Part shown: positions 1-64,000 of the stretch, one piece after another
Numbering within the stretch: position 1 is the stretch's first letter
How the letters are laid out: every line of letters begins with the position of its first letter
Assembly: GCA_048886185.1 (NCBI GenBank)
Contig: JBHLKY010000007.1
Location: forward strand, 99,092-163,091
Reading direction: 5' to 3'
Length of the DNA stretch: 64,000 bases
Source of the DNA: Candidatus Hermodarchaeota archaeon
GTDB lineage: Archaea > Asgardarchaeota > Heimdallarchaeia > Hodarchaeales > Hodarchaeaceae
Notes under the pieces: model-generated
Database searches by the model: none
Seen by the model: only the letters and a program-made list of their open reading frames with translations
Told to the model about the DNA's origin: nothing
Position numbers and translations under genes: made by a program

Positions 1-251
1 TAGTCTTCCATTTCTACGAGAACAGCGTCTCGTTCTGTACCTAATAAATCTAGCAAATAATTTTGTATTCCTTTCATGAGAATTTCCATAGTTTGCACCA
101 TACGAGTCAAATTAGTGAGAAATCATTACAAAGATGAGAATGTATACTAATCAATTGTATTTTTCTTTGTTAAAAAACAAAGAAAAAGAATAACCCTCCA
201 AATAAAACAGAGACAGAGTACGTTAATATAGCTATAGAAGGGAGTGGTTGT

Positions 252-998
252 TCAGGTACCATTTCTCCAATCTTCAACAACCTTGTTTGCCTCTTTGGCG
301 TACTCTAATTTTTTAGTATCTAGCTTGAGATTATCTTCTTTTTCAAAAAACTCAAAATACGAACATTGATGACATTTTGCGTAAAGTAACAGCCTAGGTA
401 TAGTTTCAGGCACTCGGACAAGACGACAATGGTTAATTGATCTAACAAAATCTTTAAAAGTTTGTGAATCTACATTAACAAACTCTAGTATATCTATATT
501 ATTAAAATTGATCATCATACTCGTTCCTGATAAATCCAAAAGATCTTCCTCTGTGATTGTAAGCTGCTCTTGATGATTGACTGAGATCTCTTCCTGTCTC
601 TTTATTAACTTTCTTAAACTGTTTGCAGAGAAGTCAGGAAATATTCCATCAAATTTTAAGACAAAATCTTCCATTAGGGAGGTAAGAATTTCTCCAGGAT
701 CATAATTTAACTTTTTTGATAAGTTATAAAAATCGTTGTATAGTAATTCATCGATCTCTTTGATTAAAATGCTTAAGGATTGGTCATTTAAATCATATTT
801 TCGTATCCATCTGTTATGTGCTTCTTTAAGGACATCAATCTCGTTGAGAAGAATTTCGCGTTCAAAAAGAATTTTCTCTATTAATGTTTCCGTTTCCTCC
901 TTCGTAATTGCTTTTTTCTGGACTTGATTACGATACTCCTCAATCTCTTTCGATAACTCTGACCTTAATTGAGTAGGATTAAATACTTTGATACTCAT
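252..998 (-). CDS. hypothetical protein, paralog A of a tandem pair; coiled-coil-like N-terminus and conserved C-terminal signature domain
   Basis: 248-aa ORF. Its C-terminal ~55 aa (NIDILEFVNVDSQTFKDFVRSINHCRLVRVPETIPRLLLYAKCHQC) align with the C-terminus of the adjacent ORF 1033..1608 (HIDQLTFLPDVTQEVFTRHVRSISHCGTVRIPSIFPKLVMYSKLQFC). I recognise no known family. Confidence 0.5.
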   Translation of the reverse strand: MSIKVFNPTQLRSELSKEIEEYRNQVQKKAITKEETETLIEKILFEREILLNEIDVLKEAHNRWIRKYDLNDQSLSILIKEIDELLYNDFYNLSKKLNYDPGEILTSLMEDFVLKFDGIFPDFSANSLRKLIKRQEEISVNHQEQLTITEEDLLDLSGTSMMINFNNIDILEFVNVDSQTFKDFVRSINHCRLVRVPETIPRLLLYAKCHQCSYFEFFEKEDNLKLDTKKLEYAKEANKVVEDWRNGT

Positions 999-1032
999 TA
1001 AATCACAACCATATTTAGGTAAAGAATGTCAA

Positions 1033-1608
1033 TCAATCTTCAATTGAAGTATTCTTGAATGTCTCTACCTCATAAACATCAATACGATCGCAAAATTGCA
1101 GCTTAGAGTACATGACAAGTTTAGGAAAGATTGATGGTATCCTAACGGTTCCACAATGACTAATACTCCTAACATGACGCGTAAAAACTTCTTGAGTTAC
1201 ATCAGGTAGAAAGGTGAGCTGATCAATGTGTAAAAAGTCAATCATGGCATCTGCTTCTTCAAGGTCGGCACGACCAATCTTAAGTCGGTCATAATGAATA
1301 ATACGTATCCTCTTAAGTTCAAAACGATCAAAAGTAGTCCTTGCACGTAATGCTGGAAGATGATCCAACGAGTCATTTAAATCCACAAGAATATCCTTCA
1401 TCATTTTAGTAATTGCATCTCCGAGATTCATTCGTAGATTCTTTATCTTATATGAAAATTGTTCATAGATTTCACTATCAATTCCTCGGATAGTGACATT
1501 TTTTAATTTGGATTTTATTTCTTCCCAGTCTTCCTTGTCAATTTCTGGTTCTTTTTGGACATTTTCGTCTTCGTTTTCATGATCTCTTCCTGATTCATAT
1601 TTATTCAT
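1033..1608 (-). CDS. hypothetical protein, paralog B of a tandem pair; acidic N-terminus, possible ribbon-helix-helix-like segment, conserved C-terminal signature domain
   Basis: 191-aa ORF. The segment NVTIRGIDSEIYEQFSYKIKNLRMNLGDAITKMMKDIL has a beta-strand/helix/helix pattern reminiscent of RHH DNA-binding folds (inference). The C-terminal VRSISHC..VRIP...P.L..Y.K...C signature is shared with ORF 252..998. Confidence 0.5.
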   Translation of the reverse strand: MNKYESGRDHENEDENVQKEPEIDKEDWEEIKSKLKNVTIRGIDSEIYEQFSYKIKNLRMNLGDAITKMMKDILVDLNDSLDHLPALRARTTFDRFELKRIRIIHYDRLKIGRADLEEADAMIDFLHIDQLTFLPDVTQEVFTRHVRSISHCGTVRIPSIFPKLVMYSKLQFCDRIDVYEVETFKNTSIED

Positions 1609-1760
1609 TTAATATTCCTCAAAATCTAGGTATATTGTTTGACGCGCTATATTTGTAACGCATGTATGACAAGTATGACTAAGCTATAAAAACCTATTCT
1701 TAAAGGTAAGATTAGCCGCGCAATATAAATTTTTCATCCAATTATTTACTCTTATGTTGT

Positions 1761-3143
1761 TTGGAGGTACTCAGAATAATAGATTTAAATATCATCAACG
1801 CCAAAGTCTTTCTAGAAGATAGCCTTGTAGATGCAAGTTTGGGTATTGATCAGGGGAAGATTGCAATAATTGGTAAAGAAGATTCTCTTCCTAAAGCCCA
1901 AGAAACGATCAATGCTTCAGGAAAAATAATTATCCCTGGTGGGATTGATGTACACACTCACATTTTAGATTTAAATTTTAATTATAGAGAAACATTTGTT
2001 ACAGGTACTAGATCTGCCGCTGCAGGGGGAATAACAACTGTATTAGAGATGCCCCTAGGTATTGAGGGAAAAACAGCTCTCGAAGTATTTGATATGCAGT
2101 TTGATATCATGAAAAAGAAATGTTTAGTGGATTTCGGGATAATTGGGTCAGCTGGTTATTCAAGCATTGATTATATTCCTGAATTAGCACGAAGAGGTGC
2201 GATTGCGTTTAAAACCTTCATGATTAACCCCTCAGAAGAGGAGGCGGAATTAAAAGATCTGGCTCCACAGGATGACTATTTTTTAATAAAAATCTTTTCT
2301 GAGATTGCTAAGACAGGACTTGTTAGTAGTGTCCATGCGGAAAATGATGCAATTATTAGCAATGAAATCAAGAATTTAATTTCTAAAGGAAAAACAGACT
2401 TCAAAGCGCACACAGCTTCAAGACCTGCGATTGCTGAAGATGAAGCTTGTATGAGGGCCCTTTTACTGGCTCATCATGCTAATGTTAAGCTCAATCTTGT
2501 CCATATGAGTTCAAAAAACGCTTTTAATTTTATTAAGGAAGCGAAACAGAGAGACTGGGATGTAACTTGTGAGATAACACCTCATCACCTTTTTCTCACT
2601 GATGAAGATGGTGAGAAAATAGGTTCATGGGCTAAAGTAGATCCACCATTACGCTCAAAAGAGCACGTTCTTGCCGCATGGGAGGCACTGAACGATGGAA
2701 CAATCGATATGATAGCTTCTGATCATTCTCCGTATTCTAGCGATGAGAAGAATGTAATAGACGATAATTTCTTCGAAGTTGGATCAGGAACAACTGGTTT
2801 GGAAACACTTCTCCCTCTAATGCTTGATGCAGTTAATAAAAGGAAGATTTCGTTACAGAGACTTGTCGAATCAACATCTACTGCTCCTGCAAGACGATTT
2901 GGGTTATTTCCCCGTAAAGGGACAATTGCATTAGGAGCTGATGCTGATCTTCTAATAATAGATATGCAGCGGGAATACACTCTAAAAAATGAAGAATTAT
3001 TCACTAAACCCAAAGTGACAGTATTTAATGGAATGAAGTTAAAAGGATCAATCGAGAAAACGTTTGTGAGGGGGAAATTAGTGTACGATACTGGAACCTT
3101 TCATGTAGAACAAGGACATGGAGAGCTCGTATCTCCTCTTTGA
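1761..3143 (+). CDS. metal-dependent cyclic amidohydrolase (dihydroorotase/allantoinase/dihydropyrimidinase family)
   Basis: 460 aa. N-terminal GGIDVHTHI metal-binding HxH motif, AFKTFM, and a D(H)SPY-type C-terminal motif typical of the cyclic amidohydrolase superfamily. TTG start. Confidence 0.75.
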   Translation: MEVLRIIDLNIINAKVFLEDSLVDASLGIDQGKIAIIGKEDSLPKAQETINASGKIIIPGGIDVHTHILDLNFNYRETFVTGTRSAAAGGITTVLEMPLGIEGKTALEVFDMQFDIMKKKCLVDFGIIGSAGYSSIDYIPELARRGAIAFKTFMINPSEEEAELKDLAPQDDYFLIKIFSEIAKTGLVSSVHAENDAIISNEIKNLISKGKTDFKAHTASRPAIAEDEACMRALLLAHHANVKLNLVHMSSKNAFNFIKEAKQRDWDVTCEITPHHLFLTDEDGEKIGSWAKVDPPLRSKEHVLAAWEALNDGTIDMIASDHSPYSSDEKNVIDDNFFEVGSGTTGLETLLPLMLDAVNKRKISLQRLVESTSTAPARRFGLFPRKGTIALGADADLLIIDMQREYTLKNEELFTKPKVTVFNGMKLKGSIEKTFVRGKLVYDTGTFHVEQGHGELVSPL

Positions 3144-3347
3144 CTTCTTTTTCTTCAAAATGCTTAAAACAATTTCACTAATTCGTATCTAAGCCGTAAC
3201 TAATATATAAAATATTGATTATTGAATTGAACCTCTAAAAAAATACAGAGAGGAGAGTCTAGAATTCAATTATTATCATTAAATCGAAATGGATTGATCC
3301 TATTAATTGTAATAAATACACTTTCAAGTTATAAACTGATTAAATTG

Positions 3348-3353
3348 AAGGAG
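3348..3353 (+). promoter_or_regulatory. Shine-Dalgarno site (AAGGAG) 9 nt upstream of the ATG at 3363
   Basis: The sequence aaggag followed by tttaaattt and ATG. It supports the internal ATG as the true start of the beta-helix protein. Confidence 0.6.
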
Positions 3354-3362
3354 TTTAAATTT

Positions 3363-4868
3363 ATGAAACATAGAAAAATTTTGATTTTGTTGGTTTTTAG
3401 TTTGTCTTTACTGAGTTTTGGTTACAGACAAAATATGGCTTCTATTGATTTTGAATCCAGGGAAAAAATTTCTTTAAACAAGAGCTTACAATATGTTTCA
3501 CAAAGTCCTATCTATATTTCACATAATGACAACTTCTCTACATACGCAATAAGTGGAGACGGGGGAAAGAATAATCCCTGGATGATAACAGGCTATAATA
3601 TTACAAGTAATACGAACATATTAATACATATACAAGATACGACCGATTATTTTGATATTTCAGGCAATCTTTTAGACGGAATAGATAGAACTTACGATGG
3701 TATTGCCCTCTCAAACGTTGTTAATGGATCTATCTCAAATAATACCATCAGAAATAGCTATTATGGCATTTTTCTTAACAACTCTGTCTATAACATTATT
3801 TCAAACAATTCAGTGTATTATAACCACGAAGACGGTTTATATCTACATGACTCCAGTAATAATGCCATTATTCATAATCTTATACATAATAATGGTCAGA
3901 ATCCAGGTGGTAGTGGTATCTTCCTTGATCCCTCAAATCATAATCTAATTATTAATAATACCATATTTAACAATAGCAAACATGGTATATTGCTTAATCG
4001 TTCTGATTATAATATAATATCTAGTAATAATGTATCTCATAACCATGAACATGGCATGTTTCTATATTATTCCAATTATAGTATTCTATCTTGGAATCAA
4101 GTCCATAGTAATGGTGAAAATCCTGGTGGTAGTGGTATTTTTCTTGATCCTTCAAATCACAATACTATTTTTAATAATGTCATATTTAACAACAATAAAA
4201 CTGGCATTACTCTTAATGCCTCCGAATACAATATAGTTTCAAGTAATAATGTGTCTTATAACCATGAGGATGGATTATTCCTAAAAGATTCCAGTTTCAA
4301 TGCCATATCAAACAATTTAATTCACAATAATGGTGTCAATCCTGGTGGTAGTGGTATTTTTCTTGATCCATCCCATTATAACACAATTGATCACAATTCC
4401 ATCTTTTCTAACGGTCTGGCTGGGGTAAACATTAGTACCAGCTCTGGAAGTAATCAGATAGTATTAAATAATTTTATTAACAATGGTCCTGGAGGCGGTG
4501 AATCTCAAGCCTATGATGATGGGCTAGACAATTCATTCCAGTTTAATTATTGGAATGATCATACTAATACTGACAACAATCAGGATGGCATAGCAGATAC
4601 AGCATATAACATAAATGGTACTGCAAACAACAAGGATGAATATCCAAAAGTCAATCAATTTGTACATCCTACTCCATCACCGTATTTCATAACCTATACA
4701 ACTACTGTGACAGTACCATTCGGTGAAACTGAAACATCAACAACAAAATCGACAGAAAGTGTATCAACAAGTTCTGAAGAACCTATCGAAGGATGGCCTT
4801 TAGCTCTAGTATTATTTTCAATAATAACACTACTTTTCCTTCGTAAATTTAAACAGAGAACTCATTGA
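3363..4868 (+). CDS. secreted/cell-surface protein with right-handed parallel beta-helix (PbH1/NosD-like) repeats, N-terminal signal peptide and C-terminal Thr/Ser-rich linker plus TM anchor
   Basis: The N-terminus MKHRKILILLVFSLSLLSFG is signal-like. There are many N-x-I-x-x-N/NNxG repeat turns and three near-identical NPGGSGIFLDPSNHN blocks. The C-terminus is a T/S-rich stretch, then GWPLALVLFSIITLLFL (TM), then RKFKQR (basic tail). Confidence 0.7.
   Translation: MKHRKILILLVFSLSLLSFGYRQNMASIDFESREKISLNKSLQYVSQSPIYISHNDNFSTYAISGDGGKNNPWMITGYNITSNTNILIHIQDTTDYFDISGNLLDGIDRTYDGIALSNVVNGSISNNTIRNSYYGIFLNNSVYNIISNNSVYYNHEDGLYLHDSSNNAIIHNLIHNNGQNPGGSGIFLDPSNHNLIINNTIFNNSKHGILLNRSDYNIISSNNVSHNHEHGMFLYYSNYSILSWNQVHSNGENPGGSGIFLDPSNHNTIFNNVIFNNNKTGITLNASEYNIVSSNNVSYNHEDGLFLKDSSFNAISNNLIHNNGVNPGGSGIFLDPSHYNTIDHNSIFSNGLAGVNISTSSGSNQIVLNNFINNGPGGGESQAYDDGLDNSFQFNYWNDHTNTDNNQDGIADTAYNINGTANNKDEYPKVNQFVHPTPSPYFITYTTTVTVPFGETETSTTKSTESVSTSSEEPIEGWPLALVLFSIITLLFLRKFKQRTH
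3741..4440 (+). repeat. in-frame tandem coding repeats, period 219 nt (73 aa), about 3.2 copies
   Basis: The anchor codons of NPGGSG occur at 3903, 4122 and 4341, an exact 219-nt spacing, with about 75-85% nt identity between units. Each unit spans about three PbH1 coils. Confidence 0.8.
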
Positions 4869-4955
4869 TAAGATCTAGGTTAATTTCATATCTTTAGCTA
4901 AAAAAGGGTAAATGAGTTTTGTTACAGGTGATTCTCGAATTAGAGGTATTTAATT

Positions 4956-6827
4956 TTGCTTAATCGTTTTTTATCCCAATTAATCAGAGATAATAAAGAA
5001 CGAGAAACGACTAAAGTAAAAACTCTCAAGCAGATTGAACTGTTTATATTAAAAGATACACTCAAAGAGGCTCTACAAGAAGTTGACACTCTATTCTCCA
5101 ACGTTGAGTTAAATGAAGCAGATAAGTTGCAGATTCACATTCTCAAAAGTTTGATTCTCACTCAAATAGGAAACTTTGATACAAGTCTAGAGCTTGGTGA
5201 ACAAATATATTTAGAATGTCAACGATTGGAAAACCCCATATTAATTATTGATGCAATCATTTCACTTGCAAACACTAATTTTAGGCTTGATAAACTTGAT
5301 AAGTGTCTGGATCTAATTGACAACGGTGAAAAACTACTTAGTACTATTACCAAGGGAAATGAAGAAGAAATTATAGATAGAACTGTTGCATTAACATATC
5401 TAAAAGGGAAGGTTTTCTGGAAAAAAGGTGAACTTGATCAAGCTCTCAAGTTTATACAGGAAAGCTTTTCTTTTAAAGAAGAAAAGAGTACTTTATATGA
5501 AACTGCTGACTATCAAAACATCTTGGGGATACTTTTTGTGGGAAAGGGAGAGTTCAATAAGGCATTATATTATTTTCAAACCAGTCTTAAGATGTTCGAA
5601 GAACTCGGTATGAAATCCTCAATCGTTAAGTCCTATAATAATATAGGATTAATACTTTGGAAAAACGGTAACTTAAGGGAAGCTTTAGGTCATTATAAAA
5701 TGAGTCTATCCTTAAGTGAAGAACTCAAAAACAATCAGTTTATCGCAGTTACATCATTGAATATAGGTCTGATTTACTGGAATATGGGAGAATTAGATAA
5801 AGCTTTAAATTATTACCAGAAAAGTTTGGAAATAAGTGAAGAAATTAAAGATAAAGATTCCATGGCATCTTGTTTTAATAATATAGGAATTATATACCAA
5901 TTCAAGGGTGAATTGGATCAATCATTAGAATACTACCAGAAAAGCTTAGCTTTAAATGAAGAACTAGGCATAAAACCAGATATAGCCCTTTGTCTTAATA
6001 ATATTGGTGAAATATATCACATGAAAGGATCCTTTGAAGTTGCGAAAGAATACTTCACTAAGAGCTTGATTTTATTTGAGGAAGTTGGTGATAATTATAA
6101 TACAAGTTTAGCTCTTTATAATCTGGTTTTGGTTTCCATTGATAGTGGATTAACAAAGGATTCACAACTATATCTTCAGAAATTACAAGAGATTTACATT
6201 AAAGAGGATAAAAGGCATATTAGTCAAAAATTTCGTTTAGCCAAAGCAATCTTACTAAAAGAAAGTGAAAGGGTAATCAATATTGCTGAAGCTCAAAAAT
6301 TATTGTATGAAGTCGCTCAAGAAGAAATGATTAGTCTTGAAAATAACGTCACTGCAAATTTAAATCTCTGTGAGCTCCTTTTACAAGAATTACGAGCTAC
6401 TGGTAATGAGGAAATACTAATGGAATTGAAAGAGGTAGTATTTCGATTGGTAAGTGTTGCAGAAGGACAAAATTCGTACATCTGGCTTGCAAAGACCTAT
6501 TGGTTACAATCAAAAATAGCCTTACTAGAGTTTGATTTAGAACGATCACAAGAATTATTGACCCAAGCAGAATTAATCGCTAATGAGAAAGGACTAACAA
6601 AACTTCTAAACAAGATTTCAAGCGAACGTGATATTCTATTAAATCAATTTAACAAATGGGAACATGTTCTTGACCAAAAACCTTCTGTCAGCGAAATCAT
6701 TGAATTGACCCAAATTGAAGCAATGGTAGAGCGAATGATCCAGAAAAAATTAGACACTTCAGATGAAGAAGTAATGCAGTATGCGATTGAATCTCGACGT
6801 TTGGTTGACATGTGGGATAAGCATTAA
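4956..6827 (+). CDS. tetratricopeptide (TPR) repeat protein
   Basis: 623 aa. It contains at least six canonical 34-aa TPR units, for example YNNIGLILWKNGNLREALGHYKMSLSLSEEL and FNNIGIIYQFKGELDQSLEYYQKSLALNEEL. TTG start. Confidence 0.8.
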   Translation: MLNRFLSQLIRDNKERETTKVKTLKQIELFILKDTLKEALQEVDTLFSNVELNEADKLQIHILKSLILTQIGNFDTSLELGEQIYLECQRLENPILIIDAIISLANTNFRLDKLDKCLDLIDNGEKLLSTITKGNEEEIIDRTVALTYLKGKVFWKKGELDQALKFIQESFSFKEEKSTLYETADYQNILGILFVGKGEFNKALYYFQTSLKMFEELGMKSSIVKSYNNIGLILWKNGNLREALGHYKMSLSLSEELKNNQFIAVTSLNIGLIYWNMGELDKALNYYQKSLEISEEIKDKDSMASCFNNIGIIYQFKGELDQSLEYYQKSLALNEELGIKPDIALCLNNIGEIYHMKGSFEVAKEYFTKSLILFEEVGDNYNTSLALYNLVLVSIDSGLTKDSQLYLQKLQEIYIKEDKRHISQKFRLAKAILLKESERVINIAEAQKLLYEVAQEEMISLENNVTANLNLCELLLQELRATGNEEILMELKEVVFRLVSVAEGQNSYIWLAKTYWLQSKIALLEFDLERSQELLTQAELIANEKGLTKLLNKISSERDILLNQFNKWEHVLDQKPSVSEIIELTQIEAMVERMIQKKLDTSDEEVMQYAIESRRLVDMWDKH

Positions 6828-6832
6828 ATTAT

Positions 6833-7726
6833 TTACTTGAAGAGTTCGATGGATCCAAGTTTCAATACAGCTTCCCCAGCTTCATTTTTAGTCTCAAAAC
6901 CAAATACTTTACATGTTTCATTTTCCTCAAGTAACCATGCTTCTGTAGTAAGCGTATCATTCATAAAAACTGGCTTTGAAAACCTTGATTTTATTCTCTT
7001 GACCTTCCTCGGATCACCCTCAGCAAGATTATCCATGATGGCTTGAGTAGCAAACGCCAAGGTACATAAACCATGAAGAATTTTATCAGGAAGTCCAACC
7101 GACATAGCAACATCTCTATCTACATGAATAGGATTATCATCGCCAGATGCAGCAGCATAACGTACAGATTGATCCGATGTGACTTTCATCTGCTTACAGA
7201 CTATTACTTGTCTTTCCTTGTCTTTTTTTGTCTCTTTTCTTTTTTTAGATTCTTTTCTTGGTTTTCTGAAGAACAATCCAGCTCGCATCTCAAAGACAAG
7301 TTCCTCCTCGACCTTTCCTGAACTTTTAGCCCATAAAATATCTCCTGACTCTTTTATATCGATCGATTCTAATTTAATAGAAGTATTTACTTGGTCATGT
7401 ATTTTGAGTGGGCGATAATAAAGAATCTCGTGTTCACCATGGACCATTCGGAAAATGTCAAGATTAAGAGAATCATCCAATACAATCCTTTTCATTGGCT
7501 CAATGAGCATTGTAACTGGAAAGATGGGTGGAATTAATAATTTTTCAATATCCGATTCAAAATATCGCGAATTGGTCTCATTGGTTGCTTTGGCATAAGC
7601 TATTACTTTATCAGGGTCTACTATTTCTATCGATCCCTCATAAACTCTACCAACAATATTAGGGTCAAGGCCACTATAAGTAGACTCAAATGAGTCGGAA
7701 TTCTCTGGTACCATAATAACTTTCAC
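6833..7726 (-). CDS. MaoC-like dehydratase with two hotdog-fold domains joined by a Lys-rich linker
   Basis: 297 aa. The C-terminal hotdog domain has the GDDNPIHVDRDVAMSVGLPDKILHG motif of MaoC/(R)-hydratase. The linker is RKPRKESKKRKETKKDKERQ. Confidence 0.7.
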   Translation of the reverse strand: MKVIMVPENSDSFESTYSGLDPNIVGRVYEGSIEIVDPDKVIAYAKATNETNSRYFESDIEKLLIPPIFPVTMLIEPMKRIVLDDSLNLDIFRMVHGEHEILYYRPLKIHDQVNTSIKLESIDIKESGDILWAKSSGKVEEELVFEMRAGLFFRKPRKESKKRKETKKDKERQVIVCKQMKVTSDQSVRYAAASGDDNPIHVDRDVAMSVGLPDKILHGLCTLAFATQAIMDNLAEGDPRKVKRIKSRFSKPVFMNDTLTTEAWLLEENETCKVFGFETKNEAGEAVLKLGSIELFK

Positions 7727-7806
7727 CTATTTAACAAAGAATTCATAAAAAAATTTAATGGTTGCTAGAAAAAAATTTCATCTAGGGATAGTTTCTTATA
7801 GTTTGG

Positions 7807-9255
7807 GTGGTAAAATTGTCAACACAATTATTAGAATGGATTGATAGAAATCGAGATCAGTTCATTACAATTAGTAACCGAATCTGGAATTTAGCTGAAC
7901 TTGGATTATTTGAAACAGAATCCTCAGAATTATTAGCATGTAATCTCGAAGAAGCTGGTTTTACTGTCAAACGGGGGATTGCAGATATGCCAACAGCCTT
8001 TGTGGCTAGCTATGGGACTGAAGATCCTATCATAGCCATACTAGGAGAATTTGATGCATTACCAGGGCTTAGTCAAGTGGTGGAACCAGTCAAGAAGCCC
8101 CTTGAAGAAGGTAAACCTGGACATGGTTGTGGTCACAACCTATATGGTGCAGCTTGTCTGGCAGCATGTTTGGCTGTCAAAGAGGCAATTGAATCAGGAG
8201 AAGTAGTAGGAACCATTCGATTCTATGGGTGTCCCGCCGAGGAAAATGCGGATGGAAAAGGGTGGATGATAAATGCTGGTGCATTCGATGATGTTCATAT
8301 TTCACTGACATGGCACCCTTGGGACATTAATTTTGTAATGGCAAATAACTTCCAAGCGATGTACAATGTTACTTTCCAGTTTAAAGGGCAAACAGCTCAT
8401 GCTGCGGGGGATCCGTTCAATGGAAGATCTGCTCTTGATGCTGTAGAGTTAATGAACGTTGGATGTAACTATCTTCGGGAGCACATGATTCCTGATGCTC
8501 GCGTTCACTATGTTATAACAAAAGGAGGTCAGGCACCTAATATTGTACCTGATGAAGCTGAGGTATGGTATTTTGTTAGAGGGCCGAGGATTGCAGATGT
8601 TAAAGCTCTATATTCAAGGGTGCTTAATGTTGCGGAGGGGGCGGCTTTAATGACAGAAACCAAAGTTACTGTAACTCTCCTTGGTGGTTCAGCAAATCTC
8701 TTACTTAACGAAACATTAGAAAATTTGTTACATGAGAAAATGATTGAAATTGGGCCACCTAAATATTCTGAAGACGAGTTCGTATTTGCCAAACGAATTC
8801 GTGAGTCTTTTCCTGAAAATTATTTTGATAACACACTGGCCGTCCTCCCTCAAGATGCCAAACCTTTCTTAGAGCGATTTAGAAATATGGTGTTTTGTGA
8901 TACCGTTATTCCGATTTTTGGTAGAGGTATTACCCTTGGTGGATCAACTGATGTTGGTGATGTCTCTTGGATTACTCCATTGGCGCAATTTGCCACTGTA
9001 TGCGGGGCAATTGGAACTCCTGGTCACTCATGGCAAGCAGTTGCACAAAATGGTATGAGTATTGGACACAAAGGGATGATATATGCTGCAAAAATTCTTG
9101 GACTTGCATCGTTAGAGCTAATGCGAAAGCCAGAGTTGGTTGATAAAGCGAGAAAAGAGTTTGAAGAGAAGATCAAGAAAACTCCATTTGAGAGTCCCTT
9201 ACCTGAGGGTGCTAAACCTCCTATTGAATATTACAGAAGATTGTATAAGCAATGA
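7807..9255 (+). CDS. M20 family metallo-amidohydrolase (AbgB/aminobenzoyl-glutamate utilization-like)
   Basis: 482 aa. It has the HGCGHNLYG metal-binding motif and the acidic ..PAEE.. and dimerisation regions typical of M20D. GTG start. Confidence 0.75.
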   Translation: MVKLSTQLLEWIDRNRDQFITISNRIWNLAELGLFETESSELLACNLEEAGFTVKRGIADMPTAFVASYGTEDPIIAILGEFDALPGLSQVVEPVKKPLEEGKPGHGCGHNLYGAACLAACLAVKEAIESGEVVGTIRFYGCPAEENADGKGWMINAGAFDDVHISLTWHPWDINFVMANNFQAMYNVTFQFKGQTAHAAGDPFNGRSALDAVELMNVGCNYLREHMIPDARVHYVITKGGQAPNIVPDEAEVWYFVRGPRIADVKALYSRVLNVAEGAALMTETKVTVTLLGGSANLLLNETLENLLHEKMIEIGPPKYSEDEFVFAKRIRESFPENYFDNTLAVLPQDAKPFLERFRNMVFCDTVIPIFGRGITLGGSTDVGDVSWITPLAQFATVCGAIGTPGHSWQAVAQNGMSIGHKGMIYAAKILGLASLELMRKPELVDKARKEFEEKIKKTPFESPLPEGAKPPIEYYRRLYKQ

Positions 9256-9334
9256 TACATTGAGTTTTTTTTGAGCAGAAACTTCAAGAAGTAACTTTTT
9301 AATAGAGCTCCACCCCTTATTGTAGGAATGAGTC

Positions 9335-9943
9335 ATGGTTTCTAGTGATTATCTTAAACCAACCTTTTTTATTGACAGTAATTCCGACATTGTGACGGAA
9401 TTAGCACGAATGCTTTCCAAAGGAATAAGTAAGAAAGATGTGATAGCTATTAATACTTTTAACTTTGTAAGAGATGAAATCAAGTATACAATTGATATTA
9501 CCCAGTATCACACTCCTGAAGATATGAAAGCGAGTACGACTATTGAGCGAAAGATTGGTTTTTGTATCCCAAAATCAATTGCATTGGTCGCGCTTCTGCG
9601 TGCGAATGAAATTCCTGCCAGATTGCATTTTGCGGACATAATTAATCGTAGAATTCCATCACACTTACTAGAGCTCTTACAAACCAATGTTATGATATTC
9701 CATGGATATGCGGAAGTATTCCTTGGGAAATGGATAAAATTAACACCTTCTTTTCAGACTCCACTTTGTGAACGTCATAATTTCCCGGTTTGCTTCTTTG
9801 ATGGGAGGAATGATGCTACTTTCAAACCATTTGATAATGATGGAAATCCATTTGTAGAGTACATAAATGATAGAGGGGTTTATGCTGATCTTCCATACGA
9901 TGAAATCTTCACTGCTTTCCGTGAGTATTACGGATATCTCTGA
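9335..9943 (+). CDS. transglutaminase-like cysteine protease domain protein
   Basis: 202 aa. GFCIPKSIALVALLRANEIPAR (Cys) followed by FHGYAEVF (His) follows the Cys-His-Asp order of the transglutaminase-like core. Confidence 0.55.
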   Translation: MVSSDYLKPTFFIDSNSDIVTELARMLSKGISKKDVIAINTFNFVRDEIKYTIDITQYHTPEDMKASTTIERKIGFCIPKSIALVALLRANEIPARLHFADIINRRIPSHLLELLQTNVMIFHGYAEVFLGKWIKLTPSFQTPLCERHNFPVCFFDGRNDATFKPFDNDGNPFVEYINDRGVYADLPYDEIFTAFREYYGYL

Positions 9944-10232
9944 TATAAGAATAACATTTCTAATTCTTTTTGTTTTCTAAGCATTTTATGTCTGGAATGG
10001 AAAAGTTTAACCTCTGTACTTGAAATAATAGACTATCTTGAGAGAAAAAGGAAATTAATTTTGGTAAGATTTAAAAGCAATAAAAATCTCCAGAATCTCT
10101 TTTGAATACAAAGATTAATGGTAATCTTTGAGAGATGAAATCTATGAGAAGGGATTGAGGGAAGATTGATAAATATCAGAGAGGAAATATAATTATAGCA
10201 ATAATTATCACTAGAGATAAGAGGTTTTCTGA

Positions 10233-11936
10233 ATGAAAGATCCTGCAAAGGATGAAGAATTTAGGAGAAGAATGGAAGAATTACTTCCTTGCATGTTTGA
10301 TTATGTTGATCATTATGCAAAAGAAAAAGGTTCATCTCTCGCCCTCATTGAGTATGAGACGGGAGAAGAAGTGACTTGGAAAGATTTTGCCACAAAAACG
10401 AAGGCATTTGCAGCAAAATTACTTTCTATTGGATTGAAAAAAGGAGATATTGTAGCGACCTCTCTTCCCTTATTAAAAGAACATATCTTTTTAATGTACG
10501 CTTGTTATCGAATAGGAGTTATCATTGCTCCATTAGATCTAAGATTGAAAGCTCAAGAAATAAACCGTAATTTTGAGAAGATTAAGCCTAAAGTATATCT
10601 CTTTTTAGGAAAGACAGAAAATGTTGATTTTCGTCCTATTATTGCTGAAGTAATGAAAAACCATAAAAACACGTGTAAATACTGGGTACAGTTTCAACGT
10701 GAAGAAGACCTGATCATGGATGGAGCTGTGAGTATAACTGAGTTTGTCAAAGGTATTAAAGGAACATATGTTAAATCATTGATAACAAGAAGCGTTAAAA
10801 AAGCGCAGAACCAAATTGCTAAGAATGATCCCTGTTTAATTATCTTTACTACAGGTTCAACTGGTTTTCCTAAACCTGCCCTACTTTCTCATGAGAATAT
10901 TTTAGTACAAAATATTGGCCTTGCTTTAGGTTTTGGTATGGATGAGAATGACATAATGTGCGTTAATCTTCCTCCCAGTCATGTCGGATGCACCACAGAA
11001 CAATTAGCTACAACAATATACAGTGGGGGTATAAGTGTGATTCTACATATTTTTGATGCTGAGAAGACATTAGATGCAATTCAAAAATACAAAGTGACAG
11101 TACTTGGCCAAATTCCAGCCCTATTTGCAATGCAATGGCGTCTACCAAATTATAACGAATACGATTTATCCTCTTTGCGATTTGCCATCTATGGTGGGCA
11201 GGCTGTAACCCGCCCATTCCTTGAACAATTATCTACAATGGCTCCAGAGATGGGGAGTGGTTTTGGCTTAACTGAAAGTTCAGGTTTCATTACATATACT
11301 CCTCACGGTGGAACAGTTGATGATATTCTTGCTAGTATTGGTTATGCTTTTTCCGCTAGTCCCATATCAATTAGAGATTCTATGAAAGCAGATGGTTCCG
11401 CTGGTGATGAAAAGGCTCCTGGAGAAGTTGGAGAGATCTGCTTCTCTGGCCCCCAGGTATTTCTTGGGTATTTTGGTGATGAAGAAAACACAAAAAAGGT
11501 TATTTCTACTGATGGAATATGTTATTCGGGTGATCTGGGTTCTTATGACGATAGAGGGCTTCATTTTGCTGGAAGAGCTAAATTTATTATAAAACCAAAG
11601 GGATACAACGTTTTTCCAACAGAAGTCGAAGATTTTATTGAGCATTCATTCAAAGGGAAGGTTGGTACAGTTGCTTGTGTTGGTATCTCCCATGAGGTCT
11701 TTACAGAAGGAATAATGGCATTTGTCGAAGTAGTTGAAGGATCCACTGTCACCCTAATCCAATTGGAGGAAGCAATGAAGGATATTGCAGCTTATAAACG
11801 ACCAAGTCATTTTGAGATAATAAAAACAGGAGAAATTCCTCTAACGCGGATTGGTAAAACAGATTATATGATTTTGAAACAGAAGGGAGAGGAAATCGCC
11901 CAAAGACTACGATCTGAAGGAAAATGGGATTCCTAA
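10233..11936 (+). CDS. AMP-dependent synthetase/ligase (acyl-CoA synthetase, ANL superfamily)
   Basis: 567 aa. It has the IFTTGSTGFPKPALLSHENI AMP-binding motif. The SD site AGAGGT lies upstream of the ATG. Confidence 0.8.
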   Translation: MKDPAKDEEFRRRMEELLPCMFDYVDHYAKEKGSSLALIEYETGEEVTWKDFATKTKAFAAKLLSIGLKKGDIVATSLPLLKEHIFLMYACYRIGVIIAPLDLRLKAQEINRNFEKIKPKVYLFLGKTENVDFRPIIAEVMKNHKNTCKYWVQFQREEDLIMDGAVSITEFVKGIKGTYVKSLITRSVKKAQNQIAKNDPCLIIFTTGSTGFPKPALLSHENILVQNIGLALGFGMDENDIMCVNLPPSHVGCTTEQLATTIYSGGISVILHIFDAEKTLDAIQKYKVTVLGQIPALFAMQWRLPNYNEYDLSSLRFAIYGGQAVTRPFLEQLSTMAPEMGSGFGLTESSGFITYTPHGGTVDDILASIGYAFSASPISIRDSMKADGSAGDEKAPGEVGEICFSGPQVFLGYFGDEENTKKVISTDGICYSGDLGSYDDRGLHFAGRAKFIIKPKGYNVFPTEVEDFIEHSFKGKVGTVACVGISHEVFTEGIMAFVEVVEGSTVTLIQLEEAMKDIAAYKRPSHFEIIKTGEIPLTRIGKTDYMILKQKGEEIAQRLRSEGKWDS

Positions 11937-12092
11937 TTGTGTATCACCCACATCTTAGAACTTAATTCTATTTTCTTTTTTACAATTTAGAGAACTTATT
12001 TTCCAGAAGTCTATTATCAGATATGATCAACAATGTTATTATTCAATAATGAAATTGACATTACAGATACCTCAGCATAATGGTGACGCAAT

Positions 12093-12911
12093 GTGACCCC
12101 TGACATACTTCTATCCAACGATGATGGTATTTATTCAAGCGGAATTCGCTCATTCGCTTGTGCGATGCAGGAACGTAAATGGGATGTTACGATAATTGCT
12201 CCCCGTTCCCAGCGTTCTGCAGAAGGGAAAGCAATTACTTTCGATCAACCAGTGAGAATACAAGAGGTTCCATTATCTTACCTAAATGGGAAAGTTGGAT
12301 GGCGGACTACTGGTACTCCTGCTGATGCCGTGATTCATGGAGTCTATCAACGAGCGAATGGTGGTAAACCCCCCTTTGATCTAATTGTTTCTGGTATTAA
12401 TGCTGGAGAGAACACCAGTCTTCATTCTATTTTAACATCAGGAACCTGCGCGGTATCATTTGAAGCAGCTCTCCTTGGATTGCCAGCTATTGCGTTTTCT
12501 ATGGATGTGGACGAACGTCTCTTCTTTGATGATTTCGCTGATCCTCTTGGCATGAAAATTGCAGCAAACACTGCCTGTGACATAATGGAAAAAGTACTCA
12601 AAAATAATGGACTTCCTTCTGGTGTTAGATTTCTGAATGTTAATTTTCCTGATACAATTTCGGAAAGTACACCAATTCAAATTTGTCCGATGGCCATGAC
12701 AAAGTATCGTGATTATACAATTCGTCGTGAGGATCCTAGAGGAGTTCCTTATTATTGGATTTGGGGAGAAACGCTAGATATCCCCAAAAACACCGATGCT
12801 TATGCAGTACTGAAGAAAAAAGTCACAAGTATAACTCCTATTACATTTAATTTCGATGGTCGTGAAAATCCAGCTATTAACCAGTCTTTGAATTTCTTAA
12901 AGCGAGAATAG
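12093..12911 (+). CDS. surE: 5'/3'-nucleotidase SurE
   Basis: 272 aa. The N-terminal ILLSNDDGIYSSGI motif is the SurE signature. GTG start. Confidence 0.85.
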   Translation: MTPDILLSNDDGIYSSGIRSFACAMQERKWDVTIIAPRSQRSAEGKAITFDQPVRIQEVPLSYLNGKVGWRTTGTPADAVIHGVYQRANGGKPPFDLIVSGINAGENTSLHSILTSGTCAVSFEAALLGLPAIAFSMDVDERLFFDDFADPLGMKIAANTACDIMEKVLKNNGLPSGVRFLNVNFPDTISESTPIQICPMAMTKYRDYTIRREDPRGVPYYWIWGETLDIPKNTDAYAVLKKKVTSITPITFNFDGRENPAINQSLNFLKRE

Positions 12912-13060
12912 AGGAATTCTATAATAATTCTTGAGTATTTATTCTAGCCTATGTAACATAAAATATCGATATTCCTACAAATTATAACCGAGCTTTTATA
13001 TATATCAATAGAAAAATCATGCAAGTACTTAATATTAAAAACGATTGGTGGTTATTCTAG

Positions 13061-13270
13061 TTGAGTCAAAAAGGGTTTTTAAGCAGATTCTCTTGGCGTG
13101 AATACCTTCTTATTGGAGGATTACTAATTATATGGGCAACGGTTGGTTTCTTTTCTTTTCAAGCTTTTGGTAACGACGATATTGAGACCATAGGGGTTGC
13201 TTTGTTTCTTGGAGTCATATGTACTGGAGCCCTATTGATTCTTATAGCCCTTGTTGAAAGAATATTTTAG
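13061..13270 (+). CDS. small two-TM membrane protein (paralog of 15878..16078)
   Basis: 69 aa, TTG start. LLIIWATVGFFSFQAFG...LILIALVERIF aligns with the 66-aa ORF at 15878 (LIIIWVIAAFALLQAL...ILISIINRLL). Confidence 0.45.
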   Translation: MSQKGFLSRFSWREYLLIGGLLIIWATVGFFSFQAFGNDDIETIGVALFLGVICTGALLILIALVERIF

Positions 13271-14522
13271 ACCCAAGCCATTCCATATTTAAAATTATTC
13301 GTTTCCACTATTCATCAGTTATCATCCTACCCATATTGTAGTTATAATCAAGCATTCTGGACTTTTGTACAAGAAGTATTACTAATATACATAAGATTAT
13401 AATGACATCTTTTATCCTTCTGGTACTTTCCTGTTTGTTCACTGTTGTAATCATCCCAAAGAAAAGGAAATCTGGGAGAAAGTAACACTAAGTAGAGGAT
13501 TGAGAGAATAGTCCAAATAGGCTAAGTTATTAGATCTTTTACAGTTTTTAGCAAAAACTCTAGGTCCTTTTCTAATCTAGTCTTTAAAGTAAAATCCTTC
13601 ATGTATTGCATGTTGAGATGTTTTAATTTTCGTAGTTAGACGCTTTTTGCATCTTCAAAGTTTTGATTTCTATCAGTTTGACCTCTAGCATAGTATAATT
13701 TAAAGACTATAAGATCCTCAGGGATCTGTAAAAAAGCCTTATTATCTTCTGTCTCGAAAACTTCTTGATTGATCCGCTTTTTTAAAGAATTCTTCAAAAT
13801 CAGTATAGATTGTCAATTAAATCTCCTCAAGTAAATTACATAAAAAGGACAAAACGAAGTTGTTTGAGGAGTTCCTTTTCGTTTGCGTTAGGATTTTCTT
13901 TCTTTATTTTTTTAAGTAATGAATCCACAACTGTTTTTGTCATTGATGCAGCGATTTTTGACGATGAACCACCAATGCGTTGAAGAGCCAGAATATCGGT
14001 ATATATTGGATCAATTATTCTTTTTTGCGGTTTTTTCGTTATTTTCCACCTATTAGAACTTAGATGCTTTTCACATCAAGATGCACATATTATCCCATTT
14101 TGAACCACGCTTGGAATGTATCTGCAGTTAAACTAATAAATAGTTTTGTGAATTTATACACCTTTCCATGAAAGACCTTAACAGTTTGACATATTTTCAA
14201 ATTCAGATAGATAAATCAGGAGGATGATGAGAGCTTTGGTTAAATTTGGCAATAATAACAGCATAAACAAGAATTTATTTTTTCTATAGGGGTAAAAAGA
14301 GAATGATTCATCCTAAGAACTTCCATGATGTTGAAAAAAACCTATCATTTCAATATCATTGCAACGCAAACTTAATTTACGTACTGGTATTCTATAGATG
14401 ACAAGAAAGTCAATGTATCAGCGTTCCCAGTCTTAGATTTTCCTCAAATTACGTAAGCCAAGACGAAGTTTTTAATGGAAATTACGAAAGAATTCAATAA
14501 TTTCGAATAGATCTAGCATTTA

Positions 14523-15773
14523 ATGGGTTTGATTTTCATGAAGATAATTAAGGTTGAATTATTTCACATTTCTATCCCACTTAAATCTATATTTTATCCA
14601 TCGTGGATACCTGGATATCCTCAAACACATAATCGTTTTACTCTCCTTCGTTTATCCACTAATGTTGGTATCACTGGAGTTGCTGCTGGGGTGGCTTTTG
14701 GTGAGGAACGTGAGGGGTTAGGGGGTCTATTGGCACCATATATTTTAGGACTGGATCCTTGTGATCTTGATTTAGTACACCAAAGGATGATTGAAGCTTC
14801 CTTTTTAGGTTGGCGAAATTTCTGGATGGAAGCTGCTTTTTACGATATAAAAGCTCAAGCAGAAGGTGTTCCAGTTTGGAAGATGTTAGGTGGAACAGAC
14901 AAACCCATTCCAGTTTATTGGTCTACTGGGGCAACGTGTCAGTCAAAGCGTCATTCAAAAATAGTCGAACAAGCTCAAGAAGCAGGATACAAAGGAGTGA
15001 AACTTCGAGTCAAAACAAAAACCATAGATGAAGATGTTACCGCTATCAGAGAAACAAGATCCCGGGTTGACCAAGATTTTCCTCTAATGATAGATGCAAA
15101 CCAGGGTTGGTTGGTTACTATTGTTGACAGAACCCCTGCTTGGGATCTTAACCGAGCTCGACGATTTGTGGAATCAATAGAAGACCTCAATATACACTGG
15201 TTGGAAGAACCTTTGGAGATGCACAAATATGAAGAATTAGCTGATCTACGAAGCTCCAGTTCAATCAGAATCGCGGGTGCTGAGTTAAATTCTGGGTGGC
15301 ATGAAGCTAGGATGTTACTTCATTTCAAGAGTCTTGATCTCTATCAACCTGATGTTACTGTATTCGGTTTCAAAGATACATTAAAGGTTATTGACGCTAC
15401 AAAACAACAAGGATTGGGATTCAGTCCTCATACTTGGACCAATGGAGTTGGTTTATGGACCAACCTACACACAGCTGCATTAACTAATCGAGAGTTTCCA
15501 TTAGAGTATCCTTACGAACCTGGATCATGGACCCCCGAATATCGAGATGGAATCCTGAAATCTACAATCGTTCCAGATAAAGAAGGCTGCATTGAGCTCC
15601 CAGAAGAGCCAGGCCTTGGCCTAAAAATCGATTGGAGTAAGGTGGAAAACTTTGGAAGAAAATTCTTTTCCATGACAGAAGGAGAATTACGAAAGAAGGT
15701 AATGAAAGAAAAGGGAATTATTTCTGCTCTAAAATTAAAACGTAGGAAAGATAAAGAAGCCAAACAAAGCTAA
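14523..15773 (+). CDS. enolase-superfamily enzyme, mandelate racemase/muconate lactonizing enzyme (MR/MLE) family
   Basis: 416 aa. It has the metal-ligand pattern IDANQGW ... LEEP ... D together with KxK, and a Lys-rich C-terminal tail KLKRRKDKEAKQS. The true start may be the ATG at 14538 (MKIIKVELF). Confidence 0.75.
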   Translation: MGLIFMKIIKVELFHISIPLKSIFYPSWIPGYPQTHNRFTLLRLSTNVGITGVAAGVAFGEEREGLGGLLAPYILGLDPCDLDLVHQRMIEASFLGWRNFWMEAAFYDIKAQAEGVPVWKMLGGTDKPIPVYWSTGATCQSKRHSKIVEQAQEAGYKGVKLRVKTKTIDEDVTAIRETRSRVDQDFPLMIDANQGWLVTIVDRTPAWDLNRARRFVESIEDLNIHWLEEPLEMHKYEELADLRSSSSIRIAGAELNSGWHEARMLLHFKSLDLYQPDVTVFGFKDTLKVIDATKQQGLGFSPHTWTNGVGLWTNLHTAALTNREFPLEYPYEPGSWTPEYRDGILKSTIVPDKEGCIELPEEPGLGLKIDWSKVENFGRKFFSMTEGELRKKVMKEKGIISALKLKRRKDKEAKQS

Positions 15774-15877
15774 TTATGAATAAAGATCTTCATTTATAGT
15801 CTTATAAATTTGTTATATAAAAACGACAACAAACTCTATTATCAAGAAAAAAGAAAGTAAGTCTGGAGTCAATCTAT

Positions 15878-16078
15878 TTGAGCTTTCGAGAGAGATTTAC
15901 TTGGAAGAAATTCTTCTTATTTGCTGGTTTAATTATCATTTGGGTTATTGCTGCTTTCGCTTTGCTTCAAGCATTGAGTGAAGTTGATATCCTAACAGCT
16001 GGCCTCGCAATCATTGTAGGGATTGTATTTTCTGGGATTCTTTACATTCTCATTAGTATAATCAATAGACTTTTGTAA
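15878..16078 (+). CDS. small two-TM membrane protein (paralog of 13061..13270)
   Basis: 66 aa, TTG start. It shares a hydrophobic profile and conserved residues with the ORF at 13061. Confidence 0.45.
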   Translation: MSFRERFTWKKFFLFAGLIIIWVIAAFALLQALSEVDILTAGLAIIVGIVFSGILYILISIINRLL

Positions 16079-16162
16079 AAATGAGTTCATTTCCCTTTAC
16101 CCTGCCAGTCCGAGATGAATTTTGTGTCCCTCTAGTAGTAATCAATATCTGGAGAATTTGAT

Positions 16163-17116
16163 TTGCAAAAACTGGTTGATAAAATTTTAGAAGGTAATCG
16201 TCGGGCTATTGCACAAGCTATTTCTTTAGTGGAAAATCAACCAGATAAGTGTGCCAATTTTATTAAAAAAATTTTTCATGCAACTGGAAATGCATTCATT
16301 GTTGGCATAACTGGCCCTCCAGGATCAGGAAAGTCAACTTTAGTCAATAACTTGGCCGTTGAGTTTCGTAAACTTCAGAAGAAGGTCGGTATTATCGCAG
16401 TAGATCCTACTTCTCCTTTTAGTGGTGGTGCTTTGCTAGGTGATCGAATTCGGATGGATGATTTACAAACAGATCCAGGCGTTTTTATAAGGTCAATGGG
16501 TTCCCGTGGAAGCCTCGGGGGATTAAGTCGAGCAACAATGGATGCTGTTCGTGTCCTTGATGCTGCCAAATATGATATCATCTTGGTTGAGACTGTAGGT
16601 GCTGGACAGAGTGAGGTGGAAATTGTAAGAACTGCTCACTGTTGTTGCGTGTTAGGAATCCCTGGTACGGGAGATGCGGTTCAAGCTATAAAAGCTGGTA
16701 TCTTAGAAATTGCTGATATTTATGTTGTTAATAAAGCGGATCGCCCTGGGGCTCAAGAGATTGTTAATGAGTTGCAACTGCTGTTAAGTCTTGATCCTCT
16801 TGCTGAGGAAAAGGGACGATGGAAAATACCCGTAATTTCTACCTCCAATGTTGAGAAGACAGGAATATATGATTTAGTAGAGACTATACTAAGATTTCAA
16901 GACTATTTAATAAAAGCTGTAGAATTTGCACATGAACGAGAGTTGATCCGTCGAAGAAATGAGATATTGGAGATTATAAAAATTGAATTTTTTGAGAATA
17001 TTTTAGAAAATCTCGTGAATAAACAAAAGTGGGAAGAACTCCTAAATGAGGTCATTACAAAAAAGACTGATCCCTATTCAGCTGCAAAATCCATAATGGA
17101 TCCTCTCTTTAGGTAG
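16163..17116 (+). CDS. meaB: MeaB/ArgK-type G3E P-loop GTPase (methylmalonyl-CoA mutase-associated chaperone family)
   Basis: 317 aa. It has the GITGPPGSGKST Walker A, VETVGAGQSE, and the NKADR NKxD-like motif. TTG start. Confidence 0.85.
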   Translation: MQKLVDKILEGNRRAIAQAISLVENQPDKCANFIKKIFHATGNAFIVGITGPPGSGKSTLVNNLAVEFRKLQKKVGIIAVDPTSPFSGGALLGDRIRMDDLQTDPGVFIRSMGSRGSLGGLSRATMDAVRVLDAAKYDIILVETVGAGQSEVEIVRTAHCCCVLGIPGTGDAVQAIKAGILEIADIYVVNKADRPGAQEIVNELQLLLSLDPLAEEKGRWKIPVISTSNVEKTGIYDLVETILRFQDYLIKAVEFAHERELIRRRNEILEIIKIEFFENILENLVNKQKWEELLNEVITKKTDPYSAAKSIMDPLFR

Positions 17117-17221
17117 TCTTATGAAATTAATCAATTATTTTATTCATTTCACGGTATATATAAGTATTAACAAGAATTTCACAATTAAGTTTGTTTTAGC
17201 AAATAGAAGGTCTACTATAAT

Positions 17222-18904
17222 TTGTTTACATGGGTAACCATTGCTTCAATAATAGCTTTTGTCATAAGCGTGTTTTTATGGATTTATGATGATAAAGGGG
17301 AGAAGATTCCTATAAAAATAATCATGCCTGTAATGGCTTTAACTGCAATTACTGCCTTGTTCAGTCTGTTATTTATCGCTTCTCCTAGTACTTTTACTCA
17401 TTCTGACGTACAAATAATGATTGTCCTATTTTTCACTGTTGTTTTTACCTTTCTTACATTAGCAGAAGAGGAAAAACTTCGGGTAATTCTTTTCGGCAGT
17501 GCCCTCGCTGTTATGCTGATGATTATATTTCTCAACCAATTATTACCTTTAGAGTACTTAAGAAGGCTTACTGATGAACAATTACATAGTATAACTGCGG
17601 AGTATTTATCAGAGGAAATTGGTAGAAAGCTCCCTCTCACTCTAGAACAGCTCATTGAACTTGCTGAGGCTCCAGATCTCTTTTTTGAAGTTGCTTTATT
17701 TGGTTCATTTATTGAATGGGAAGTTATTTCTATCGTTTTTGGGATGAGTTTGCTTGTTGCAGTGCTTTCAGACACTGGTCTCTTTGATATGGTTTCCATT
17801 CGTACAATTAAAGCTTCTCAAGGAACACCCAGGAGGCTTTTAGTATTGGTTTTTTTCCTCACACTAATATTATCAGCCTTATTAGATAATACAACAGCTA
17901 TTATCCTGCTTAGTAGTATTACTATCACAGTCACGCGGGGATTGGATCTAAATCCAAAACCCTATATTTTAGCAGAGGTTGCAGCTACAGTAATGGCTGG
18001 AATAATAACAGTTATAGGTTCTTTACCAGGTATTCTGATTGCCAGTAAGAAAGCAGGTGATATACCATTCATGACATTTACTATTGTTAATTCTGTATTT
18101 ATTGGGGTAGCAGTTATGATATCGATCGGATATATCTTTATGGTCTTTAAAAATGAGTTATCTGTCACAGAAGATATGAGAATCGACCCAACAGTGGTGA
18201 GTTTTTTGGATGAGTGGTCTGTGGTGGACTCAAGGAGAAAATTGTACCTTGGATCAATAGTTTTAGGTGTAGTTATCTTTGGATTGGTACTATCAAGTAA
18301 CATTGGATTATCAGTAGGATTTGTAGCAATAACTGGAGCCATACTTGCAATCATCGTCACAAGAGCCGATATTGATAGCGTTATCCATGAAATTGAACTT
18401 GATTCAATATTATTTTTCATTGGATTGTTTGTATTGGTTGGTGCCTTACAAATATCAGGTGTTCTTGAGGTTTTAGCTGAAATTATGCTTGAAATATCTG
18501 GAGGTGATCCTCTTGTACTTACAATTATTATTATAACAGCTATTTCTATTTTAAGCGCAGTTGTAGCAAATATCCCCATAACAATTGCTTTAGCAGAGGT
18601 TATTCGAATCCTTCTTACTGATCCAGAATTCGCTGGACAAGCTGTTTTTGGATTTCCTGTAGAAGGTTTATTATGGTTTACTTTACTATATGCTGTAACT
18701 TTTGGTGGTGGATTTACTCCATTTGGAACTGTTACAGGAGTTATAGGTGTTCAAGTCCTACAGCAGGAGGGTCATCCAGTAACATTTATGAACTATGTAA
18801 AGAAAATGGCTCCATTGAGTGTAATACTTCTAGTTCTAGGTTTTCTCTATTTGTTAATTCTCCAATTAACAGGAATTTTACCATTATTATTAGGCTTATT
18901 ATAA
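17222..18904 (+). CDS. polytopic permease, ArsB/NhaD (citrate transporter-like) anion permease superfamily
   Basis: 560 aa. It has two hydrophobic halves separated by a hydrophilic insert. Family assignment is by overall architecture only. TTG start. Confidence 0.5.
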   Translation: MFTWVTIASIIAFVISVFLWIYDDKGEKIPIKIIMPVMALTAITALFSLLFIASPSTFTHSDVQIMIVLFFTVVFTFLTLAEEEKLRVILFGSALAVMLMIIFLNQLLPLEYLRRLTDEQLHSITAEYLSEEIGRKLPLTLEQLIELAEAPDLFFEVALFGSFIEWEVISIVFGMSLLVAVLSDTGLFDMVSIRTIKASQGTPRRLLVLVFFLTLILSALLDNTTAIILLSSITITVTRGLDLNPKPYILAEVAATVMAGIITVIGSLPGILIASKKAGDIPFMTFTIVNSVFIGVAVMISIGYIFMVFKNELSVTEDMRIDPTVVSFLDEWSVVDSRRKLYLGSIVLGVVIFGLVLSSNIGLSVGFVAITGAILAIIVTRADIDSVIHEIELDSILFFIGLFVLVGALQISGVLEVLAEIMLEISGGDPLVLTIIIITAISILSAVVANIPITIALAEVIRILLTDPEFAGQAVFGFPVEGLLWFTLLYAVTFGGGFTPFGTVTGVIGVQVLQQEGHPVTFMNYVKKMAPLSVILLVLGFLYLLILQLTGILPLLLGLL

Positions 18905-19128
18905 GATAACTGATATTATTAACAACAAAAACTCTTCATTGATTATTCTCCGAAAATAAACGAAAAACGTATAGACCAAGCTACCAATCCCTTAAGCCAT
19001 CTGATCGGTTCGTTTAATTTCCACAAAGACAAAAAGGACGAGAAGAGCTAAAGCCCTTGTACAATGAGTGAGAGTCAAGAGGCATTATTTTAGATGGCAT
19101 GAGAACTCCTTCTTTTGGTTATCTGCTG

Positions 19129-19147
19129 AAAGATTTTAGGAAAAATC
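19129..19147 (+). repeat. copy A of the 19-nt motif AAAGATTTTRGGAAAAATC
   Basis: The sequence aaagattttaggaaaaatc, overlapping the 3' end of gene 19136..19408. Confidence 0.5.
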
Positions 19148-19408
19148 GCCATCTCTCCGCTCACCTCTTCTTCCTTCAGTAGGAATATAATAAACTTGTA
19201 AAAGCCAAGTAACGAGGTAAGCGATAAGCAGAAAATATACAACTGCAACAATAGCTTGGATAATGTCTTGAAGTATCATGAGTAGGGGAGGAAGAAACCC
19301 AAAGAGTACACTACTAACAAAGAGAATAACCAAAACGAGTCCAGAAAGAAGGAAAAGCCCCTTTTTGGTAAGAAGTCCTTTCCATTTTGAGATTTTGAGA
19401 TCTCGCAT
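19136..19408 (-). CDS. small hypothetical membrane protein
   Basis: 90 aa with two predicted TM helices. I recognise no family. Confidence 0.35.
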   Translation of the reverse strand: MRDLKISKWKGLLTKKGLFLLSGLVLVILFVSSVLFGFLPPLLMILQDIIQAIVAVVYFLLIAYLVTWLLQVYYIPTEGRRGERRDGDFS

Positions 19409-19464
19409 TTTTTCCCTATTTAAGACAGACCCTTGACTAATAAAAAGCTATCGAATGGTAAACT

Positions 19465-19481
19465 CAATTTTAGGAAAAATC
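19465..19481 (+). repeat. copy B (partial) of the 19-nt motif
   Basis: The sequence caattttaggaaaaatc, in the divergent intergenic region. Confidence 0.45.
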
Positions 19482-19548
19482 TCACTTTCCATAATTTCTG
19501 AGAGAAATGAACCTGGGTGTGATTAGTGGGAATATAATTCGCCAAATC

Positions 19549-19567
19549 AAAGATTTTGGGAAAAATG
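19549..19567 (+). repeat. copy C of the 19-nt motif
   Basis: The sequence aaagattttgggaaaaatg, about 70 nt upstream of the TTG start at 19636. Confidence 0.5.
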
Positions 19568-19635
19568 AAATACAATTTATAAAGGTAATTAGGGAGATCT
19601 ACATCAAGCTCTTGTACGATTAGTGGTTTAAGACG

Positions 19636-20190
19636 TTGAAGGATAAAGTAAGAAAATTTTTGCAGAGAAGAATAGGGAAAGAAGCTAGAGAGAAGCTTTT
19701 TGCGAATTCGAATGTTGAGGATAATTCTGTCCCAAGACTCTGGCAGTGGATTGAGGAATGTTTTAGAGAACTGGAGTTAGGGGAACACGCAGACAGAGCG
19801 AAAGAGATTGACAAGTTTACAATGGAACTATTTGGCGCCCATACTCAAACCAAGCGGTGGATAGAGGATTTTGAGACAGTAACACAAGTGCGAAATCTGG
19901 GAACCATTTACAATCTGATAAGGGAATGTAATTATTCTGTTCCGTGTTGTACGGAAAATGTATTGAACATACGAAGAAAATTTTTTCAATTGCATCGGCC
20001 AACAAAGCTTAGGTTTTATTGTATGCAAGGCCCCTGTCCTTTGTACGAATCCAAGACACAGTATTGTAATCATCACAAAAGCTTGTACATGGAGATCTTT
20101 CACTATTTAGAACGAAATTTACCCTGGAAGTATTACGAGGACGGGGAAGGCGTATTAGTTGCAAATAATACAGAATGGTTTGATGCCTGA
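19636..20190 (+). CDS. hypothetical Cys/His-rich protein
   Basis: 184 aa. The C-terminal half is CC..C....C..C..C.HH..H-rich (VPCCTEN, CMQGPCPLY, CNHH). It may bind metal. I recognise no family. TTG start. Confidence 0.4.
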   Translation: MKDKVRKFLQRRIGKEAREKLFANSNVEDNSVPRLWQWIEECFRELELGEHADRAKEIDKFTMELFGAHTQTKRWIEDFETVTQVRNLGTIYNLIRECNYSVPCCTENVLNIRRKFFQLHRPTKLRFYCMQGPCPLYESKTQYCNHHKSLYMEIFHYLERNLPWKYYEDGEGVLVANNTEWFDA

Positions 20191-20263
20191 ACCGATTTTC
20201 ATCTGAGGAAGGAGCCAACTCCAGGGGAGAGTAATAACCAATTAAACATGGTAAGTTCTGACG

Positions 20264-20282
20264 AAAGATGTCGGGAAAAATC
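20264..20282 (+). repeat. copy D of the 19-nt motif
   Basis: The sequence aaagatgtcgggaaaaatc, about 75 nt downstream of the stop at 20190. Confidence 0.45.
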
Positions 20283-20692
20283 TTAATTACCACACAGTTA
20301 GCCCTTGTGATTAGAGCTGCTATATTAGTGTTTGGAAAACTCTTGATGAATGGATCACTACTAATAATTGCGAAAGAACCAGCATTGGTTCTGTAGTGAT
20401 CACTCAGGCTGACTTGAATCCTCCTGATAAAAGCTGAAACATAGTACCTAAATTAAAGCTGAATAAAAGAAAGAAACGAGGTAATTGAAAAGAAAGGTAT
20501 CTTCTCTGTCTCCGAAAATGGATCATAGCATAAGTCAAGAGAAAAATCTTTCGAAAAAGGAGATAATTAAAACTCAGATATTTCTTTTAGAATATTCCTG
20601 ATAATAAGAGTATTTATAGAACAACTAATAACACCTCAGTAACAGACCCAATTAATTTAATATAACTTTTATTCGAATTTGAGGTTTTTTTT

Positions 20693-21328
20693 ATGAATTT
20701 TGATCCACGGACAGTTATTAGTATTCGTATCATTGGTATTTTGGGAATCTTATCTCCTATTATAGCTTATAGTGGTATTATAATTGCCATTTTATTAAAT
20801 CTGGATTGGTTTAGTTGGACGGATAGCGCATTGTCTGATTTAGGACATTATGGTAACTTAGGACTCCGAGCATTTATTTTTAACGGTGGATTATTTATTA
20901 GTGGTATTTTCGCTTTAATTTTTTGCCTAGCTTTTTACCATCAAGAAAAAGAAAAGTTTAAGGATGATAAAATCGGGAGATTGCTTATAATTATTGGAAT
21001 GATTGCGTTTTTCTTTGCTGTTCTAGCATTAATTGGCATTAGTATTTTTTCAGAAGATTTTGGGGCTATTCATAGGTTTGTATCAGAAGTCTTTTTCACC
21101 TGTATTCCCTTCGCTATGTGGTTTTTTGGAGGTGCATTTTATCGCCAAAAGAAATTGAAAGTTATGGGTTTGTTAGCACTTCTTATTGGCACCATAGCAG
21201 GTATAACATGGATTTCTTATTTCATTCTCCATTTATTTTCTGGAGTGGCTATCCCTGAGGCTATTTCGTCAATTGCTGTGAGTTTTTGGATTGTTTTACG
21301 TGGTGTACAGTATTACTGGTATGGATAG
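20693..21328 (+). CDS. hypothetical integral membrane protein (about 6 TM)
   Basis: 211 aa. Hydrophobic profile. An SD site GAGGT lies upstream. Confidence 0.45.
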   Translation: MNFDPRTVISIRIIGILGILSPIIAYSGIIIAILLNLDWFSWTDSALSDLGHYGNLGLRAFIFNGGLFISGIFALIFCLAFYHQEKEKFKDDKIGRLLIIIGMIAFFFAVLALIGISIFSEDFGAIHRFVSEVFFTCIPFAMWFFGGAFYRQKKLKVMGLLALLIGTIAGITWISYFILHLFSGVAIPEAISSIAVSFWIVLRGVQYYWYG

Positions 21329-21524
21329 TCAAAAATCACCATAATATTGCTCATTATGGATCCTTTCAAGGTTTAAAAACTGACAAATAAAAGGAGAAAA
21401 ATTCATTGTGTTTATCATGGTTTCTTTTTCCTTCCTCTTGTTATTAGCATAAGCTTTTAGATTATCACACGACAGAAGCATAAATCATCTTGAATTCACG
21501 AACTGATAATAAGGAGAATCCATT

Positions 21525-22928
21525 TTAATCCTTCTCTATGATTAGTTCATCAGGGAATTTCGTAAAGACAAATAGAGCCACTAACATTGGGATAAAAGCA
21601 AAAGCTCCCATGAGTAAAATTGGGCCTACTGGGTCATAGATGTAATACGGAATATCTAAGCCAGTTCCAATATAATCAGGATGCGGAATGATGTCAATAA
21701 CAAATAGACCTAGTATGAGTCCTTCTAAAAAGATAGCAACGGCAATAGCTAATTTTTCTGTGAATTCTTGAAACGCATAATACATTGATTCCCTTCTAAG
21801 ACCTAATCTTTTCTCCTCCTCATCCACAATATCCCCAACAATGGTTGGTGGAAATATCCATAAACCACCCATTCCGAAACCAATAGTACAGATCATAATG
21901 AATGCAATAAATAGATTCTTGGGGAAGATAAGGAGTAGGAAGCTCAATAGTAAGGGGATTGTGAAAACAATCATAGAAATAATGAATGCTCTTTTCTTGC
22001 CCAAATATCGAGGACTTGAGAGTTTTCCCCAGATAGGAAAACTAATAATCGCTACGACAATCCAGGGTGCTGTTAATACCATTATTTGATCAAGTTCTAG
22101 AGCAAGAACACTTACTGCGAAGAATGGCATTACTGCATTTAGAATTCGGAATGAGAACTGCATCCCAATCTGATTAGTCAAGAAGATTTGATAAGCCTTG
22201 TTCTGAACACTTATCTTCAATGATTCCAATAATGAGACATGGGGTTGTTTCCTAATTTCATCACCAGGTAATTCTTTGATAGGAAGAACGGCAATGATTG
22301 TTAAAAAGACAATAATTCCTAAAATAGTGCTTGTATTTGAGAATCCAATGTTATCATACATGATTGGAGCAATTACAACACCAACAATATTCGCTAAAAT
22401 CGCGAAAATGTTACCCCAAACTGCTAATGTTACGCGTTCACCTGAGGTAGGAGCAATTTCAGGTAAAAGTGCATAAATGGGAACGAATACAAACGTAAAT
22501 AGAGCATCAAAAATAGATATTATAATAAAAAGATATAGTATAAGAAGTAATTCTCCCAACCCATCTGAAAAAAGAGATAGTAGAAATATTGGAGGATTGA
22601 AAAGAAGTATAAAACTTAAAGTCATAGGTAGAATTCCAACAAGAACGAATGGTCGACGCCGTCCCCATCTTTTCCATCGAGTATTATCAGATAACCAACC
22701 CACTAAAGGATTCACGAAAGCATCAACTAATCGTCCAACCATTAGAGCAGCCCCTACCAAAGCTCCGATTACCATTGGATGGAGGGAAACGCCAGTCATT
22801 CCTTCAGTTAAATAGAAAAATAGGACAAATCCTAATATTGATGCATTTATTATAGAAATTCCAAAATTAGCTGTGGAATAAAGAAAAATTTCCTGTCTTG
22901 TGAGTTTTCTTTGGTGAAATGTATTCAT
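21525..22928 (-). CDS. MFS transporter, glycoside-pentoside-hexuronide (GPH):cation symporter family
   Basis: 467 aa. The sequence D..RWKRWGRRRPFVLVG matches the GPH family R-x-GRRRP signature after TM2, and there are 12 TM helices. Confidence 0.75.
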   Translation of the reverse strand: MNTFHQRKLTRQEIFLYSTANFGISIINASILGFVLFFYLTEGMTGVSLHPMVIGALVGAALMVGRLVDAFVNPLVGWLSDNTRWKRWGRRRPFVLVGILPMTLSFILLFNPPIFLLSLFSDGLGELLLILYLFIIISIFDALFTFVFVPIYALLPEIAPTSGERVTLAVWGNIFAILANIVGVVIAPIMYDNIGFSNTSTILGIIVFLTIIAVLPIKELPGDEIRKQPHVSLLESLKISVQNKAYQIFLTNQIGMQFSFRILNAVMPFFAVSVLALELDQIMVLTAPWIVVAIISFPIWGKLSSPRYLGKKRAFIISMIVFTIPLLLSFLLLIFPKNLFIAFIMICTIGFGMGGLWIFPPTIVGDIVDEEEKRLGLRRESMYYAFQEFTEKLAIAVAIFLEGLILGLFVIDIIPHPDYIGTGLDIPYYIYDPVGPILLMGAFAFIPMLVALFVFTKFPDELIIEKD

Positions 22929-22992
22929 CAGTGGAACCTCTTGGCGTAAAAACAGGATTATTGGGTTTCAAACTAAAGAGAAATTTAACTAC

Positions 22993-23673
22993 TTAATCCC
23001 TGCTACCACCAAAGAGGTAGATAAAAATCAATAATAATTCTTTTAATAGATAAATTATGTCATAAAAGAGCCACAGTGCCATGAGAGCTGGTGATGAGAA
23101 TGCTCTATTCTCAAGACGAGCAAAATCAAGGAACATATATATACTGAAAATGGCTGCTCCGAATAGACTGATTATCAGATAAAATACTGGATCCGCACTG
23201 TAAAAGAAGAGCCCAAACAATAAGAGGATGAAAAAGCAGATAACTAAAACAATGACTAATTTTGTTATTTGATTGATCCTTTTATATGTATGGCCTGAGA
23301 ACAAGTACGCTGCCAAGACGACAATTGTGGTTGTACCCACTGCCCCGACAACTAAAGCAACATCTAAAGCAAGAGCTATATAGACAAGTAATGAAAGGGT
23401 TATGGAACTACATACAGCAAAAGAGTACAAGAGGATAGTAGCTGTTGATTCACTAAATTGTGTCCTAAATAAACCTGAAAACAACAGAATCATGATGATT
23501 ATAAATTCACCTGCGCTTCCTACCCAATAAAGAGCTAATGGAACATCTAGCCATAACATTATCCCAACAGTGATAGTTGCTAACATTAAAGCAATACCTA
23601 GATGTCTATAGGCTTCTATTTTTATATCATATCCTGTATATTGCCTCGTTTCCATTCTATAATAATATGACAC
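22993..23673 (-). CDS. Bax inhibitor-1/YccA family membrane protein
   Basis: 226 aa with 7 TM helices. The C-terminal MALWLFYDIIYLLKELLLIF segment is typical of BI-1. Confidence 0.65.
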   Translation of the reverse strand: MSYYYRMETRQYTGYDIKIEAYRHLGIALMLATITVGIMLWLDVPLALYWVGSAGEFIIIMILLFSGLFRTQFSESTATILLYSFAVCSSITLSLLVYIALALDVALVVGAVGTTTIVVLAAYLFSGHTYKRINQITKLVIVLVICFFILLLFGLFFYSADPVFYLIISLFGAAIFSIYMFLDFARLENRAFSSPALMALWLFYDIIYLLKELLLIFIYLFGGSRD

Positions 23674-23689
23674 CTTATTTCACCTTATT

Positions 23690-25600
23690 TCATTTGGGTT
23701 TATCTCCACTGAAATCTTTCATAAGGTCAATCGCTGAGCTTACTTCATCAATGCTAGCCCCATCTTCAATTGTACTTAAATCTCCGAGGTGTTTTCCTTC
23801 ATAGACACCTTTCATGACTCTTCGCATTATCTTTCCACTTCGAGTTTTAGGAAGCATTTTGACAACTTCAACAGCTTTTGGTGCAGCAATTGGACCAATA
23901 TCCCTACGAACAATTTGAATTATTTCCTTTTTAAGTTCATCTGAAGACTCAAATCCTTGTTTAAGTACTACAAAAGCAATAACAACAGTTCCCTTAACTG
24001 GGTCCTCGACCCCAATGCATGAAGTTTCAGCAACAGCATCATGAGAGGACACAGCTTCCTCAATTTCTCGTGTGCCTAATCTGTGACCTGCAATCTTTAT
24101 AACTTCATCTGCACGTCCTAAAACCTTAAAATATCCCTCCTCATCTCGAATAGCATAATCACCAGTGTAGTAGTATTGTTTTCCTGGGAATATTTCCCAA
24201 TAAGTCTTCTTGTAACGATCATCATCACCATAAATAGTCATCAGAGTTCCTGGGGGTAATGGTGGACGAGAAACAAGGGTACCTTTCTCTCCATTAGGGA
24301 TTTCATTACCCTTTTCATCTACTACTAAAAGATCATACCCCATTGCCGCTACACCAGCAAATCCTGGTTTTACAGGAATGTCTTCAATACATCGTCCTGT
24401 TAAAATACTCCACCCAGATTCAGTCTGCCAATAGTGGTCTACTATCCGAGTATTGAGTGTCTCCTTTGCCCAGTAATACGTTGGTTCATCTAATGGTTCC
24501 CCTGCTAGAAAAAAGATACGTAAGGATGACAGATCTCGGTCTTTTATCCATTTGATAGGGAATTTTCTAAGGATTCGTAAGGCAGTTGGTGCAGAGAAAA
24601 CAACTGTGACTCCATACTTCTCCATTACCTTCCACCATGCATCGGGTTCAGGATACACAGGTGTTCCTTCAAAAAGTACTGTTGGAATCCCAAGAAGTAA
24701 TGGTGCATAAATGATATATGAGTGTCCGACTACCCATCCTATGTCGCTAGTCGAGAAATAGACATCTCGATCAGGTTGACAATCATAGATTTGGGTCATT
24801 GATGCATGTAAAGCTACCATATAACCTCCAGTGTCACGAAGAACTCCCTTAGGTTTTCCAGAGGTACCAGATGTATAAAGAATATAAGACGGATCTGTAG
24901 AGTCCATAATTTCAGGTTCTACAAAATTTGATCCTTTATTATGAAGTAGTTCAAGCCAATCAAGATCACGATCTTTGGTTTTTGGAAAGTTAGGATTCAA
25001 TCCTCGATTCAAGACAATTACATGTTCTACTTCGGTGGATGCCAACTCAAGTGCTTCATCAACAATTTCTTTTAGTTTAACTATTTTTCCGTTACGAGAT
25101 CCAGCTTCACATGTGAGAATCAATTTTGGTTTGGCATCATCAATCCTCCCTGCAAGTGATTCCCGACTAAACCCCGCAAAGACTACAGAGTGAATGGCAC
25201 CAATTCGAACACATGCTAACATTGAGATATGTGCTTCAGGTATCATTGGTAGATAAATTATAATTCGGTCCCCCTTTTCAATGCCAAGATTCTTTAGTAC
25301 ACCTGCAAATCGGTTAACTTCTCGATATAAATGATAAAAAGTGTAGATTCGTGATTGACCTGTTTCTGGGCTTTCCCATATTACTGCAGCGGTTCCTCGT
25401 TTCGATCCAAGAGCGTGGCGGTCAACTGCGTTATAACAGAGGTTAGTTTTACCTCCTACGAACCATTTGAAAAAAGGGTAATTGGAATCATCCAGGACTT
25501 TATCCCACTTCTTGTACCAATGTAGTTTCTCTGCTTCTCTACCCCAAAATACTTGAGGATTTTTAATCGATAAGTTAAGAGCTTCTTTATACGATTTCAT
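23690..25600 (-). CDS. acs: acetyl-CoA synthetase (AMP-forming acetate--CoA ligase)
   Basis: 636 aa. It has the Acs N-terminal domain (FWGREAEKLHWYKKWDKVLD), YTSGTSGKPKGV, and WQTESG. Confidence 0.9.
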   Translation of the reverse strand: MKSYKEALNLSIKNPQVFWGREAEKLHWYKKWDKVLDDSNYPFFKWFVGGKTNLCYNAVDRHALGSKRGTAAVIWESPETGQSRIYTFYHLYREVNRFAGVLKNLGIEKGDRIIIYLPMIPEAHISMLACVRIGAIHSVVFAGFSRESLAGRIDDAKPKLILTCEAGSRNGKIVKLKEIVDEALELASTEVEHVIVLNRGLNPNFPKTKDRDLDWLELLHNKGSNFVEPEIMDSTDPSYILYTSGTSGKPKGVLRDTGGYMVALHASMTQIYDCQPDRDVYFSTSDIGWVVGHSYIIYAPLLLGIPTVLFEGTPVYPEPDAWWKVMEKYGVTVVFSAPTALRILRKFPIKWIKDRDLSSLRIFFLAGEPLDEPTYYWAKETLNTRIVDHYWQTESGWSILTGRCIEDIPVKPGFAGVAAMGYDLLVVDEKGNEIPNGEKGTLVSRPPLPPGTLMTIYGDDDRYKKTYWEIFPGKQYYYTGDYAIRDEEGYFKVLGRADEVIKIAGHRLGTREIEEAVSSHDAVAETSCIGVEDPVKGTVVIAFVVLKQGFESSDELKKEIIQIVRRDIGPIAAPKAVEVVKMLPKTRSGKIMRRVMKGVYEGKHLGDLSTIEDGASIDEVSSAIDLMKDFSGDKPK

Positions 25601-25673
25601 TGATCCAGACCGACCTATTGTAATAATATAAATTCAAGAGGTTATCACTGGTGCTAATTGTTCACAATTTAAA

Positions 25674-25713
25674 AAGAATTTTCTTTCGTCAAAAGAAAGA
25701 TAACGAAATTCTT
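25674..25713. promoter_or_regulatory. nested imperfect palindrome in the divergent acs/phosphoesterase intergenic region
   Basis: Outer arms aagaattt / aaattctt. Inner hairpin tctttc-gtcaaaa-gaaaga. Confidence 0.3.
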
Positions 25714-25810
25714 TTCTGTTATAAAGGAGATTGATGCTAATAACTAGATAGGATGAAAATCTTCGGATGAGGTTATTTTCTCAGTAATAGAAAAGTGTGA
25801 GGCCAAGCAA

Positions 25811-26806
25811 TTGACTATAAAACTAATAGCTATTTCTGATCTTCATCAAGGTAATCCTATCTCTTTTCACAGTAACATCAAAGTGATTCCTCAAGAAAAA
25901 TTAATCTTTAACTTAATAAAGAGAAAACCAGATGGAATTCTGGTTGCAGGTGATCTTCAAGATTACATGTGGAATCTAGGAGTAGACGCTGGAAGTGTTA
26001 GTGAAATTAAAGTACAACTGAGAAATGATCCAGTATTTAAAACACTTAATAAAAGTCCTGTTCCTGTTTTTTTTATATGGGGTAATACGGATATTATGGA
26101 TTTTGAAAAAGAATGGTCTGAAACAAATGTTACAAACGAGTTACGTGCATGGTTTTGCGACGAATTCCAAAATTTAAAAAACTGCCACAATCAAGTTCAA
26201 TATATCAAAGGAGTCCCCTTATTGGGATATTCTGATGCTAACAAAACTACAGATAATCATAGTGGAAAATGTTGGGATGAACCAACGATCCTTAAAGACT
26301 TTCAAAATAAGCTTCAAGATTTCAAGCTAGAAAAGAAACCCCCAATTTTTATGACACATTGTGCTCCTAGGGGAGTTCTTGACTTTTCTAGCTTAGGTGG
26401 TCGTCACATTGGTTCATATTATTTAAGGGAGCTTATTGAAACATACCAACCTATTCTTTCAATATTCGGGCATGTGCATTATTGTGGGGGGTATTCTGAG
26501 TTTATTGGTAAAACCCAATGTATCAATGTATCTTCCTTTGGTATTGTGGTATCTCATGAAATACTCTTTGGACAGAGTGCATTCGAACTCCACATTGATT
26601 CCAATCCCTACCGAGTTAGTTCCACAAAGATGATTGTTTCACATTATTGGGAAGGAAAACAGAAAAAGGCATTTGTTGAGTATCGTCACTGTCAAGTTTG
26701 TGGACGTCACACACCATTTGCCAGAAAGCAGTTTAAAACCTGTCGTGTTTGTTTAGCAGCACGAAGAATTGAGGATAGGCAAAAACAACAAACTGAAATT
26801 ACTTGA
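25811..26806 (+). CDS. calcineurin-like metallophosphoesterase with C-terminal Cys4 zinc ribbon
   Basis: 331 aa. Motifs ISDLHQG, VAGDLQD, GNTD and GHVHY. The C-terminus is CQVCGRH...CRVC. TTG start. Confidence 0.7.
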   Translation: MTIKLIAISDLHQGNPISFHSNIKVIPQEKLIFNLIKRKPDGILVAGDLQDYMWNLGVDAGSVSEIKVQLRNDPVFKTLNKSPVPVFFIWGNTDIMDFEKEWSETNVTNELRAWFCDEFQNLKNCHNQVQYIKGVPLLGYSDANKTTDNHSGKCWDEPTILKDFQNKLQDFKLEKKPPIFMTHCAPRGVLDFSSLGGRHIGSYYLRELIETYQPILSIFGHVHYCGGYSEFIGKTQCINVSSFGIVVSHEILFGQSAFELHIDSNPYRVSSTKMIVSHYWEGKQKKAFVEYRHCQVCGRHTPFARKQFKTCRVCLAARRIEDRQKQQTEIT

Positions 26807-26832
26807 TTCTTTGGAAATCTTCTTCCTCTTGC

Positions 26833-27918
26833 TTATGTGAATGAATATTCATCTAGCCCTAATTCTTTTTGTATTATAAGCAGATCTTGAAGGACAGAGG
26901 AACCTATAGGAATTCCTTTCTTTGTACGTTCGATTTCCATTTCATATTCCTTCTCGCCAGCAGTATAAATTCTTGATTCTCCAGGAGCTTTTTTCGATCT
27001 TCTTAGTTCCCGTAAAATATTACCTGCAATCTTTTTAAATACTTCAAGAGGGATGAAACTTTCAATATTGATAGCTAGAAAGAAATGGCCGAGTTTATAG
27101 CCCTTTTCTAATGTTAAATCTTTCATAAAAGGGCCTCCTGTTAATGCTCCAGCGAGTATTTCAACTGCAGTTCCATATCCATATCCCTTATGCCCCCCTA
27201 AAGTTTCTCCTGCACCTCCTAATGGTAATAAGGCAGCAGTTCCTTTTATTAATTTATTTAGAATTGCCACGGTATCTGTAGATTGTTCTCCGCTAGAATC
27301 AATGACCCATCCACTTGGTGAGGGGGTTTTTGTCCTTGCAAGTACTTCAATTTTTCCTCTCTGAGTAATTGAGGTAGCACAATCAATCAAAAAAGGAAAT
27401 TCCTCATCAGTGGGGCATCCAATCGTCAATGGATTGGTTCCAAGCATTGGTTCAACACCGAATGTCGGTGCTATAGACGGACGAGCATTTGTTAATGTTA
27501 TTCCAATCATTCCTTCCTGGATTGCCATTAGTGAATAATATCCTGCAATGCCATAATGGGTTGAATTACGAACTGCAACAGCACCTGTACCATATTTTCT
27601 TGCTTTTTTAATGGCTAGGTTCATTGCATTATATCCTGCAACATGACCCATTCCATGGCCTGCGTCAATCAATGCTGTGGTTTCTGATTCTTTTACTATT
27701 TCAAATGTAGTAACTGGTTTTTGGAAATTGGCAAGGATTCGGTCATAGTACATTTTTAATCGTTGTACACCATGGGATTCTATTCCACGAAGATCGGAAC
27801 TGATTAAAACATCAGCACAAATTTTAGCATCTTCTTTTGGCACTTTAAGGCCAATAAAAACATCTTGCATGAAATTATGTAAAGTTTTAGCGTCTATGCG
27901 AATAATATCTTCAGTCAT
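26833..27918 (-). CDS. Ldh_2 family NAD(P)H-dependent oxidoreductase (malate/L-sulfolactate dehydrogenase-like)
   Basis: 361 aa. DLRGIESHGVQRLKMY and HGMGHVAGYNAM match the Ldh_2 (PF02615-type) family. Confidence 0.75.
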   Translation of the reverse strand: MTEDIIRIDAKTLHNFMQDVFIGLKVPKEDAKICADVLISSDLRGIESHGVQRLKMYYDRILANFQKPVTTFEIVKESETTALIDAGHGMGHVAGYNAMNLAIKKARKYGTGAVAVRNSTHYGIAGYYSLMAIQEGMIGITLTNARPSIAPTFGVEPMLGTNPLTIGCPTDEEFPFLIDCATSITQRGKIEVLARTKTPSPSGWVIDSSGEQSTDTVAILNKLIKGTAALLPLGGAGETLGGHKGYGYGTAVEILAGALTGGPFMKDLTLEKGYKLGHFFLAINIESFIPLEVFKKIAGNILRELRRSKKAPGESRIYTAGEKEYEMEIERTKKGIPIGSSVLQDLLIIQKELGLDEYSFT

Positions 27919-28022
27919 GAATGTTCACACTCTTTGAGCTGAGACACCAAAGGAGATTCTGTTTAATGATTGCGATAAACAGCCCTATAGAATTATTCGA
28001 TATTAATTTAAGGTTAGAGAAC

Positions 28023-29465
28023 CTATTTTAAGTTATTAGCTGCAATTTTATCTAATTCATTTTTTAGGTTTTCATCAACAGCTTGTCTAGGTGGACGTTT
28101 GCTTAATTTAATAGCAATTTCTTTTGCTCTGTTACGAGCTGATGTTTCACCACCTTTCCTCCATTGATCACGGGTCTCTCTATTTATGATCTGTAAATTT
28201 TCAACTGTAAAAGGGAAATAAAGCTCTTTTCTGAATAAACTTAGCGTAGTTGGGTGAGATAGTAATGAAATATTAGCATCATAATCACTAAGAATATCTT
28301 GAGCAAATGGTACGCCATGATCTGTGATCCCTTGAAGAAGATGTTTAACCATTCCTGCGATTTCATTATCAATGATTAATTTCTCGAAGCTTTGAGTTGA
28401 TTCGAAATCCAGCATACCAGGCCCAGAAATCATATTGATTCCAGCGAGACCAGCTAGCAATGCCCCCATGCCTCCCTCAAATCCTGCTTGAGCATCAGGA
28501 ACTTTTGAGTCAGATAATGTCATATATGCATGTGTTGGTAGATTTAAGAACTTTCCCATTTGAGCATCTGCAATATTAATCATCATTGTCTCAATTGCCC
28601 CCATGGGGGTCGTTCCATTCCTCATATCAAATACTGCTGGAGATCCTCCCCATATAACAGGAGAATTTCTCTTGGCTAGTTGTGAAATTACAAGTCCTGC
28701 CAAAGATTCAGCGGTATGTTGAGTGACACAGCCAATTAAAGTTATAGGAGCTGTTGAACCTGCAAGAGGCATACTAATGAATTCTGATGGGATTCCGCTT
28801 CGTGCTGCGTCAATTACAGATTGAGTAGTTAGATTTGACCACATCAAGGGGGGACTTGGGCATGCATCAAAAATCGCCAAAGGTTTTTCAGCTAGTTTTT
28901 CCTTTGAAGTTCTTGTTGCCTCCAATAACTCTTGCATTATAGAAAAGCTTTCTATTCTAAAAGTGCCTGTAACAATCGGTTTGGAACAATTAATTAATGC
29001 GATGTACAAACGATGCCAATCTTGAGCATTATTAGGGACATCAGAACAAACAAGTGAGGTTGATTGAGCTGCAAAATTGGGTAGATGGTCCACAATTTTT
29101 GAAAACATTATGAAATCTGAAGATAATGCTTCTCGTATTGTCTTTGTTTCTAGATCTTGTACGAAAATTGCAGCAGATCCAGGATCAAAGTGAATATTAT
29201 CTTTTGAGAGCTGGATTACTTCTCTTCCTTCTCTATCATATAATTTGATTTCAGAGGGAGCGTTGGTGCGTAGCTTTTCAACTAGATCCTCTGGTATAAA
29301 GTACCTTAAATTTTTATAATGGATCCCTTCCTCCTGTAATAAGCTTTGAGCATCAGGATTTTCAATTATTACTCCTTGGTTGTGAAGAATAGCTTTAGCT
29401 TCATTGAATATCTTTTTCATGTATTCATTGGTCAATAATTCAGTTTTGGGTCTTAAAATTGTCAA
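28023..29465 (-). CDS. MttB-superfamily (trimethylamine methyltransferase-like) substrate:corrinoid methyltransferase, non-pyrrolysine type
   Basis: 480 aa. The N-terminus (YMKKIFNEAKAILHNQGVIIENPDAQSLL) and the overall length fit the MttB TIM-barrel. No in-frame TAG interrupts the frame. Confidence 0.75.
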   Translation of the reverse strand: MTILRPKTELLTNEYMKKIFNEAKAILHNQGVIIENPDAQSLLQEEGIHYKNLRYFIPEDLVEKLRTNAPSEIKLYDREGREVIQLSKDNIHFDPGSAAIFVQDLETKTIREALSSDFIMFSKIVDHLPNFAAQSTSLVCSDVPNNAQDWHRLYIALINCSKPIVTGTFRIESFSIMQELLEATRTSKEKLAEKPLAIFDACPSPPLMWSNLTTQSVIDAARSGIPSEFISMPLAGSTAPITLIGCVTQHTAESLAGLVISQLAKRNSPVIWGGSPAVFDMRNGTTPMGAIETMMINIADAQMGKFLNLPTHAYMTLSDSKVPDAQAGFEGGMGALLAGLAGINMISGPGMLDFESTQSFEKLIIDNEIAGMVKHLLQGITDHGVPFAQDILSDYDANISLLSHPTTLSLFRKELYFPFTVENLQIINRETRDQWRKGGETSARNRAKEIAIKLSKRPPRQAVDENLKNELDKIAANNLK

Positions 29466-29471
29466 AAACTA

Positions 29472-30359
29472 TCATCTTCCAGTAAGTTCGTCAATAATTT
29501 TGCGTAATAGGTTAATATGGTTTGGTTCAGTACCACAACATCCTCCAACAATTTGGCCATCATAATCAAGAATATGTTTGATATCTTCTGCAAATGTCTC
29601 AGGGGATTGTTTGTAGACTGATTTTCCATTTTCTAGTTTAGGACTGCCAGCGTTTGGTTTTATTGAAAGTGGGATATCTGGAGCAGCAGCTCTCATAGTT
29701 TTTATCAGCTCAAGAAAATCATTACTACTAAGAGTGCAGTTCGCTCCAACAACAGTTACTCCTGAATCAATTAATTCAGAGACACAGTCAAAAACAGTGT
29801 TTCCCATAATAGTAAAGAATCCCCTTGGGGTTCTTTGATAAGTCATACTAGCAATAATAGGTTTGTCTGATTCAGTTTGAATAGCTAATATTGCTGCTTT
29901 CATCTCTCGGATATCAGAGAATGTTTCAATGTGCCACGCATCAATATAGGGTGCGAGCGCTTGTGCTTGCAACTGAAAGCTCTGTTTTAAATCATCAATA
30001 GATATCTTACCTACTGGCGGAAGGAATTCTCCAGAAGGGCCAATATCACCTATCACGCACCTTCCTGGAGGACAGACACTTCTTAATATTTCAGCTGAGC
30101 TTTTATTAATGTCTTTGAGTAGGTTTTGAATACCATAGTTTTGTAAAGCAATATTATTTGCTCTAAAAGTAGCAGTTTGAACCAGATCGCTCCCCGCTTT
30201 GTAATATTGATCAAAAACTTCTTTAATATCATTAGGACGATCTAAATTCCATTTATCAGGAGCTTCTCCTGGTTTTAATCCTCGACGAATTAATTCGGTA
30301 CCCATAGCTCCATCAAACAGAAGAATTTTCTTTTCGCGTAATAAGGAGAGAAAATCCAC
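29472..30359 (-). CDS. homocysteine S-methyltransferase domain protein (MetH N-terminal module-like, zinc-dependent thiol methyltransferase)
   Basis: 295 aa. LLFDGAMGTELIRRGL resembles MetH LILDGAMGT. A Cys is followed by IVGGCCGTEPNHI, the Zn-binding GGCCGT motif. Confidence 0.8.
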   Translation of the reverse strand: MDFLSLLREKKILLFDGAMGTELIRRGLKPGEAPDKWNLDRPNDIKEVFDQYYKAGSDLVQTATFRANNIALQNYGIQNLLKDINKSSAEILRSVCPPGRCVIGDIGPSGEFLPPVGKISIDDLKQSFQLQAQALAPYIDAWHIETFSDIREMKAAILAIQTESDKPIIASMTYQRTPRGFFTIMGNTVFDCVSELIDSGVTVVGANCTLSSNDFLELIKTMRAAAPDIPLSIKPNAGSPKLENGKSVYKQSPETFAEDIKHILDYDGQIVGGCCGTEPNHINLLRKIIDELTGR

Positions 30360-30380
30360 GAATTATCTCACCATAATAGA

Positions 30381-31034
30381 TTATTCAAGACCTAGTAACT
30401 GTATAGCTAATGTAACTGCAGCTACTGCATTTTCAGCATAACCATCTGCACGACACTCGTCTACCCACTTTGATGTAACAGGAGCACCTCCTAGCATTAC
30501 CTTGAATTTATTACGAATGCCCTGTTCTTCGAGTAACTCAATAATTTTCTTTTGTCCTATCATTGTAGTAGTCAGTAGAGCAGATACACCAATAAGATCA
30601 GCTTGCTGCTTTTCTGCCTCTGCGATAATGGTTTCAGCTTTCACATCTGCCCCTAGGTCAATTACATCAAATCCATTAGCTTTTAACATTGTGGAGACTA
30701 TTGTTTTTCCAATGGTATGAATATCACCCTCAATTGTGGCCATAACAACCTTACCTTTCGTCTTTCTTTCCCCAGAACCTTCCATATGGGGCGTAATAAT
30801 ATCGACAGCTTCTTGCATCACTTGCGCACCTCGCATAAGTTCTGGAAGAAAGAATTCACCTGCATCCCATAAATCACCAACTTTTTTGATGCCATTACCA
30901 AAGCCTTTTTCAATTACTTCAAGCAATGGGAGGTTTTCGTCTAAAGCTTTTTGTGCAAGGCTTTTTGCTTTGTCCATATCAAGTTCCACAACACTATTAG
31001 CCATCTCTTCGTAGATTGGTTCCATTCTAAACAC
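30381..31034 (-). CDS. cobalamin-binding corrinoid protein (MtmC/MttC/MtgC-like)
   Basis: 217 aa. It has an N-terminal helical cap and a Rossmann-like domain with the GDIHTIGK (DxHxxG) His-on B12 ligand motif and ...S.L..G. Confidence 0.8.
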   Translation of the reverse strand: MFRMEPIYEEMANSVVELDMDKAKSLAQKALDENLPLLEVIEKGFGNGIKKVGDLWDAGEFFLPELMRGAQVMQEAVDIITPHMEGSGERKTKGKVVMATIEGDIHTIGKTIVSTMLKANGFDVIDLGADVKAETIIAEAEKQQADLIGVSALLTTTMIGQKKIIELLEEQGIRNKFKVMLGGAPVTSKWVDECRADGYAENAVAAVTLAIQLLGLE

Positions 31035-31162
31035 CTTTTGAGCTAGGAAACAGAAATTTCTTTGCTAACATAAATTTAACACGAAATAAATTTAAATTAT
31101 GACATTTATTATTAGTTTTCATAATTTACCTTTTTAACAGTAAGTTTTAAGTAATAACTTTG

Positions 31163-32572
31163 CTAATGAAAACGTCTTTTAAATTCTTTCATCTGAATAA
31201 CTTTAGAAGTCAATCGTGCCTCTTCTGCAGCAAAAGCCATCATATGGCTTTCTAGTGAAGATCTGGCACTAGTTAAAGGTTCTTCTAAACCGAATTGAAT
31301 TGATTTAATAAATGACCGAATCAGCCTTGGATCTCCTCCCCCATGCCCACTACCAGCATTTAAAAGTGTTTTTTGATCCATAATGATTTCTTCGGTTTCC
31401 TTAAGATGATCATAGAGAACTATTTTCTCCTTTGTTGTAAGGAACTCTCCAATCAAAGTCCCTTTTGTCCCATCTATGCGAATTGTTCTCCCCTCTAAAT
31501 GTGAACAACCATGCATTGTGAAAGTAGCTGTGACTCCATTCTGAAATTCAATTATTGTAACTTGGTGATCAACAACATCATTCCCTGCAAAATAGACACA
31601 CCGCCCGTACGGTCCAGTTTGTAAAGCATCCCACTTTCCTTCTAAAGATAAGTTTTCTGTAATGGTAGAAACCGGCCATCCTTGATATTCATACACTTTT
31701 CGAAAAAGTGGTAAACTTTTAAGCTTTTTAAATAATTGCGGATGGTTAATCGCTATATTAGCAATAAATTTGACGTATCCAGAACCTGCCTCTTGTGCTA
31801 TACGAAGAAGGGGAACAATATCAATGTAAATCCGTGGGGCAAAGTATTCACAGCAATTAGCTACAGAACATCCATCTAAACATCGTTTTGTGGCTCCGTG
31901 AGGTGCTTTTTCCTCCTTAAAATGCTTTAAACTTCCAAAAGAACTAATTGATTTAGGAAAACTTCCTGCTATCCAGTATAGAAGGTCTAAATCATGTACA
32001 CTCTTCGTGAGTATCATCGGACTGGATTTAGACAAATTAGCCCAATTTCCTCTAACAAAGGAATGACTCATATGCCAATATGAGACGTTTTCACAATGAT
32101 CGATGGTAATGATGTCCCCAATTTTACCTAATTGGATTATTTCATGAATTTTTTTGAAAAAGGGGGCATATCGTAATACTTGTGCTATACATAATTGTGA
32201 CTTGACTTCATCAGATTTCTGTACTAGCTGGATACACTCTTCAGGTTGGGTAGCCATGGGTTTCTCTAATAATACTTGATAACCTAAGGCTAACGCTTGT
32301 AAGGTTGGAGCGGTGTGCATTTGGTCTTGAGTACAAATGATTGCTGCATCTGCGAGTTTTGATTTTAAACCCTCTTCCCATGTTCTGAATTGATGAGTGG
32401 AAGGAATAGCGTGTGCTTGAGCAAAAATTTTTCTTCTAATGGGATGGGGTTCAGCAACAGCTATGATTTTCAATTCGTGAGGATGATCTAGAGCATATTG
32501 TCCATATACATCTTTCCCACGATTCCCAGCTCCAATCACTATCGCTGTTAAGCATTCTTCTGAATCAGCCAA
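31163..32572 (-). CDS. Gfo/Idh/MocA family NAD(P)-dependent oxidoreductase
   Basis: 469 aa. It has the N-terminal Rossmann fold IVIGAGNRGKDVYGQYALDHPHELKIIAVAEP, the LLEKPMA (EKP) motif, and a long C-terminal extension. The SD site AAGGAG lies upstream of a TTG start. Confidence 0.75.
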   Translation of the reverse strand: MADSEECLTAIVIGAGNRGKDVYGQYALDHPHELKIIAVAEPHPIRRKIFAQAHAIPSTHQFRTWEEGLKSKLADAAIICTQDQMHTAPTLQALALGYQVLLEKPMATQPEECIQLVQKSDEVKSQLCIAQVLRYAPFFKKIHEIIQLGKIGDIITIDHCENVSYWHMSHSFVRGNWANLSKSSPMILTKSVHDLDLLYWIAGSFPKSISSFGSLKHFKEEKAPHGATKRCLDGCSVANCCEYFAPRIYIDIVPLLRIAQEAGSGYVKFIANIAINHPQLFKKLKSLPLFRKVYEYQGWPVSTITENLSLEGKWDALQTGPYGRCVYFAGNDVVDHQVTIIEFQNGVTATFTMHGCSHLEGRTIRIDGTKGTLIGEFLTTKEKIVLYDHLKETEEIIMDQKTLLNAGSGHGGGDPRLIRSFIKSIQFGLEEPLTSARSSLESHMMAFAAEEARLTSKVIQMKEFKRRFH

Positions 32573-33644
32573 TACTATCTTCTCCTTAAATTGACAGTTA
32601 TCATCATTATAGAAAAATGAAAAAAACTTATGTTAAAAATCAATTCTTACTTTAAAATTTCAAAATATGAAGAATGAAATGTTTGAAGCTATTAAGACAA
32701 AAAATAACATACTATATTCCACTAGGCTCTAAATGTAAATTTTTGTCCTTTACTTTTGAAAAAACTTCTAATTTATATAGGTAGGGCACCATTGATTCTG
32801 GTTATTTTAACTTTCATAAACTTTTTATAATATTTTAAGTCAATTCTGGTTGTATTTCAGGATACAGAAGTTACGAGATAAGAATGCAAGAACTAAAACA
32901 TGTAATATCGAAACTAACGATTTGCATCATATTATGTATTCTCTTCTTTATAGACACTGTAAATGCTCATATAACAGGTACTTTTAGATTTTCTGGTGAT
33001 TACATGATGACCCTAATTGCATTTGGAGGAATAATGTATTATCTCATTCATTTTATTATAATGATAAAAAGACAAAACTTCTCGAAGAATCAAAAAAATA
33101 TGTTATGAAAAACATATTAACTGGATTTCTATAAAGGAATCTTGATTTTTCCGACTAATTTGATGAATAATGGTTTCTGAATTATTTGAACCAGCTGAAA
33201 AGATACTTAAGGTAATTTTATCCTACACGGGGACTATTTTATGCCCTAAACAGTATCATTTTGTTATTGCGGTATAACATAAGTACCAAAAGTGTATTTA
33301 AATCTACCTTGAGCCTTTATAATTTTATAAATCCAAAATCATTTGGATTAACATCATAAGAACTAATTGTATCACTACAACAACTTGGAATCACTCCTAA
33401 TAAAATCATGAACAATATAATACCAGAGAAAGCCCAGATCAACGTATAGATTTACAACTCACGTTAATCACGATTGATCATAACAAATCAGACTAAATAT
33501 TTTCAGAATAAGGTATTTATTCTTACATCTACAGAAGTCTATAGGTTTTTAGTTGATAGAATATAATTAGGATCCTCTTATTACCTTAGAATATTGAGAT
33601 AAAGCTAAACTTTCTTCAATTACATTTTTATAATAATTTTAAAC

Positions 33645-34094
33645 CTATTGATTGATATTAACTTCGTAAGTTACTTTTGGTTTAATGTTTTTTCCAATCA
33701 CACAGTATTTTGGGATTAATTCACACGCTCTCTCTAAAAGAAAACTTTCACCATGAATATTAATTAAACATTTTATTACAGAGAAAAAGAAATCGTTATT
33801 TTCCTTATTAAATTCAAGTGTGGCTTTAGTTGTGACTGAAAGACTTTTTGGAGTAGTATGGAGGCTATCACATAAATGGAGGATTGTAGTCAAAGTGCAA
33901 GTTGCAATAGCAGAAAGAAATAAATCCTCTGGAGACGGTTGGTCATTACCTCCAAAGACTGGAGGACAACTAAAGGGTACAGGCTTTTTCCAATTTGTTG
34001 TGACGAAAAATCCTTCTTTCTTTTTCTCCCATATTGCTATTGTCTGCACGTCCAAATTTTTAATATTTGATTTGAGCATAATTGATATTTCCAT
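33645..34094 (-). CDS. OsmC/Ohr family protein
   Basis: 149 aa. SPEDLFLSAIATCTLTTI and the C-terminal ERACELIPKYCVIGKNI match the two-Cys OsmC pattern. Confidence 0.65.
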   Translation of the reverse strand: MEISIMLKSNIKNLDVQTIAIWEKKKEGFFVTTNWKKPVPFSCPPVFGGNDQPSPEDLFLSAIATCTLTTILHLCDSLHTTPKSLSVTTKATLEFNKENNDFFFSVIKCLINIHGESFLLERACELIPKYCVIGKNIKPKVTYEVNINQ

Positions 34095-34248
34095 TTGAAT
34101 GTTAATAAACGACCCTACAATCTTGACAGAATATTAGTATTATGTTCAATAGTTAAATGTGTTTTATTTCTGTTTTGAGTTTCTACCGAGTAAAATCCTA
34201 TAAATTAAAAATCAATTAAGTGAAAGAACATTTAAGGAATGGATAACA

Positions 34249-35064
34249 GTGAAGGAAAATTTTTCTTTGAATTCTGTTACCAATGAAAATTGTTTGCAGT
34301 TCATTCAGAAATTACCTGATAAGTCTATTGATATCGTACTTACAGATCCACCTTACGCCATATCTTCGGGTAATAAGTTGTCAATGAGAAATATTAAAAA
34401 ACAAAAGGGATTTGGTGGAGATTGGAACATTATTAATGAAAAATGGGATATTTTTTCATTTCAGGATTATTGCAGATTGATAGAAAATATGTTGAAAGAA
34501 ACGTACAGGGTTTTAAAACCAACAGGAACAGTATTTATCTGTGGAACTTACCATAATATAGGAATTATTAACTATTTTGCTCTTAAAACTACTTATAATA
34601 TTATCAATGAAATTATCTGGTTTAAGAGGAACGCTTTTCCAAATTTATCCCAAAAATGTATGACCGCTTCTCACGAGAACATTTTATGGTTAAGTAAATC
34701 AGATTCTTGGAATTATAATTATGAAGCCATAAAAGAAACAAGTTATCATTTTGATAAGATAAAAGAATCTGATAAGCAATTACGGTCCGTATGGGATATT
34801 CCAAATAATAAAGAGAAGGATGAGCTATTATATCGGACGGTTTTTACAGATCAATCATATTGGATTAAATCCCAAAAACCTCTTAGACTCATTGATAGAT
34901 GCATAGAACTGGCTTCCCAACCCGGAGATATTATCGCAGATTGGTTTAGTGGGTCAGGGACAACCCTAGTTTCAGCCTCAAATCATTCTTTATCCTTTAT
35001 TGGATGTGAAATCAACCCCAAATATGTTGAAGTAATCCGTTGGCGATTAGAAAGAGGAATTTAA
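34249..35064 (+). CDS. DNA methyltransferase, beta-class N6_N4_Mtase (DPPY motif IV, probably N6-adenine), apparently an orphan
   Basis: 271 aa. Motif IV IVLTDPPY lies near the N-terminus and motif I DWFSGSGTT near the C-terminus, which is the beta-class order. GTG start. Confidence 0.85.
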   Translation: MKENFSLNSVTNENCLQFIQKLPDKSIDIVLTDPPYAISSGNKLSMRNIKKQKGFGGDWNIINEKWDIFSFQDYCRLIENMLKETYRVLKPTGTVFICGTYHNIGIINYFALKTTYNIINEIIWFKRNAFPNLSQKCMTASHENILWLSKSDSWNYNYEAIKETSYHFDKIKESDKQLRSVWDIPNNKEKDELLYRTVFTDQSYWIKSQKPLRLIDRCIELASQPGDIIADWFSGSGTTLVSASNHSLSFIGCEINPKYVEVIRWRLERGI

Positions 35065-35181
35065 GGTTTTTTAATTAAAACTGATTTACTTGATTTTTTA
35101 TCTTTGATTTCATTATATTTAACTTACAGATATTAACTCTCTTCTATTTCTATTATTTTGGATCCTTTTGTATATTACTTT

Positions 35182-35964
35182 TTATCTAGCGACATTTAGA
35201 ATCGTTTCTCTCATTAATAATGGAAGAAGACCACTTAGAAGATAAACTGGGGTAAGGGGAATATAAAGAAGAATGATAAATGAATCACGATCAATGGAAG
35301 GTATGTTAATTGTTAGAAGAGCTAAGCTGATGAAAAAAATCATTTCTACAATAAGAAAATAAGAAATCTGTTTCAATTTTTGTGGCCAGGAATAAATAAT
35401 AAAGTTTTTTGAACCCAATTTCAGCTCTATTGTCTGATCTACCTTATGTTTGCTTGCAAAGTGAGCGAAAACTAAAAAATAAACTAATTCAAAGTGGCCA
35501 TCTAATGTACCGATTATTTTAGCCAACAGTGAGTTATAAATAGGACTAAGGTCTTCATATGTGAAAGAAAGGATGATCGTTCGTTCGCCTAATGGCTGAA
35601 ATGGCCATAAGAGAGTTACTCCATCAAAATAAACCATATCTAGCGCCACATGAATAAACATTCCAGCTGTTAATCCCACAATAAATGGATAATATATGAT
35701 TGAAGCCGATTTAAAATAAAAATTTGTCAGATAGCCAGTAATAAGGATTATGGCTATTATCACAAGACTGTGGGTCACTGAACGATGGAATGCAATTGCC
35801 ATCTCTTTTTCAGCGGTAAGAAGGAAGATTAAGACACTACCTAGAAGGTCAAGATCAGGTATGACAGAACCCGCTACTAGCCCAATTTTAAGATATTTAT
35901 GATTCTCTCCTAGTCTGCTTGCCAAAAATAATCCTAACAGACCATGAAAACCTGTCGGAGCCAT
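35182..35964 (-). CDS. membrane-bound metal-dependent hydrolase, YdjM/DUF457-like
   Basis: 260 aa. It has the N-terminal FHGLLGL motif, IPDLDLLGS, and HRSVTHSL His clusters within a polytopic membrane protein. Confidence 0.55.
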   Translation of the reverse strand: MAPTGFHGLLGLFLASRLGENHKYLKIGLVAGSVIPDLDLLGSVLIFLLTAEKEMAIAFHRSVTHSLVIIAIILITGYLTNFYFKSASIIYYPFIVGLTAGMFIHVALDMVYFDGVTLLWPFQPLGERTIILSFTYEDLSPIYNSLLAKIIGTLDGHFELVYFLVFAHFASKHKVDQTIELKLGSKNFIIYSWPQKLKQISYFLIVEMIFFISLALLTINIPSIDRDSFIILLYIPLTPVYLLSGLLPLLMRETILNVAR

Positions 35965-36127
35965 AAAAGTATTTCTTCCTTTGTTTTATACCATTAAATT
36001 TCAAATCTTATTGTAAAGTAACTACGGAAACTTTTACTGGTAACTCTTTAATTAAACGCGATATCCTAATTATCTAACTCACCTTAAAATCAGGAGCTTG
36101 AAAGGGTAAAATTTGGAGAAAGATTAA

Positions 36128-36883
36128 GTGACTATTAGAGCAACTGGTAGAATAACACGCGTTTTAAAACAAGCAATGCCACACGGTTTTAGGGGAGTCT
36201 ATAAAATTAACATTGTTGGCTCAACGGGGGCTGGAAAGACTGAGTTTCTGCGATATTTATTAAAAGATCTATTTGAACCCAGTACAGAAGCACCAAGACG
36301 TTCAAAAACCGAAAATACGGTAGATTCAACACACACTTGGTTTCATATTGGTCCTCAGAGCAAACAATCGACGACAACTATAGCTTTAAACCCAGTAGGG
36401 ATTTTATTAGTGCGGACCTTATTTAACTCCATTGAATTCCATCCAGTTAATAAAGTTGACGAATTGCTTTTGCGTGATGACATTGAAGAAATATGGCAGT
36501 TAATATTCTTTGATAATGCTGGTCAAGAAAGATTTGACTTTATGCCACAAATCACAATGCGTGGTGCTGATGCGGTAATAGTTCTAGCAGATGGAACCAA
36601 TATGGCTAGTATAGAAAAGATTTCATATTTTTTAGAACTTATACAAGATGAAGAGTACAGAGCAAGTGGTGGATTAATTCGGATCCCCGTTTTTATTCTT
36701 TTAAATAAGAAAGATTTAATTGAGTACGGTTGTTTTATTGGCCTTAAAAGTGTTCGGCATATGATCGGTTCCTCTGATGAATATGATTTTTATGAAACAT
36801 CAATGAAAACTGGAGATGGAGTTGATGATACAATTAGATCACTGATCTCCCGCCTTCATGAAAAAGCTATTGAAAAGAGATAA
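36128..36883 (+). CDS. Ras-superfamily small GTPase (Rab/Arf/Roc-like)
   Basis: 251 aa. It has G1 GSTGAGKTEF, G3 FDNAGQERF (DxxGQ), and G4 LLNKKDL (NKxD). GTG start. Confidence 0.75.
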   Translation: MTIRATGRITRVLKQAMPHGFRGVYKINIVGSTGAGKTEFLRYLLKDLFEPSTEAPRRSKTENTVDSTHTWFHIGPQSKQSTTTIALNPVGILLVRTLFNSIEFHPVNKVDELLLRDDIEEIWQLIFFDNAGQERFDFMPQITMRGADAVIVLADGTNMASIEKISYFLELIQDEEYRASGGLIRIPVFILLNKKDLIEYGCFIGLKSVRHMIGSSDEYDFYETSMKTGDGVDDTIRSLISRLHEKAIEKR

Positions 36884-36900
36884 TATTCCCATCGTAGGAT

Positions 36901-37218
36901 TTATTCTTTTCTTAATGCCTCTACTGTATCTAATTTCGCTGCTCTCTCGAAGGGATAAAATCCTGCTACCATTATATTTCCTTCTTTAGGATTATCCAAA
37001 GTTCCTAAACAGTTAAGTAATGTATTTTTTCCTGATCCTGAAAATCCCATTACTACAATACAGTCTTCTTTTTTCACCAGTAACTCTACACCTTGAAGTG
37101 CATTCACCATCACTCCTTCTCCTAAATTGTATGTTTTTCGTAGGTTAGTGATTTCAATTGTGAAGTCAGTTTTCTTTTTGTGGAAGGATTCACCAATAAA
37201 ATGTTCCCCTTCTTGATT
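36901..37218 (-). pseudogene. truncated ABC transporter ATP-binding protein (N-terminal 100 aa only, LolD/MacB-like)
   Basis: The frame encodes ...IEITNLRKTYNLGEGVMVNALQGVELLVKKEDCIVVMGFSGSGKNTLLNCLGTL...EALRKE and then stops. The Walker A is present. The Q-loop, signature, Walker B and H-loop are absent. There is no canonical start for the full N-terminus. Confidence 0.55.
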
Positions 37219-37548
37219 TTATTGGTGGAATATGCTTATTAGTGCAGAAATCATAATACTTACTAAAAGAAATAGTAAAATTAGTGTTGGAATGAAAAAT
37301 GAGACCTTTAGGTTATTTAAAAGAGCAACACATTGAAGAAATCTCTCTGCTAGAATAACCATTAATGCTAATATGATATTCATTCTTGAATCAGTTAAAA
37401 TACCTAGTAACCCCAAAATCCCATAAAAAACCATTATAATGGGAATAACGGCCGAAATTGGATATTGAAGGATATTAACAGCTGATTTGAATAATCCAAA
37501 TCTCTCTGCAAGTGAAAAAAGAGTCAGCTTAAGAATAAGATAACTGAG
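37219..37548 (-). pseudogene. C-terminal fragment of an FtsX-like ABC permease
   Basis: The open frame ...LAERFGLFKSAVNIL...MVFYGILGLLGIL...ALISIFHQ resembles the last TM helices of an FtsX/LolE permease. The N-terminal about 300 aa are absent. Confidence 0.4.
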
Positions 37549-37664
37549 ATATCTTCAAAATCAGAAATCGAATCTGAAAATTGATTAATAGTCATCTTCT
37601 ATTCTATATCAAAATCTATCAGTTCTTATTCCTTTCATTAGGCTCTTCATTGATGATCTATTTG

Positions 37665-38645
37665 TCATTTATTCTTATAACGGGGATTTTCTGCTTCAAA
37701 AATTATTCGTTCTATTGTTTTATCAAGGTGATAATTCTCAGGGTAGATTTTGGAATTTTTTGAAGGAGTTGCTTTTTTACCAACTTGTCGTGAAAAGGTA
37801 AATTTTGTAATATCTTCTCCTGTTTTATCTACATACCGTCGTAGTGTTTTAAGGTTTGGAAAGTTATCATTTTCATCAGGAACACCATTTAGACGATGAT
37901 TAGCTATATCCACATACTTTTTGACTATCTCACATCCAATAAAACGTCGATTATTATTTTTAGCTACAACTGCAGTAGTACCAGATCCTATGAACGGATC
38001 TAGAACAATGTCATTTAATTCAGTTGTCGAAAGAATAATACGTGTAACTAAATCTTCAGGAAACTGACATGGATGTTCTGTCTGTTCTTCGTGGTTGTGT
38101 TTGACATTTCTAAAAGCCCAAACGTCTCCTGGGTTCTTTCCACGAGGGTCACTAGTAAATTTGCCGTAGTCCATACCTTGGCGATAATTCTTCTTTTTAG
38201 GATAAATTTGTGGCACACGAATGTCATCTAGGAAGAACTTATAGTTATCAGATTTGGAAAACCAAAGAATTGTTTCGTGACGGTTCGAAAATTTATGTTT
38301 CGCATGCGTTCCATGCTGACGAATCCAGATTATTCTATTCCTTGGAATGAAACCTAATTTAACAAAAATTGGAAAAATAACTGCATCCCATGGGAAATGA
38401 GCTCCATTGTTTCCAACATATGTTCCAACTTGATAGAAAATGGATCCTGTGATCTTAAGTATACGCCAACATTCAGTTAAAACCTTATTAGACCACTCTA
38501 AGTATTGGTTTAAAGTTGTTTTTTTCTCATACTCTTTACCTATTCCATAAGGGGGAGAAGTGACAATCAGATCAATAGTTTCTTCTGAAAGTTTTTTAGA
38601 GAATTCAATAAAGTCCTCATTATAGATTCTATTGTATTTAATCAT
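37665..38645 (-). CDS. DNA methyltransferase, beta-class N6_N4_Mtase (SPPY motif IV, probably N4-cytosine)
   Basis: 326 aa. It has the DLIVTSPPYGIG motif near the N-terminus and the LDPFIGSGTT motif near the C-terminus. An SD site (GAGGT) lies 11 nt upstream. It is co-oriented 17 bp downstream of gltX. Confidence 0.85.
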   Translation of the reverse strand: MIKYNRIYNEDFIEFSKKLSEETIDLIVTSPPYGIGKEYEKKTTLNQYLEWSNKVLTECWRILKITGSIFYQVGTYVGNNGAHFPWDAVIFPIFVKLGFIPRNRIIWIRQHGTHAKHKFSNRHETILWFSKSDNYKFFLDDIRVPQIYPKKKNYRQGMDYGKFTSDPRGKNPGDVWAFRNVKHNHEEQTEHPCQFPEDLVTRIILSTTELNDIVLDPFIGSGTTAVVAKNNNRRFIGCEIVKKYVDIANHRLNGVPDENDNFPNLKTLRRYVDKTGEDITKFTFSRQVGKKATPSKNSKIYPENYHLDKTIERIIFEAENPRYKNK

Positions 38646-38662
38646 AAGAAGATATAACCTCG

Positions 38663-40408
38663 TTAAAATGATTCAGTTAGGTTGAGTTGAACGCTGTTGG
38701 GTGTGAGCTTGTCAATTCTACCAAAACCTATACGTTCAAGCTGTATTATCTCACCTACCTGAAATTCTAAAACTGATTTTTCTATAAATCCACTTTTAAT
38801 TGTTAAAGAATTGGGATTAATCTTACCATCTATATATAAAGGACCTGGCACATTTATTGATAGATCAGTACTGTATTCTTTTGGTACCCATTGAATTTTT
38901 GGGTAATTTAGAGATGGATCTTCAATATAGTGGGCCTTAATAATATACCTTTTATCAGTCAATGTTTTTATTTCATAAATTTCAATATTAAAAAGATCCT
39001 TAAGCCGAACAAATTCCTTTGGCTTTAATAAATTTAGATCACTAAAACTAATGTAAAAAATTTCACTATAAGGGATTTTTCGCATCCCCAAATCAGTATT
39101 TTTTGGGTGATATGGTATTTTTACATCCTTTCCTGGCACATCAGCAACTTGTAGTTCAATTGGATCGACAACAGAAAATAATCGTCTTGTACTGTCGTCA
39201 ACAATCTTCCTATTGATTGCTAATAAAATTGACATATCCAGCTCTGATTGACCTGTACTTAATTGCATTTCAAAAGCCAATTGACGAATAGTTTCAGGAA
39301 CAATCCCACGTCGACGCATTCCTGAAAGGGTGCTTAGCCGAAAATCATTCCAATTTGAAATAATGCCTTTATTTATAAGTTCACGAATTCGTCTTTTTGC
39401 TACTGGAACATCAGACAATCGAAGTCTTGAAAAATGTACAAAAATAGGTGATCGCAGGCCAAGAACGTCTCTAATGTAATTCTGCAAAGGAACTTTCTGA
39501 ACAAATTCTTCCGATCTCAAAACATGAGTTATTCCAAGTATTGAATCCTCTATAGAAACTGCAAAATCATATAGAGGCCAAACACGATATTTATCCCCTT
39601 GTAAACAATGAGATGCTTCTATTACTCGCATTATAGTAGGATCACGCAATGCAGCATTTTTGTGAGACATATCTATCTTTAATCTAAGTGATAATTCCCC
39701 CTCAAGACTATCTTCAAGCATACGTTCCCACAATTCGAGGTTATCCGAAGATGTTGAAATTCGATGAGGACACTCTTTTTGTTTGTGCCTATTTTCGCGA
39801 ACAACTTTTACGGGGCAGCCGCATACATACGCATTTCTTTCTTCTATTAATTTCTGAACATAGTCATAATACAATGGGATTCTATCGGATTCATTAACTT
39901 CCTCATCCCATTCTATGCCCATAAACCGAAAATCTTCCCTGATGGCATCATAATACTTCAGTTCAACCTTCCGGGGATTGGTGTCTTCAAAACGCAGAAT
40001 CAGCTTACCATTGTATCTCTTCGCATAGTAATAATTTATGAACCCTGCATATCCGTGTCCTATATGTAAATACCCGCTTGGTTCAGGTGGTAGTCTTGTA
40101 CACACTTTACCATCAATAGCTCCTTCAAGCGGAGGAAGTGTTGTCTTTTTTTTCTTAATTCTTTCTTCTTTTTTAAAAAACTCTGGATATTTTTCTTGAC
40201 AGTGCTGTTCGATTTCTTTTGGACTCAAAGAGTTAACAAAAGTAATTTTAGATGAAGTTAAAGTCGCGATCTCCTTTACTTGACTTTTTAGCCCTGGAAA
40301 AGCAGCAATTATTGCTCCCATTACAGAACCAGTTTTTGCTTTACCGTGTTTCATGGCGTTTTCATAAACAAATTTGTCAATAATTTTTTCAAGATCCAAA
40401 ATATCCAC
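38663..40408 (-). CDS. gltX: glutamyl-tRNA synthetase, archaeal/eukaryal-type class I
   Basis: 581 aa. It has the HIGH region PEPSGYLHIGH and the THVLRSEEF segment, which is related to the GlxRS catalytic core. The N-terminal about 90 aa are a helical appended domain. Confidence 0.8.
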   Translation of the reverse strand: MDILDLEKIIDKFVYENAMKHGKAKTGSVMGAIIAAFPGLKSQVKEIATLTSSKITFVNSLSPKEIEQHCQEKYPEFFKKEERIKKKKTTLPPLEGAIDGKVCTRLPPEPSGYLHIGHGYAGFINYYYAKRYNGKLILRFEDTNPRKVELKYYDAIREDFRFMGIEWDEEVNESDRIPLYYDYVQKLIEERNAYVCGCPVKVVRENRHKQKECPHRISTSSDNLELWERMLEDSLEGELSLRLKIDMSHKNAALRDPTIMRVIEASHCLQGDKYRVWPLYDFAVSIEDSILGITHVLRSEEFVQKVPLQNYIRDVLGLRSPIFVHFSRLRLSDVPVAKRRIRELINKGIISNWNDFRLSTLSGMRRRGIVPETIRQLAFEMQLSTGQSELDMSILLAINRKIVDDSTRRLFSVVDPIELQVADVPGKDVKIPYHPKNTDLGMRKIPYSEIFYISFSDLNLLKPKEFVRLKDLFNIEIYEIKTLTDKRYIIKAHYIEDPSLNYPKIQWVPKEYSTDLSINVPGPLYIDGKINPNSLTIKSGFIEKSVLEFQVGEIIQLERIGFGRIDKLTPNSVQLNLTESF

Positions 40409-40607
40409 ACTTCGTTGTAAAATGTGTAATGTTCAATTGATCAGTAAAAATGATTGTATTAAAGCTACTATAAGTAATTTAACTAGGGGAACAAGTAGTT
40501 TGTGAAACTCATTTGGGGGAATATGATAATGGAATAACAATACAAATTTTATTAATTATTAACTATTTTCCTCAGATGAAAGGTTCACATCTAACTGGGT
40601 TATTAAA

Positions 40608-41303
40608 ATGCAAAAACTGACTCTAGAAGACATCATTAATCAGGATATAAATGATTTTAAGAATTGTCAACAGCTTCATGATTGTGAAGGGTGTGAAAAG
40701 CCCACCTGTGTTATGATTGTGGCTATAGCTGATTTTCCAAGTAAATATGGGCTTTTTAAGATTGTAGGTTTCGTTAATAATAAGGATCAAGAAGAACACA
40801 TTGCTATAATTAAGGGGGATATTTCAAATAAAGAGGGGATCTTAACTCGTGTTCATTCAGCATGTTTAACTGGAGATGCTTTAGGTTCTCTACGATGTGA
40901 CTGTGGTCCTCAATTGGGGCAATCTCTAAAAAAGATCGAAGAGAAAGGACTAGGTGTAATAATTTACATGCAACAAGAGGGCCGAGGGATAGGACTATTG
41001 AATAAACTCCGTGCTTATGCCTTACAAGATGATGGTTTCGATACATATGATGCGAACATTGCACTGGGATTTGGTCCAGATCAAAGAGATTATGAGGTGG
41101 CTGGAGCGATGTTAGAAAAGTTGGGTGTGAAGAGTATTCGTTTAATCACGAATAATCCAGAGAAAATTAATCAACTTGGTAAGTTTATCAAAATCATTGA
41201 ACGAATACCGATTGAATTACCTGCAACTGAATATAGTCTTAACTACTTACAAACAAAAAAGCAACGTTTTGGGCATTTATTAAGGATTCATTCGAGAGGA
41301 TAG
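40608..41303 (+). CDS. ribA: GTP cyclohydrolase II (bacterial-type RibA)
   Basis: 231 aa. It has the Zn motif CLTGDALGSLRCDCGPQ and the EGRGIGLLNKLRAYALQDDGFDTYDAN catalytic segment. Confidence 0.8.
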   Translation: MQKLTLEDIINQDINDFKNCQQLHDCEGCEKPTCVMIVAIADFPSKYGLFKIVGFVNNKDQEEHIAIIKGDISNKEGILTRVHSACLTGDALGSLRCDCGPQLGQSLKKIEEKGLGVIIYMQQEGRGIGLLNKLRAYALQDDGFDTYDANIALGFGPDQRDYEVAGAMLEKLGVKSIRLITNNPEKINQLGKFIKIIERIPIELPATEYSLNYLQTKKQRFGHLLRIHSRG

Positions 41304-41444
41304 TTCTCTGAACGTTTGGAATATAAAAAGAACATGATATCTTAAACAGGTCCAAAGAGTAATTAATTTTAGCAGCAGTTTTTTTGGCATATAAGCAAAA
41401 TGAATTCTATATTGTTTAACATAAAGGATATCTGGTATGTCTAT

Positions 41445-42359
41445 CTATTGTGCGATCTCAATCTTTAAGGGTGTGGCATTACTCCAGAGTTCTTGAAATT
41501 TAGGTCTTAATTCCGATGCCAATTTTTTTTGCCAGACAAAAATCCAAGCAAAAAATTCATCAGGGTTTACTGGATTCATTATTTTCAAAAGGATTTTCTC
41601 ATTATCAATAATATCAAAAGCTGTCGGGGTCTGCTGAGTTCGTTTTACTTCAACTCGCTCTAAGTAAATGAAATAGTGTACTATTGAAGCTAAATATGAC
41701 TCTTCTCGACTTCCTGGTGTAATACCACTAAGTAGAATTTGAATAGATACTCCTTTCTCTGTTAATAATTTAATAGAAGCAATTAGATTTTCAAGAATCT
41801 CCTTCTCTGGTATACGGGCTGCTACTCTGATATTAAGAATTATTTGTAATTCTTTTTCAGTTTCATTGATTTTTTCAATATACTTACTGATTGCTTTTTC
41901 ACCAAGAGCAACGCTCCAGAATAAACTATCCTCTGGCTTTGTAGTTTGCAGATTGCTTAACTTCTCTTCAATCAAAGCTGCTTTTGTAGTTAGGATTTGA
42001 AGCTCATCCTTTTTCATTTTCAAAAGGTTATTTAGAGCAATTTTTGGTTCTTTCCCAACATATTGTTTTGGTCGAGATTCTTGCGTATCAGCGAGACCTT
42101 TGTCCTCTAAAGAGCTGAGAACATCATAAATTCTTCCAAATGGAATTTTTGATTCAGTGGCTATTTCTTTTGCGGTTCTAATCCCAGCTTTCAACAAAAC
42201 GAGATAAGCGCGAGATTCATAGTTTGATAATCCCAGCATTTCAAGTTCTTGAATAGTACGTTCCTCAACATCACTAAATTTATTCACCCAAAGAAAAGAT
42301 ATTTTTTCAATTTTATATAGTTTACAACTCATTGTTGTGAAAATGAGAGTGAAAGCCAT
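41445..42359 (-). CDS. TrmB family transcriptional regulator
   Basis: 304 aa. It has the N-terminal winged HTH LEMLGLSNYESRAYLVLLKAGIRTAKEIATESKIPFGRIYDVLSSLEDKGL. Confidence 0.75.
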   Translation of the reverse strand: MAFTLIFTTMSCKLYKIEKISFLWVNKFSDVEERTIQELEMLGLSNYESRAYLVLLKAGIRTAKEIATESKIPFGRIYDVLSSLEDKGLADTQESRPKQYVGKEPKIALNNLLKMKKDELQILTTKAALIEEKLSNLQTTKPEDSLFWSVALGEKAISKYIEKINETEKELQIILNIRVAARIPEKEILENLIASIKLLTEKGVSIQILLSGITPGSREESYLASIVHYFIYLERVEVKRTQQTPTAFDIIDNEKILLKIMNPVNPDEFFAWIFVWQKKLASELRPKFQELWSNATPLKIEIAQ

Positions 42360-42416
42360 TTAATCACCCCCCGTTGAGTTGTTAATTACGATAATCGTAA
42401 TAAGGAAAGTTGGAAA

Positions 42417-43274
42417 ATGAACAGAAATCTTCTATTAGGATTTAGTCTCTCTTTGATCGGAGCTGTTGTAGGAATGCTAGGTGGTATGGTAATTTTTGTA
42501 TTCACATACGAACCTTACATGTGGTGGGAAGCACACAGTCCATTGGCAGAAGAAGGATGTAAAGTCATTATTGAGGAGATTCTGCCTATTATCTCTGATC
42601 TCAGCATCATTGGTGGATTATTATTTGCGGTGAGTGCTTATGGATTCTATACAGAGGAGGAATGGTCTGTTTCAGTTGCAATAGTAGGTAATACCCTCTG
42701 TTTATTAGCTGGTTTTTGGCCTACTATCCCTGCGATGCAAATGGGGTTGATACCAATCTGGGGAATTATTTTTCTTCCGAATTTAATTATATTTTTAATT
42801 ATAACTCATTATGTAGCGGGTATCCCATGGATTACTGTAATTCTTGCACTTCTTACTGGAATAGCTTATGTAATGTGCTTCTTAAATGGTGTTGCAAGTA
42901 CTAATCGCATGAAGCTATTCTTACCTTATGAAGGAGCAGACATCAGTACTATTGCAGATCCAACTGTAACTATTCACGCGGTTTTCAGAGCTTTACAGAG
43001 AGTCAGTTGGGCTGCAGCTATTGGTTGGGGGATTACAACAATTGGAATCCTACGTCGTCCGAATGAGGATTGGGTACGCATTGTAGCTCTTGGTTCTGGT
43101 ATTTTAGCTATAGTAACTGGATATCCTGTAGCTGTTGCGTCATCGCTTAGTTTTGGGAAATTTTCTATGTTCTTCATGGCACCAATTCTCTCAACTTTAC
43201 TGGTAATGGTTCCATTTTTCCCACGGATATGGAATCGACTAGTTCTTTCTCCTGAAAACCAAGCTGCGAATTAG
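42417..43274 (+). CDS. hypothetical integral membrane protein
   Basis: 285 aa with about 7 TM helices. It is divergent from the trmB-like gene. Confidence 0.4.
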   Translation: MNRNLLLGFSLSLIGAVVGMLGGMVIFVFTYEPYMWWEAHSPLAEEGCKVIIEEILPIISDLSIIGGLLFAVSAYGFYTEEEWSVSVAIVGNTLCLLAGFWPTIPAMQMGLIPIWGIIFLPNLIIFLIITHYVAGIPWITVILALLTGIAYVMCFLNGVASTNRMKLFLPYEGADISTIADPTVTIHAVFRALQRVSWAAAIGWGITTIGILRRPNEDWVRIVALGSGILAIVTGYPVAVASSLSFGKFSMFFMAPILSTLLVMVPFFPRIWNRLVLSPENQAAN

Positions 43275-43420
43275 CATTTATCTTTGAAAAAATGAAATTA
43301 GCTCAGACTTTGGGGATTGAGAAAGCTTTTCTCATCCCCTTTCTGACTTTTTCTTCTTATTCTGAACTCATACATTAGTAAAAATCCTGAAGAACCATTA
43401 AATGTTTGATAATATAAAAG

Positions 43421-44275
43421 GTGAAAAGAATAATATATTCTCAAAATAGAGTACTTCCTTTTGAAGCTATTTATGGAGTACCAATGATTATTTTATGGAT
43501 TGTTACATTTTTGTTCTGTATTATCTTGATTGATGCGAAATTGTTGACTAAAAGAGTGAGATTTGGAATTTATGCATTAAATATTGTAAGTGCAGGTATT
43601 TTGTTAGGTGGAATACCCAATGCAGTCGTCCCTATACAAGAAGTTATTATAACAATTGGTCTTAGAGGTGATTTTGGCTATCTTCTCCCAGCAATTATAG
43701 TTTTAAGCGTTTTATTGATTTCATCTGTGTTCGTAGGAAGGATTTTTTGTGGATTTGCATGTCCTTTAGGAGCTTTACAAGAAATCATCTCTGGAATAAA
43801 CTTCAAATCTAATCTAAAATCACACAAACAAGTGAAATATCGAATTGATGTCTTCTCTCCTTTGCCAAGTATAATCCGATGGATTTTTCTTGGTGTTATA
43901 ATTCTTTTGGCATTTTTGGGTGTTATTCTTCTTCCATTGTTTAATCCTCTCTCAGGATTTGCAGTTATAAAAAGACAATTTGAACTTGCAGTGATAATTC
44001 CTTTCATCAGCTTAATTTTTGTAAGTTTCGCGAGTATTTTTTTGTATCGTCCGTGGTGTAGGTTTATATGTCCTTTTGGTGCGGGATCCTCCCTCTGTGG
44101 ACGGTACACCAGAAAAAAATATCGTCGAACAGAAAACTGCACAAATTGTGGGGCATGTGAAGAAATATGTCCTACTCAAGAAGCAGGAACTGATAGTAAG
44201 AAGGGAGAGTGCTATTATTGTAATCGCTGCATAGAAATATGCCCCCATGACGCTATCACGCTTAATTTAGGGTGA
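43421..44275 (+). CDS. NapH/MauN-like membrane-integral polyferredoxin (4Fe-4S binding)
   Basis: 284 aa. It has the FCGFACPLGALQE and RFICPFGA CxxCP-type TM motifs plus two C-terminal CxxCxxCxxxCP clusters (CTNCGACEEICP, CYYCNRCIEICP). Confidence 0.65.
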   Translation: MKRIIYSQNRVLPFEAIYGVPMIILWIVTFLFCIILIDAKLLTKRVRFGIYALNIVSAGILLGGIPNAVVPIQEVIITIGLRGDFGYLLPAIIVLSVLLISSVFVGRIFCGFACPLGALQEIISGINFKSNLKSHKQVKYRIDVFSPLPSIIRWIFLGVIILLAFLGVILLPLFNPLSGFAVIKRQFELAVIIPFISLIFVSFASIFLYRPWCRFICPFGAGSSLCGRYTRKKYRRTENCTNCGACEEICPTQEAGTDSKKGECYYCNRCIEICPHDAITLNLG

Positions 44276-44399
44276 TTTTTCTTCATCTAGTACTTTAATT
44301 AATTATACCTATTTCTTAATTAACATCGTCCTATATGTTTCTCTGTGACATGACTGAAAGAATAATAGTTTGTTTCCATTAAAAGGAGGATAAATTTTA

Positions 44400-45611
44400 T
44401 TGAATCAAGCAAACATACCAGAAGAAAAACTCATGCAAATAGTGAAAGAAAAACATGAACAAATACCTTCCATAATGATGGAAAATGAAGTTGATTGCTG
44501 GATTATCTTTATAAGAGAAACTGAAGCAAATCCTGATCCAGTTTCGGACTTGGTTATAGGAGGAAAAGTCGTTTGGGAATCTGCTTTCATATTTATTAAC
44601 AAAATGGAAATATTTTCGAAAGTTGCAATCGTGGGAAATTTTGATGCTCCAGCAGAGACGAAAAAAGCAATTTGGGATGAGGTTATTTCATATAAAGAAG
44701 GTATTGCTAAAAGTTTAAAGGAAACCATAGAAAGATTTGATCCCCAAAAAATAGCTCTAAACTTTTCCGAAGATGATGTAGTGTCCGATGGACTTTCCCA
44801 TGGAATGTTCTTAAAAATTTCAAGCATACTAAAAGATAGGGCTGAACATTTTATTTCTGCTGCACCAATAATTCAGGCCATCAGAGGAAGAAAAACAAAA
44901 ACTGAAATTGATTTAATTACTAAAGCCTGTGAGTTAACTGAGGAGATCAATCAAACAATAACTCCTTTATTAAAACCTGGTATGAACGAAACTGAGATTC
45001 AAAAGTTATTTCACTCTGAAATGGATCGATTAAGAGTAGCTACAGCATGGCAACGAGTATCTTGTCCTGCTATTGATGCAGGGCCAGATAAGGAAATAGG
45101 GCATATAGGTCCGGCCCCAAACCATATTACAAAGAGAGGGCACACTTTACATAATGATTTTGGGATTAAACTACAAGGATATTGCTCTGATATTCAAAGA
45201 ATGTGGTTTTTTGGTGATAATATACCAGATGAACTGGTTCATGCTTTCAAAACAGTTCAAAAGGCCATTATTAAAGCAGCTGACTACATTAAACCAGGTG
45301 TAACTGGGTATTCTGTTGATAAGATAGCCCGAGATTATGTGAAATCGAGAGGGTACGAGGAGTATGCCCATGCCTTGGGCCATCAAATAGGAACAAAAGC
45401 TCATGATGGAGGAATAATTCTGGGTCCCCTCTGGGAAAGATACGGCGATACTCCTAGAGGAATTGTAGAAGTAAATAATGTATTTACTTTGGAATTACAT
45501 GTGAAAACACAGAATTATGGTGTAGTCTCATTAGAGGAAAACATACTAATTACAGAAAAAGGTTGTCGGTTTCTTATCCCCCCACAAGTGAACTTCATTT
45601 TGATTAAATAA
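44400..45611 (+). CDS. M24 family Xaa-Pro aminopeptidase/dipeptidase
   Basis: 403 aa. It has the creatinase-like N-domain and the pita-bread motifs HALGHQIGTKAHDGG. TTG start. Confidence 0.8.
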   Translation: MNQANIPEEKLMQIVKEKHEQIPSIMMENEVDCWIIFIRETEANPDPVSDLVIGGKVVWESAFIFINKMEIFSKVAIVGNFDAPAETKKAIWDEVISYKEGIAKSLKETIERFDPQKIALNFSEDDVVSDGLSHGMFLKISSILKDRAEHFISAAPIIQAIRGRKTKTEIDLITKACELTEEINQTITPLLKPGMNETEIQKLFHSEMDRLRVATAWQRVSCPAIDAGPDKEIGHIGPAPNHITKRGHTLHNDFGIKLQGYCSDIQRMWFFGDNIPDELVHAFKTVQKAIIKAADYIKPGVTGYSVDKIARDYVKSRGYEEYAHALGHQIGTKAHDGGIILGPLWERYGDTPRGIVEVNNVFTLELHVKTQNYGVVSLEENILITEKGCRFLIPPQVNFILIK

Positions 45612-45725
45612 AATTAATTAACAAATTGTTATTAATAGCCAATAAAAGAATAACCACTCACTCTAAATTTTCAAGAGATTCTTTGATAAAAAAGATTTTC
45701 CTTATTTATCTTTCTTGGTGATCAT

Positions 45726-46733
45726 ATGGCCTTCCTCGAAGGATTCTTTGAACTTTTATCTGATCTTTTAATTGTCTACATAATGATTGGCATTGGGATC
45801 ATCTGGCGTTTTTCAAAATTTTATAAACCAGAATATGGTGAATGGATCACAAAAATAACAATTTGGGTTTTCTTTCCAATTAATATCATTTCTTCGTTTG
45901 CTTCTATTGAATCTTTTGCAGGTGAAACGATAATTATTGTGACCGTGATAGCATTCACAGTACATATAGCCAGCTTCCTTTCTATTCATTTCATCTCTAG
46001 AAATAAACCACCAGAAGAAGTGGGAGCACGGGTTCTATGCAGCACATTCCCCAATTCCTTATTATTTCCATTTCCGATTATTTTGGCAGTATTAGGGGAC
46101 TTCGCGTTGCTCTATGCCTCGATATTTGTTTTTATGGCGATGATACTCCGTAATAGTCTTGGAGTACTGTTAGGAATTTGGTATAACCCAGAAAATACTG
46201 ATAATAGTGTATTAAGGGAATCACCATTTTTAGATGCCAAGAGAATTTTACTCAATCTTCTGAAGTTCCCTCCTTTTTTAGCAGTAATTGCTGGATTTAT
46301 ACTACATGCGACTGTAGGGCCAGGAACAATAGGTGCTTTCCCTGGATTAGAGATAATAAAACCAATATCATTATATGGAGCTTTGATAGTCGTTGGAATT
46401 TCATTCCGAGGGATAGAACAACTTTATCCAAGGAGTCTTTTCTCAAAAGAAGTATTCAGGGTAAGTTCTGTCCGGTTTCTGATAGCTCCTCTAGTAGTAT
46501 TGATCTCTCTAGTAATACTTCAGGTTCATGACTCCTTTGTAGCTATTACGCTTATGATTCAAGGAATGGCCCCGCCAGCAGTTATTAATATTATGTATGG
46601 AAAATTCTTCAAACTAAAAGAAGATGAAATAAGCCTCTTGATAACTAGTTTAACATTACTAGCTTTGTTATTCTTACCGTTTGAACTAATTATTTTACTT
46701 ATCTTGTTTCCTATCCCTAACTTCTCCCTGTAA
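45726..46733 (+). CDS. AEC (auxin efflux carrier/malate permease) family transporter
   Basis: 335 aa. It has two 5-TM halves separated by a hydrophilic loop, and the N-terminus IVYIMIGIGIIWRF is typical of AEC. Confidence 0.6.
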   Translation: MAFLEGFFELLSDLLIVYIMIGIGIIWRFSKFYKPEYGEWITKITIWVFFPINIISSFASIESFAGETIIIVTVIAFTVHIASFLSIHFISRNKPPEEVGARVLCSTFPNSLLFPFPIILAVLGDFALLYASIFVFMAMILRNSLGVLLGIWYNPENTDNSVLRESPFLDAKRILLNLLKFPPFLAVIAGFILHATVGPGTIGAFPGLEIIKPISLYGALIVVGISFRGIEQLYPRSLFSKEVFRVSSVRFLIAPLVVLISLVILQVHDSFVAITLMIQGMAPPAVINIMYGKFFKLKEDEISLLITSLTLLALLFLPFELIILLILFPIPNFSL

Positions 46734-46773
46734 TGACATTAATCAATATTACATTCGCCAAGAAAAGTACTGT

Positions 46774-47379
46774 TCAGAGGAAAGCCATCAACTGTTCACT
46801 AGTATGGTCATCAATATACTTTTCAGTACGATAGACTTTTTTTGTCGTGACTGTGTAAAGAGCTCCTGTTGGTGTTACTTTTTCGTCAATTGCTTTTAAA
46901 ACGCTAATTATCTCTTCTTCACTTGGCCAGTGAGCCCATTCAAACGCATAATCAAATTCTCCGATAAGAATAGAGGACTTTAGTGTATCCAATGTATTTG
47001 TGGGTTCCATTTCCTGAATTACTTGCTCAATAGCACGAACAGCTTTTGAAAGACTTGGCCCATGAATTCGTATGAAAGAAAAAATTGTATGATGTGCTTG
47101 TTTTCCCATTTCTGCTGTTACTCGGTTAGTGTGGCGACTTTCAGATGTTATAGAATACTTTGTTGGTAAACCAGTTAGAGTATCATCAATTTTCTCTAAC
47201 AACGTGAATATTTGCTGATGTTTCGGATCCTCAATCCAGTGAAATACAAAATCATATCTTCCAAATGTAACTTCCCCTCTAGAAAGAGGAAGCTCAGATT
47301 TAATAGTATCAACAAGGTTCGATAACCGATCAAGGGCTTGTGGAATTTGTGGGCCATAAAGTCGAACATTAGACTTCAT
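46774..47379 (-). CDS. hypothetical protein with internal tandem duplication of an about 85-aa domain
   Basis: The start is at the ATG at 47379, with an SD site GAGGT 9 nt upstream. The two halves align as R.YGPQIPQALDRL...GEVTFGRYDFVFHWIEDP...LLEKIDDTLTGLPTKYSITS and RIHGPSLSKAVRAI...GEFDYAFEWAHWPS...VLKAIDEKVTPTGALYTVTT. Confidence 0.45.
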   Translation of the reverse strand: MKSNVRLYGPQIPQALDRLSNLVDTIKSELPLSRGEVTFGRYDFVFHWIEDPKHQQIFTLLEKIDDTLTGLPTKYSITSESRHTNRVTAEMGKQAHHTIFSFIRIHGPSLSKAVRAIEQVIQEMEPTNTLDTLKSSILIGEFDYAFEWAHWPSEEEIISVLKAIDEKVTPTGALYTVTTKKVYRTEKYIDDHTSEQLMAFL

Positions 47380-47721
47380 TATAGTTAACCTCTCACTTAT
47401 TATTATCAGAATTATTCTAAGCAAAGTTTTTTAATCTTTGTTCTTTGATTAGGTGAAATTCGAAATCAATTTTTTACCTAAATAACAAATACATATTTGA
47501 CAAAAAACAACCCACATATGAGCGCGGGGTTAAAACCAGCAGAGCTAAGACATATAAACTCCTCACGAATGGTTCACTTTCCGAGAGCTTAGTTACTTCC
47601 GTTTATGACTTTGTGTAATTAATGAATTTAAAGGTTACCAGAACTGTTAATCTCAAGAGAATTTGATAATTTCTTCTTAAATTAATAAAATAATAGCATA
47701 ATTACGAGTGTTGGTTAAAAA

Positions 47722-49407
47722 ATGGCGGATATTAAAGCTATAGCCTCCTTCATACCTCAAAATAGGCTCTCTATTGAAGAGTTGGTCGATAGCTATCACA
47801 GTTTATCTACCCTGAATTATAAGGTTGCCTTACGAAAGCTCAAACAAACAGTTAATCGCTTTCGTGGGAAGACTTTGCGTAGTGTTCGTTGGGTATATAA
47901 TCAACGGTTAATGCTTCGAGAAAAGGTTGTTCCAGGTCCTAATGAGGATGCACTAACTGCTGGCACTCAATCGTTAATATATGCTATACGTCGTGCAGAT
48001 ATTTCTCCGGATGAAATTGACGCGTTATTTGTTGTTTCAGAATCTTATCCCTATGCTGTAAAATCAAGTACCGCTATTGCGGGAAAAGCTGGTTTAACTG
48101 ATCTAAAGTATGGTGTTCGTGGAGAATTTGCCTGCAAACCCTTCGGGGAGTTTCTCGATATTGCAGCTGCACTTATTGATTCTGGGAGGTGTAGGTATGT
48201 TGCTGTTACTGCAACAGACGCTAGTCAAGGTGCTCCAGGGGATGATCTAGAATTTTCAGCATCTTTCTATTCTACTAGTATTATTCTTGGGAAAGAAAAG
48301 GGTATTGCTGAGATCAAAGGACGGACATCCATTAATTATGATTTTTCAGATTTTATAAGGAAAGAGGGAGAAGAATTTCCTGAGCATGAGGGTCAGGGTA
48401 CCTCACTAGCGTTCCGAGGAATGATCCTTTCTACATTAAAGAAACATCTAGAACGCTTTCCAGAAATGGATACTAGTTGTCTTTCAAGAAAGACTTGGGT
48501 AATTCATTCTCCCAATGGTAGTTTTCCTAATGAGGCATTATTAGATATTGGGAACCATTTTGGAGTTACTTTAGCTGAAAAAGTCTTTGATGATGATGGT
48601 ACTTTGCTAGGGATTGAACCTAGGGTTAATGTCTCAAATTTAGCTCCTGATATTGCTAATGGTTATTCTGCAACTGTACCAACCGCATTATGCAATGCTA
48701 TGGAAAATGCGAAAAAAGGTGAAGAGATTATGGCTGTTCTTTACGGTTCAGGAGCAGGATCGGACGTAATTAGCATTAAACTTAAAGCAAATGGATCACA
48801 AGTGGCTAATAATGGAGTTCCCACAGTACAGGAGCAGATAGACTATAAACAAAAAATCACTGTTGACGACTATTTCCGCTTTCGTGATAGTCCAGATCAA
48901 GTAGCGAGAAATATAGCTTTGCTCGAAGTAGACCCAATATCCAAAGAATATTATCAGATGGAGGGGTGTCCTGAATGTGGTGCTGTGTACTTTGGTGATA
49001 GTTGGACCAAGGGGAACTTCCCTGATTTTTCTCCTCCTGAAAAATTTGACGAGTTAGAAGGTCGATGTTTACGTGGGATTCAGAAAAGAGCTGGCGATCC
49101 TAAAAAAATATGTGGAGCCAAATTAAAACAGGTGAAAATTCCTAAAAGGGCAAAAATTAGAAATGTACACTATTATGCTCCTTCAAAAAAGTCCCCTGGC
49201 CATCCTGAAAACCCTTATTGGGCAATGTTTGATCAAAAGTATGTTAGGGGTTTTAATTACAATCCAAAAGTCTGTAGTTTTGCTGAAGGAGAGGAAGTAA
49301 AAGCAGTTATTGGTCGTTGGCGTCCTGCACCGAAAGGATGGGTACCAATATTATATGTTCCTATGTATACTCATCTAAGGCGAGATTACCAACAATCATC
49401 AAATTAA
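47722..49407 (+). CDS. HMG-CoA synthase-like thiolase-fold condensing enzyme fused to a C-terminal zinc-ribbon (DUF35-like) extension
   Basis: 561 aa. VPGPNEDALTAG, VSESYPYAVKSS, EFACKPFGE and TDASQGAPGDDLEFSAS closely match archaeal HMGCS catalytic regions, as does HSPNGSFP. The C-terminal about 190 aa carry CPECG...C..C. Confidence 0.7.
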   Translation: MADIKAIASFIPQNRLSIEELVDSYHSLSTLNYKVALRKLKQTVNRFRGKTLRSVRWVYNQRLMLREKVVPGPNEDALTAGTQSLIYAIRRADISPDEIDALFVVSESYPYAVKSSTAIAGKAGLTDLKYGVRGEFACKPFGEFLDIAAALIDSGRCRYVAVTATDASQGAPGDDLEFSASFYSTSIILGKEKGIAEIKGRTSINYDFSDFIRKEGEEFPEHEGQGTSLAFRGMILSTLKKHLERFPEMDTSCLSRKTWVIHSPNGSFPNEALLDIGNHFGVTLAEKVFDDDGTLLGIEPRVNVSNLAPDIANGYSATVPTALCNAMENAKKGEEIMAVLYGSGAGSDVISIKLKANGSQVANNGVPTVQEQIDYKQKITVDDYFRFRDSPDQVARNIALLEVDPISKEYYQMEGCPECGAVYFGDSWTKGNFPDFSPPEKFDELEGRCLRGIQKRAGDPKKICGAKLKQVKIPKRAKIRNVHYYAPSKKSPGHPENPYWAMFDQKYVRGFNYNPKVCSFAEGEEVKAVIGRWRPAPKGWVPILYVPMYTHLRRDYQQSSN

Positions 49408-49449
49408 TCTATTCCATTGGTCAAGTAGATTAATGAGTTTCTGGTTTTA

Positions 49450-50307
49450 TTATTTTTGACATTTTGAGCAATAGAAGGTACTTCTGTTTTTCTGAGTCAT
49501 CCGACTTATATGAGTTCCACAAACAATGCAGGGTTGTCCCTCCCGATTGTAGGCCATATGCCATGATTGAGCATCCCCAGTAGCGCCTGATGGTAGTTCA
49601 TAAGGCTGAAAATTCATAGAGCTCCCCTTATCTTGCAACGCCTTCTGCAATATTTTGCTAATCGCTAGTCCTAGCTCCTCTCTTTCAGTATTTGAGAGCG
49701 TGTCTACTTTTCTTAAAGGATGAATCTTCGCGCAAAATAGAGATTCAGTTTTGTAGATATTACCAATTCCAGCTACAAGGCGTTGATTAAGTAATACCTC
49801 ACCAATCGGTTTATCTTTAAAATTTATTTTACTAAGTCGAGTTAAAAACTCTTCTAATGGAAAAGGAGAGGCTAATCCATCAATTCCTAAAAATCGAATT
49901 GGATCGTACTGCATAACTTTCTCATAAGAGGAAAATACTTTAAATTGGCCAAAATTACGGATATCATCGAAAATAGCACATGGGGGTGTTTCCATCTGTA
50001 CAATTACTTTAATGTGGTTTGCGGTTGAGGGTAACTTATTAGTATCAGTATAAAGACACCACTTCCCTGACATGCCTAAGTGATTCAAGATGACTGCGTC
50101 AACCCTCTCAAAACACCAAACTAAAAATTTCCCAAAACGAACAATATCTTGAATTGTTTTCCCTTTAAATTGCTCAAAAAACGGCTGTTTATTATTATAT
50201 TTAGCATATTTTTGAGACAATGGAGTCAATTGAATCCTTTTGACTTTCTTTGAAATCAGTTGACATAATTCTCGTCTCACACTTTCTACTTCAGGACCTT
50301 CAGGCAT
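49450..50307 (-). CDS. formamidopyrimidine-DNA glycosylase / endonuclease VIII (Fpg/Nei family)
   Basis: 285 aa. It has the N-terminal MPEGPEVE with catalytic Pro2/Glu3, a helix-two-turn-helix region, and the C-terminal zinc finger CIVCGTHI...CSKCQK. Confidence 0.8.
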   Translation of the reverse strand: MPEGPEVESVRRELCQLISKKVKRIQLTPLSQKYAKYNNKQPFFEQFKGKTIQDIVRFGKFLVWCFERVDAVILNHLGMSGKWCLYTDTNKLPSTANHIKVIVQMETPPCAIFDDIRNFGQFKVFSSYEKVMQYDPIRFLGIDGLASPFPLEEFLTRLSKINFKDKPIGEVLLNQRLVAGIGNIYKTESLFCAKIHPLRKVDTLSNTEREELGLAISKILQKALQDKGSSMNFQPYELPSGATGDAQSWHMAYNREGQPCIVCGTHISRMTQKNRSTFYCSKCQK

Positions 50308-50514
50308 TTTTAATTACCATTTCTGATTTTAGAGATAACTCCCTAATTTCTTAACGATAAACAATGGTTTTAAGAAAAGCTTTACTCTTTTCGTTCTTTA
50401 CCATTAAAACTATTCTAGCAACCTGAATGAGCTGATAGTCGCACTTATAGTCATTGTACGCTATCTACAAACATATTACTATATAAACAGGCTTCTGTAG
50501 AGAAGATTTGAAGA

Positions 50515-51384
50515 ATGAATAAATTAAAATTTTCCACTTCAGTTATGGAAATTATTAGACGACGCTATTCTTGTAGAACTTATAGTTTAGAACCCCTTGA
50601 TGAAACAATCATTGATAATTTAAGAAAATTCCTCCAAGAAGACTATAGTAGCCCTCTAGAAGGTGAAATACGGTTTGAATTATTGGAGATGTCAGATTTA
50701 GATCCTAAAGTAAAGAAAAAACTTGGTACTTATGGGTTCATCCAAGGAGCTCAATATTTCCTTGTTGGAGCAGCTACAAAATCTAGGTATGATATGGAGA
50801 ATTTTGGGTATATTTTTGAAGAGTTAATATTAATTGCGACTGATTTGGGTTTAGACACTTGCTGGGTTGGCGGAACTCTTCGACGTAACAGATTTGCAGA
50901 CCAGATCAACATCATGGATAGTGAAATTATCCCAGCTATTACTCCTGTCGGATATGCAGCAAAACATCGTAGTAAAGTTGATAGATTGGCACGTTGGGCA
51001 GCTCGGTCAAAAAATCGCTACCCTTTTACAAATTTATTCTTCGAAGGAGACTGTAAGCATCCGCTTACTCAAGAGAAAGCAGTTCCATACGATATACCAT
51101 TGGAGATGATACGAATTGCTCCCTCGGCATCCAATCGACAACCTTGGCGAATTATAAAGGAAATTGATAGCCATCATTACCATTTCTTCATTCTTCGGAA
51201 TAGAAGCTGGTACAGCCACTTTCTCTCATGGCCTGATTTTCCAAGGGTTGATCTAGGAATCGCTATATGTCACTTTAATTTAACTGTTCAAGAATTATGT
51301 CTTCAAGGAAGGTGGCAATTTATTCGACCTAAATTCACCATTCCAAATCATCTAGAATATTTCATCTCATGGATTAGTGAGTAA
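50515..51384 (+). CDS. nitroreductase-family (FMN-dependent) protein
   Basis: 289 aa. The N-terminus IIRRRYSCRTYSLEPL matches the nitroreductase fold signature. Confidence 0.55.
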   Translation: MNKLKFSTSVMEIIRRRYSCRTYSLEPLDETIIDNLRKFLQEDYSSPLEGEIRFELLEMSDLDPKVKKKLGTYGFIQGAQYFLVGAATKSRYDMENFGYIFEELILIATDLGLDTCWVGGTLRRNRFADQINIMDSEIIPAITPVGYAAKHRSKVDRLARWAARSKNRYPFTNLFFEGDCKHPLTQEKAVPYDIPLEMIRIAPSASNRQPWRIIKEIDSHHYHFFILRNRSWYSHFLSWPDFPRVDLGIAICHFNLTVQELCLQGRWQFIRPKFTIPNHLEYFISWISE

Positions 51385-51419
51385 AACTTTTTTAAAATAA
51401 AGAAATATTTACGAAAGCT

Positions 51420-53435
51420 ATGTTAACAACTCACTCATTTAAGAACTACATCAATCAATTTTATTCAGAATTAGCCCTAATCAGTATAACATTTCTATTT
51501 TTCTTCGAATTAATATCGGATTTCGTAGAGGCAATTTATGCCCTCTGTCTTTTGACTCTATCCCTCAATGAGAACATTCTAAGCATTATTTTTCTCTTTT
51601 CTCCTATACTTCTAGTATTCTTAAGGAAAAACTTTTCAGATAAAATTCTCATTATTGTTGGGGAATTAATGGTTGTTTCTCGAATTCTTGAACCATTATT
51701 AAGCAATTACACACAAATTAGGATGATAGTTGCTGGTTTGGGCGTTGCTTGTTTTCTTATTTTTTTACCGTTATTTCTCTACCGAAAATATGGGTATGAA
51801 GAAGAGCAAAGTGCTATAACAATTGGATTAGGATTGAGTATTGGATTAGCATTATCAATTTTGTTTAGGACAATTGGTTCATCAATTGATATTTCCACTT
51901 ATAGCTGGTTTCAATCGATTGGTTGGATACTGGCAATAGTCGCAGGTATCATGTTTCTTGGCTTGGTAACAAGAGAGCAAAAGGTCGCTAACTCATTAAG
52001 TCTAGGAGACTCTATTAGTATTTGGAGAACAGTAGGGCTCACAATTGGCTTAATTGGAATTCTAATGATGATATATTATACTTTTGCTAGTCCTACTGTC
52101 GTTTCTAGGTGGACTGAAGGGAATTACTTTCTTATTGTCTTCTTAGCTATTATTATGCTTACTCTCTTTGTTGTTATTGTAATAATGAAGCGTGATTTAT
52201 TGAAGAGATTAGATCCTTGGATAATTTGGTTAGGGAATGCCCTTTTTGTTATATCATTAGTCTTAACAATCATGCTAAATCAAACAGATTTTTCAAGAAA
52301 TGCTTATCCAATTGATGCCCTTCCGACAACAATACTAAATCATATACCACTAATCTTGATGATATTTCTTTTCCCAATAATCTTAGTTGATTTTATGTTA
52401 ATCTCTCGTGAGGTAATAATTAACAAACCAACATTGGGGAAATTAGCTGTGGGTTTCGCTCTCGCATCGATGTTTTTCTTACTTATGATCTTTGCACATG
52501 TTTTTACGACAGTTTATGACTACATTGATGTTGTTGGCCCTTTTTTTCGTGACATGTTTTGGTTTGTGTATTTAATCGGGGGATTGAGTGTTGCCTTACC
52601 AGTATTTTTTGTGAGAAGGGGAGCTTTCATTTTCGATCCATTCGTTCTCGAATTCCGATCCAAGATAGTTGCTATAGTTATTATGACCATTACAATAGGA
52701 ACTATTTTTGCTGCGTTTCTAACCGCCCCCACGCCTCCTACTCTTGGAGAAACCCCCTCAATAACTGTTTTGACTTATAATATTCAACAAGGATATAGCG
52801 AAGATGGCATTAAAAATATTGATGGTCAATTACACGTAATTAAAGCAATTAATCCTGATATTATTGGATTACAGGAATGTGATACAGCTAGGATTGCTAA
52901 TGGAAACATGGATGTCGTTAGATATTTTGCTAATAATCTGAATATGTATTCTTATTATGGTCCGAAGACAGTTACGGGAACATTTGGGATTGCATTACTC
53001 TCAAAATATCCAATCATGAATCCTAATACTTTTTTCATGTCTAGTGAAGGTGAACAGGCAGCAACCATTACAGCACAAATCAAAGTGGGTACGATTCTTT
53101 TGAATGCATTTGTGACACATCTTGGTAATGGTGGCCCCCTTGTGCAACAAGAAGAAATACTTGATCGGATCGAAGGAAAAAACAATCTAATTCTGATAGG
53201 TGATTTTAATTTTAGACCAGGTACTATCCAGTATAATAAAACCATGAGTAATTTAAATGATTCATGGTTAATCTCACAGACTTCAAATCTAGAATATTTG
53301 GATGATATTGAATACAACATTAATCGAAGGATAGATCACATCTTTGTATCTTTCGGAGTAGCTGTTTCCGAATGTGAATATATTGTAAGTAAAGAATCAG
53401 ACCACCCAGCAGTTTGGGCTGAAATCATACTATAG
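51420..53435 (+). CDS. membrane-anchored endonuclease/exonuclease/phosphatase (EEP) family protein
   Basis: 671 aa. It has an about 440-aa polytopic N-terminal domain. The C-terminal EEP motifs are LTYNIQ, GLQECD, GDFNFRPG and SDHPAVWAEI. Confidence 0.7.
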   Translation: MLTTHSFKNYINQFYSELALISITFLFFFELISDFVEAIYALCLLTLSLNENILSIIFLFSPILLVFLRKNFSDKILIIVGELMVVSRILEPLLSNYTQIRMIVAGLGVACFLIFLPLFLYRKYGYEEEQSAITIGLGLSIGLALSILFRTIGSSIDISTYSWFQSIGWILAIVAGIMFLGLVTREQKVANSLSLGDSISIWRTVGLTIGLIGILMMIYYTFASPTVVSRWTEGNYFLIVFLAIIMLTLFVVIVIMKRDLLKRLDPWIIWLGNALFVISLVLTIMLNQTDFSRNAYPIDALPTTILNHIPLILMIFLFPIILVDFMLISREVIINKPTLGKLAVGFALASMFFLLMIFAHVFTTVYDYIDVVGPFFRDMFWFVYLIGGLSVALPVFFVRRGAFIFDPFVLEFRSKIVAIVIMTITIGTIFAAFLTAPTPPTLGETPSITVLTYNIQQGYSEDGIKNIDGQLHVIKAINPDIIGLQECDTARIANGNMDVVRYFANNLNMYSYYGPKTVTGTFGIALLSKYPIMNPNTFFMSSEGEQAATITAQIKVGTILLNAFVTHLGNGGPLVQQEEILDRIEGKNNLILIGDFNFRPGTIQYNKTMSNLNDSWLISQTSNLEYLDDIEYNINRRIDHIFVSFGVAVSECEYIVSKESDHPAVWAEIIL

Positions 53436-53505
53436 GAATAATCAAAGAGAATTAAAAGAAACAGAAACAAGATTTTGAATAATAATAACGAATGGAGACT
53501 CACTT

Positions 53506-54405
53506 TTGTCTTTGAGGACAAAATCAATGTCTGATTATGGTTGTCAGTCAATGATAGGAAAAATGAGAAGGGTGTTGATTAAAACTCCAAAAGATGCTTT
53601 TATTAGTCAAGATTACTTGTATAAAAACTGGAATGATTATAACTACTTATCCTGTCCCAGTTACGAGAAAGCATTAAAGGAATATGAAGCTTTTGAAGGA
53701 ATACTAAAGGAGTTTGTACCAGTGATAAACTATCTACCTTATGACCCAGAAGTTGGTTTGGATTCGATATTTACTCACGATCCAGTGAAGATCACAAAAA
53801 AGGGGGCGATCTTACTAAATATGGGTAAAAGAGGACGAATGAATGAGCCTTATGTAATAAATAAAATACTAGAAAAATTAGGCATTCCTATTCTTGGTTC
53901 AATAACAGGAAAAGGGACAGTTGAGGGGGGAGATTTATTGTGGTTAGACGAGAAAACACTAGCTATAGGGAGAGGATATCGGACGAATGATGAGGGTATC
54001 ATACAAATAAAAGAAATCACAGCAAATATTGTAGAGAAATATGTGATTGTGCCTTTACCCCATGGAGATGGTCCAGAAGCATGTCTTCATCTGATGTCCA
54101 TAATAAGTATGATTGCTGAAGACTTGGCAGTAATTTACTCTAAATTCATGCCTGTTCAATTTCGTGAATTATTGATTACATGGGGGATAAAATTACTCGA
54201 AGTTCCTGAAAAAGAATTTTACACATTAGGATCCAATGTACTAGCTATTGAACCTAGAAAGTGTATTATGGTTGCAGGTAATCATAAAACAAAGAAATTA
54301 CTCGAAAATGAGGGTGTTGATGTATTTGAGTATGAGGGAGAAGAAATATCACTCAAAGGTTCAGGGGGACCAACTTGTTTAACCTGCCCTATCGTTCGGA
54401 AGTGA
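53506..54405 (+). CDS. amidinotransferase-superfamily hydrolase (dimethylarginine dimethylaminohydrolase/arginine deiminase-like)
   Basis: 299 aa. GTVEGGD, RTNDEG and LHLM are present, and the C-terminal GSGGPTCLTCPIV carries the catalytic Cys. The arrangement is colinear with DDAH. Confidence 0.65.
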   Translation: MSLRTKSMSDYGCQSMIGKMRRVLIKTPKDAFISQDYLYKNWNDYNYLSCPSYEKALKEYEAFEGILKEFVPVINYLPYDPEVGLDSIFTHDPVKITKKGAILLNMGKRGRMNEPYVINKILEKLGIPILGSITGKGTVEGGDLLWLDEKTLAIGRGYRTNDEGIIQIKEITANIVEKYVIVPLPHGDGPEACLHLMSIISMIAEDLAVIYSKFMPVQFRELLITWGIKLLEVPEKEFYTLGSNVLAIEPRKCIMVAGNHKTKKLLENEGVDVFEYEGEEISLKGSGGPTCLTCPIVRK

Positions 54406-54556
54406 ATTAACCAAACTATTCAGAAAAATAGCTTTTTCAAATCTCATTAATCGTTTCTCATCTTCTTGTATTGTACATCATACTTTTCTTATATAAAGAA
54501 GAAAAAACCATAAAAGATTGAATTCAATTCTTCTGCAATAAACTTGGTAGATAAGC

Positions 54557-54967
54557 ATGAGTAAATGTATATTTTGTAAGATTGTCAGTGGTGTGGAACC
54601 TGGGATTTTTATTTATGAAGACAAAAAAACATTGGCAATTTTAGATATTTACCCAATATCTAGAGGGCATACACTTGTTATTCCTAAAAAACATTCACGA
54701 AATCTCTTTGACATTCAAGATGATGATGTCGCAGCGATTGGAATAACAATTAGGCGTGTAGCTAATGTATTGAAACAAGTTCTCCAATGTGATGGAATTA
54801 ATATTCTTCAGGGAAATGAAAGAGCTGCATTGCAAGAAATCTTTCACACACATTTTCATGTCTTACCACGGTGGTTTAATGATAAAATTATCTTTGGAGC
54901 ACAGCGAGAACGACTTAAGGAAGATCCTGTATTGATATCACAACTAAAACAGGGATTTTCTAAATAA
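54557..54967 (+). CDS. HIT (histidine triad) family nucleotide hydrolase/transferase
   Basis: 136 aa. It has the N-terminal CIFCKIV and the HTHFHVLPR (HxHxHxx) motif. Confidence 0.85.
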   Translation: MSKCIFCKIVSGVEPGIFIYEDKKTLAILDIYPISRGHTLVIPKKHSRNLFDIQDDDVAAIGITIRRVANVLKQVLQCDGINILQGNERAALQEIFHTHFHVLPRWFNDKIIFGAQRERLKEDPVLISQLKQGFSK

Positions 54968-56099
54968 TTTAAAGAGGTGTTTTCTTATCTCTGAATTTCA
55001 GAACACAATACTTCATGGAGATGCATTTAAACTCATTGATAAACTTCCAAATGACTCAATTGATACTGTAATCACAAGTCCCCCATATTGGCGGCAAGTA
55101 AGATACAGTGAATCTGATAATGAATTAGGCCAGGAAAGCTCTGCTCAAGAATACATAAATAAAATATGTCTTCTCTTCAATAAAATCAAACACAAGCTTA
55201 AGGATCATGGATCACTCTGGGTCAATGTGGCAGACAATTATATAAGCAATAAAACGAAAAATATCCATTCCCTGAGTCTAGCAGCAATCCCTGAGCTTTT
55301 TAAATCGACCATGATTTACACTTATTCTTGGATCTGTCGAAACGACATTATCTGGTATAAACCAAACGCTAGACCGAGTGGTGGAGTTTCAAGTCGGTTC
55401 GGAGTTGATTATGAGCACATTTTTTGGTTTGTGAAGAGTCCATATTATTATTTTGTTACTCAACGTCTTCCTCATGAATGGATTGAAAAAGATAATCTTT
55501 CTCTGATAGGAAAATCAAGTAAAGCTGATCTTCTCGAGCATAATGAAAAGAAAACTGTTGGGATGCATGAAGCATTAAGCTTACGGGGGAAACCACGGAC
55601 AAAAAGATATCATCCATTGGGGAAATTGATGCGTAGTGTGTGGCCCATTGAGATTGAAAATGGCGAACTACCATTTATTATCTATCCTACCATCTGGATG
55701 ATAAACACAACTGGATATTCAGGAAAACATTTTGCTCCTTTTCCCTCTCAACTTGTACATCGTGTTTTAACCACTACCTGCCCCAGAAGAGTATGCAATC
55801 TTTGTGGGAAACCTATATTCGATCCGTTAGTTAAGGCTTATTATCCTAAAACGACTAAGAGAATCCTTTGCACTTGTGGAACAGTTTTGGAGTCGGAAGA
55901 GTCGAACCCAGGTTGTGTTTATGATCCCCTTGCAGGAACTGGGACAGTAGCTAAAGCAGCTATTGAATGTGGTAGGAATTTTATTGTTAGTGAGATACTT
56001 CAAGATAACATTAAGCAAATTCATGACAGAATAAAGACCGCTGAATTTAAAGACTTCTATATAATGGAATTTTTAGATTATTCAGATAAATTGAAGTAG
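54948..56099 (+). CDS. DNA methyltransferase, beta-class N6_N4_Mtase (SPPY motif IV, probably N4-cytosine); initiation codon unresolved
   Basis: The frame is open from 54948 and encodes ...ILHGDAFKLIDKLPNDSIDTVITSPPYW...NDIIWYKPNA...VYDPLAGTGTVAKAAIECGRNFIVSE. The first ATG/GTG/TTG in frame is the GTG at 55227, which lies after the catalytic SPPY. The frame overlaps the HIT gene by 20 nt in the +1 frame. Confidence 0.7.
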   Translation, partial: NRDFLNNLKRCFLISEFQNTILHGDAFKLIDKLPNDSIDTVITSPPYWRQVRYSESDNELGQESSAQEYINKICLLFNKIKHKLKDHGSLWVNVADNYISNKTKNIHSLSLAAIPELFKSTMIYTYSWICRNDIIWYKPNARPSGGVSSRFGVDYEHIFWFVKSPYYYFVTQRLPHEWIEKDNLSLIGKSSKADLLEHNEKKTVGMHEALSLRGKPRTKRYHPLGKLMRSVWPIEIENGELPFIIYPTIWMINTTGYSGKHFAPFPSQLVHRVLTTTCPRRVCNLCGKPIFDPLVKAYYPKTTKRILCTCGTVLESEESNPGCVYDPLAGTGTVAKAAIECGRNFIVSEILQDNIKQIHDRIKTAEFKDFYIMEFLDYSDKLK

Positions 56100-56132
56100 A
56101 ATTAATTGTTATAACCTGCAAATAAAAATGAT

Positions 56133-56582
56133 ATGGTAAGAATTATGTCAACTCAAAAAGGAAAATTCACAATTGGGATCGGTGCCATAATTGAACATTC
56201 TCAAACAGGTAAAATTCTTCTTCTCCATAGAATATCTTCAATGGATTTTGCAGCAAATCAATGGGATGATGTTGGCGGCAGAATGAGGCAATTTGAAACT
56301 CCAGAGGAGACTTTACGAAGAGAAGTGAACGAGGAGACTGGAATAAGAAGTTTTGAAGTCGTAAAACCAATAGATGTGTCACATTACTTTCGTGGAGGGG
56401 AAACTGCTGATAACGAAATGATAGTCATAACTTTCTGGTGTAAAACATCATCTAATAAAATCATTCTCTCTCCTGAACATGATGACTATCGCTGGGTGCT
56501 CCCAGAAGAGGCATTGTTCTTGATTGATGATCCTCCTCTAAAGCGGAATATCCAGAGATTCATTGATGAAAAAAATGCATAA
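56133..56582 (+). CDS. NUDIX hydrolase
   Basis: 149 aa. It has the Nudix box GGRMRQFETPEETLRREVNEETGI (Gx5Ex7REUxEExGU). Confidence 0.8.
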   Translation: MVRIMSTQKGKFTIGIGAIIEHSQTGKILLLHRISSMDFAANQWDDVGGRMRQFETPEETLRREVNEETGIRSFEVVKPIDVSHYFRGGETADNEMIVITFWCKTSSNKIILSPEHDDYRWVLPEEALFLIDDPPLKRNIQRFIDEKNA

Positions 56583-56599
56583 AAATCAGCCTTTCATCT

Positions 56600-57577
56600 T
56601 CAGATCTGCGTGTTTTTCCATATTACTCTATAACCACCGATTAATAATCCTCCTATAATAAATAGTACAATTGTGGGAATAACTAATGCTCCAGCTAATC
56701 CCGTGAGATCAAGAACTATTCCTTCTGGTTTTGAGGAATAATAGAGAACGCTATTTTCCCCCGTTAACATGTACGAGAAGACTGAAAGGACAGTGAAAAA
56801 ATCAAGATACATTACTAGCTCAAAAGCTTCTGTTTGACCAATAAGGGATTGCACAATTATTGTACTAGATAGAAAAAACATGAATGATAATAAACCTGCA
56901 TACAATCTTCTTTGGGTCAGAGAAGAAAACACAAGTATAATGCTTGAGAGAACTATTGTTAAAATCTCAGTAAAAAAGACAACTCCACAAAGGACTGGAA
57001 AAGCTACAAGGATATCGACTGAACTTCCAATGCCTATAATCAATAAGACCCATTCAATGACACAAGGTAATGTATAGAAAAGATTACCGAAAATAAGAAG
57101 AGAACCATATTTTCCGAATAGATATTCATATCTACTTACTTTTGAATCATAAATCTCCGAAACCTTATATCGAAGATCATCCGATATTAGCCCAGCTCCC
57201 ATGATTACTACCCCAATCAACATCAAAATCGAGAATCCTGTGTCGAAAGTTGGATCTGTTTCGTCAGGAGCCGTTATCATTACTTGGAATCGGGCGAAAT
57301 TGCGAACTGTACTCCATAAGTGATCCTCTAAAATCTCATTGGACGTTTGTGTCTCTAGTTGAGTGTCTAATCCTACAAAAAGAAACATATTGGGAATGAT
57401 TAGTATAAAAAGAGTAACAATGATTAGTATCTTGATAATTCGTGAACGATGCCATTGATGGATCATATTAAACCATGAGATTGACCATATTCGCCATAGT
57501 CTTCCTCTATGTGTCCCCTCAAATGAACGAAATCCAAACCTTCTAACATATGCCTTTTCATTCACCTTAAACACCAT
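56600..57577 (-). CDS. hypothetical polytopic membrane protein
   Basis: 325 aa with about 7 TM helices. I recognise no family. Confidence 0.4.
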   Translation of the reverse strand: MVFKVNEKAYVRRFGFRSFEGTHRGRLWRIWSISWFNMIHQWHRSRIIKILIIVTLFILIIPNMFLFVGLDTQLETQTSNEILEDHLWSTVRNFARFQVMITAPDETDPTFDTGFSILMLIGVVIMGAGLISDDLRYKVSEIYDSKVSRYEYLFGKYGSLLIFGNLFYTLPCVIEWVLLIIGIGSSVDILVAFPVLCGVVFFTEILTIVLSSIILVFSSLTQRRLYAGLLSFMFFLSSTIIVQSLIGQTEAFELVMYLDFFTVLSVFSYMLTGENSVLYYSSKPEGIVLDLTGLAGALVIPTIVLFIIGGLLIGGYRVIWKNTQI

Positions 57578-57673
57578 AAAACATGAAAATAATAACTAGG
57601 ATTTATACACTTAACAAATTGGTCTCGTTCAAACTTTTTATTTTATCTACTTAATCTATTTAAAAAGATGTGA

Positions 57674-58264
57674 TTGGGGATGCATATGGTACAAGATCAA
57701 ACAATAATTGAAGAATGGACCGATATAGAGCCCCCAGTACCACCAGAACTTGAAGAAGTGACTGTTGATGTGGATTCAACAGCGCTACTTGTATTAGATT
57801 TTCAATATTTAAATTGCAATCAGGAAAGAAGGCCTAGATGTGTATCTAGTCTCCCTAAAGTACATAAATTGATCTCGAATGCAAGGGAGAAGGATTTGTT
57901 TATCGTTTATGCACTAATAAGGTCTTCAGCTGTTGAAGATATTCGTGAAGAAGTCAAACCACGAGGAGATGAACCAATAGTAAAAGCAGGGGTAGATAAA
58001 TTCTATAAAACTGACTTAGAAGAGATTTTGAAGACGAAAAATATCTCAAAAATCATTATTGTTGGAACATCTGCTCATGGTGCTGTATTACATACTGCTG
58101 TTGGGGCAGCACAGAGACAGCTAGAAGTAATCGTTCCAATTGATGGAATCTCTGCAAGTGAGGTCTACGCAGAACAATATACTATCTGGCATTTAGCGAA
58201 TTCTCCAGGAACCAGACGAAGTGTGACATTGACAAAGTGTGATATGATTAAATTCCCCTTGTGA
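57674..58264 (+). CDS. isochorismatase-family cysteine hydrolase
   Basis: 196 aa. It has the ALLVLDFQ (D) motif, the K, and IIVGTSAHGAVLHTA, the Cys-equivalent region. Confidence 0.65.
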   Translation: MGMHMVQDQTIIEEWTDIEPPVPPELEEVTVDVDSTALLVLDFQYLNCNQERRPRCVSSLPKVHKLISNAREKDLFIVYALIRSSAVEDIREEVKPRGDEPIVKAGVDKFYKTDLEEILKTKNISKIIIVGTSAHGAVLHTAVGAAQRQLEVIVPIDGISASEVYAEQYTIWHLANSPGTRRSVTLTKCDMIKFPL

Positions 58265-58273
58265 GATAAAACA

Positions 58274-59374
58274 ATGGAATTAAAACATCTCTTCAGTCCT
58301 CATAAAATAGGAAAAGTCCGAATAAATAATAGAATCATAAGATCAGCTACGGCAGAAAACATGGCAGAAAACGGGCACCCTAGTGATCAGCTCATTAATC
58401 TCTATACTGAGCTAGCAGAAGGGGGAGTTGGATTAATTATCACAGGAGGTATTGCAGTTGATCCTTCAAGCACTTTTTCAAAGAAAGGAACCAGTTTACA
58501 TAGTGATGAATTTATTTCCAGTCATCGGAATTTAGTTGATATTATTCATAATTTTGATACAAGAATTGCGGCTCAAATTGGTCACACAGGTCGTCAAAGT
58601 TCGAATCGAAGATATGAGGCGGTCGCACCGTCTTCGATACAATATCCTATAACCAAACGAGTTCCACGGGCACTAACAACTGAAGAAATCATTAATGTTA
58701 TCATACCCTCATTTGTTAATAGTGGTCGAAGAGCTTTTGAAAGTGGTTATGATATGGTACAATTACACGCTGCTCATGGATATTTATTGGGGAGTTTTCT
58801 GACACCTTATACTAATCGACGAGCAGACGAATTCGGAGGCAGCATCGCTAATCGTGCAAAAATCTTGGTAGATGTATATAATGGTCTCAGGGATGAAGTA
58901 GGGAAGGAGTTTCCAATTATTATTAAATTACAAACCCATGATGGGGATTTAGTTGGAGGATTACGCCTTGAAGAGGGATTAAAAATTGCTAAAATAATAT
59001 TAAAAACAGGATTTGACGCTATAGAACCTAGTGGGGGTGGTGGGGATCTTTTTGAAGCTGATAGGTGGTTTCCAAGTGTCCAAATTGAATCTCCTATAGA
59101 CGAAAACTATTTTCTACCAGTAGTGAAAGAAATTCGTACATTTAGCAATGATTGTACGCTTATTCTTATGGGCGGAATTAGAAATCCTTTACTAGCAGAA
59201 AGTTTCGTTCAAAAAGGGATAACGGATTTCATATCAATGAGTAGACCCTTAATTTGTGAACCAGATCTCGTCAATCGGTGGAAGAGTGGTGATCACTCCC
59301 CAGCTCTTTGCGAAAGTTGTAATTCTTGTTCTTTCTCTATAATCAATGGCCCCCTAGAATGTATTCTTAACTGA
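58274..59374 (+). CDS. Old Yellow Enzyme family NAD(P)H:flavin oxidoreductase
   Basis: 366 aa. It has the N-terminal LFSPHKIGKVRINNRIIRSA, HAAHGYLLGSFLTPYTNRRADEFGGS, and the C-terminal ISMSRPLICEPDL. Confidence 0.8.
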   Translation: MELKHLFSPHKIGKVRINNRIIRSATAENMAENGHPSDQLINLYTELAEGGVGLIITGGIAVDPSSTFSKKGTSLHSDEFISSHRNLVDIIHNFDTRIAAQIGHTGRQSSNRRYEAVAPSSIQYPITKRVPRALTTEEIINVIIPSFVNSGRRAFESGYDMVQLHAAHGYLLGSFLTPYTNRRADEFGGSIANRAKILVDVYNGLRDEVGKEFPIIIKLQTHDGDLVGGLRLEEGLKIAKIILKTGFDAIEPSGGGGDLFEADRWFPSVQIESPIDENYFLPVVKEIRTFSNDCTLILMGGIRNPLLAESFVQKGITDFISMSRPLICEPDLVNRWKSGDHSPALCESCNSCSFSIINGPLECILN

Positions 59375-59490
59375 AAAGATGAAGTATTATATTTCATTAA
59401 ATCAATAATAATTAAATAAATGTAAACAATATTAGAATCCATTTTGACTCACCCATTATAGACTATTCATGAAAAGGACCTGATTTCCAA

Positions 59491-60276
59491 ATGAAAATCC
59501 TTCCAGTTGAACTCTCTCTCATTCAAGACATTATTGTCATAATTATCTCATTTATCATCAGTATACTGTTCTTCTATTTCACTGATTGGATAAAAAAGAA
59601 AGAGATTGCCTCGCAATACTTCACTCGTAAACTGATACACCTTGCTTTAGCCCCAATTTTTTTATTCACCTTTCTATTCTATTCAGGGGAATGGTTTAGT
59701 CCTTGGATCGCCGTTATAATTCCTATCATTTATTTCATTGCAATTCTTTTGATTAATTTTGACATTATAAAATTAAGCCAGCTAACAACAACAATGAGTC
59801 GTTCTGGCGACCCACGTGAACTTCTCCGTGGTATCGCTTACTATCTGGTTGTCGTGATCGTTGTTTGCATTATCGGGTGGACATCTTACCCTCTTATGAC
59901 ATGGTATAGCCCATTATCCATTTTTGTAATTACTATCCTAGCAATAGGAGATGGATTCGCGGACATTATTGGTCGCAAAGTAGATCGGTTAAAATTTAGA
60001 ATTTTCGCTGATAAATCCATCCCTGGATCCCTAGCAATGTTTTTCTCTTCCCTTGCTGGTTGTCTGGCATTTCTAGCTGTTTTTGGCTACAATGTCCTAA
60101 CTATGACTTTTCTTACTGTTTTAATTGTATTAATTGCTACAATCGTTGAGGCATTTTCTCTTGGTGACTTGGATAATATAACGGTTCCCCTCAGTACCCT
60201 TATTGCTTTTTTAATACTGTCTCCAATTCTTGTACCTTCAGCTGAATGGTCTTTGTTATCATTACCTCTACCTTAG
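59491..60276 (+). CDS. CTP-dependent polyprenol kinase / cytidylyltransferase family membrane protein (dolichol/phytol kinase-like)
   Basis: 261 aa. It has RKLIHLALAP, IGDGFADIIGRKV and EAFSLGDLDNITVPL, the conserved motifs of the CdsA/DolK/VTE5 family. Confidence 0.5.
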   Translation: MKILPVELSLIQDIIVIIISFIISILFFYFTDWIKKKEIASQYFTRKLIHLALAPIFLFTFLFYSGEWFSPWIAVIIPIIYFIAILLINFDIIKLSQLTTTMSRSGDPRELLRGIAYYLVVVIVVCIIGWTSYPLMTWYSPLSIFVITILAIGDGFADIIGRKVDRLKFRIFADKSIPGSLAMFFSSLAGCLAFLAVFGYNVLTMTFLTVLIVLIATIVEAFSLGDLDNITVPLSTLIAFLILSPILVPSAEWSLLSLPLP

Positions 60277-60392
60277 TGATTAGCGTTATTACTACCTATT
60301 AGTCTTTCTTAGAGTTACAACTTTTCGAAGTCAGAAGCATTCTGCTTTTTATTTTCTCATGAAATCGATCAAATGTGTGGAATGGATAATCT

Positions 60393-62474
60393 ATGGATCA
60401 GAATAGACAAGCTAATCAATTAGCTAATGAAACAAGTCCTTATCTTCGTCAACATATGTATAATCCAGTCGAATGGTATCCATGGGAGGAAGGTTTGGCG
60501 AAAGCAAAGCAAAAAAATAAGCCATTACTAATCTCAATAGGTTATGCGGCTTGTCATTGGTGTCATGTCATGGAAAAGGAATCATTCGAGGATCCTGAGA
60601 CTGCTGTACTAATGAATGAGCTATTTATCAACATCAAAATTGATCGTGAAGAACGGCCAGATTTAGATTCATTTTACCAAAAAGCTGTTTCATTGATAAC
60701 TAGAAGAGGGGGAGGATGGCCTCTTACTGTTTTTGCAACACCTTCAGGTGAGGCATTTCGGGGAGGAACATATTTTCCTAAGAAGGCGATGTATGGACTT
60801 CCGAGCTTTAAACAAGTACTTAAAAGCGTAGCAAGTGAGTATCAAAGAAAGAATAATCAAATTCAAGATATCTCACAAAATGTTATTTCAAATCTGAAAA
60901 TGCAGTCAAGTACCGCAGCTGCAACCGATATATCACCTCTGAGTGATGTTCTCGATTCATCAATGATCCAATTAGTAGATCAAATTGATAATATCTTTGG
61001 TGGGTTTGGATTTCAACCAAAATTTCCTCAAGTGACTGAATTACGATTCTTACTGCTTTCCTATTATCGGCATAAAAAAAATCGAGAATTGCTTAAGCCA
61101 ATCACATTAACTCTCGATAACATGGCTGCAGGAGGAATTTATGATCATTTAGGGTATGGTTTTCACAGATACTCAGTCGATCGAAAGTGGTTAATTCCTC
61201 ATTTTGAGAAAATGCTTTACGATAATGCTCAACTTATTGACTTATATTTGGAAGCTTATCAAGTTACAAAACGTCCTAGATATGCAGAGATCGCTAGAGA
61301 AATAATAGAATATCTTTGTCGTGAAATGAGGCATTTTGAGCATGGCGGGTTTTACTCCTCCCAAGATGCCGACTCAGAAGGAATCGAGGGGAAATTTTTT
61401 ATCTGGAAGCCCCAAGAGATCCTGAATATCCTAGGTGAGAAGGATGGAAGGGAATTTTCTACTTATTATGGGATCACAAAAGATGGTAACTTTGAAAATG
61501 GTTATTCTATCCTCCATGAAACAGTGGAACTCGGTAGTGCTATTGAAAAGGGTATTTCGTGGAACAAAATTCAGCAGTTAAAACAGAAGTTATTCTTTCA
61601 CCGTGAAGAACGTGAAAAGCCCTTTGTAAATGATAATATTATTGTCTCTTGGAATGCTCTAACCATTCATGCGTTGGCGAGAGCCTCATTTGTATTGAAT
61701 GAACCTGATTATTTGATTATGGCTGAAAAAGCACTTAACTTTATTTTAACACACCTAAGAGATGAATCAGGAAAACTTTTCCGAAACTTTCGTGAAAAAG
61801 TGAAATCCTTAGCTTTTGCAGAGGATTATGCTCTGATGATAAGATCCCTCTTGGAAGTTTTTTCTAGATTAGGAGAGAAAAAATATCTCGATGAGGCGCT
61901 GAAGCTACAAAAAATTCTGGATAAAGAATTTTGGGATCCAACTGATTTTGGGTATTATATTAGTGGTAGCCAGCAAAATGAATTAATAGTCCGCGAAAAA
62001 CCTGTAGTGACGTTTGCTCTTCCTAGTGCAAATGCAGTTAGTCTTAAGAATTTACTTCGTCTGTATCATTTTACAGGGGATGAAATGTTCTTGGAACAAG
62101 CAGAAAAACAGGCCCATTTTCTTCTAGGCTGGTTTCAAGAGCATGGTTATTTGAGCGGGGATTCATTAATTGCGTTGGATATGTTTCTTAATAAACCCCT
62201 TGAGATAATCGTTTTTAATGGAAGCGATATTAATGATTCAGATTCAACCGAGAATTTTCTTCGTGCAACATATTTACCTCAATCAGTTTCCATCTATGTT
62301 AAACCTGATACGCTCAATGAGTTAAGTCAGCTTCCTTTACTTGAACAAAGGCTTAATTCACAGGATTACCATGAATGGTTTAATGGAACTACATTCATCT
62401 GTAGAAATTTCACTTGCTCCCTCCCTTTAAACAGTGGATTAGATATCGATTTCTATTTAAAAGAGTCTGGATAG
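60393..62474 (+). CDS. thioredoxin-domain protein of the YyaL/SSP411 (DUF255) family with six-hairpin glycosidase-like domain
   Basis: 693 aa. It has the N-terminal [47 protein letters not shown] signature. Confidence 0.8.
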
Positions 62475-62661
62475 GATAAACCGTAAAAATTCTATTTTTC
62501 TCTTCTCTACTCTGATAACATCAATTCGAACAGTTTCATCACTCCTTTTCAAGATGACATGAAAGGTACTTATTTTTACAAGACGATCCTTGGCAAACAA
62601 TAACACTTCTTGTTCCTAAAAGAGGAATTCTTCCAGTGATCAGAGAGACTTTTCCATCGTT

Positions 62662-62716
62662 GAAAGTACTTTATACAAAGTACTCCGCATTACATAGTAA
62701 AGTACTCCGCATTACA
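62662..62716. promoter_or_regulatory. candidate operator: direct repeats AAAGTACTCCGCATTACA x2 (22-bp register) plus an upstream partial copy AAAGTACT
   Basis: Exact 18-nt copies lie at 62677..62694 and 62699..62716. Each has a palindromic AGTACT core. A third AAAGTACT lies at 62663..62670. The element sits 36 nt upstream of the ATG at 62752. Confidence 0.5.
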
Positions 62717-62751
62717 AAGCTTTATAAGATCTGTTATATGCCAATCTAATT

Positions 62752-63429
62752 GTGAAAACAATGTCTGAGTATCATAAAAACGTTGATTTAAAGGAGATTT
62801 CACAAAAAGTATATCGTAACGAGTATATAGACGGTTTTATATTTATTTTTCTTGGTATTATGCTACTTCTTGCCGCAGGTATAATTAATTTACATCCTGT
62901 GTTCTTGAACTTGTTAGTTGCGGTATTTATTGCGTTTTTTCCTATAAGTAAAGCATTACGTTCACGTTATACCTATCCACGACTTGGATATTTTAAAGTA
63001 AAAACTGAAGACCTTAAGACTCTAGTTCCAGGAATGTTTTTGTTTTCTTTCTTGGTCATCATTCTATTTCTCGTGCTGCTGATAATTTTTACTGGTGATG
63101 ATCCCAGATCCTTTTACGACTTTGAGAATTGGTATAGATTTCTACCCATTCTTTTTGGTCTTATTATGTTTGGCCCAAGCTTAGATCTAGTTGATAAAAC
63201 AGGCCAAAGAATATATTATGGTCTTGGAACGTTTTCAACCATTTTAGGTTTGATAATAGTCTTGTTGAATTTTCAAAATGCCAAATTTGGCTTAACAATC
63301 TATTTATTACTATTAGGCAGCATTTCTTGTATTATTGGCTTTATAATTTTCATTAGATTCATTAAAAAGTATCCAATAATTGCAGATACAGAACTTCTGG
63401 ATATGCAGGAAGATTCCGATGACTCCTAA
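62752..63429 (+). CDS. hypothetical membrane protein (about 6 TM)
   Basis: 225 aa. Hydrophobic profile, with an acidic C-terminal tail. Confidence 0.4.
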   Translation: MKTMSEYHKNVDLKEISQKVYRNEYIDGFIFIFLGIMLLLAAGIINLHPVFLNLLVAVFIAFFPISKALRSRYTYPRLGYFKVKTEDLKTLVPGMFLFSFLVIILFLVLLIIFTGDDPRSFYDFENWYRFLPILFGLIMFGPSLDLVDKTGQRIYYGLGTFSTILGLIIVLLNFQNAKFGLTIYLLLLGSISCIIGFIIFIRFIKKYPIIADTELLDMQEDSDDS

Positions 63430-63772
63430 GAAAAAGGCTAGTATTTTTCCAATCGATATGAAAACCATTGACAAGATTGACAGGACTTTACACGATCCAT
63501 CTCGGTTAAAGATCATTGCATATTTATATTCATTAAAAGAAACTGATTTTAGTTTTTTAAAAAATCAGACTGAGTTTAGTTGGGGGAAATTAGCCTCCCA
63601 CCTAGATAAACTACAAGAGGAGGGTTATGTCGTGCTAAAGAAAGAACTCGTTCAGAAGAAGAAAAGTTCAAAGAAAACACCTAGAACTTTCATTAGCTTG
63701 ACAATTGAAGGAAGGAGAGCATTTGACAAGTATAGAGAGTCTATGCAACAACTCTTGCAATTGGACAAATGA
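63418..63772 (+). CDS. winged-helix transcriptional regulator
   Basis: About 118 aa starting at the ATG at 63418 (MTPKKK). [24 protein letters not shown]...[14 protein letters not shown] matches a wHTH pattern. It overlaps the upstream gene by 12 nt and precedes an ABC ATPase. Confidence 0.55.
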
Positions 63773-63794
63773 AAAAACTGAAAGTGAAACAGAA

Positions 63795-64000
63795 ATGAGA
63801 AATTCTATACAACATGAAAATGATATAGTCTTAGAAGTGAGTAATTTAACAAAAAAGTTTGGCCAAACCATAGCAGTTGATCAACTTGCCTTTAAAGTAT
63901 TCACTGGTGAAATTTATGGTTTATTAGGACCGAATGGGGCGGGTAAATCGACTACCATTAAATCGATCCTCGGTTTACTTAAAATTGATTCTGGAAATAT
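63795..64000 (+). CDS. ABC transporter ATP-binding protein (5' partial, continues beyond the window)
   Basis: It has [41 protein letters not shown] (Walker A). Confidence 0.8.

Follow-up and report, generated by a model that had tools for sequence, protein, structure and literature searches.

A conserved pair of paralogous genes in Asgard archaea encoding probable ribbon-helix-helix-like proteins, with a candidate operator in its own promoter

The gene pair

Two genes lie in tandem on the minus strand at one end of the window (the whole 64-kb stretch of archaeal DNA analysed). The first of the pair, gene B (1033..1608, minus strand), is an open reading frame of 191 aa whose product has an acidic tail, a ribbon-helix-helix (RHH)-like segment and a C-terminal repeat domain. 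The second, gene A (252..998, minus strand), is an open reading frame of 248 aa that starts 34 bp downstream of B, and its product consists of a coiled-coil hairpin, an RHH-like segment, a C-terminal repeat domain and a conserved C-terminal helix. The lengths, strand and 34-bp gap given in the original prediction were all found. Its claim that the two genes are paralogs is borne out by BLASTP, in which residues 76-221 of A align with residues 37-182 of B (31% identity over 149 aa, E=6e-20). The shared C-terminal signature on which that claim was based occurs in A, in B and in the orthologs of each, but the homology is not limited to the ~55 aa first delineated and spans ~150 aa. Likewise, the N-terminal regions were said to differ, which is so for the first 33 residues of B and the first 73 of A but not beyond them. 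The parts without a counterpart in the partner are A 1-73, A 222-248 and B 1-33.

The acidic tail of B (residues 1-33; 1510..1608, minus strand) is predicted to be disordered, with an AF2 pLDDT below 50 over residues 1-39, and it is D/E-rich in all orthologs; an acidic N-terminus had been foreseen for this protein. A coiled-coil-like N-terminus had been foreseen for A, and here the AF2 model has helices at residues 8-27 and 33-68 that form an antiparallel helical hairpin or coiled coil (residues 8-68; 795..977, minus strand). At the other end of A, residues 228-245 (264..317, minus strand) are modelled by AF2 as a helix, LEYAKEANKVVEDW, which is specific to the A subfamily and whose alignment columns are nearly invariant.

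B has 22 close homologs, all from Heimdall/Hodarchaeales metagenome-assembled genomes (MAGs) and all annotated 'hypothetical'; an identical protein, ACFFB2_08595, has been deposited from a MAG named 'Promethearchaeota archaeon'. A has 28 homologs, the close ones all from Heimdallarchaeota/Hodarchaeales MAGs and labelled hypothetical.

The RHH-like segment

In B the RHH-like segment comprises residues 34-80 (1369..1509, minus strand), with the strand KNVTIRGID, a helix over residues 45-57, a turn at G63 and a second helix over residues 62-77. The segment of A that aligns to it is residues 74-118 (645..779, minus strand), with the strand LSILIKEID, helices at 84-97 and 101-115 and a conserved G102. 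A beta-alpha-alpha segment had been proposed for the acidic protein; its RHH-like pattern stands, but its confinement to that protein does not. Both A and B show the feature expected of the RHH (Arc/MetJ/CopG) superfamily, ~45 aa arranged as beta-alpha-alpha with a Gly in the turn between the helices. The AF2 monomer models of A and B each have an unpaired extended stretch and then two helices, as is expected for the monomer of an obligate dimer fold.

Across the family the pattern is K-x-[VI]-T-I-R-[GN]-[VI]-D, a helix, a Gly turn and a second helix. Among 187 domain representatives T39 is conserved in 68%, I40 in 74%, R41 in 71%, Y48 in 85% and G63 in 92% (B numbering), and the strand motif TIR[GN] with its Arg, together with the Gly turn, provides the best-conserved N-terminal positions. 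The position matching the Arg of B is variable in the A-family alignment.

Neither A nor B reaches the curated thresholds of Pfam or NCBIfam, and the RHH matches come from their relatives. When 42 full-length and 49 trimmed members were scanned singly, the commonest Pfam match was FitA-like_RHH (8 of the full-length and 7 of the trimmed sequences; best E 2e-4, sub-threshold), followed by further sub-threshold matches to RHH_1, RHH_3, PSK_trans_fac, ParG and VapB; no unrelated Pfam family was seen in more than two members. Searched against PDB chains, the profile for this segment gave weak matches to pArc (1u9p) at 0.13 and MazE6 at 0.23, and a match at E 1e-4 to an anti-CRISPR chain. The RHH-like reading has gained support from the relatives' sub-threshold matches, which are almost only to RHH families, and from the operator-like repeat in the promoter of the pair (see below). 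We regard the RHH assignment of the segment as probable.

The C-terminal repeat domain

The signature lies within residues 96-182 of B (1063..1323, minus strand), for which AF2 predicts an alpha/beta repeat (solenoid-like) domain; the homologous domain of A, identified by alignment and AF2, is residues 135-221 (336..596, minus strand). The order of elements in B is beta-alpha-beta-alpha-beta-beta-alpha-beta, with a pLDDT of 90-95 over residues 100-180. The order in A is the same and its block-mean pLDDT is mostly 79-90 (residues 141-220), with 68 for residues 131-140. Within the module, this domain of ~85 aa has the highest conservation and the most confident model. Repeat units are visible in the sequence (SINHYDRLKI, SFSHIDKLTF, SVSHCGTVRM and LQFCDRIEVY), an N/H position and then Cys recurring at equivalent places, a ladder position, of internal units of ~21-24 aa. 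Column-offset analysis revealed only weak peaks, at 21 residues (z 2.6) and 24 residues (z 2.0).

The His of the HC motif and the Arg before it had been listed as invariant, which they are not: among the 187 domains the His is conserved in 26%, the Arg in 13% and the Cys in 87%. A metal site at the His/Cys positions was given low weight, His not being conserved and the Cys positions being 21 residues apart. As this spacing puts the Cys at equivalent places of successive units, it suggests a structural ladder.

That the signature matches no named domain was part of the original prediction and held throughout. Scans of A and B against Pfam, NCBIfam, PADLOC and PHROGs gave chance-level matches only (HbrB, YolD, Cas4, SduA). 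A Pfam scan of 51 C-terminal domains gave nothing significant, and leucine-rich repeat (LRR) families were absent among the matches. Against the PDB, a whole-module profile found Internalin K alone (E 0.02) and a profile of the C-terminal domain one MarR chain (E 0.06), both judged to be chance, and a fold search with the C-terminal domain yielded nothing significant. Its only recurrent fold neighbours, all weak, are LRRs and right-handed beta-helices, with 55-67 residues superposing at 1.7-2.7 Å. Membership of the LRRs by sequence (tandem units of 20-30 aa with the LxxLxLxxN/CxL consensus) was considered and rejected, in view of the lack of LRR matches among the 51 domains and the weakness of the offset peaks. 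We describe the domain, from its predicted structure, as a short solenoid-like alpha/beta repeat and do not class it as an LRR; it is absent from Pfam and without a solved structural relative.

Size, spread and architectures of the family

A search of 1.84 billion cluster representatives with a profile of the shared module retrieved 269 proteins at E<=1e-3, of which 215 reached E<=1e-10, so that the family comprises at least 269 sequence clusters. Its named members are almost all from Asgard archaea, mostly Hodarchaeales/Heimdall (Heimdallarchaeia), with a few bins labelled Thor, Odin, Hermod or Kariarchaeaceae; one distant member is from Ca. Culexmicrobium. Some single genomes have several paralogs. 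In the literature no description of the A/B family was found.

As judged with a domain HMM, one module of ~145 aa occurs across the settings in which the family is found. Many members are the module standing alone (~150 aa). Joined to an acidic tail it gives the B type, and joined to an N-terminal coiled coil of ~75 aa the A type. Forty clusters are single-chain tandem fusions with two complete modules in ~290-300 aa. These are not a B-A 'Rosetta stone', a reading ruled out by the B-like character of both halves. One further protein, P0115 (821 aa), has canonical LRRs joined to the C-terminal half of a B-like module, and is either a real fusion or an assembly chimera.

Conservation of the pair and of its neighbours

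The original prediction had raised the co-occurrence of homologous pairs elsewhere. In a GTDB scan with one genome per species and the B family as query (the loci sampled are thus B-type only), B is followed by A on the same strand in 14 of the 15 species loci, at identities as low as 44%, with a spacing that ranges from an overlap of a few bp to a 38-bp gap; the fifteenth locus stops at a contig edge. The minimal forms also occur as an adjacent pair in another genome (INQ03_20935 and INQ03_20940). The LC_3 homolog stands solo.

It had also been supposed that partner genes might be hidden beyond the window edge. The genes after A, past that edge, encode a methyltransferase, a PLP decarboxylase and an Asp/Glu racemase, and a divergent amidohydrolase gene lies close to the pair within the window (1761-3143). 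All four are common to the closest relatives only, and no partner gene was found that is conserved outside close relatives. The PLP decarboxylase recurs in 6 loci, which is most simply explained by shared ancestry. Since the pairing is kept and the neighbours are not conserved, the constant unit is the pair alone, as fits a self-contained regulator.

A repeated element in the promoter of gene B

Upstream of B is a TATA-box-like element of the B-A operon, TTTTTATA (1685..1692, minus strand), with a promoter role that is likely by analogy with other archaeal promoters; a TTTATA-type box is kept in 10 orthologous loci. Starting 5 nt after it, and 71 nt before the B ATG, is a double direct repeat, GTCATACTTGTCATACATG (GTCATACTT-GTCATACATG, 9-bp period; 1661..1679, minus strand), which is a candidate operator of the pair. 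The block directly after the repeats, CGTTACAAATATAGCGCG (1643..1660, minus strand), is conserved in the promoter alignment and could consist of a degenerate third copy of the repeat, with TACA as its core, and a GC-rich element. A Shine-Dalgarno-like GAGG (1617..1620, minus strand) is 8 nt before the ATG, with GAGG(T/A) or a near variant in most orthologs.

The ten closer orthologous loci have the TTTATA box, 5-6 nt, GTCATAC-NN-GTCATACATG and then GTTACA...GCGCG. The GTCATAC cores are near-identical in these promoters (a single substitution in each of two loci) and the flanks diverge. The candidate operator is unique in the 64-kb window, with 1 match at <=3 mismatches (0.03 expected), and no second double site that would point to a regulon was found there. 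A scan for bacterial promoters and terminators was uninformative for this archaeal DNA.

A 9-mer weight matrix was made from the ten orthologous loci, and two adjacent 9-mers were scored on both strands of 13 other loci of 5-16 kb each (some are closely related, so that they amount to about seven independent lineages). In 10 of the 13, distant relatives and tandem-fusion paralogs included, the top match was in the promoter region of the family gene itself, two of these matches being just inside an over-extended ORF call. Loci L007, L026 and L029 had no top-ranking site at the promoter. The promoter repeats of L023 are ATTACATGT-ATGACATGT-ATTACATGA-AATGCATGT and those of L025 are GTCATACAA-ATCATACAT; in L025, three of the four occurrences of TCATACA in 8.9 kb are within 43 bp of the promoter, two of them 9 bp apart.

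The five tandem-fusion paralogs examined are all divergent from a two-gene ABC exporter operon, and their other neighbours differ. The top-scoring repeat site falls in the intergenic region shared by fusion and exporter in four of the five. Regulators and their targets are classically arranged in this way, as divergent genes with a shared intergenic site, and these paralogs look like local regulators of the exporter operon, their predicted target.

A heterodimeric self-repressor and its alternatives

The paralogy, the domain layout, the gene pairing and the cis-element with its family association are observations. From sequence and predicted structure we infer that the proteins form heterodimers, bind DNA and act as repressors, and likewise the function of the C-terminal domain. 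The reading that we favour, at somewhat better than even odds, is that B and A assemble, as one subunit each, into a heterodimeric RHH transcription factor that represses its own two-gene operon. The N-terminal strands of the RHH-like segments of B and A would come together as a two-stranded ribbon for reading the major groove of the DNA, with N37, T39 and R41 supplied by B and a more variable strand by A. One account describes the ribbon as the principal DNA-binding determinant of RHH proteins (PMC3413123). With differing strands the predicted dimer would read an asymmetric site, namely the tandem 9-bp direct repeat GTCATAC(A/T)T, which lies past the TATA box but ahead of the B start codon and probably spans the transcription start. 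Binding there would block recruitment of RNA polymerase and so lead to self-repression, the element being positioned where an archaeal repressor would have that effect. Two heterodimers are probably linked through the coiled-coil hairpin of A, allowing cooperative binding of adjacent repeats, and the C-terminal domain of ~85 aa would be the effector, serving in ligand or partner sensing or in oligomer contacts.

The conserved pairs and the tandem fusions give indirect support for an RHH dimer with an antiparallel ribbon. Both halves of the fusions are B-like, so that they bear on the idea of two modules acting together by analogy only. The conserved N-x-T-x-R strand of B and the variable Arg position of A fit an asymmetric ribbon on a direct repeat. 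The same variability in A can be turned the other way: A may add little to base reading, or there may be homodimers instead. The 9-bp period of the repeat is out of step with the helical repeat of DNA, which counts against the favoured reading, and the conserved promoter element could be bound by another factor instead.

The strongest competitor, itself unlikely, is that A and B are separate homodimeric RHH regulators that merely share a transcript, possibly directed at different targets or opposed as activator and anti-activator. RHH proteins known so far are mostly homodimers, many family members are stand-alone modules of ~150 aa, the LC_3 homolog is without a partner, and the DNA-facing positions of the A strand are variable. 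Set against this, the B-then-A order in 14 of 15 loci, the recurrence of adjacent pairs and the existence of single-chain tandem forms argue that different modules act together, and the candidate operator is a direct repeat, not a palindrome.

Less likely again is a role without DNA binding, in which the beta-alpha-alpha segment would serve dimerisation only, the C-terminal domain would be an LRR-like protein adaptor, and some other regulator would bind the repeats. In its favour, conservation and model confidence both peak in the C-terminal domain, the folds which that domain weakly resembles are solenoids that bind proteins, LRRs among them, P0115 joins it to canonical LRRs, and every RHH match is sub-threshold. 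However, the top N-terminal conservation is in the TIR[GN] strand with its conserved Arg and in the Gly turn, the repeat element tracks the promoters of family genes across genomes and contexts, and the divergent arrangement of paralogs and ABC exporter is typical of a local regulator.

A toxin-antitoxin-like module built on an RHH antitoxin, or a plasmid-partition-like one in which a ParG/omega-type protein binds the tandem repeats as its centromere, is in our view very improbable, even though the leading Pfam matches are to antitoxin-type RHH families (FitA, VapB, PSK_trans_fac) and ParG and the locus is a two-gene operon preceded by tandem repeats. Both genes are paralogs with the same domains, and neither a toxin nor a ParA-type ATPase is present or adjacent: no toxin gene of a known family adjoins the pair (each gene has a paralog for a partner, and metabolic genes lie next to them), no gene for a ParA-type ATPase adjoins it in 17 loci, and PADLOC gave no significant match. 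Synteny among close relatives and almost complete confinement to one archaeal group fit vertical inheritance, not a mobile module.

A pair of HEPN-type nucleases, a speculative hint of the original prediction, can practically be dismissed despite the R-x(4-6)-H spacing present in A and B and a very weak Pfam HEPN_Apea match in 2 of 42 family members (E 0.049), given the 13% and 26% conservation of R and H in the 187 domain representatives, the location of the motif in a predicted strand and loop of an alpha/beta repeat domain instead of an all-helical bundle, and the lack of any significant HEPN match.

Returning to the heterodimeric self-repressor, its novelty as an RHH regulator would lie in an effector domain not described before, in modules that come paired or fused, and in a distribution largely confined to Asgard archaea. 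A bolder proposal, which we hold tentatively and think rather doubtful as a whole, is that the pair founds a natural class of obligately heterodimeric RHH proteins, also existing as single-chain tandem forms and expanded in the archaea nearest to eukaryotes, in which the C-terminal domain would be a new minimal solenoid sensor and strand asymmetry would enable the reading of direct 9-bp repeats over palindromes.

To our knowledge, the transcription factors of Asgard archaea, those of Hodarchaeales especially, are almost entirely uncharacterised. Through the present analysis a set of 'hypothetical proteins' becomes a defined family for which the domains have been modelled and a DNA site and targets predicted. 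The targets would be the promoter of the family gene itself and, in the case of the tandem paralogs, the ABC exporter operon. The predictions can be tested in vitro with synthetic genes and need no cultured host, and natural paired or fused RHH modules are of interest both for understanding and for engineering asymmetric RHH-DNA recognition.

Comparison with known systems

With RHH proteins of the FitA/VapB/CopG type (PF22513, PF01402, PF12651) the window pair shares the ~45-aa layout of a strand with I-R-N/G, a helix, a Gly turn and a helix, as well as repeats in the gene's own promoter. It differs from them in that no member of its family reaches the curated thresholds, in having a folded repeat domain of ~85 aa where they have a toxin-binding tail, and in being partnered by a paralog and not a toxin.

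In MetJ, Arc/Mnt and omega, adjacent RHH dimers bind short tandem repeats with cooperative contacts. The met boxes of MetJ are of 8 bp and the heptads of omega of 7 bp, and in Mnt an extra coiled coil builds the tetramer. The 9-bp tandem repeats, as a candidate operator, and the predicted coiled-coil hairpin of A resemble these arrangements, whereas MetJ, Arc/Mnt and omega are homodimers and here two paralogs are encoded together with an unrelated effector domain.

NikR has an RHH domain fused to a C-terminal regulatory domain with a ferredoxin-like ACT fold. The order of a predicted N-terminal RHH and then a folded C-terminal domain is the same here, and His and Cys are conserved between the C-terminal domains of the window pair; but the predicted domain is repeat/solenoid-like, and its His is not conserved family-wide.

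The C-terminal domain has a weak fold resemblance to LRRs and right-handed beta-helices (bactofilin, the SV2 luminal domain, and the LRRs of TLR and TSHR).

TraY and engineered single-chain Arc have two RHH repeats in one chain. The paralogs of ~290-300 aa likewise have two modules in one polypeptide, which would allow an intramolecular ribbon. Unlike TraY and single-chain Arc, each of their repeats also carries a C-terminal domain, and at the window locus the two modules are encoded by separate genes.

Operator-like repeats and divergent exporter genes

Single-chain tandem paralogs of the family, in which the shared module is present twice within ~281–305 aa, are encoded at five of the loci carrying family genes (L024, L025, L027, L028 and L029; gene at 4001 in each). 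Divergent from the tandem paralog in all five is a two-gene ABC exporter operon whose domains are ABC_membrane plus ABC_tran, twice, and related 9-bp repeats lie within the shared intergenic region in four of the five.

L012, L014, L015, L016 and L017, all likewise family loci, have the repeat element a second time, farther out at ~150–190 nt upstream of gene B. One example is GCGTCATGCATGTTTAGCA, which adjoins a GCGCG block, and the L017 counterpart is GTCATACATG. No distal copy was seen in the window. Because of this second upstream copy, the sequences suggest that some lineages have two candidate operator sites.

Unusual carriers and neighbouring genes

Directly upstream of the B/A pair in L016, on the opposite strand, is an additional ORF of 255 aa (3287–4054, minus strand) that matches the C-terminal half of the module only (E 2.5e-8); it may represent a third copy that has diverged or is in decay. 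The last ~86 residues of the database protein P0115 (821 aa, on a Logan contig of 9.2 kb) closely resemble the B-family C-terminal domain, and the protein also has canonical leucine-rich repeats. Either the fusion is genuine, or the protein is a chimera produced by assembly or by a frameshift.

The L020 and L023 contigs, each with a typical B/A pair, have records that assign them to bins labelled 'Bathyarchaeota' and 'Patescibacteria group bacterium'. Since the pair is typical and its relatives are of Asgard type, these contigs are probably mis-binned.

Near the pair in the window are genes for a NosD/beta-helix repeat protein (3294–4868, plus strand), with a hydrophobic anchor at its C-terminus, and for a large TPR protein (4956–6827, plus strand). 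The LC_3 homolog, which occurs solo, also has a NosD/beta-helix protein nearby (L007 4366–6756, locus coordinates). These proximities are probably coincidence.

Elsewhere in the window, at 28418–28517 (minus strand), the Rfam model PYLIS_3, which describes the pyrrolysine insertion element of mttB, gives a match of 51 bits, above its gathering threshold of 38. The ORF enclosing it (28023–29465, minus strand) is uninterrupted for 480 aa and contains no in-frame stop. The match is probably not a recoding signal; the gene would encode an MttB-family methyltransferase of the non-pyrrolysine type, and the match would stem from similarity between coding sequences.

Follow-up and report, generated by a model that had tools for sequence, protein, structure and literature searches.

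The window, the 64-kb stretch of DNA analysed here (G+C ~35%), belongs to a Heimdall/Hodarchaeales genome and contains a lineage-specific island located between a CitMHS/SLC13 permease gene and an MFS transporter gene (Table 1). The island comprises two orphan genes, a DUF998 gene and all repeat units of the window. Synteny with CP070695.1 (L042) and DZ2M.341 (L044) stops at 18894 and restarts at 21535, and both carry an unrelated 88/89-aa Zn-ribbon gene at that place. The island is an insertion or replacement. Moreover, no repeat unit was found at the syntenic 'empty' sites of L042 and L044, and therefore the island was not built here by unit-by-unit recombination.

Table 1 Features of the island. 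Positions are those of the window; the strand of the units (U1-U5) is given in rRNA sense.
Feature	Position	Strand	Description
Lineage-specific island	18895..21534		2.6 kb
90-aa gene	19136..19408	-	orphan cassette gene; small membrane protein (predicted)
184-aa gene	19636..20190	+	Cys/His-rich orphan protein
U1	18943..19077	-	without P1; independent profile 18978-19077, E 5e-7
U2 (probable)	19098..19204	-	most decayed; A2 profile (window copies included) only
U3	19419..19545	-	independent profile 19481-19532, E 1e-4; A2 profile 19430-19543
U4 (partial)	19547..19628	-	weak; A2 profile E 0.007, independent profile E 0.09
U5	20256..20336	-	short form without P2; independent profile 20258-20316, E 3e-6
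Motif copy 1	19129-19147	+	P1 palindrome of U2; AAAGATTTTAGGAAAAATC, 0 mismatches
Motif copy 2 (partial)	19463-19481	+	P1 of U3; CTCAATTTTAGGAAAAATC, 15/19
Motif copy 3	19549-19567	+	P1 of U4; 1 mismatch
Motif copy 4	20264-20282	+	P1 of U5; 2 mismatches, palindrome degraded

The two orphan genes are transcribed divergently from a 227-bp intergenic region, and neither product has a match in Pfam, PADLOC, PHROG, NCBIfam or PDB. The 90-aa protein has one known homolog (P0003, 69% identical), which is encoded on a Hodarchaeales contig and also adjoins a unit, and the dN/dS of its gene is 0.58. At the homologous 89-aa gene of L006, the place of the motif is taken by another palindrome. The 184-aa gene (dN/dS 0.62) forms the core of a ~660-700-bp segment extending from about 19505/19547 to 20206. 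Besides repeat-driven matches, an exhaustive search gave one credible remote homolog of its product, P0061. The segment is 93.7% identical to a different locus of CP070695.1, whereas the syntenic core genes are only 72-77% identical, and dS is 0.08 for the 184-aa cassette versus 1.15 for the neighbouring core gene CitMHS. Such identity at a different locus, against a core identity of ~76%, demonstrates that the 184-aa cassette was transferred recently.

The original prediction had pointed to a cluster of same-orientation copies of a 19-nt motif within 1.15 kb, at a number above chance. A motif scan of the window bears this out, with four copies all on the + strand. At no more than three mismatches, the window contains only three full copies, versus 0.40 expected, and none of 100 shuffles reached three. 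The exact 14-mer core ATTTTRGGAAAAAT occurs at three sites of the window, all within 19133-19566; at two mismatches this core is not enriched window-wide (11 found versus 8 expected). The relations of the copies to the genes are also as predicted. Copy 1 overlaps the stop codon and the last three codons of the 90-aa ORF, copies 2 and 3 lie inside the divergent region, ~20 and 8 nt upstream of the TATA-like boxes of the two genes, and copy 4 is located 74 nt 3' of the stop codon of the 184-aa ORF. Two features had been overlooked. The motif core is an imperfect palindrome, GATTTT-N4-AAAATC, and the flanks of each copy carry more conserved sequence belonging to a far longer repeat.

The motif, here termed P1, is an optional AT palindrome inside a repeat unit of ~130-170 nt and is present in 16 of 42 non-window units. 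A second palindrome of the unit, P2, is likewise internal and optional. The predicted hairpins of P1 and P2 are weak (-1.3 to -3.4 kcal/mol, copy 1 having a DNA hairpin of -3.4 kcal/mol), and for copy 4 hairpin prediction found none. The core of copy 2, ATTTTAGGAAAAATC, is exact, and the same P1 sequence recurs in another genome at the equal position of a unit (L026, 4087-4245).

The repeat unit corresponds, in reverse complement, to the final ~30 nt of archaeal 23S rRNA together with the 3' trailer down to an oligo-T stretch. In five loci (L019, L024, L026, L038, and L039), matches to the Rfam model LSU_rRNA_archaea (RF02540; E 1e-14 to 1e-100) are contiguous with units and continue from the right arm of the unit on the opposite strand. 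Particularly, the match in L026 spans model positions 2545-2987 and runs off the contig. In the Rfam alignment, CUGCCACUAAUCGCACAAGGGCUAA sits on the conserved 23S 3' terminus, and the T-rich end of the trailer forms the opposite end of the unit. At the rRNA side, ~30 units stop roughly 12 nt after the start of GCGATTAGTGG. A second class of repeats, ~450 nt long, is represented by five loci that stop at ~315 nt, just 5' of the sarcin-ricin loop, and the neighbours differ in each of the five. The units are only 60-90% alike, and many are truncated or decayed. Neither terminal inverted repeats nor target duplications were seen in the units. RNAalifold on 29 units returned four predicted pairs without covariation, and no conserved RNA structure was found. 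P1 is located at a constant internal position of a decayed dispersed repeat, so that the original suggestion of a miniature-repeat remnant holds as far as the repeat remnant is concerned. The repeat does not resemble a miniature transposon, being derived from 23S rRNA, devoid of terminal inverted repeats and co-oriented within each locus.

Five decayed units at 18943-20336 bound the two orphan genes of the window, and the flanks of the motif copies are homologous over ~100 nt. Two profiles were used to define them, an independent profile of 47 non-window units and the A2 profile, whose alignment includes the window copies. The independent profile matched U1, U3, and U5, all on the + strand, at E 5e-7 to 1e-4. 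The 23S remnant of the window units consists of right arms of only 20-25 nt, and their tie to the family is provided by the profile matches. No rRNA gene was found in the window by Rfam, and permissive E-values gave only noise at 18500-21000 (SNORD11B, HOTAIRM1, leuA-Halobacteria). A weak A2-profile match at 39273-39321 was rejected as ordinary sequence, which the independent profile did not reproduce.

U1 has its right arm AAGCCCTTGTACAATGAGTGAG at 19051-19072 and the terminator-side signature TCTCCGAAAAT at 18947 in its left end; its extent to the left of 18978 was assigned by visual inspection. It is supported also by repeat families D5 and D19, the A2 alignment and the left-end consensus. 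U2 overlaps the 3' end of the 90-aa ORF, shares 26 nt with U5 (TCTGCTGAAAGATTTTAGGAAAAATC, 81%) and AGTAGGAATATAAT with U3, and is supported by repeat families D1 and D12 and the A2 alignment. U3 has an internal deletion in its left part. Its P2 lies at 19491-19509, its right arm AACCTGGGTGTGATTAGTGGGA occupies 19511-19532, and the unit can be aligned with units of L001, L002, and L006. In U4, a TATA-like sequence (TTTATAAA, 19576-19583) occupies the place expected for P2, and the right arm AAGCTCTTGTACGATTAGTGG lies at 19606-19626. U4 belongs to repeat family D5 and is conserved along with the 184-aa gene in L001 and L002; its position suggests that it serves as the promoter and 5' leader region of this gene. 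U5 carries its right arm AGCCCTTGTGATTAGAG at 20300-20316 and is supported by the A2 alignment and repeat families D1 and D7.

Array architecture and co-orientation are established features of this repeat family. In 23 non-redundant Hodarchaeota/Heimdall loci, which are draft-genome fragments derived mostly from metagenome-assembled genomes, 91 units were identified, and none of the 23 loci shows mixed orientation (P~1e-20). One 29-kb contig contains 15 units on a single strand. In L026, a 23S match is followed by four co-oriented units, and the array thus directly follows a probable real 23S gene. L026 is the only locus in which an array adjoins a probable complete 23S gene, which itself runs off the contig, and the array of the window has no adjoining rRNA gene. 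The units are intergenic and lie between accessory genes, one to a few at a time, which may point in either direction, the counts for ORFs next to units being 34 versus 24 and 34 versus 30. Behind an upstream gene that shares its direction, a unit begins at a median of ~25 nt past the stop codon of that gene. The cargo of the arrays is diverse and rich in small GTPases, and includes Ras/Rab-like and Rag/Arf-like GTPases as well as Kelch, LRR, HEAT, and TPR proteins. The same cassettes were found with different neighbours in different genomes. Multi-copy status of the units is also indicated by the many contigs that terminate in one, and by assembly gaps of CP070695.1, which adjoin units.

We propose, with a probability of about one half, that the units are att-like scars left by serial insertion of cassettes at the 23S 3' end. 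A copy of the 23S tail would be carried by circular gene cassettes or by small elements and would recombine with the resident 23S tail or an existing unit, either site-specifically or through homology. Every insertion would add cargo and one further co-oriented unit, and the arrays would later decay while pieces of them move. The window would then represent a small array in decay, made up of five units and two orphan cassettes. Att sites would match the target gene in its 3' part, share its orientation and form an array starting from it; repeats of this kind are present in L026 and not in the window. The units are also long for a classical att site. We infer the recombination mechanism and its enzyme, because no recombinase was found in the scanned ORFs. 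Pfam was run on ~50 array ORFs, a regex for tyrosine-recombinase motifs was applied, and recurrent unknown proteins were compared with NCBIfam. In or adjoining the elements, these ~50 ORFs of draft-genome fragments include no integrase, no recombinase of the tyrosine or serine type, no transposase and no reverse transcriptase, and a recombinase may be encoded elsewhere in the genomes. A recurrent 512-aa unknown family located beside a small ERCC4-like nuclease was considered as a recombinase candidate; it has no recognisable catalytic motif and no PDB relative. Scans with the right arm and left core found no units on viral contigs, only isolated chance matches, and no tRNA genes were found as alternative targets. 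A fixed crossover point was also considered, since the end of the 184-aa segment (...CATCTGA) and its start ((C)AAAG-P1), when joined, would rebuild the unit core CTGACGAAAG. We do not rely on this idea, because the boundaries of a second shared cassette (L027 versus L041) are not at one fixed point of the unit and no half-unit match occurs at 20150-20206.

Several other explanations were weighed against serial cassette insertion. The 23S trailer could be a reused functional module, duplicated behind genes as a processing or termination signal or as a source of antisense RNA. The oligo-T end of the unit in rRNA sense, its typical start shortly after same-direction stop codons, and the TATA-like box and leader that U4 gives to the 184-aa gene would all be in line with such a role. 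However, the orientation of units is constant within each locus while that of neighbouring genes varies, no conserved secondary structure was found among the 29 units, many copies are truncated or decayed, and the 315-nt 23S fragments are left unexplained. We therefore regard a reused module as rather improbable.

The original prediction had put an operator set first. In this reading, the P1 palindromes would bind a dimeric transcription factor controlling the divergent 90-aa/184-aa pair. The palindromic core, the location of copies 2 and 3 just upstream of TATA-like boxes, and the identity of copy 3 in CP070695.1 and L002 agree with this idea, and the weakness of the predicted hairpins makes a protein site on double-stranded DNA more plausible than a folded structure. 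Yet the motif is an optional module of a unit that occurs at least 91 times elsewhere, in intergenic positions where 3' and 5' ends of genes are faced equally often. In the window, copies 1 and 4 lie away from promoters, at the 3' ends of genes, and the palindrome is lost in copy 4. The conservation of copy 3 in the relative is no greater than that of the whole segment, which was transferred recently at 93.7% identity and accounts for it. At the single orthologous promoter (L001/L002), conservation of the flanks comes close to that of the motif. The window has no further motif copies and thus no sign of a regulon. An operator set is unlikely, and P1 is most probably carried along by the unit as a passenger. 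It may have a secondary, co-opted regulatory role in U3 and U4, because these two units now supply the divergent promoter region.

A non-autonomous transposon, either a MITE or a palindrome-associated element of the IS200/IS605 type, would also be a short dispersed intergenic repeat with small palindromes (P1 and P2). Single-strand, replication-coupled insertion could bias its orientation and produce the strict co-orientation, and the units break assemblies as insertion sequences do. This reading has little probability in view of the genuine 23S 3'-terminal sequence that forms one end of the unit, the ~315 nt of 23S in five loci, and the one locus that continues into a probably whole 23S gene. 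The lack of visible terminal inverted repeats and target duplications, the internal and optional nature of P1 and P2, and the absence of TnpA/TnpB-like or other transposase ORFs from the scanned arrays point in the same direction. Still further behind is the idea of retro-copies, reverse transcripts of the pre-rRNA 3' end with a fixed 3' end and variable 5' truncation. Such copies would fit the fixed trailer-terminator end and the different extents into 23S (~30 versus ~330 nt), but the 5' ends fall into two sharp classes instead of a continuum, and the ordered co-oriented arrays adjoining a probable 23S gene are unlike random insertion. Moreover, no reverse transcriptase was found in the scanned array ORFs, and neither target-site duplications nor A/T tails beyond the native trailer were seen, which makes retro-copies very improbable. 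Finally, chance clustering of AT-rich low-complexity sequence, with which the low G+C content and the unenriched relaxed core would agree, is refuted by the shuffles, the flank alignment, the independent profile (E down to 5e-7) and the equal unit position of P1 in other genomes.

Serial cassette insertion therefore remains the reading that we favour. More tentatively, and with some doubt, Hodarchaeales may possess a new cassette-capture system, whose recombination site stems from the 23S 3' end and trailer and which inserts cassettes serially and shuffles accessory genes between lineages. A putative recombinase would insert small circular cassettes both downstream of the rRNA gene and at units already present, and the co-oriented arrays would spread accessory genes between lineages, notably the expanded eukaryote-like small GTPases and repeat-domain proteins. 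Hodarchaeales are the archaeal lineage closest to eukaryotes. If the proposal is true, the rRNA gene tail would act in these archaea as a landing pad and bookkeeping repeat for cassettes, providing a concrete route by which accessory genes are rapidly acquired, duplicated, and exchanged. In the lineage, Ras/Rab-like and Rag/Arf-like GTPases as well as Kelch, LRR, HEAT, and TPR proteins are conspicuously expanded, and could have multiplied by this route. It would also account for the frequent breaks of Hodarchaeota assemblies at units, and would place an rRNA-targeted case beside the few systems of cassette and island accretion (integrons, tRNA-gene islands, and SCC). In annotation, this 19-nt motif should be disregarded as a regulon signal.

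P1 resembles operators of the TrmB/Lrp/MarR type in being a short AT-rich palindrome with two copies just upstream of TATA-like boxes, and differs from them as an optional part of a dispersed rRNA-derived repeat that is found off promoters as well. Mobile elements specific to rDNA are well known in eukaryotes, including the R2/R1 retrotransposons and Pokey. In archaea, the Heimdallarchaeum element HeimM2 is inserted beside a 16S gene (Wu et al. 2022, PMC8813620). These elements have in common with the present arrays the ribosomal RNA locus as insertion target. However, they are autonomous, lie within or next to the rRNA gene, and make no arrays of duplicated rRNA tails around unrelated cargo.

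Archaeal integrons have been reported to be enriched in Asgard archaea (Ghaly et al. 2022, PMC9668308). Like the arrays described here, integron arrays contain short cassettes between co-oriented repeats of about 60-150 nt, carry orphan or accessory cargo, and present the same cassette in different contexts. In contrast, the units have neither the R''/R' cores of attC nor a conserved imperfect hairpin, the repeat is derived from rRNA, and IntI was not seen. The cassette genes run in either direction, with neighbouring ORFs directed only 34:24 and 34:30 toward one side of the co-oriented repeats. The attC pattern R''(RYYYAAC)...R'(GTTRRRY) with its hairpin was absent from the 29 units analysed with RNAalifold; core-like strings were limited to AGCYAAC...GTTAGCC, which are separated by 29 nt, stemless and lost in the units bearing P2, and the attC reading was rejected.

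Islands and cis-mobilizable elements accrete at the 3' ends of tRNA and tmRNA genes, and SCCmec and pseudo-SCC arrays at the 3' end of rlmH (orfX). As in those systems, the direct repeats copy the 3' part of an RNA gene and are co-oriented with it, the array begins at an apparently intact gene (here in L026), many modules have no recombinase of their own, and the cargo is accessory and variable. The target here is instead the 23S rRNA 3' end with its trailer, the repeat is much longer (~130-170 nt, and ~450 nt in the second class), the modules are very small (0.3-4.5 kb), and no integrase was found among the scanned array ORFs. In addition, arrays or their fragments also occur away from rRNA genes, as in the window. 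The closest parallels to the arrays of Hodarchaeota are the tandem accretion of islands at tRNA-gene 3' ends and the cassette arrays of integrons.

The 19-nt motif AAAGATTTTRGGAAAAATC is present in the window as three full copies and one partial copy, all on one strand as the original prediction stated, and an ORF check places them as described: over the 3' end of the 90-aa gene (a predicted small membrane protein), in the divergent promoter region, and just downstream of the Cys/His-rich 184-aa gene. No further match at up to three mismatches occurs in the 64-kb window. The 14-mer core, searched exactly in the window, occurs three times, confined to 19133-19566, and forms an imperfect palindrome (GATTTT-N4-AAAATC). 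Short-seed repeat finding shows that the copies have flanks in common: TCTGMYG precedes copies 1 and 4, TCTYAMTTWCCA follows copies 2 and 4, and a second motif, AGCYCTTGTRYGATTAG, recurs at 19051, 19511, 19606, and 20299. Compared by BLAST with the retrieved loci, the region yields two more matches of ~100 nt, 5-6 kb downstream of the gene for P0001 (the homolog of the 184-aa protein), and a further one on a Hodarchaeales contig, upstream of P0003, to which alone the 90-aa gene is homologous. Aligned, eight such segments clearly form a family at least 100 nt long, in which the motif occupies one fixed internal position and is missing from some members. The suggested remnant of a miniature repeat is correct as to a repeat, but understated; the motif is an internal piece of a longer repeat related to the 23S rRNA tail. 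A scan with its conserved right arm AGCYCTKGTRYGATTAGTG, one genome per species, gives 35 loci, ~26 of them in Hodarchaeota, Heimdallarchaeota, or 'Promethearchaeota' genomes and many at contig ends. A metagenome scan added more loci, and profile searches recovered dozens of units. Of the archaeal hits, at least two (L015, L028) fall inside a coding gene and match by chance.

According to Rfam, archaeal LSU rRNA, on the opposite strand, follows the right arm without a break. In locus L026 the match covers LSU model positions 2545-2987 and, because it runs off the contig, is probably a genuine 23S gene; that of L039 covers 2866-2987. In a residue-level alignment, CUGCCACUAAUCGCACAAGGGCUAA falls on the conserved 23S 3' terminus. 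Extended in the opposite direction, the unit goes on for ~140 nt as far as a terminal T-rich stretch, which reads ...GCTGTTTTNTATTTTCGG in the rRNA sense. Because one end runs into LSU rRNA and the other is T-rich ~140 nt on, the unit is identified, from alignment, as the last ~30 nt of 23S together with the whole 3' trailer; the window reads it on the strand antisense to rRNA. P1 (the motif) and P2 (AATTTT-N3/4-AAAATT) are AT palindromes that form optional insertions in the unit. The trailer adjoining the probable 23S gene of L026 has neither, and P1 of L026 4087-4245 is identical to that of the window. The rRNA-side boundary is discrete, ~30 units stopping roughly 12 nt past the start of GCGATTAGTGG. 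In five loci, which belong to four genomes, the boundary lies ~315 nt into 23S, just 5' of the sarcin-ricin loop, with different adjoining genes in each. These long fragments are decaying pseudogenes, as exemplified by the mutated sarcin-ricin loop of L013. The ~310-nt fragments begin at nearly one rRNA position, which points to a second place in the 23S gene where breaks recur.

A profile made only from units outside the window recovers four of the five window units, U4 only weakly, whereas U2 is more decayed. Each motif copy is the P1 of one unit (U2, U3, U4, and U5, respectively), and U1 is devoid of P1. U4 is partial; a TATA-like TTTATAAA lies where P2 would be, and the right arm stops 9 nt ahead of the TTG start of the 184-aa ORF. 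Because of this position, U4 may now supply the promoter and leader region of that gene. In addition, a 42-aa hydrophobic ORF (MSGKILITTQLALVIRAAILVFGKLLMNGSLLIIAKEPALVL) starts at an ATG created inside motif copy 4 and crosses U5; it could encode a small membrane peptide or could be spurious.

Positions of the repeat units (for U1, U3, U4, and U5 the span of the profile hit), motif copies, and neighbouring features
Feature	Locus	Position	Strand	Detail
U1	window	18978-19077	+	profile E 5e-7
U2	window	19098-19204		only 26-nt and 14-nt blocks in common with U5 and U3
U3	window	19481-19532	+	profile E 1e-4
U4	window	19605-19628	+	profile E 0.09
U5	window	20258-20316	+	profile E 3e-6
Motif copy 1	window	19129	+	0 mismatches
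Motif copy 2, partial	window	19463-19481	+	15/19, core ATTTTAGGAAAAATC exact
Motif copy 3	window	19549	+	1 mismatch
Motif copy 4	window	20264	+	2 mismatches
TATA-like box	window	19576-19583
90-aa ORF	window	19136-19408	-
184-aa ORF	window	19636-20190	+
42-aa ORF	window	20268-20396	+
Bax1-I family gene	window	22993-23673	-
PYLIS_3 match	window	28418-28517	-	51 bits, gathering score 38
MTTB-family ORF	window	28023-29465	-	480 aa
~310-nt 23S 3' fragment	L019	257-566		LSU model 2721-2973
~310-nt 23S 3' fragment	L024	3759-4068		LSU model 2721-2973
~310-nt 23S 3' fragment	L038	4278-4584		LSU model 2721-2973
~310-nt 23S 3' fragment	L013	~6387-6672
~310-nt 23S 3' fragment	L021	~6039-6358
Three-gene block	L001	10622-13751
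Three-gene block	L009	2097-5018
100-N gap	L001	9767-9866
100-N gap	L001	16092-16191
GTPase-rich segment	L013	839-2624
GTPase-rich segment	L032	801-2003

Throughout the arrays, units are intergenic and spaced 0.3-4.5 kb apart, with one to three genes between them. Their orientation is uniform in all 23 non-redundant loci with at least two units (91 units; probability under random orientation ~1e-20), including 15 units on one strand of a single 29-kb contig, and the L026 array starts at the probable 23S gene. Genes beside the units point either way (34 vs 24 upstream, 34 vs 30 downstream). Where the upstream gene is in the rRNA sense, the unit begins a median of ~25 nt past its stop codon. A reused terminator or RNA module would suit this placement and the T-rich end; a consensus secondary structure of the unit was looked for and none was found, and we consider this explanation unlikely. 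The P1 and P2 hairpins are weak (-1.3 to -3.4 kcal/mol). The proposed operator set, slightly less likely still, would fit a palindromic core near divergent promoters, but is not supported, as P1 is optional and occurs in 16 of 42 non-window units from several genomes. Assemblies evidently break at units: both 100-N gaps of the 'complete' chromosome CP070695.1 adjoin units, and the first is read through by a Logan contig (L002).

The window is syntenic with CP070695.1 (L042) and DZ2M.341 (L044) on either side of the region. Synteny stops at 18894 and restarts at 21535; both relatives instead carry an unrelated 88/89-aa zinc-ribbon gene, with no units at the syntenic site. In a collection of 5.8 billion proteins the 184-aa protein has a single homolog, P0001 (89% identical), encoded in a different neighbourhood on the Heimdallarchaeota chromosome CP070695.1; the window comes from a related metagenome-assembled genome labelled 'Promethearchaeota'. 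Between the two genomes, nucleotide identity is 93.7% for the 184-aa segment versus 72-77% for the syntenic core, and dS is 0.08 versus 1.15 for CitMHS (dN/dS 0.62 versus 0.07). While the core is syntenic, the segment lies inside another unit array of CP070695.1, ~190 genes from the CitMHS ortholog by locus tags. Its identity, dS, and different locus indicate that the segment moved between lineages recently. Compared with L009, the CP070695.1 array L001 has one module more, made up of U4 and the 184-aa gene, with a unit on one side and a conserved block of three genes on the other. Other cassettes, too, occur in more than one genome, at least one with different neighbours: YT5_056 and WORE3 carry a 124-aa plus 196-aa pair, 88.6% identical, in different surroundings, and two genomes have an amidase cassette in common at 86% identity. 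Constraint on both window cassette ORFs is weak (dN/dS 0.58 for the 90-aa and 0.62 for the 184-aa ORF, versus 0.07 for the adjacent permease gene). In an exhaustive protein search, the one credible remote homolog that the 184-aa protein has is P0061 (129 aa), which is Cys-rich too; the search also gives P0060, an ORF of six tandem peptide copies (FVQLHRPTTLSF...) resembling residues ~117-128 (FFQLHRPTKLRF). Elsewhere in the window, the Bax1-I gene, between MFS transporter and acetyl-CoA synthetase genes, is a second small insertion relative to CP070695.1. An ORF of the MTTB family, open without an in-frame stop and adjoining an S-methyltransferase gene, contains the Rfam match to PYLIS_3 (the mttB pyrrolysine insertion sequence).

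The array cargo is diverse and accessory. It comprises Ras/Roc-like GTPases (24 ORFs in 14 loci), Gtr1/RagA/Arf-like GTPases (8 ORFs in 7 loci), NosD/beta-helix, TPR, Kelch, LRR, and HEAT proteins, methyltransferases, AbiEi, amidase, MFS transporters, CbiMQO, and many orphan genes. Small GTPases are strikingly abundant (L010, L013, L014, L019, L029, L032, L034, L038, and others), and Kelch, LRR, HEAT, and TPR proteins are common too. The three-gene block, kept in arrays of two genomes at 79% nucleotide identity, encodes proteins of 130 and 512 aa and an ERCC4-like nuclease of 132 aa. The 512-aa family is found in six loci, has no Pfam, NCBIfam, or PDB match, and the block is possibly array-associated machinery.

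We favour, with a probability of about 0.5, the reading that units are att-like duplicates left by serial insertion. Small cassettes would insert one after another at the 23S gene tail and at existing units, each insertion would leave a duplicate unit, and decay and relocation would follow; the accretion of islands at the 3' ends of tRNA genes is an analogue, as are integron arrays. What the data show is the homology between unit and 23S tail, the layout and uniform orientation of the arrays, their discrete boundaries, the nature of the window island as an insertion, and the recent transfer of one cassette; the recombination itself, the enzyme behind it, and any circular form in between are what we infer. 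Against this reading, units are unusually long when compared with att sites, the window island occupies a site without a unit in relatives, crossover positions are inconsistent in a second cassette pair, and no recombinase was found among the array ORFs. A strand-biased non-autonomous transposon would accommodate the uniform orientation; neither integrase nor transposase was detected among ~50 array ORFs scanned, and we regard it as improbable. Retro-copies are highly improbable, the same ORFs containing no reverse transcriptase. Chance is negligible, because three full motif copies stand against 0.40 expected and none of 100 dinucleotide-preserving shuffles of the window reaches three, in agreement with the original prediction.

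The feature behind the motif is co-oriented 23S-tail repeat arrays bounding exchangeable cassettes in Hodarchaeales. No units were found on the viral contigs scanned, and no tRNA genes within or close to the arrays. In full-text literature searches, arrays of rRNA-tail repeats were nowhere described for Asgard archaea. Previous reports describe enrichment of classical integrons in Asgard (PMC9668308), aloposons together with a Heimdallarchaeum element inserted next to the 16S gene (PMC8813620), and a mobile-like region of Atabeyarchaeia carrying small GTPases (PMC11529989). The Hodarchaeales arrays may work like integron or tRNA-gene island arrays. They differ from integrons in having no attC cores, no hairpin, and no IntI seen, and gene orientation is mixed, with a slight excess of one direction. 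They agree with integration at RNA-gene 3' ends in repeat and orientation, though not in a recombinase. The 23S-tail arrays appear new, though akin to a known type of system, and deserve follow-up.

Follow-up and report, generated by a model that had tools for sequence, protein, structure and literature searches.

A conserved three-gene operon of Asgard archaea encoding a candidate split, B12-dependent methionine synthase with an MttB-family protein in place of the folate module

The MtgBCDE system of Ruegeria pomeroyi, Phaeobacter inhibens and S. meliloti is a B12-dependent methionine synthase split over separate genes, in which an MttB-family enzyme is combined with a stand-alone corrinoid protein and a stand-alone PF02574 module (PMC12478193). 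In the R. pomeroyi model, the MttB-family MtgB and the PF02574 protein MtgE are joined through the corrinoid protein MtgC, the donor is glycine betaine, and both functions of the system, methionine prototrophy and growth on glycine betaine, depend on MtgC as well as on the pterin protein MtgD (PMC12478193). Quaternary-amine:THF systems (MtgBCA of D. hafniense; MtpB, MtcB, MtyB and MthB with MtqC and MtqA in E. limosum) also combine a non-pyrrolysine donor methyltransferase (MT1) and its cognate corrinoid protein with an acceptor methyltransferase (MT2), in this case a corrinoid:THF methyltransferase. In methanogen MttB/MttC/MtbA the acceptor is a URO-D-type CoM methyltransferase. The core methionine synthases MesA-D and core-MetE, found in archaea and anaerobes, are folate-independent, MetE-like (PF01717) Zn enzymes that take the methyl group for methionine from corrinoid proteins and not directly from methyl-folate (PMC7857596).

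Here we analyzed a 64,000-nucleotide stretch of a Candidatus Hermodarchaeota archaeon genome (Hodarchaeales; hereafter the window), in which genes for a corrinoid protein, a homocysteine methyltransferase (HcyMT) and an MttB-family protein (MttB1) form a tight cluster. No description of this operon was found in the literature; bacterial MtgBCDE is its closest precedent. The features of the locus are as follows.

31163-32572, minus strand: Gfo/Idh/MocA-family NAD(P) oxidoreductase (PF01408, PF02894, PF22725)
31035-31162, minus strand: AT-rich intergenic stretch of 128 nt upstream of the corrinoid gene, read from the sequence
30381-31034, minus strand: corrinoid protein gene, 217 aa if read from a GTG, 214 aa if read from an ATG at 31025 (PF02607 and PF02310)
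29472-30359, minus strand: HcyMT, stand-alone MetH-type homocysteine-binding Zn methyltransferase, 295 aa (PF02574)
28023-29465, minus strand: MttB1, non-pyrrolysine MttB-superfamily methyltransferase, 480 aa (PF06253)
28418-28517, minus strand: match to Rfam PYLIS_3 (RF02510) within the MttB1 gene (51.3 bits, gathering score 38)
26833-27918, minus strand: Ldh_2-family dehydrogenase (PF02615, E 2e-119)

The initial annotation had placed three minus-strand genes within 6-21 nt of each other. The open reading frames agree with this (21 nt from the corrinoid gene to HcyMT, 6 nt from HcyMT to MttB1), and the three proteins match the expected profiles, PF02607/PF02310, PF02574 and PF06253, respectively. 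The ATG at 31025, also the start in the public annotation, is likely the true start of the corrinoid protein. The 128-nt stretch presumably holds a promoter of the operon's own; in most other Asgard loci unrelated genes precede the triad, which thus behaves as an independent unit.

The corrinoid protein exceeds the cut-off of TIGR02370 ('methyltransferase cognate corrinoid protein', 233.7 bits versus 215.3) and would serve as the methyl carrier. It carries the DxHxxG His-on motif originally claimed for it (DIHTIG; D104-x-H106-x-x-G109), which is invariant in 72 orthologues, as are its SALLTTTM and GGAP motifs. The closest PDB structures are MtmC (3ezx, 165 bits) and MttC (7xcn_M, 162 bits), and the MetH cobalamin domain (1bmt) follows at 114 bits. 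The protein is therefore nearer to methylamine corrinoid proteins than to MetH and is of the methanogen MtmC/MttC type, a difference from the bacterial MtgBCDE system.

HcyMT is a PF02574 (S-methyl_trans) protein (E 4.9e-64) whose top PDB match is the Hcy domain of T. maritima MetH (1q7m, 157 bits, E 6.7e-45), with weaker matches to BHMT (64 bits) and MmuM-type enzymes (39 bits). The LLFDGAMGT motif (residues 13-21) and the GGCCGT zinc site (272-277) are present as first described, together with a GANC motif containing C208. Residues C208, C274 and C275 align with the Zn ligands C207, C272 and C273 of T. maritima MetH, and this intact triad is invariant across 75 orthologues, as is E145-T-x-S148-D149. 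Its scores fall short of the equivalog thresholds of BHMT (203 versus 338), YitJ (236 versus 453) and the MmuM-type PRK09485 (86 versus 215). Its domain identity upholds the proposal that the third component is a homocysteine-type Zn methyltransferase; it is neither a pterin-binding MtgA-type enzyme nor a URO-D-type CoM methyltransferase.

MttB1 matches PF06253 (MTTB) over residues 6-473 (E 1e-72, 245 bits), reaches 347 bits with TIGR02369, short of the cut-off of 525, and is about equidistant from pyrrolysine MttB (7xcl, 180 bits) and MtgB (2qne/9yce, 176 bits). Its reading frame has no in-frame stop, and Leu317 (codon UUA) stands where M. barkeri MttB has Pyl334, confirming a non-pyrrolysine enzyme. 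The PYLIS_3 match begins exactly at this codon (UAG in the model); its alignment is driven mainly by primary sequence, with non-canonical bases at several pairs of the model, and we read it as coding-sequence homology to pyrrolysine mttB, similar enough 3' of the Pyl position to trigger the model, and not as a functional element.

The pocket residues S97, H312, L317, S347 and E355 are invariant. The pyrrolysine catalytic set is missing (Pyl to L317, G110 to S97, Y364 to S347), and all four glycine-betaine-binding residues of MtgB (Y97, R312, H348 and F356) are replaced, including Arg312, which every characterised quaternary-amine enzyme keeps for the acidic group of its substrate and which is His312 here. 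With neither residue set and an invariant pocket of its own, MttB1 probably does not use an acidic betaine, and the originally suggested donor, a methylated amine such as known quaternary-amine enzymes use, finds no support in the pocket. The most probable donor is a cationic N-methyl compound that carries neither a carboxylate nor a phosphate group. The S/H(Q)/S pocket occurs in 41 of 111 full-length cluster representatives and thus marks a large and varied subfamily that extends beyond the homocysteine-linked operon.

When GTDB species representatives were scanned with MttB1, 564 relatives came up; the best 80 loci are all Asgard except one contig that is probably misbinned. The order corrinoid-HcyMT-MttB1 on one strand is found in 71 of the 74 Asgard loci with enough upstream sequence, with median gaps of 28 and 22 nt, and MttB1 stands alone in three loci (L016, L088 and L091). 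Gene order is retained down to 44-49% HcyMT identity, and MttB1 identity is 59-80% across the fetched Asgard loci. The neighbours vary (HisRS, EamA, aconitase, PFOR). Far from being peculiar to this window, the cassette is therefore a widely conserved Asgard operon. The flanking oxidoreductase and dehydrogenase genes are present as initially annotated; however, the Gfo/Idh/MocA gene lies directly upstream only in close Hodarchaeales relatives (L005, L007, L017-L019, L021, L022 and L024) and is missing from the other ~65 triad loci, and Ldh_2 occurs downstream only in the same subclade, with other genes inserted between it and MttB1 in L007, L021 and L022. This confinement to one subclade places both genes outside the conserved unit, and their membership in the system is doubtful.

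No RamA-type (PF14574), pterin-binding (PF00809), MtrH, URO-D or MetE gene was detected among the window's open reading frames of 110 aa or more, in line with the reported lack of a RamA-type activase. Likewise, none of the pterin-binding, MtrH, URO-D and RamA types adjoins any triad, no pterin-binding or MtrH gene occurs within 6-10 kb of the triad in about 100 loci, and PF00809, PF02007 and PF14574 are absent from every Pfam-annotated triad neighbourhood. In tblastn searches of the window and 95 loci (1.18 Mb) with E. coli MetH domains, 91 matched the Hcy domain, 87 the cobalamin domain and none the pterin domain, a search of limited sensitivity given that the activation domain also missed the TM0269-like genes described below. 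The triad contains every part of a three-component set of MT1, corrinoid protein and MT2. MttB1 itself looks like a modular donor subunit: in some loci of Lokiarchaeia, the same corrinoid-HcyMT pair is preceded by an MFS transporter gene and by a second MttB paralogue that is MtgB-like, and a 44%-identical MttB1 relative with the same pocket has as its partners a corrinoid protein and, in place of HcyMT, a URO-D-family methyltransferase.

The operon extends into a fourth gene in four loci of Hodarchaeales (L074 and L102-L104), and an unclassified metagenome contig (L101) has the order corrinoid-HcyMT-fourth gene-MttB, with an MttB 51% identical to that of the window. A profile of 32 homologues of the fourth gene matches T. 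maritima TM0269 (1j6r, E 4e-14), the methionine synthase activation domain that binds AdoMet, with MetH reactivation domains as the next matches. The AlphaFold model (pLDDT 85) aligns to 1j6r with a target-normalised TM-score of 0.80. The fourth gene thus encodes a TM0269-like MetH reactivation module, and the four-gene operons hold every MetH module but the folate domain, with MttB in the folate slot. The window has no such gene within its 64 kb, so any reactivation gene of this genome must lie outside it.

These features set the triad apart from each described system. It shares with T. maritima MetH (TM0268, with separate TM0269) the Zn triad of the Hcy domain, the DxHxxG motif of the B12 domain and, in related operons, a separate reactivation protein; unlike in MetH, the PF00809 folate module is absent, an MttB-fold protein takes its place and all modules are separate polypeptides. 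It resembles methanogen MttB/MttC/MtbA in MttB fold and corrinoid protein but lacks UAG/Pyl, and its acceptor is a homocysteine Zn methyltransferase, which also distinguishes it from the quaternary-amine:THF systems. Unlike MesA-D and core-MetE, it pairs a MetH-like (PF02574) homocysteine module with a donor module of its own from the MttB family. In net chemistry it would be comparable to BHMT, another PF02574 enzyme (methylated amine and homocysteine to demethylated amine and methionine), although BHMT acts as one protein, needs no cobalamin and binds betaine directly.

An unlikely alternative is that the corrinoid protein is a shared hub, as proposed for R. pomeroyi MtgBCDE (PMC12478193). 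HcyMT, the corrinoid protein and a PF00809/MtrH-type enzyme encoded elsewhere would make methionine from methyl-THF or methyl-H4MPT, MttB1 would feed donor methyls into C1 metabolism through the same corrinoid protein and the pterin enzyme, and direct flow from MttB1 to homocysteine would be incidental. In R. pomeroyi, loss of the single corrinoid protein MtgC abolishes betaine consumption and causes methionine auxotrophy, and MtgE is thought dispensable for betaine demethylation (PMC12478193), which, with the need for MtgD in methionine synthesis, favours a hub over direct flow. MtrH also adjoins MttB-like and MtbC-like genes in some Asgard lineages (PMC11291895), and a reactivation module suits a hub equally well. 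However, no pterin-binding or MtrH gene is present in the window or within 6-10 kb of the triad in about 100 loci, whereas S. meliloti keeps all of MtgBCDE and its activators together (PMC12478193). The strict triad with gaps of about 25 nt has the look of a self-sufficient MT1-carrier-MT2 system, the opposite of the layout in marine bacteria, where mtgE usually lies away from mtgBCD (PMC12478193).

It is also conceivable, at considerably lower probability, that MttB1 is no amine methyltransferase and replaces the folate module by binding methyl-H4MPT, methyl-THF or another universal cellular methyl donor, so that the operon would serve Asgard archaea as their housekeeping B12-dependent methionine synthase. 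MttB proteins have a TIM-barrel fold, as do the folate domains of MetH and MeTr (PMC9842639). Of the three proteins, MttB1 shows the highest conservation (HcyMT falls to 44-49% in many Lokiarchaeia-type loci), its pocket is unlike either known MttB chemistry, most triads lack an adjacent transporter, and MttB fills the folate-domain slot in the four-gene variants. However, the pocket is not operon-specific, and same-pocket relatives (42-53% identity) have genes for MFS transporters and alcohol dehydrogenases as neighbours, or else a corrinoid protein gene together with one for a URO-D-family methyltransferase, neighbourhoods typical of imported methylated substrates. To our knowledge, no MttB-superfamily member uses a pterin. 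Published metabolic reconstructions distinguish H4MPT-using and non-H4MPT Asgard lineages; on that basis, both kinds of lineage would have one and the same invariant pocket, a point against this reading.

Chance adjacency of a methylamine-catabolic MttB1-corrinoid pair and an independent SAM/S-methylmethionine homocysteine methyltransferase (MmuM- or BHMT-like) is highly improbable: corrinoid-independent MmuM and BHMT do belong to PF02574 and the NCBIfam BHMT model does score on HcyMT, but the gene lies between its partners in an order conserved across the sampled Asgard lineages, MetH Hcy domains outscore both enzyme types, the equivalog cut-offs are missed, and a MetH reactivation module makes sense only for a cobalamin-dependent reaction.

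We therefore favour, with a probability of roughly 60%, a split, folate-module-free, B12-dependent methionine synthase, a reading that fits both the conservation of the triad and the TM0269-like module of its relatives. The initial annotation had gone further, to a methyl-THF-independent enzyme; operon conservation and the MetH-type parts sustain the split synthase, while THF independence is less firm because a pterin methyltransferase may be encoded elsewhere, as in Ruegeria MtgBCDE (PMC12478193). Domain identities, catalytic motifs, operon conservation and the fourth-gene variant are established here, and from them we infer which way the methyl group flows, that it is handed on directly with no pterin step, and what kind of donor supplies it. 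MttB1 would move a methyl group from its donor onto the Co(I) corrinoid protein, and HcyMT would pass it from methyl-Co(III) to homocysteine, yielding methionine and Co(I). Occasional oxidation to Co(II) would call for reductive reactivation, for which related operons carry the TM0269-like module. In Asgard archaea the operon would thus amount to a split MetH with an MttB-fold module instead of the folate-binding module.

Three minus-strand genes make up the cassette, with gaps of 21 nt between the corrinoid gene and the homocysteine methyltransferase gene (HcyMT) and 6 nt between the latter and MttB1. The open reading frames agree with the boundaries and gaps read by the initial annotation, and profile searches place each product in the family proposed for it.

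30381-31034, minus strand: corrinoid protein (PF02607 and PF02310; TIGR02370)
29472-30359, minus strand: HcyMT, MetH-type homocysteine S-methyltransferase (PF02574, E 5e-64, 217 bits)
28023-29465, minus strand: MttB1, MttB-family methyltransferase (PF06253, E 1e-72)
28418-28517, minus strand: match to Rfam PYLIS_3 (RF02510; 51 bits, gathering score 38), beginning exactly at the Leu317 codon UUA of MttB1 (UAG in the model)

The host is an Asgard archaeon of the Hodarchaeales/Heimdallarchaeia group. Identical cassette genes are found on GCA_048941095.1, and 78%-identical ones in the complete 'Heimdallarchaeota' genome CP070695. Apart from the PYLIS_3 match, Rfam, tRNA and tandem-repeat scans of the window returned nothing relevant to the cassette, and a sigma-70 promoter and terminator scan, a model not meaningful for an archaeon, found fewer sites in the window than in shuffled sequence.

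The corrinoid protein pairs a B12-binding_2 cap with a Rossmann B12 domain; against TIGR02370, the model of methyltransferase cognate corrinoid proteins, it reaches 233.7 bits (cut-off 215.3). The His-on motif recognized by eye is present (D104-x-H106-x-x-G109), with D104, H106 and G109 invariant across orthologues. Among solved structures, MtmC (165 bits) and MttC (162 bits) match it better than the MetH B12 domain does (114 bits), so that in the cassette a carrier of methylamine type is joined with an acceptor module of MetH type. The acceptor, a 295-aa protein, is indeed of MetH type with an intact zinc triad, as had been read from its sequence: it combines the PF02574 match with the Cys3 zinc site and the ETxSD motif of MetH homocysteine domains. 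Its best solved relative is the homocysteine domain of Thermotoga maritima MetH (157 bits), in which C207/C272/C273 align with the zinc ligands C208/C274/C275. These cysteines and E145-T-x-S148-D149 are invariant in 75 orthologues. JGI annotation labels the protein '5-methyltetrahydrofolate--homocysteine methyltransferase'. We rejected its assignment as a betaine-homocysteine methyltransferase (BHMT), as it scores 203 bits where the PRK07534 equivalog requires 338, matches BHMT structures at only 58-64 bits, and is linked to a corrinoid protein.

One genome per GTDB species was scanned with the MttB1 protein, yielding 564 relatives, and the best 80 loci were analyzed by tblastn and ORF clustering. 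All but one of these best 80 are labelled Hod-, Heimdall-, Loki/Prometh-, Thor-, Hermod- or Odinarchaeota or 'Hel' isolate. The exception (L060, DATKTW010000084.1) comes from a bin labelled 'Candidatus Nanopelagicaceae bacterium'; it has the usual Asgard triad, with an MttB identity of 64%, and is probably a misbinned Asgard contig. The corrinoid, HcyMT and MttB genes occur on the same strand and in the same order in 71 of the 74 testable loci among the best 80, a denominator that leaves out three further loci whose corrinoid gene is cut by the contig end; this answers positively the neighborhood check that the initial annotation had proposed. Only three loci (L016, L088 and L091) have MttB alone despite enough flank. 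Median gaps are 28 and 22 nt across triad loci, and in the fetched loci identity is highest for MttB (59-80%), followed by the corrinoid protein (about 60%) and HcyMT (about 47%). The surroundings are wholly different between lineages (HisRS, an EamA transporter, aconitase, PFOR, toxin-antitoxin genes), which indicates that the linkage is kept by selection on the three genes themselves. The triad is a conserved operon across the sampled Asgard lineages and no local curiosity.

ORF clustering of the 80 loci recovered only two recurrent neighbors, the EamA transporter, convergent in 30 loci, and HisRS, found in 20. Neither was retained as a conserved accessory gene, their recurrence looking like lineage synteny. 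The EamA (drug/metabolite transporter) gene lies convergent just downstream of MttB1 (e.g., L027 4860-5792 and L012 10346-11242, both minus strand), apparently mostly in triad loci of Lokiarchaeia type; it could reflect synteny or encode an exporter or importer tied to the system. The Gfo/Idh/MocA and Ldh_2 dehydrogenases flanking the cassette, earlier suggested to process the demethylated product, accompany the triad only in the Hodarchaeales subclade of the window, and inserted genes split Ldh_2 from MttB in three loci. We do not count them as components, and their link to the system is a weak lead.

The reading that we favor, with a probability of roughly 60%, is that the triad acts as a split, folate-module-free, B12-dependent methionine synthase in which the methyl group would flow from a donor to the corrinoid protein and on to homocysteine. 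Among window ORFs of at least 110 aa, we found no PF00809, MtrH, URO-D (PF01208, MtbA/MtaA) or RamA (PF14574) match. The lack of a RamA-type activase noted at first sight thus holds for these ORFs, and the pairing typical of methanogens, a URO-D coenzyme M methyltransferase with RamA, is not found among them. The individual domains of E. coli MetH served as tblastn queries for 1.18 Mb of sequence, made up of the window and 95 loci: the homocysteine domain matched 91 loci and the B12 domain 87, the pterin and activation domains none. The activation probe missed TM0269-like genes that were later found, and the pterin-domain negative is therefore of limited sensitivity. PF00809 is likewise missing from the Pfam lists of annotated triad neighborhoods. 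The pterin (methyl-THF) module PF00809 that characterizes canonical and split MetH was thus not found locally in the window and 95 loci, which sets the triad outside that family. The alternative MetE is absent from two Atabeyarchaeia genomes and present in two copies in Freyarchaeia (supplementary tables, PMC11291895), which is uninformative for the lineage of the window.

The strongest competing explanation is that one corrinoid protein serves both demethylation and methionine synthesis, by way of a pterin or MtrH enzyme encoded elsewhere in the genome. It has a precedent in MtgBCDE of Ruegeria pomeroyi, where a single corrinoid protein acts in betaine demethylation and in methionine synthesis and the pterin component MtgD is essential for both (PMC12478193). 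The same E. coli MetH domain searches of the window and 95 loci gave no local candidate for a system of this type, and we regard the explanation as possible but rather unlikely.

[quoted passage not shown] We mapped its pocket by sequence alignment to these two, taking the Pyl-dependent residues from PMC9842639 and the betaine-binding residues from PMC13080624.

Pocket positions: reference residue; role; window residue
MttB G110 / MtgB Y97; Pyl activation / cation-pi contact; S97
MtgB R312; carboxylate binding; H312
MttB Pyl334; catalytic pyrrolysine; L317
MttB Y364 / MtgB H348; Pyl activation / carboxylate binding; S347
MtgB F356; cation-pi contact; E355

All five residues are identical in 13 of 14 Asgard orthologues, the remaining one having Q312. 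MttB1 is not a Pyl enzyme with a recoded stop: its ORF is continuous and free of amber codons, as first read, with leucine at the Pyl site and serines in place of G110 and Y364. It also scores 346.9 bits where the Pyl-MttB equivalog TIGR02369 requires 525. The PYLIS_3 match appears to reflect coding-sequence homology with Pyl-mttB genes, which implies that RF02510 can fire on MttB genes that lack Pyl. A function as the glycine betaine methyltransferase MtgB was rejected as well, given that Y97, R312, H348 and F356 are all replaced. Arg312 is conserved in all characterized quaternary-amine enzymes, where it binds the carboxylate or phosphate of substrates that are all acidic (PMC13080624); the substrate of MthB is phosphocholine (PMC12155760). 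With His312, MttB1 lacks the arginine that marks MtpB, MtcB, MtyB and MthB (PMC13080624), and it belongs neither with these enzymes nor with MtgB. The loss of the carboxylate-binding arginine and histidine, together with acidic residues at positions 353 and 355, suggests that the donor may be an N-methylated cation that bears no acidic group. CdmB, a chloromethane enzyme with Asgard homologues, was discarded as a relative of MttB because it belongs to the UroD superfamily.

Clustering the matches of a whole-library HMMER search at 50% identity left 111 full-length representatives, of which 41 combine S97, H/Q312 and S347 and are 32-53% identical to the window protein; arginine at position 312 occurs in only 10. 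MttB1 therefore belongs to a large, uncharacterized MttB subfamily. Two loci (L097/L098, 5342-9175) have operons composed of a corrinoid protein, an MttB (44% identical, with the same S/H/L/S/E pocket), a TM1586-type nitroreductase and URO-D. Proteins with a nitroreductase-like fold, such as CblC, take part in B12 processing, and a TM1586-type nitroreductase is also encoded within the window (50515-51384). In L099 the neighbors of a 42%-identical MttB are a corrinoid protein, an MFS transporter, an IclR regulator and a Zn-alcohol dehydrogenase; in L100 a 53%-identical Lokiarchaeial MttB is flanked by a short-chain dehydrogenase on one side and an MFS transporter on the other. Four Lokiarchaeial triads have an MFS (MFS_2) transporter and a second MttB paralogue upstream (MtgB match of 235 bits):

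L010, 5749-7182: second MttB paralogue
L028, 2846-4231: second MttB paralogue
L030, 860-2173: second MttB paralogue
L035, 2845-4254: second MttB paralogue

This paralogue is only 26-28% identical to MttB1, is nearer to MtgB and has the pocket residues G/Y/L/G/D; in these triads two donor modules may share one corrinoid-HcyMT pair. The contexts show MttB1-type proteins to be exchangeable donor modules for imported substrates. Such neighbors (transporters, URO-D, dehydrogenases) argue against MttB1 binding a methyl-pterin and thereby truly taking over the function of the folate module, an idea that we consider improbable.

NAD(P)-dependent, alcohol-type dehydrogenases stand beside MttB genes of the S/H/S subfamily (Gfo/Idh/MocA, window 31163-32572; Zn-alcohol dehydrogenase, L099 5330-6355; short-chain dehydrogenase, L100 4931-5860), often together with MFS transporters and in unrelated contexts. 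This recurrence speaks weakly for the early hint that the methyl donor may be hydroxylated; the part of that hint drawn from Gfo/Idh/MocA and Ldh_2 as such is a weak lead, these genes being clade-specific.

A fourth operon gene is present in Hodarchaeales loci (L074 and L102-L104) and on an unclassified metagenome contig (L101), including the following:

L074, 7445-8107: TM0269-like, AdoMet-binding MetH reactivation module
L102, 6934-7656: the same module
L101, 5400-6032: the same module

In the Hodarchaeales loci it overlaps the end of the MttB gene; in L101 it follows HcyMT and precedes MttB (corrinoid-HcyMT-fourth gene-MttB). A profile of 32 homologues matches PDB 1j6r with an E-value of 4e-14, followed by MetH reactivation domains; 1j6r is the structure of T. 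maritima TM0269, which its depositors describe as the AdoMet-binding activation domain of methionine synthase. The AlphaFold model (pLDDT 85, pTM 0.82) has a target-normalized TM-score of 0.80 to 1j6r; the next structural matches are reactivation domains of MetH from T. thermophilus, E. coli and humans. The four-gene operons consequently hold the homocysteine, B12 and reactivation modules, that is, all of MetH except the folate domain, in place of which they have an MttB-fold protein. The product of the fourth gene also carries a C-terminal Cx2Cx4-5C motif that is missing from the aligned part of TM0269. No reactivation module (PF02965, TM0269-like) was detected in the window by an HMM of 40 homologues searched against its six-frame translation. 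The reactivation module, the synteny and the MetH-like sequence together make it very unlikely that HcyMT works independently with SAM or S-methylmethionine.

The triad would work in a manner analogous to three-component corrinoid methyltransferases and MetH. MttB1 would bind the donor and present its methyl group to the Co(I) corrinoid protein, whose D104/H106 pair would provide a His-on/His-off switch. The methyl-Co(III) form would then dock on HcyMT, where a zinc-activated homocysteine thiolate would accept the methyl group to give methionine. When Co(II) occasionally forms, the TM0269-like module, supplied with SAM and a reductant, could repair it, as could a different activase whose gene lies elsewhere. 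The parts, their motifs, the operon and its link to MetH-type reactivation are direct observations, from which we infer the direction of methyl flow, the lack of a pterin intermediate and the class of donor.

Several other features of the window were recorded. A MeaB-type B12 chaperone GTPase (16163-17116, plus strand) adjoins a CitMHS transporter with no adjacent methylmalonyl-CoA mutase gene, and indicates other B12-dependent metabolism in the genome. Three N6/N4 DNA methyltransferase genes (PF01555; 34249-35064, plus; 37665-38645, minus; 55227-56099, plus) fall within 22 kb, with no restriction enzyme recognized beside them. A Ras/Roc-like small GTPase typical of Asgard genomes (36128-36883, plus, 251 aa) has an N-terminal extension of about 120 residues without a Pfam match. 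A 561-aa ORF (47722-49407, plus) has no Pfam match at E <= 0.001, nor do the ORFs at 252-998, 1033-1608, 42417-43274, 56600-57577 and 59491-60276. A 219-nt tandem repeat (3885-4369, 2.2 copies, 76% match) lies within a beta-helix/NosD-like gene (3294-4868) and reflects internal repeats of that protein.

The full-text literature searched holds no description of the Asgard triad, which has so far gone unnoticed; the Asgard literature lists 'MttB-like' genes as candidates for quaternary-amine methyltransferases that deliver methyl groups to THF or H4MPT (PMC11291895). Current annotation splits the genes into 'MetH' and 'MttB, trimethylamine methyltransferase', which has encouraged the view that Asgard archaea catabolize methylamines; that view would need revision if the operon is a methionine synthase. 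The supply of methyl groups for methionine in archaea is only partly understood. To our knowledge, the known folate-independent methionine synthases are MetE-like and rely on poorly defined corrinoid donors; an MttB donor module wired to a MetH-type homocysteine module in an operon found across the sampled Asgard lineages offers a concrete, testable route. The S/H(Q)/S subfamily, with a pocket unlike that of any characterized member, is a target for substrate discovery. A bolder and doubtful extension is that the triad is the principal Asgard methionine synthase, its MttB-fold module replacing the folate module, so that methionine and hence SAM methyl groups would come from a non-folate donor of a class new to the superfamily (a non-acidic methylammonium or even a methyl-pterin). 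If so, the S97/H312/S347/E355 pocket would define a new functional MttB subfamily. Eukaryotes, whose closest prokaryotic relatives are the Asgard archaea, use a fused MetH, and a modular Asgard enzyme would therefore be of evolutionary interest.

Follow-up and report, generated by a model that had tools for sequence, protein, structure and literature searches.

Three genes for beta-class DNA methyltransferases, here called MT1, MT2 and MT3, lie within 22 kb of the window, the 64,000-nucleotide stretch of Candidatus Hermodarchaeota archaeon DNA that was analysed. Together with the genes and the signal that adjoin them, they are arranged as follows:

34249..35064, + strand: MT1, beta-class methyltransferase with DPPY, 271 aa, PF01555 (4e-45)
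37665..38645, - strand: MT2, beta-class methyltransferase with SPPY, 326 aa, PF01555 (1.7e-64)
38663..40408, - strand: gltX, archaeal-type GluRS (Pfam tRNA-synt_1c), directly upstream of MT2 on the same strand
54557..54967, + strand: HIT-family hydrolase gene (PF01230, 9e-24), directly upstream of MT3
54973..54979, + strand: Shine-Dalgarno-like AGAGGTG, 7 nt ahead of the ATC proposed as MT3 start
54987..56099, + strand: MT3, beta-class methyltransferase with SPPY, 370 aa, PF01555 (9e-30), proposed ATC start
56133..56582, + strand: Nudix hydrolase gene (PF00293, 3e-19), 33 nt downstream of MT3

The 64-kb window contains exactly three proteins of the PF01555 (N6_N4_Mtase) family, and their scores of 154.9 (MT1), 218.3 (MT2) and 104.7 bits (MT3) all exceed the gathering cut-off of 26.7. 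In each translation motif IV is located N-terminal to motif I, with the recognition domain in between, in agreement with the initial annotation, which had described three beta-class enzymes in 22 kb. The three proteins are only 27-29% identical to each other in pairwise comparison, and tblastn revealed no fourth methyltransferase copy in the window. The coordinates proposed earlier stand for MT1 and MT2, but the MT3 start that had been placed at 54948 is not a start codon. The rule that had been applied to the catalytic motifs, by which SPP[YF] indicates N4-cytosine and [DN]PPY indicates N6-adenine methylation, is reasonable, and for MT2 it is backed by the similarity to M.BglII, a proven m4C enzyme.

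MT1 carries TDPPY at residue 32 and FSGSGTT near residue 233, starts at either GTG 34249 or TTG 34267 (the latter being the public annotation), and is encoded by a monocistronic gene divergent from the OsmC gene. It can reasonably be predicted to act as an N6-adenine DNA methyltransferase. Orthologues with 61-81% identity are confined to Heimdall/Hod-type MAGs and keep the DPPY and FxGxGTT motifs. By sequence search, the best solved relative is the catalytic domain of CcrM (E = 1.6e-33), with an alignment that spans CcrM residues 3-251 and in which DPPY, L42, W57, D58, N120, P123 and N124 are common to both (PMC7672430). An assignment of MT1 as a CcrM-type GANTC enzyme was rejected, since signature residues are changed and the C-terminal segment is absent. 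Of the 11 residues of CcrM Loop-2B (L42, R44, W57, D58) and Loop-45 (N120, P123, N124, F125, G127, R129, N132), read from the 6pbd alignment with an 8-residue tag offset applied, six are kept in MT1, while R44 is replaced by M, F125 by L, G127 by Q, R129 by C and N132 by A. Furthermore, CcrM and M.HinfI possess a C-terminal DNA-binding segment of ~80 residues, which both need for activity on duplex DNA (PMC7672430), whereas MT1 ends at residue 271 without it and its alignment to 6pbd stops at chain residue 259 of 366. The NCBIfam CcrM equivalog model gives MT1 158.7 bits, as compared with a cut-off of 830. Deriving the specificity of MT1 from its bacterial relatives (45% identity) was also dropped, the gene contexts of these relatives being uninformative; they are found beside a second D12-class methyltransferase and an unassigned 691-aa protein, or in recombinase-linked islands.

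MT2 carries TSPPY at residue 29 and FIGSGTT near residue 218, and its orthologues keep SPP[YF] and F/YxGxG. Its entire length is matched by PADLOC PDLC03230 (5e-127), and MT2 shares 59% identity over 321 aa (E = 2e-137) with M.BglII of Bacillus atrophaeus (P0048, 360 aa), which sits in a C-R-M cassette with an Endonuc-BglII gene (PF09195) and an HTH C protein adjacent. M.BglII generates AGAT(4mC)T (PMC4882945). Because the 59% identity extends over the full length of the protein, MT2 is most likely an N4-cytosine methyltransferase of AGATCT with AGAT(4mC)T as its predicted product, so that AGATCT sites would carry m4C and resist BglII; at this level of identity, it could instead target a related site, e.g. 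RGATCY. No BglII-like nuclease or remnant of one was found near MT2 by tblastn with two BglII-family nucleases (best E = 0.3), and the 780-bp gap beside the gene contains the remnant of an ABC transporter operon. With 24 AGATCT sites in the window compared to ~22 expected, the site is not avoided. A stretch of 20 kb (36265-56602) is free of AGATCT (P about 0.0025, post hoc); it was rejected as a meaningful feature, since orthologous loci do not keep it. Likewise, two AGATCT sites that three orthologous gltX genes keep in their 3′ ends, considered as a possible means of autoregulation, follow from conserved RDL/KDL codons, and the window does not have them. The gltX stop codon and the ATG of MT2 are separated by 17 nt, and GAGGT ends 11 nt before the ATG, as had been described for a methyltransferase gene placed behind gltX with a Shine-Dalgarno site 11 nt upstream. 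We infer translational coupling between gltX and MT2; the juxtaposition itself is conserved.

Pfam agrees with the earlier assignment of the neighbours as OsmC, a YdjM membrane hydrolase, GluRS, HIT, Nudix and a membrane EEP protein. The genes that directly flank the methyltransferases (OsmC/YdjM for MT1, GluRS/ABC remnant for MT2 and HIT/Nudix for MT3) all belong with confidence to non-nuclease families, and the unassigned ORFs that were checked encode polytopic membrane proteins. While the methyltransferases themselves match PADLOC defence models, 0/7 tested neighbours and hypotheticals do so. Thus, the observation that no recognizable restriction endonuclease accompanies the three genes holds, given the non-nuclease flanks and the lack of a PADLOC nuclease or a BglII-like ORF; no cognate endonuclease was found adjacent to MT1, MT2 or MT3 among the adjacent genes and the few hypotheticals examined by sequence. 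An Rfam match to a pyrrolysine element was rejected, since it lies in an MttB-family ORF that is uninterrupted and therefore has no pyrrolysine codon.

Related loci, gathered by exact-protein look-ups, revealed that the arrangement of the genes is kept. The orthologue clades comprise proteins with 61-82% identity, named only from Promethearchaeota/Heimdall/Hod/“Thor” MAGs, after which the identity drops sharply, and the window itself derives from a Heimdall-type Asgard MAG. The motifs for catalysis and SAM binding do not vary among the orthologues of any of the three enzymes. The order gltX-MT2 is also present in three other assemblies (L002, L003, L005), and MT2 lies beside a gltX fragment in a further locus (L004). 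The MT1 orthologue adjoins OsmC in L005, and HIT directly precedes MT3 in five other loci (L006, L007, L009, L022, L023). MT1, MT2 and MT3 occur together within 22 kb in CP070695.1 and within about 28 kb in JBHLMN010000008.1. Identities to CP070695.1 are 74.7% for MT1, 77.9% for MT2 and 79.5% for MT3, as compared with 72.2% for GluRS, 74.4% for the M24 peptidase and 75.4% for Fpg, demonstrating that the methyltransferases diverge no faster than GluRS, at a housekeeping-like rate. This persistence rests on a handful of genomes, with all three genes in three assemblies and two of the three in three further contigs or genomes. In the complete genome CP070760.1 MT1 and MT2 are present and an MT3 orthologue is absent from the match list, and a search of genome contigs with gltX returned one distant Thermoproteota match only and no close relative.

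The kept positions and the slow, housekeeping-like change indicate inherited orphan enzymes rather than defence systems, so that of the two options raised initially, orphan or regulatory methyltransferases on the one hand and partners of unrecognised effectors on the other, the former is favoured. The latter would mean that at least one of the methyltransferases supplies the modification activity of a functioning restriction-modification or other defence system, with YdjM, EEP or a hypothetical ORF as the effector. Type II nucleases are indeed hard to recognise by sequence and often escape detection by HMMs (PMC10609329), and YdjM and EEP both have metal-dependent hydrolase folds, EEP with weak similarity to exonuclease III. 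However, both are membrane proteins that are not adjacent to a methyltransferase in all genomes: in L005 two genes separate YdjM from MT1, and DDAH and HIT separate EEP from MT3. The missing PADLOC matches of the neighbours and the undepleted AGATCT sites speak against such a system, the methyltransferases evolve like core genes in a conserved housekeeping synteny, and close viral copies of MT1 or MT3, which would suggest counter-defence, were not found above 44% identity. We therefore regard a working restriction system as improbable and MT1, MT2 and MT3 as orphans.

The gene for MT3 is unusual in its start. At position 54948 the frame opens directly after a stop codon, and a gene begun there would share 20 nt with the end of the HIT gene, while the first in-frame ATG, GTG or TTG is at 55227, past the SPPY motif. 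The ATC at 54987 is predicted to be the most likely start. AGGTG followed after 7 nt by AT[CT], just past the HIT stop codon, is found in 6/6 orthologous loci, which suggests a non-canonical start codon; in other genes of the window GGTG is located 5-9 nt upstream of canonical starts. HIT and MT3 are probably co-translated. Lacking a canonical start, MT3 could be poorly expressed or silent. The stronger version, in which MT3 is a decaying gene that has lost its start codon and yields no active enzyme, would fit the missing ATG, GTG or TTG upstream of SPPY as well as the public annotations of several orthologues, which begin inside or after motif IV. Against this, the frame is intact in orthologues with 76-82% identity, ~200 columns are invariant across 13 of them, including the entire recognition domain, and the AGGTG-7nt-AT[CT] arrangement is kept in six divergent loci, which is not expected of a dead gene, so that this explanation is about as improbable as a hidden restriction system. 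The probable conserved AUC/AUU start of MT3 is handled inconsistently by gene callers.

MT3 carries TSPPY at residue 30 and LAGTGTV near residue 315, and is probably an N4-cytosine DNA methyltransferase. Its orthologues keep SPPY and the glycines of motif I (LAGTGT), and the next relatives drop to 35% identity or less. The recognition domain (about residues 155-250) is lineage-specific, with no strong match of this segment beyond its own clade among 1.84 billion representatives. A Cys4 zinc-ribbon insert at residues 265-297, before motif I, was rejected as a unique feature because it is common to a subset of distant homologues. Tracing where MT3 came from by way of its nearest relatives outside the clade (40% identity or less), found on a phage-like contig and in a bacterial locus with a NERD protein, was dropped as well. 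The AlphaFold model of MT3 has a pLDDT of 80, with low confidence in the recognition domain, and Foldseek, applied to MT3 only, returned only beta-class DNA methyltransferases as top matches, with M.BceJIV at E = 1.3e-16 and further matches to CcrM, MboIIA, rotifer N4CMT, TTHA0409, RsrI and PvuII; for MT1 and MT2, sequence searches lead to the same chains. It is conceivable that MT3 acts on a substrate other than DNA, either RNA or one linked to a nucleotide, in concert with the HIT and Nudix hydrolases, since HIT is upstream in every locus examined, Nudix is often downstream, and the recognition domain, for which the model has low confidence, lacks relatives beyond its clade. However, every one of the 46 top-ranking structures is a DNA methyltransferase or a Mod subunit, METTL3 as an RNA enzyme is reached only at E about 5e-5 and with partial coverage, and the closest relatives by sequence are ordinary PF01555 enzymes in phage-like and bacterial contexts. 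Moreover, Nudix is not a constant neighbour, as it adjoins MT3 in L007 and L008, is two genes away in L006 and has no counterpart nearby in L009. A substrate other than DNA is thus likewise improbable. Least probable of all, and close to dismissal, is that the cluster arrived recently as a genomic island or mobile element with several methyltransferases, for although MT2 relatives with ~60% identity occur in cyanobacteria and Bacillus and the nearest relatives of MT1 outside its clade occur in Firmicutes, some beside recombinases, the region contains no integrase, transposase or tRNA gene, its GC content is flat (0.31-0.39), the intervening genes are housekeeping genes, and the gene order is common to genomes with GluRS only 72% identical, so that any transfer must be ancient.

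With good confidence, MT1, MT2 and MT3 can be regarded as solitary beta-class DNA amino-methyltransferases, “persistent orphans” that a Heimdall-type Asgard lineage has inherited vertically. Each would mark its own short chromosomal DNA sequence with S-adenosylmethionine as methyl donor. MT2 probably descends from a BglII-type restriction-modification system that lost the nuclease and the C protein, and its expression would come from the tail of the gltX transcription unit, so that a methyltransferase of a bacterial-type restriction system would have been domesticated as a core gene. MT3 would be translated just past the HIT gene from the conserved AUC/AUU behind the Shine-Dalgarno sequence, keeping its level low. 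The marks could serve as an epigenetic signal for replication, repair or regulation, or as standing protection against incoming restriction systems. A further-reaching proposal, which we put forward tentatively, is that of an ancestral, clustered epigenetic toolkit of three solitary methyltransferases in Heimdall-type Asgard archaea, in which MT3 has a unique recognition domain and is made by AUC/AUU re-initiation after HIT. If true, a conserved near-cognate start codon would be described here for the first time in an Asgard archaeon, and it would serve to keep an enzyme that marks the genome scarce. DNA methylation is hardly known in the archaeal lineage closest to eukaryotes, the Asgard methylomes found in the literature being those of Atabeyarchaeia and Freyarchaeia only (PMC11529989), and the locus supplies three conserved candidate enzymes.

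Among known systems, M.BglII (Bacillus globigii/atrophaeus), a Type II beta-class N4-cytosine enzyme, resembles MT2 in the recognition region, the C-terminal tail, SPPY and FxGxG. By contrast, MT2 lacks the first ~31 residues of M.BglII, has neither the BglII endonuclease nor C.BglII adjacent, sits behind gltX and is vertically inherited in an archaeal lineage. AUU and AUC initiation codons limit or autoregulate expression in bacterial genes such as infC and pcnB. MT3 resembles these genes in that it apparently starts at a conserved AUC/AUU 7 nt behind a Shine-Dalgarno sequence, but it encodes a DNA methyltransferase of Asgard archaea and its putative start follows the stop codon of the upstream gene by 12-20 nt. 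Persistent orphan methyltransferases have been documented in other archaea; Halobacteria, for instance, have a CTAG m4C enzyme, and Nitrososphaerota and Methanomicrobiales have GATC/AGCT enzymes (PMC10609329). Like MT1, MT2 and MT3, they are solitary, Type II-like, conserved within a taxon, mostly m4C or m6A and without a nuclease (PMC10609329). Unlike the surveyed orphans, the three enzymes described here belong to another lineage and to other families and are encoded in a conserved block of 22-28 kb, and MT2, with a predicted site of 6 bp, would recognise a longer sequence than the surveyed persistent groups, whose reported sites have 4-5 bp (PMC10609329). Orphan methyltransferases are not a new kind of system, but a known kind in a lineage where they were previously undescribed.

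A Pfam search of the window found exactly three PF01555 (N6_N4_Mtase) proteins, here called MT1, MT2 and MT3, with the following positions and neighbours:

33645-34094, minus strand: OsmC, flanking MT1
34249-35064, plus strand: MT1, 271 aa (PF01555, E = 4e-45)
35182-35964, minus strand: YdjM membrane hydrolase, flanking MT1
37665-38645, minus strand: MT2, 326 aa (PF01555, E = 1.7e-64)
38663-40408, minus strand: archaeal-type GluRS (gltX), directly upstream of MT2
54557-54967, plus strand: HIT, flanking MT3
ending at 56099, plus strand: MT3 (PF01555, E = 9e-30)
56133-56582, plus strand: Nudix, flanking MT3

In the translations motif IV precedes motif I in all three proteins (from N- to C-terminus TDPPY and FSGSGTT in MT1, TSPPY and FIGSGTT in MT2, TSPPY and LAGTGTV in MT3), which together with the Pfam matches confirms the three beta-class methyltransferases of the initial annotation; their neighbours are also as described there. 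Since pairwise identity is only 27-29% and a tblastn search within the window for a fourth copy found none, the three represent separate families rather than recent duplicates. The genes between them are ordinary housekeeping genes, among them those for GTP cyclohydrolase II, a TrmB regulator, a ferredoxin-domain protein, an M24 peptidase, a transporter, an HMG-CoA-synthase-like protein, Fpg/Nei, a nitroreductase, a membrane EEP protein and a DDAH-like protein.

The EEP protein (51420-53435, plus strand; 671 aa), with two paralogues in the related locus L006, carries its EEP domain in the C-terminal third (from about residue 450), where the best Pfam match is PF23226, the “nuclease-like” domain (PGAP2IP/Cwh43 type) found in eukaryotic proteins that remodel GPI anchors; the N-terminal two thirds match no family, and the label “membrane” is that of the initial annotation. 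A Ras/Roc-like small GTPase gene (36128-36883, plus strand; 251 aa, with 82-83% identity to its counterparts in related genomes) is always divergently paired with the YdjM gene. Elsewhere in the window, an Rfam match to PYLIS_3, the mttB pyrrolysine insertion element (28418-28517, minus strand; 51 bits), lies inside an uninterrupted ORF for a 480-aa MttB-family protein (28023-29465, minus strand). This ORF lacks an in-frame TAG, lies next to the gene for a corrinoid-binding protein (30381-31034) and to a 295-aa ORF (29472-30359), and appears to encode an Asgard homologue of MttB of the non-pyrrolysine type.

The genes directly flanking the methyltransferases were all confidently assigned to non-nuclease families by Pfam, PADLOC matched the methyltransferases alone and none of seven neighbours and hypothetical proteins, and tblastn with two BglII-family endonuclease queries against the window and six related loci gave a best E of 0.3. 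These searches agree with the earlier claim that no methyltransferase adjoins a recognisable nuclease gene. Two ORFs without a family match (56600-57577, minus strand, and 42417-43274, plus strand) encode polytopic membrane proteins, and the 780-bp gap downstream of MT2 holds the remnant of an ABC transporter operon and no nuclease. The operon is complete, with three genes, downstream of MT2 in two related genomes (loci L002 and L004). Its remnant (36904-37539, minus strand) comprises a small ORF for a membrane protein, an ATPase gene that is cut short but keeps Walker A (GFSGSGKNTLLN), and an FtsX permease gene reduced to its last 23 codons.

MT2 follows gltX after a spacer of 17 nt, in which GAGGT ends 11 nt ahead of the ATG, as the initial annotation had stated for its Shine-Dalgarno site. 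Bacterial relatives at about 59% identity adjoin PF09195 (Endonuc-BglII) genes: one of them, the 360-aa methyltransferase of Bacillus atrophaeus, comes last in a cassette after an HTH C protein and a 223-aa endonuclease, and a Spirulina relative is likewise paired with a BglII-family nuclease. The Bacillus enzyme aligns with residues 5-324 of the 326 of MT2 (59% identity, E = 2e-137), and the methylome of the BglII source strain gives AGAT(4mC)T as the product of M.BglII (PMC4882945). On the strength of this full-length match and this product, MT2 is predicted to be a BglII-type N4-cytosine methyltransferase whose nuclease and controller were lost. AGATCT is the best prediction for its target; at 59% identity a related site such as RGATCY is a possible alternative. 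The window contains 24 AGATCT sites, with about 22 expected from composition. A stretch of 20.3 kb (36265-56602) is free of them (P about 0.0025, post hoc), a gap that is not kept in orthologous loci. CCGG is strongly depleted across the window (8 sites, where a Markov model predicts 29 and composition 62), more so than other CpG-containing palindromes, a possible sign that an activity encoded elsewhere in the genome restricts or modifies CCGG.

The DPPY motif of MT1 favours N6-adenine methylation, and its core resembles CcrM (E = 1.6e-33). Membership of the CcrM/HinfI family of GANTC methyltransferases was rejected on three tests. MT1 ends at residue 271 and so lacks the C-terminal stretch of about 80 residues that CcrM and M.HinfI need to act on duplex DNA (PMC7672430). 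Of the 11 Loop-2B and Loop-45 residues conserved in that family (PMC7672430), only 6 are retained in its alignment to CcrM, and it scores 158.7 bits on the NCBIfam CcrM model, for which the cut-off is 830. The genomic contexts of its Firmicutes relatives (45% identity) are uninformative.

An AlphaFold model of MT3 built from 58 sequences (pLDDT 80, pTM 0.82; residues 165-245 of low confidence) found only beta-class DNA methyltransferases or Type III Mod subunits among its first 46 Foldseek matches in the PDB, which speaks against RNA or a small molecule as the substrate. In beta-class enzymes the recognition domain lies between motif VIII and the HFAPFP motif. This segment is nearly invariant among MT3 orthologues, and alone, against 1.84 billion representative proteins, its sole strong match was its own clade (6e-57), with 4e-9 the next best outside it. 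A Cys4 insert (CPRRVCNLCGKP...CTC) precedes motif I; it was discarded as a unique feature of MT3, since some of the distant homologues carry it too.

The start of MT3 has to be revised. Position 54948, given in the initial annotation, is not a start codon but the first codon past an in-frame stop, overlapping the end of HIT, and the earliest in-frame ATG, GTG or TTG (55227) lies downstream of SPPY. In all six aligned orthologous loci AGGTG is followed, after exactly 7 nt, by ATC (four loci) or ATT (two loci):

54973-54989 in the window; 5989-6003 in L006; also L007, L009, L022 and L023: AGGTG-7 nt-ATC/ATT element of MT3

Four of the six loci offer no canonical start codon ahead of the conserved N-terminus, the HIT stop precedes the ATY codon by 12-20 nt in five, and in L023 that stop, TAG, is in frame immediately ahead of AGGTG. 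GGTG also occurs 5-9 nt upstream of the canonical starts of several other window genes, which supports it as a ribosome-binding site. The simplest reading of the alignment is that MT3 would start at a conserved near-cognate AUC/AUU coupled to HIT termination, a modestly unusual feature of the trio. Public annotations of the orthologues disagree, one using this ATC, one an internal ATC and the others starting after motif IV. The ferredoxin-domain ORF (43421-44275, plus strand) opens with a GTG within an AAGGTG motif, followed by ATA codons 6 and 9 nt downstream (region 43421-43436, plus strand), so that its start, too, may be ambiguous or non-canonical.

Each methyltransferase belongs to a tight clade of orthologues set sharply apart in identity from its next relatives (MT3, 76-82% versus 35% or less; MT1, 61-81% versus 49% or less; MT2, 70-81% versus about 60%). 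In the alignments of these orthologues neither the catalytic nor the cofactor motifs vary. The labels of the close relatives are Heimdallarchaeota, Hodarchaeales/Hodarchaeota, Promethearchaeota and, in one or two cases, Thorarchaeota; among them are the complete Heimdallarchaeota chromosomes CP070760.1 and CP070695.1, which we take to be the two Heimdallarchaeum genomes of PMC8813620 (the accessions are absent from its text). Identity to CP070695.1 is 74.7% for MT1, 77.9% for MT2 and 79.5% for MT3, and 72.2% for GluRS, 80.0% for RibA, 74.4% for M24 and 75.4% for Fpg. Among the related loci, MT2 follows gltX within 12-17 nt in L002, L003 and L005, OsmC adjoins MT1 in L005, and HIT directly precedes MT3 in L006, L007, L009, L022 and L023. 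In L004 (CP070760.1) MT2 is preceded only by a gltX fragment (9181-9906, 241 aa), so that the junction survived a rearrangement of gltX; the fragment holds the C-terminal anticodon-binding domains of GluRS and adjoins an LRR protein. By record coordinates the trio takes up 22 kb of CP070695.1 and about 28 kb of JBHLMN010000008.1, which indicates that the cluster itself is ancestral.

The orphan interpretation of the initial annotation is thereby supported and sharpened. The pattern of apparent vertical inheritance matches that of the “persistent” orphan methyltransferases described in a REBASE-based survey of archaea, in which Asgard archaea were sampled by one genome only, a Lokiarchaeon (PMC10609329); the paper on the two Heimdallarchaeum genomes does not deal with methyltransferases of the chromosome (PMC8813620). 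MT1, MT2 and MT3 are thus predicted DNA methyltransferases of an already known kind, and MT2 differs from M.BglII in that the Bacillus cassette includes a C protein and an endonuclease, whereas MT2 stands without both.
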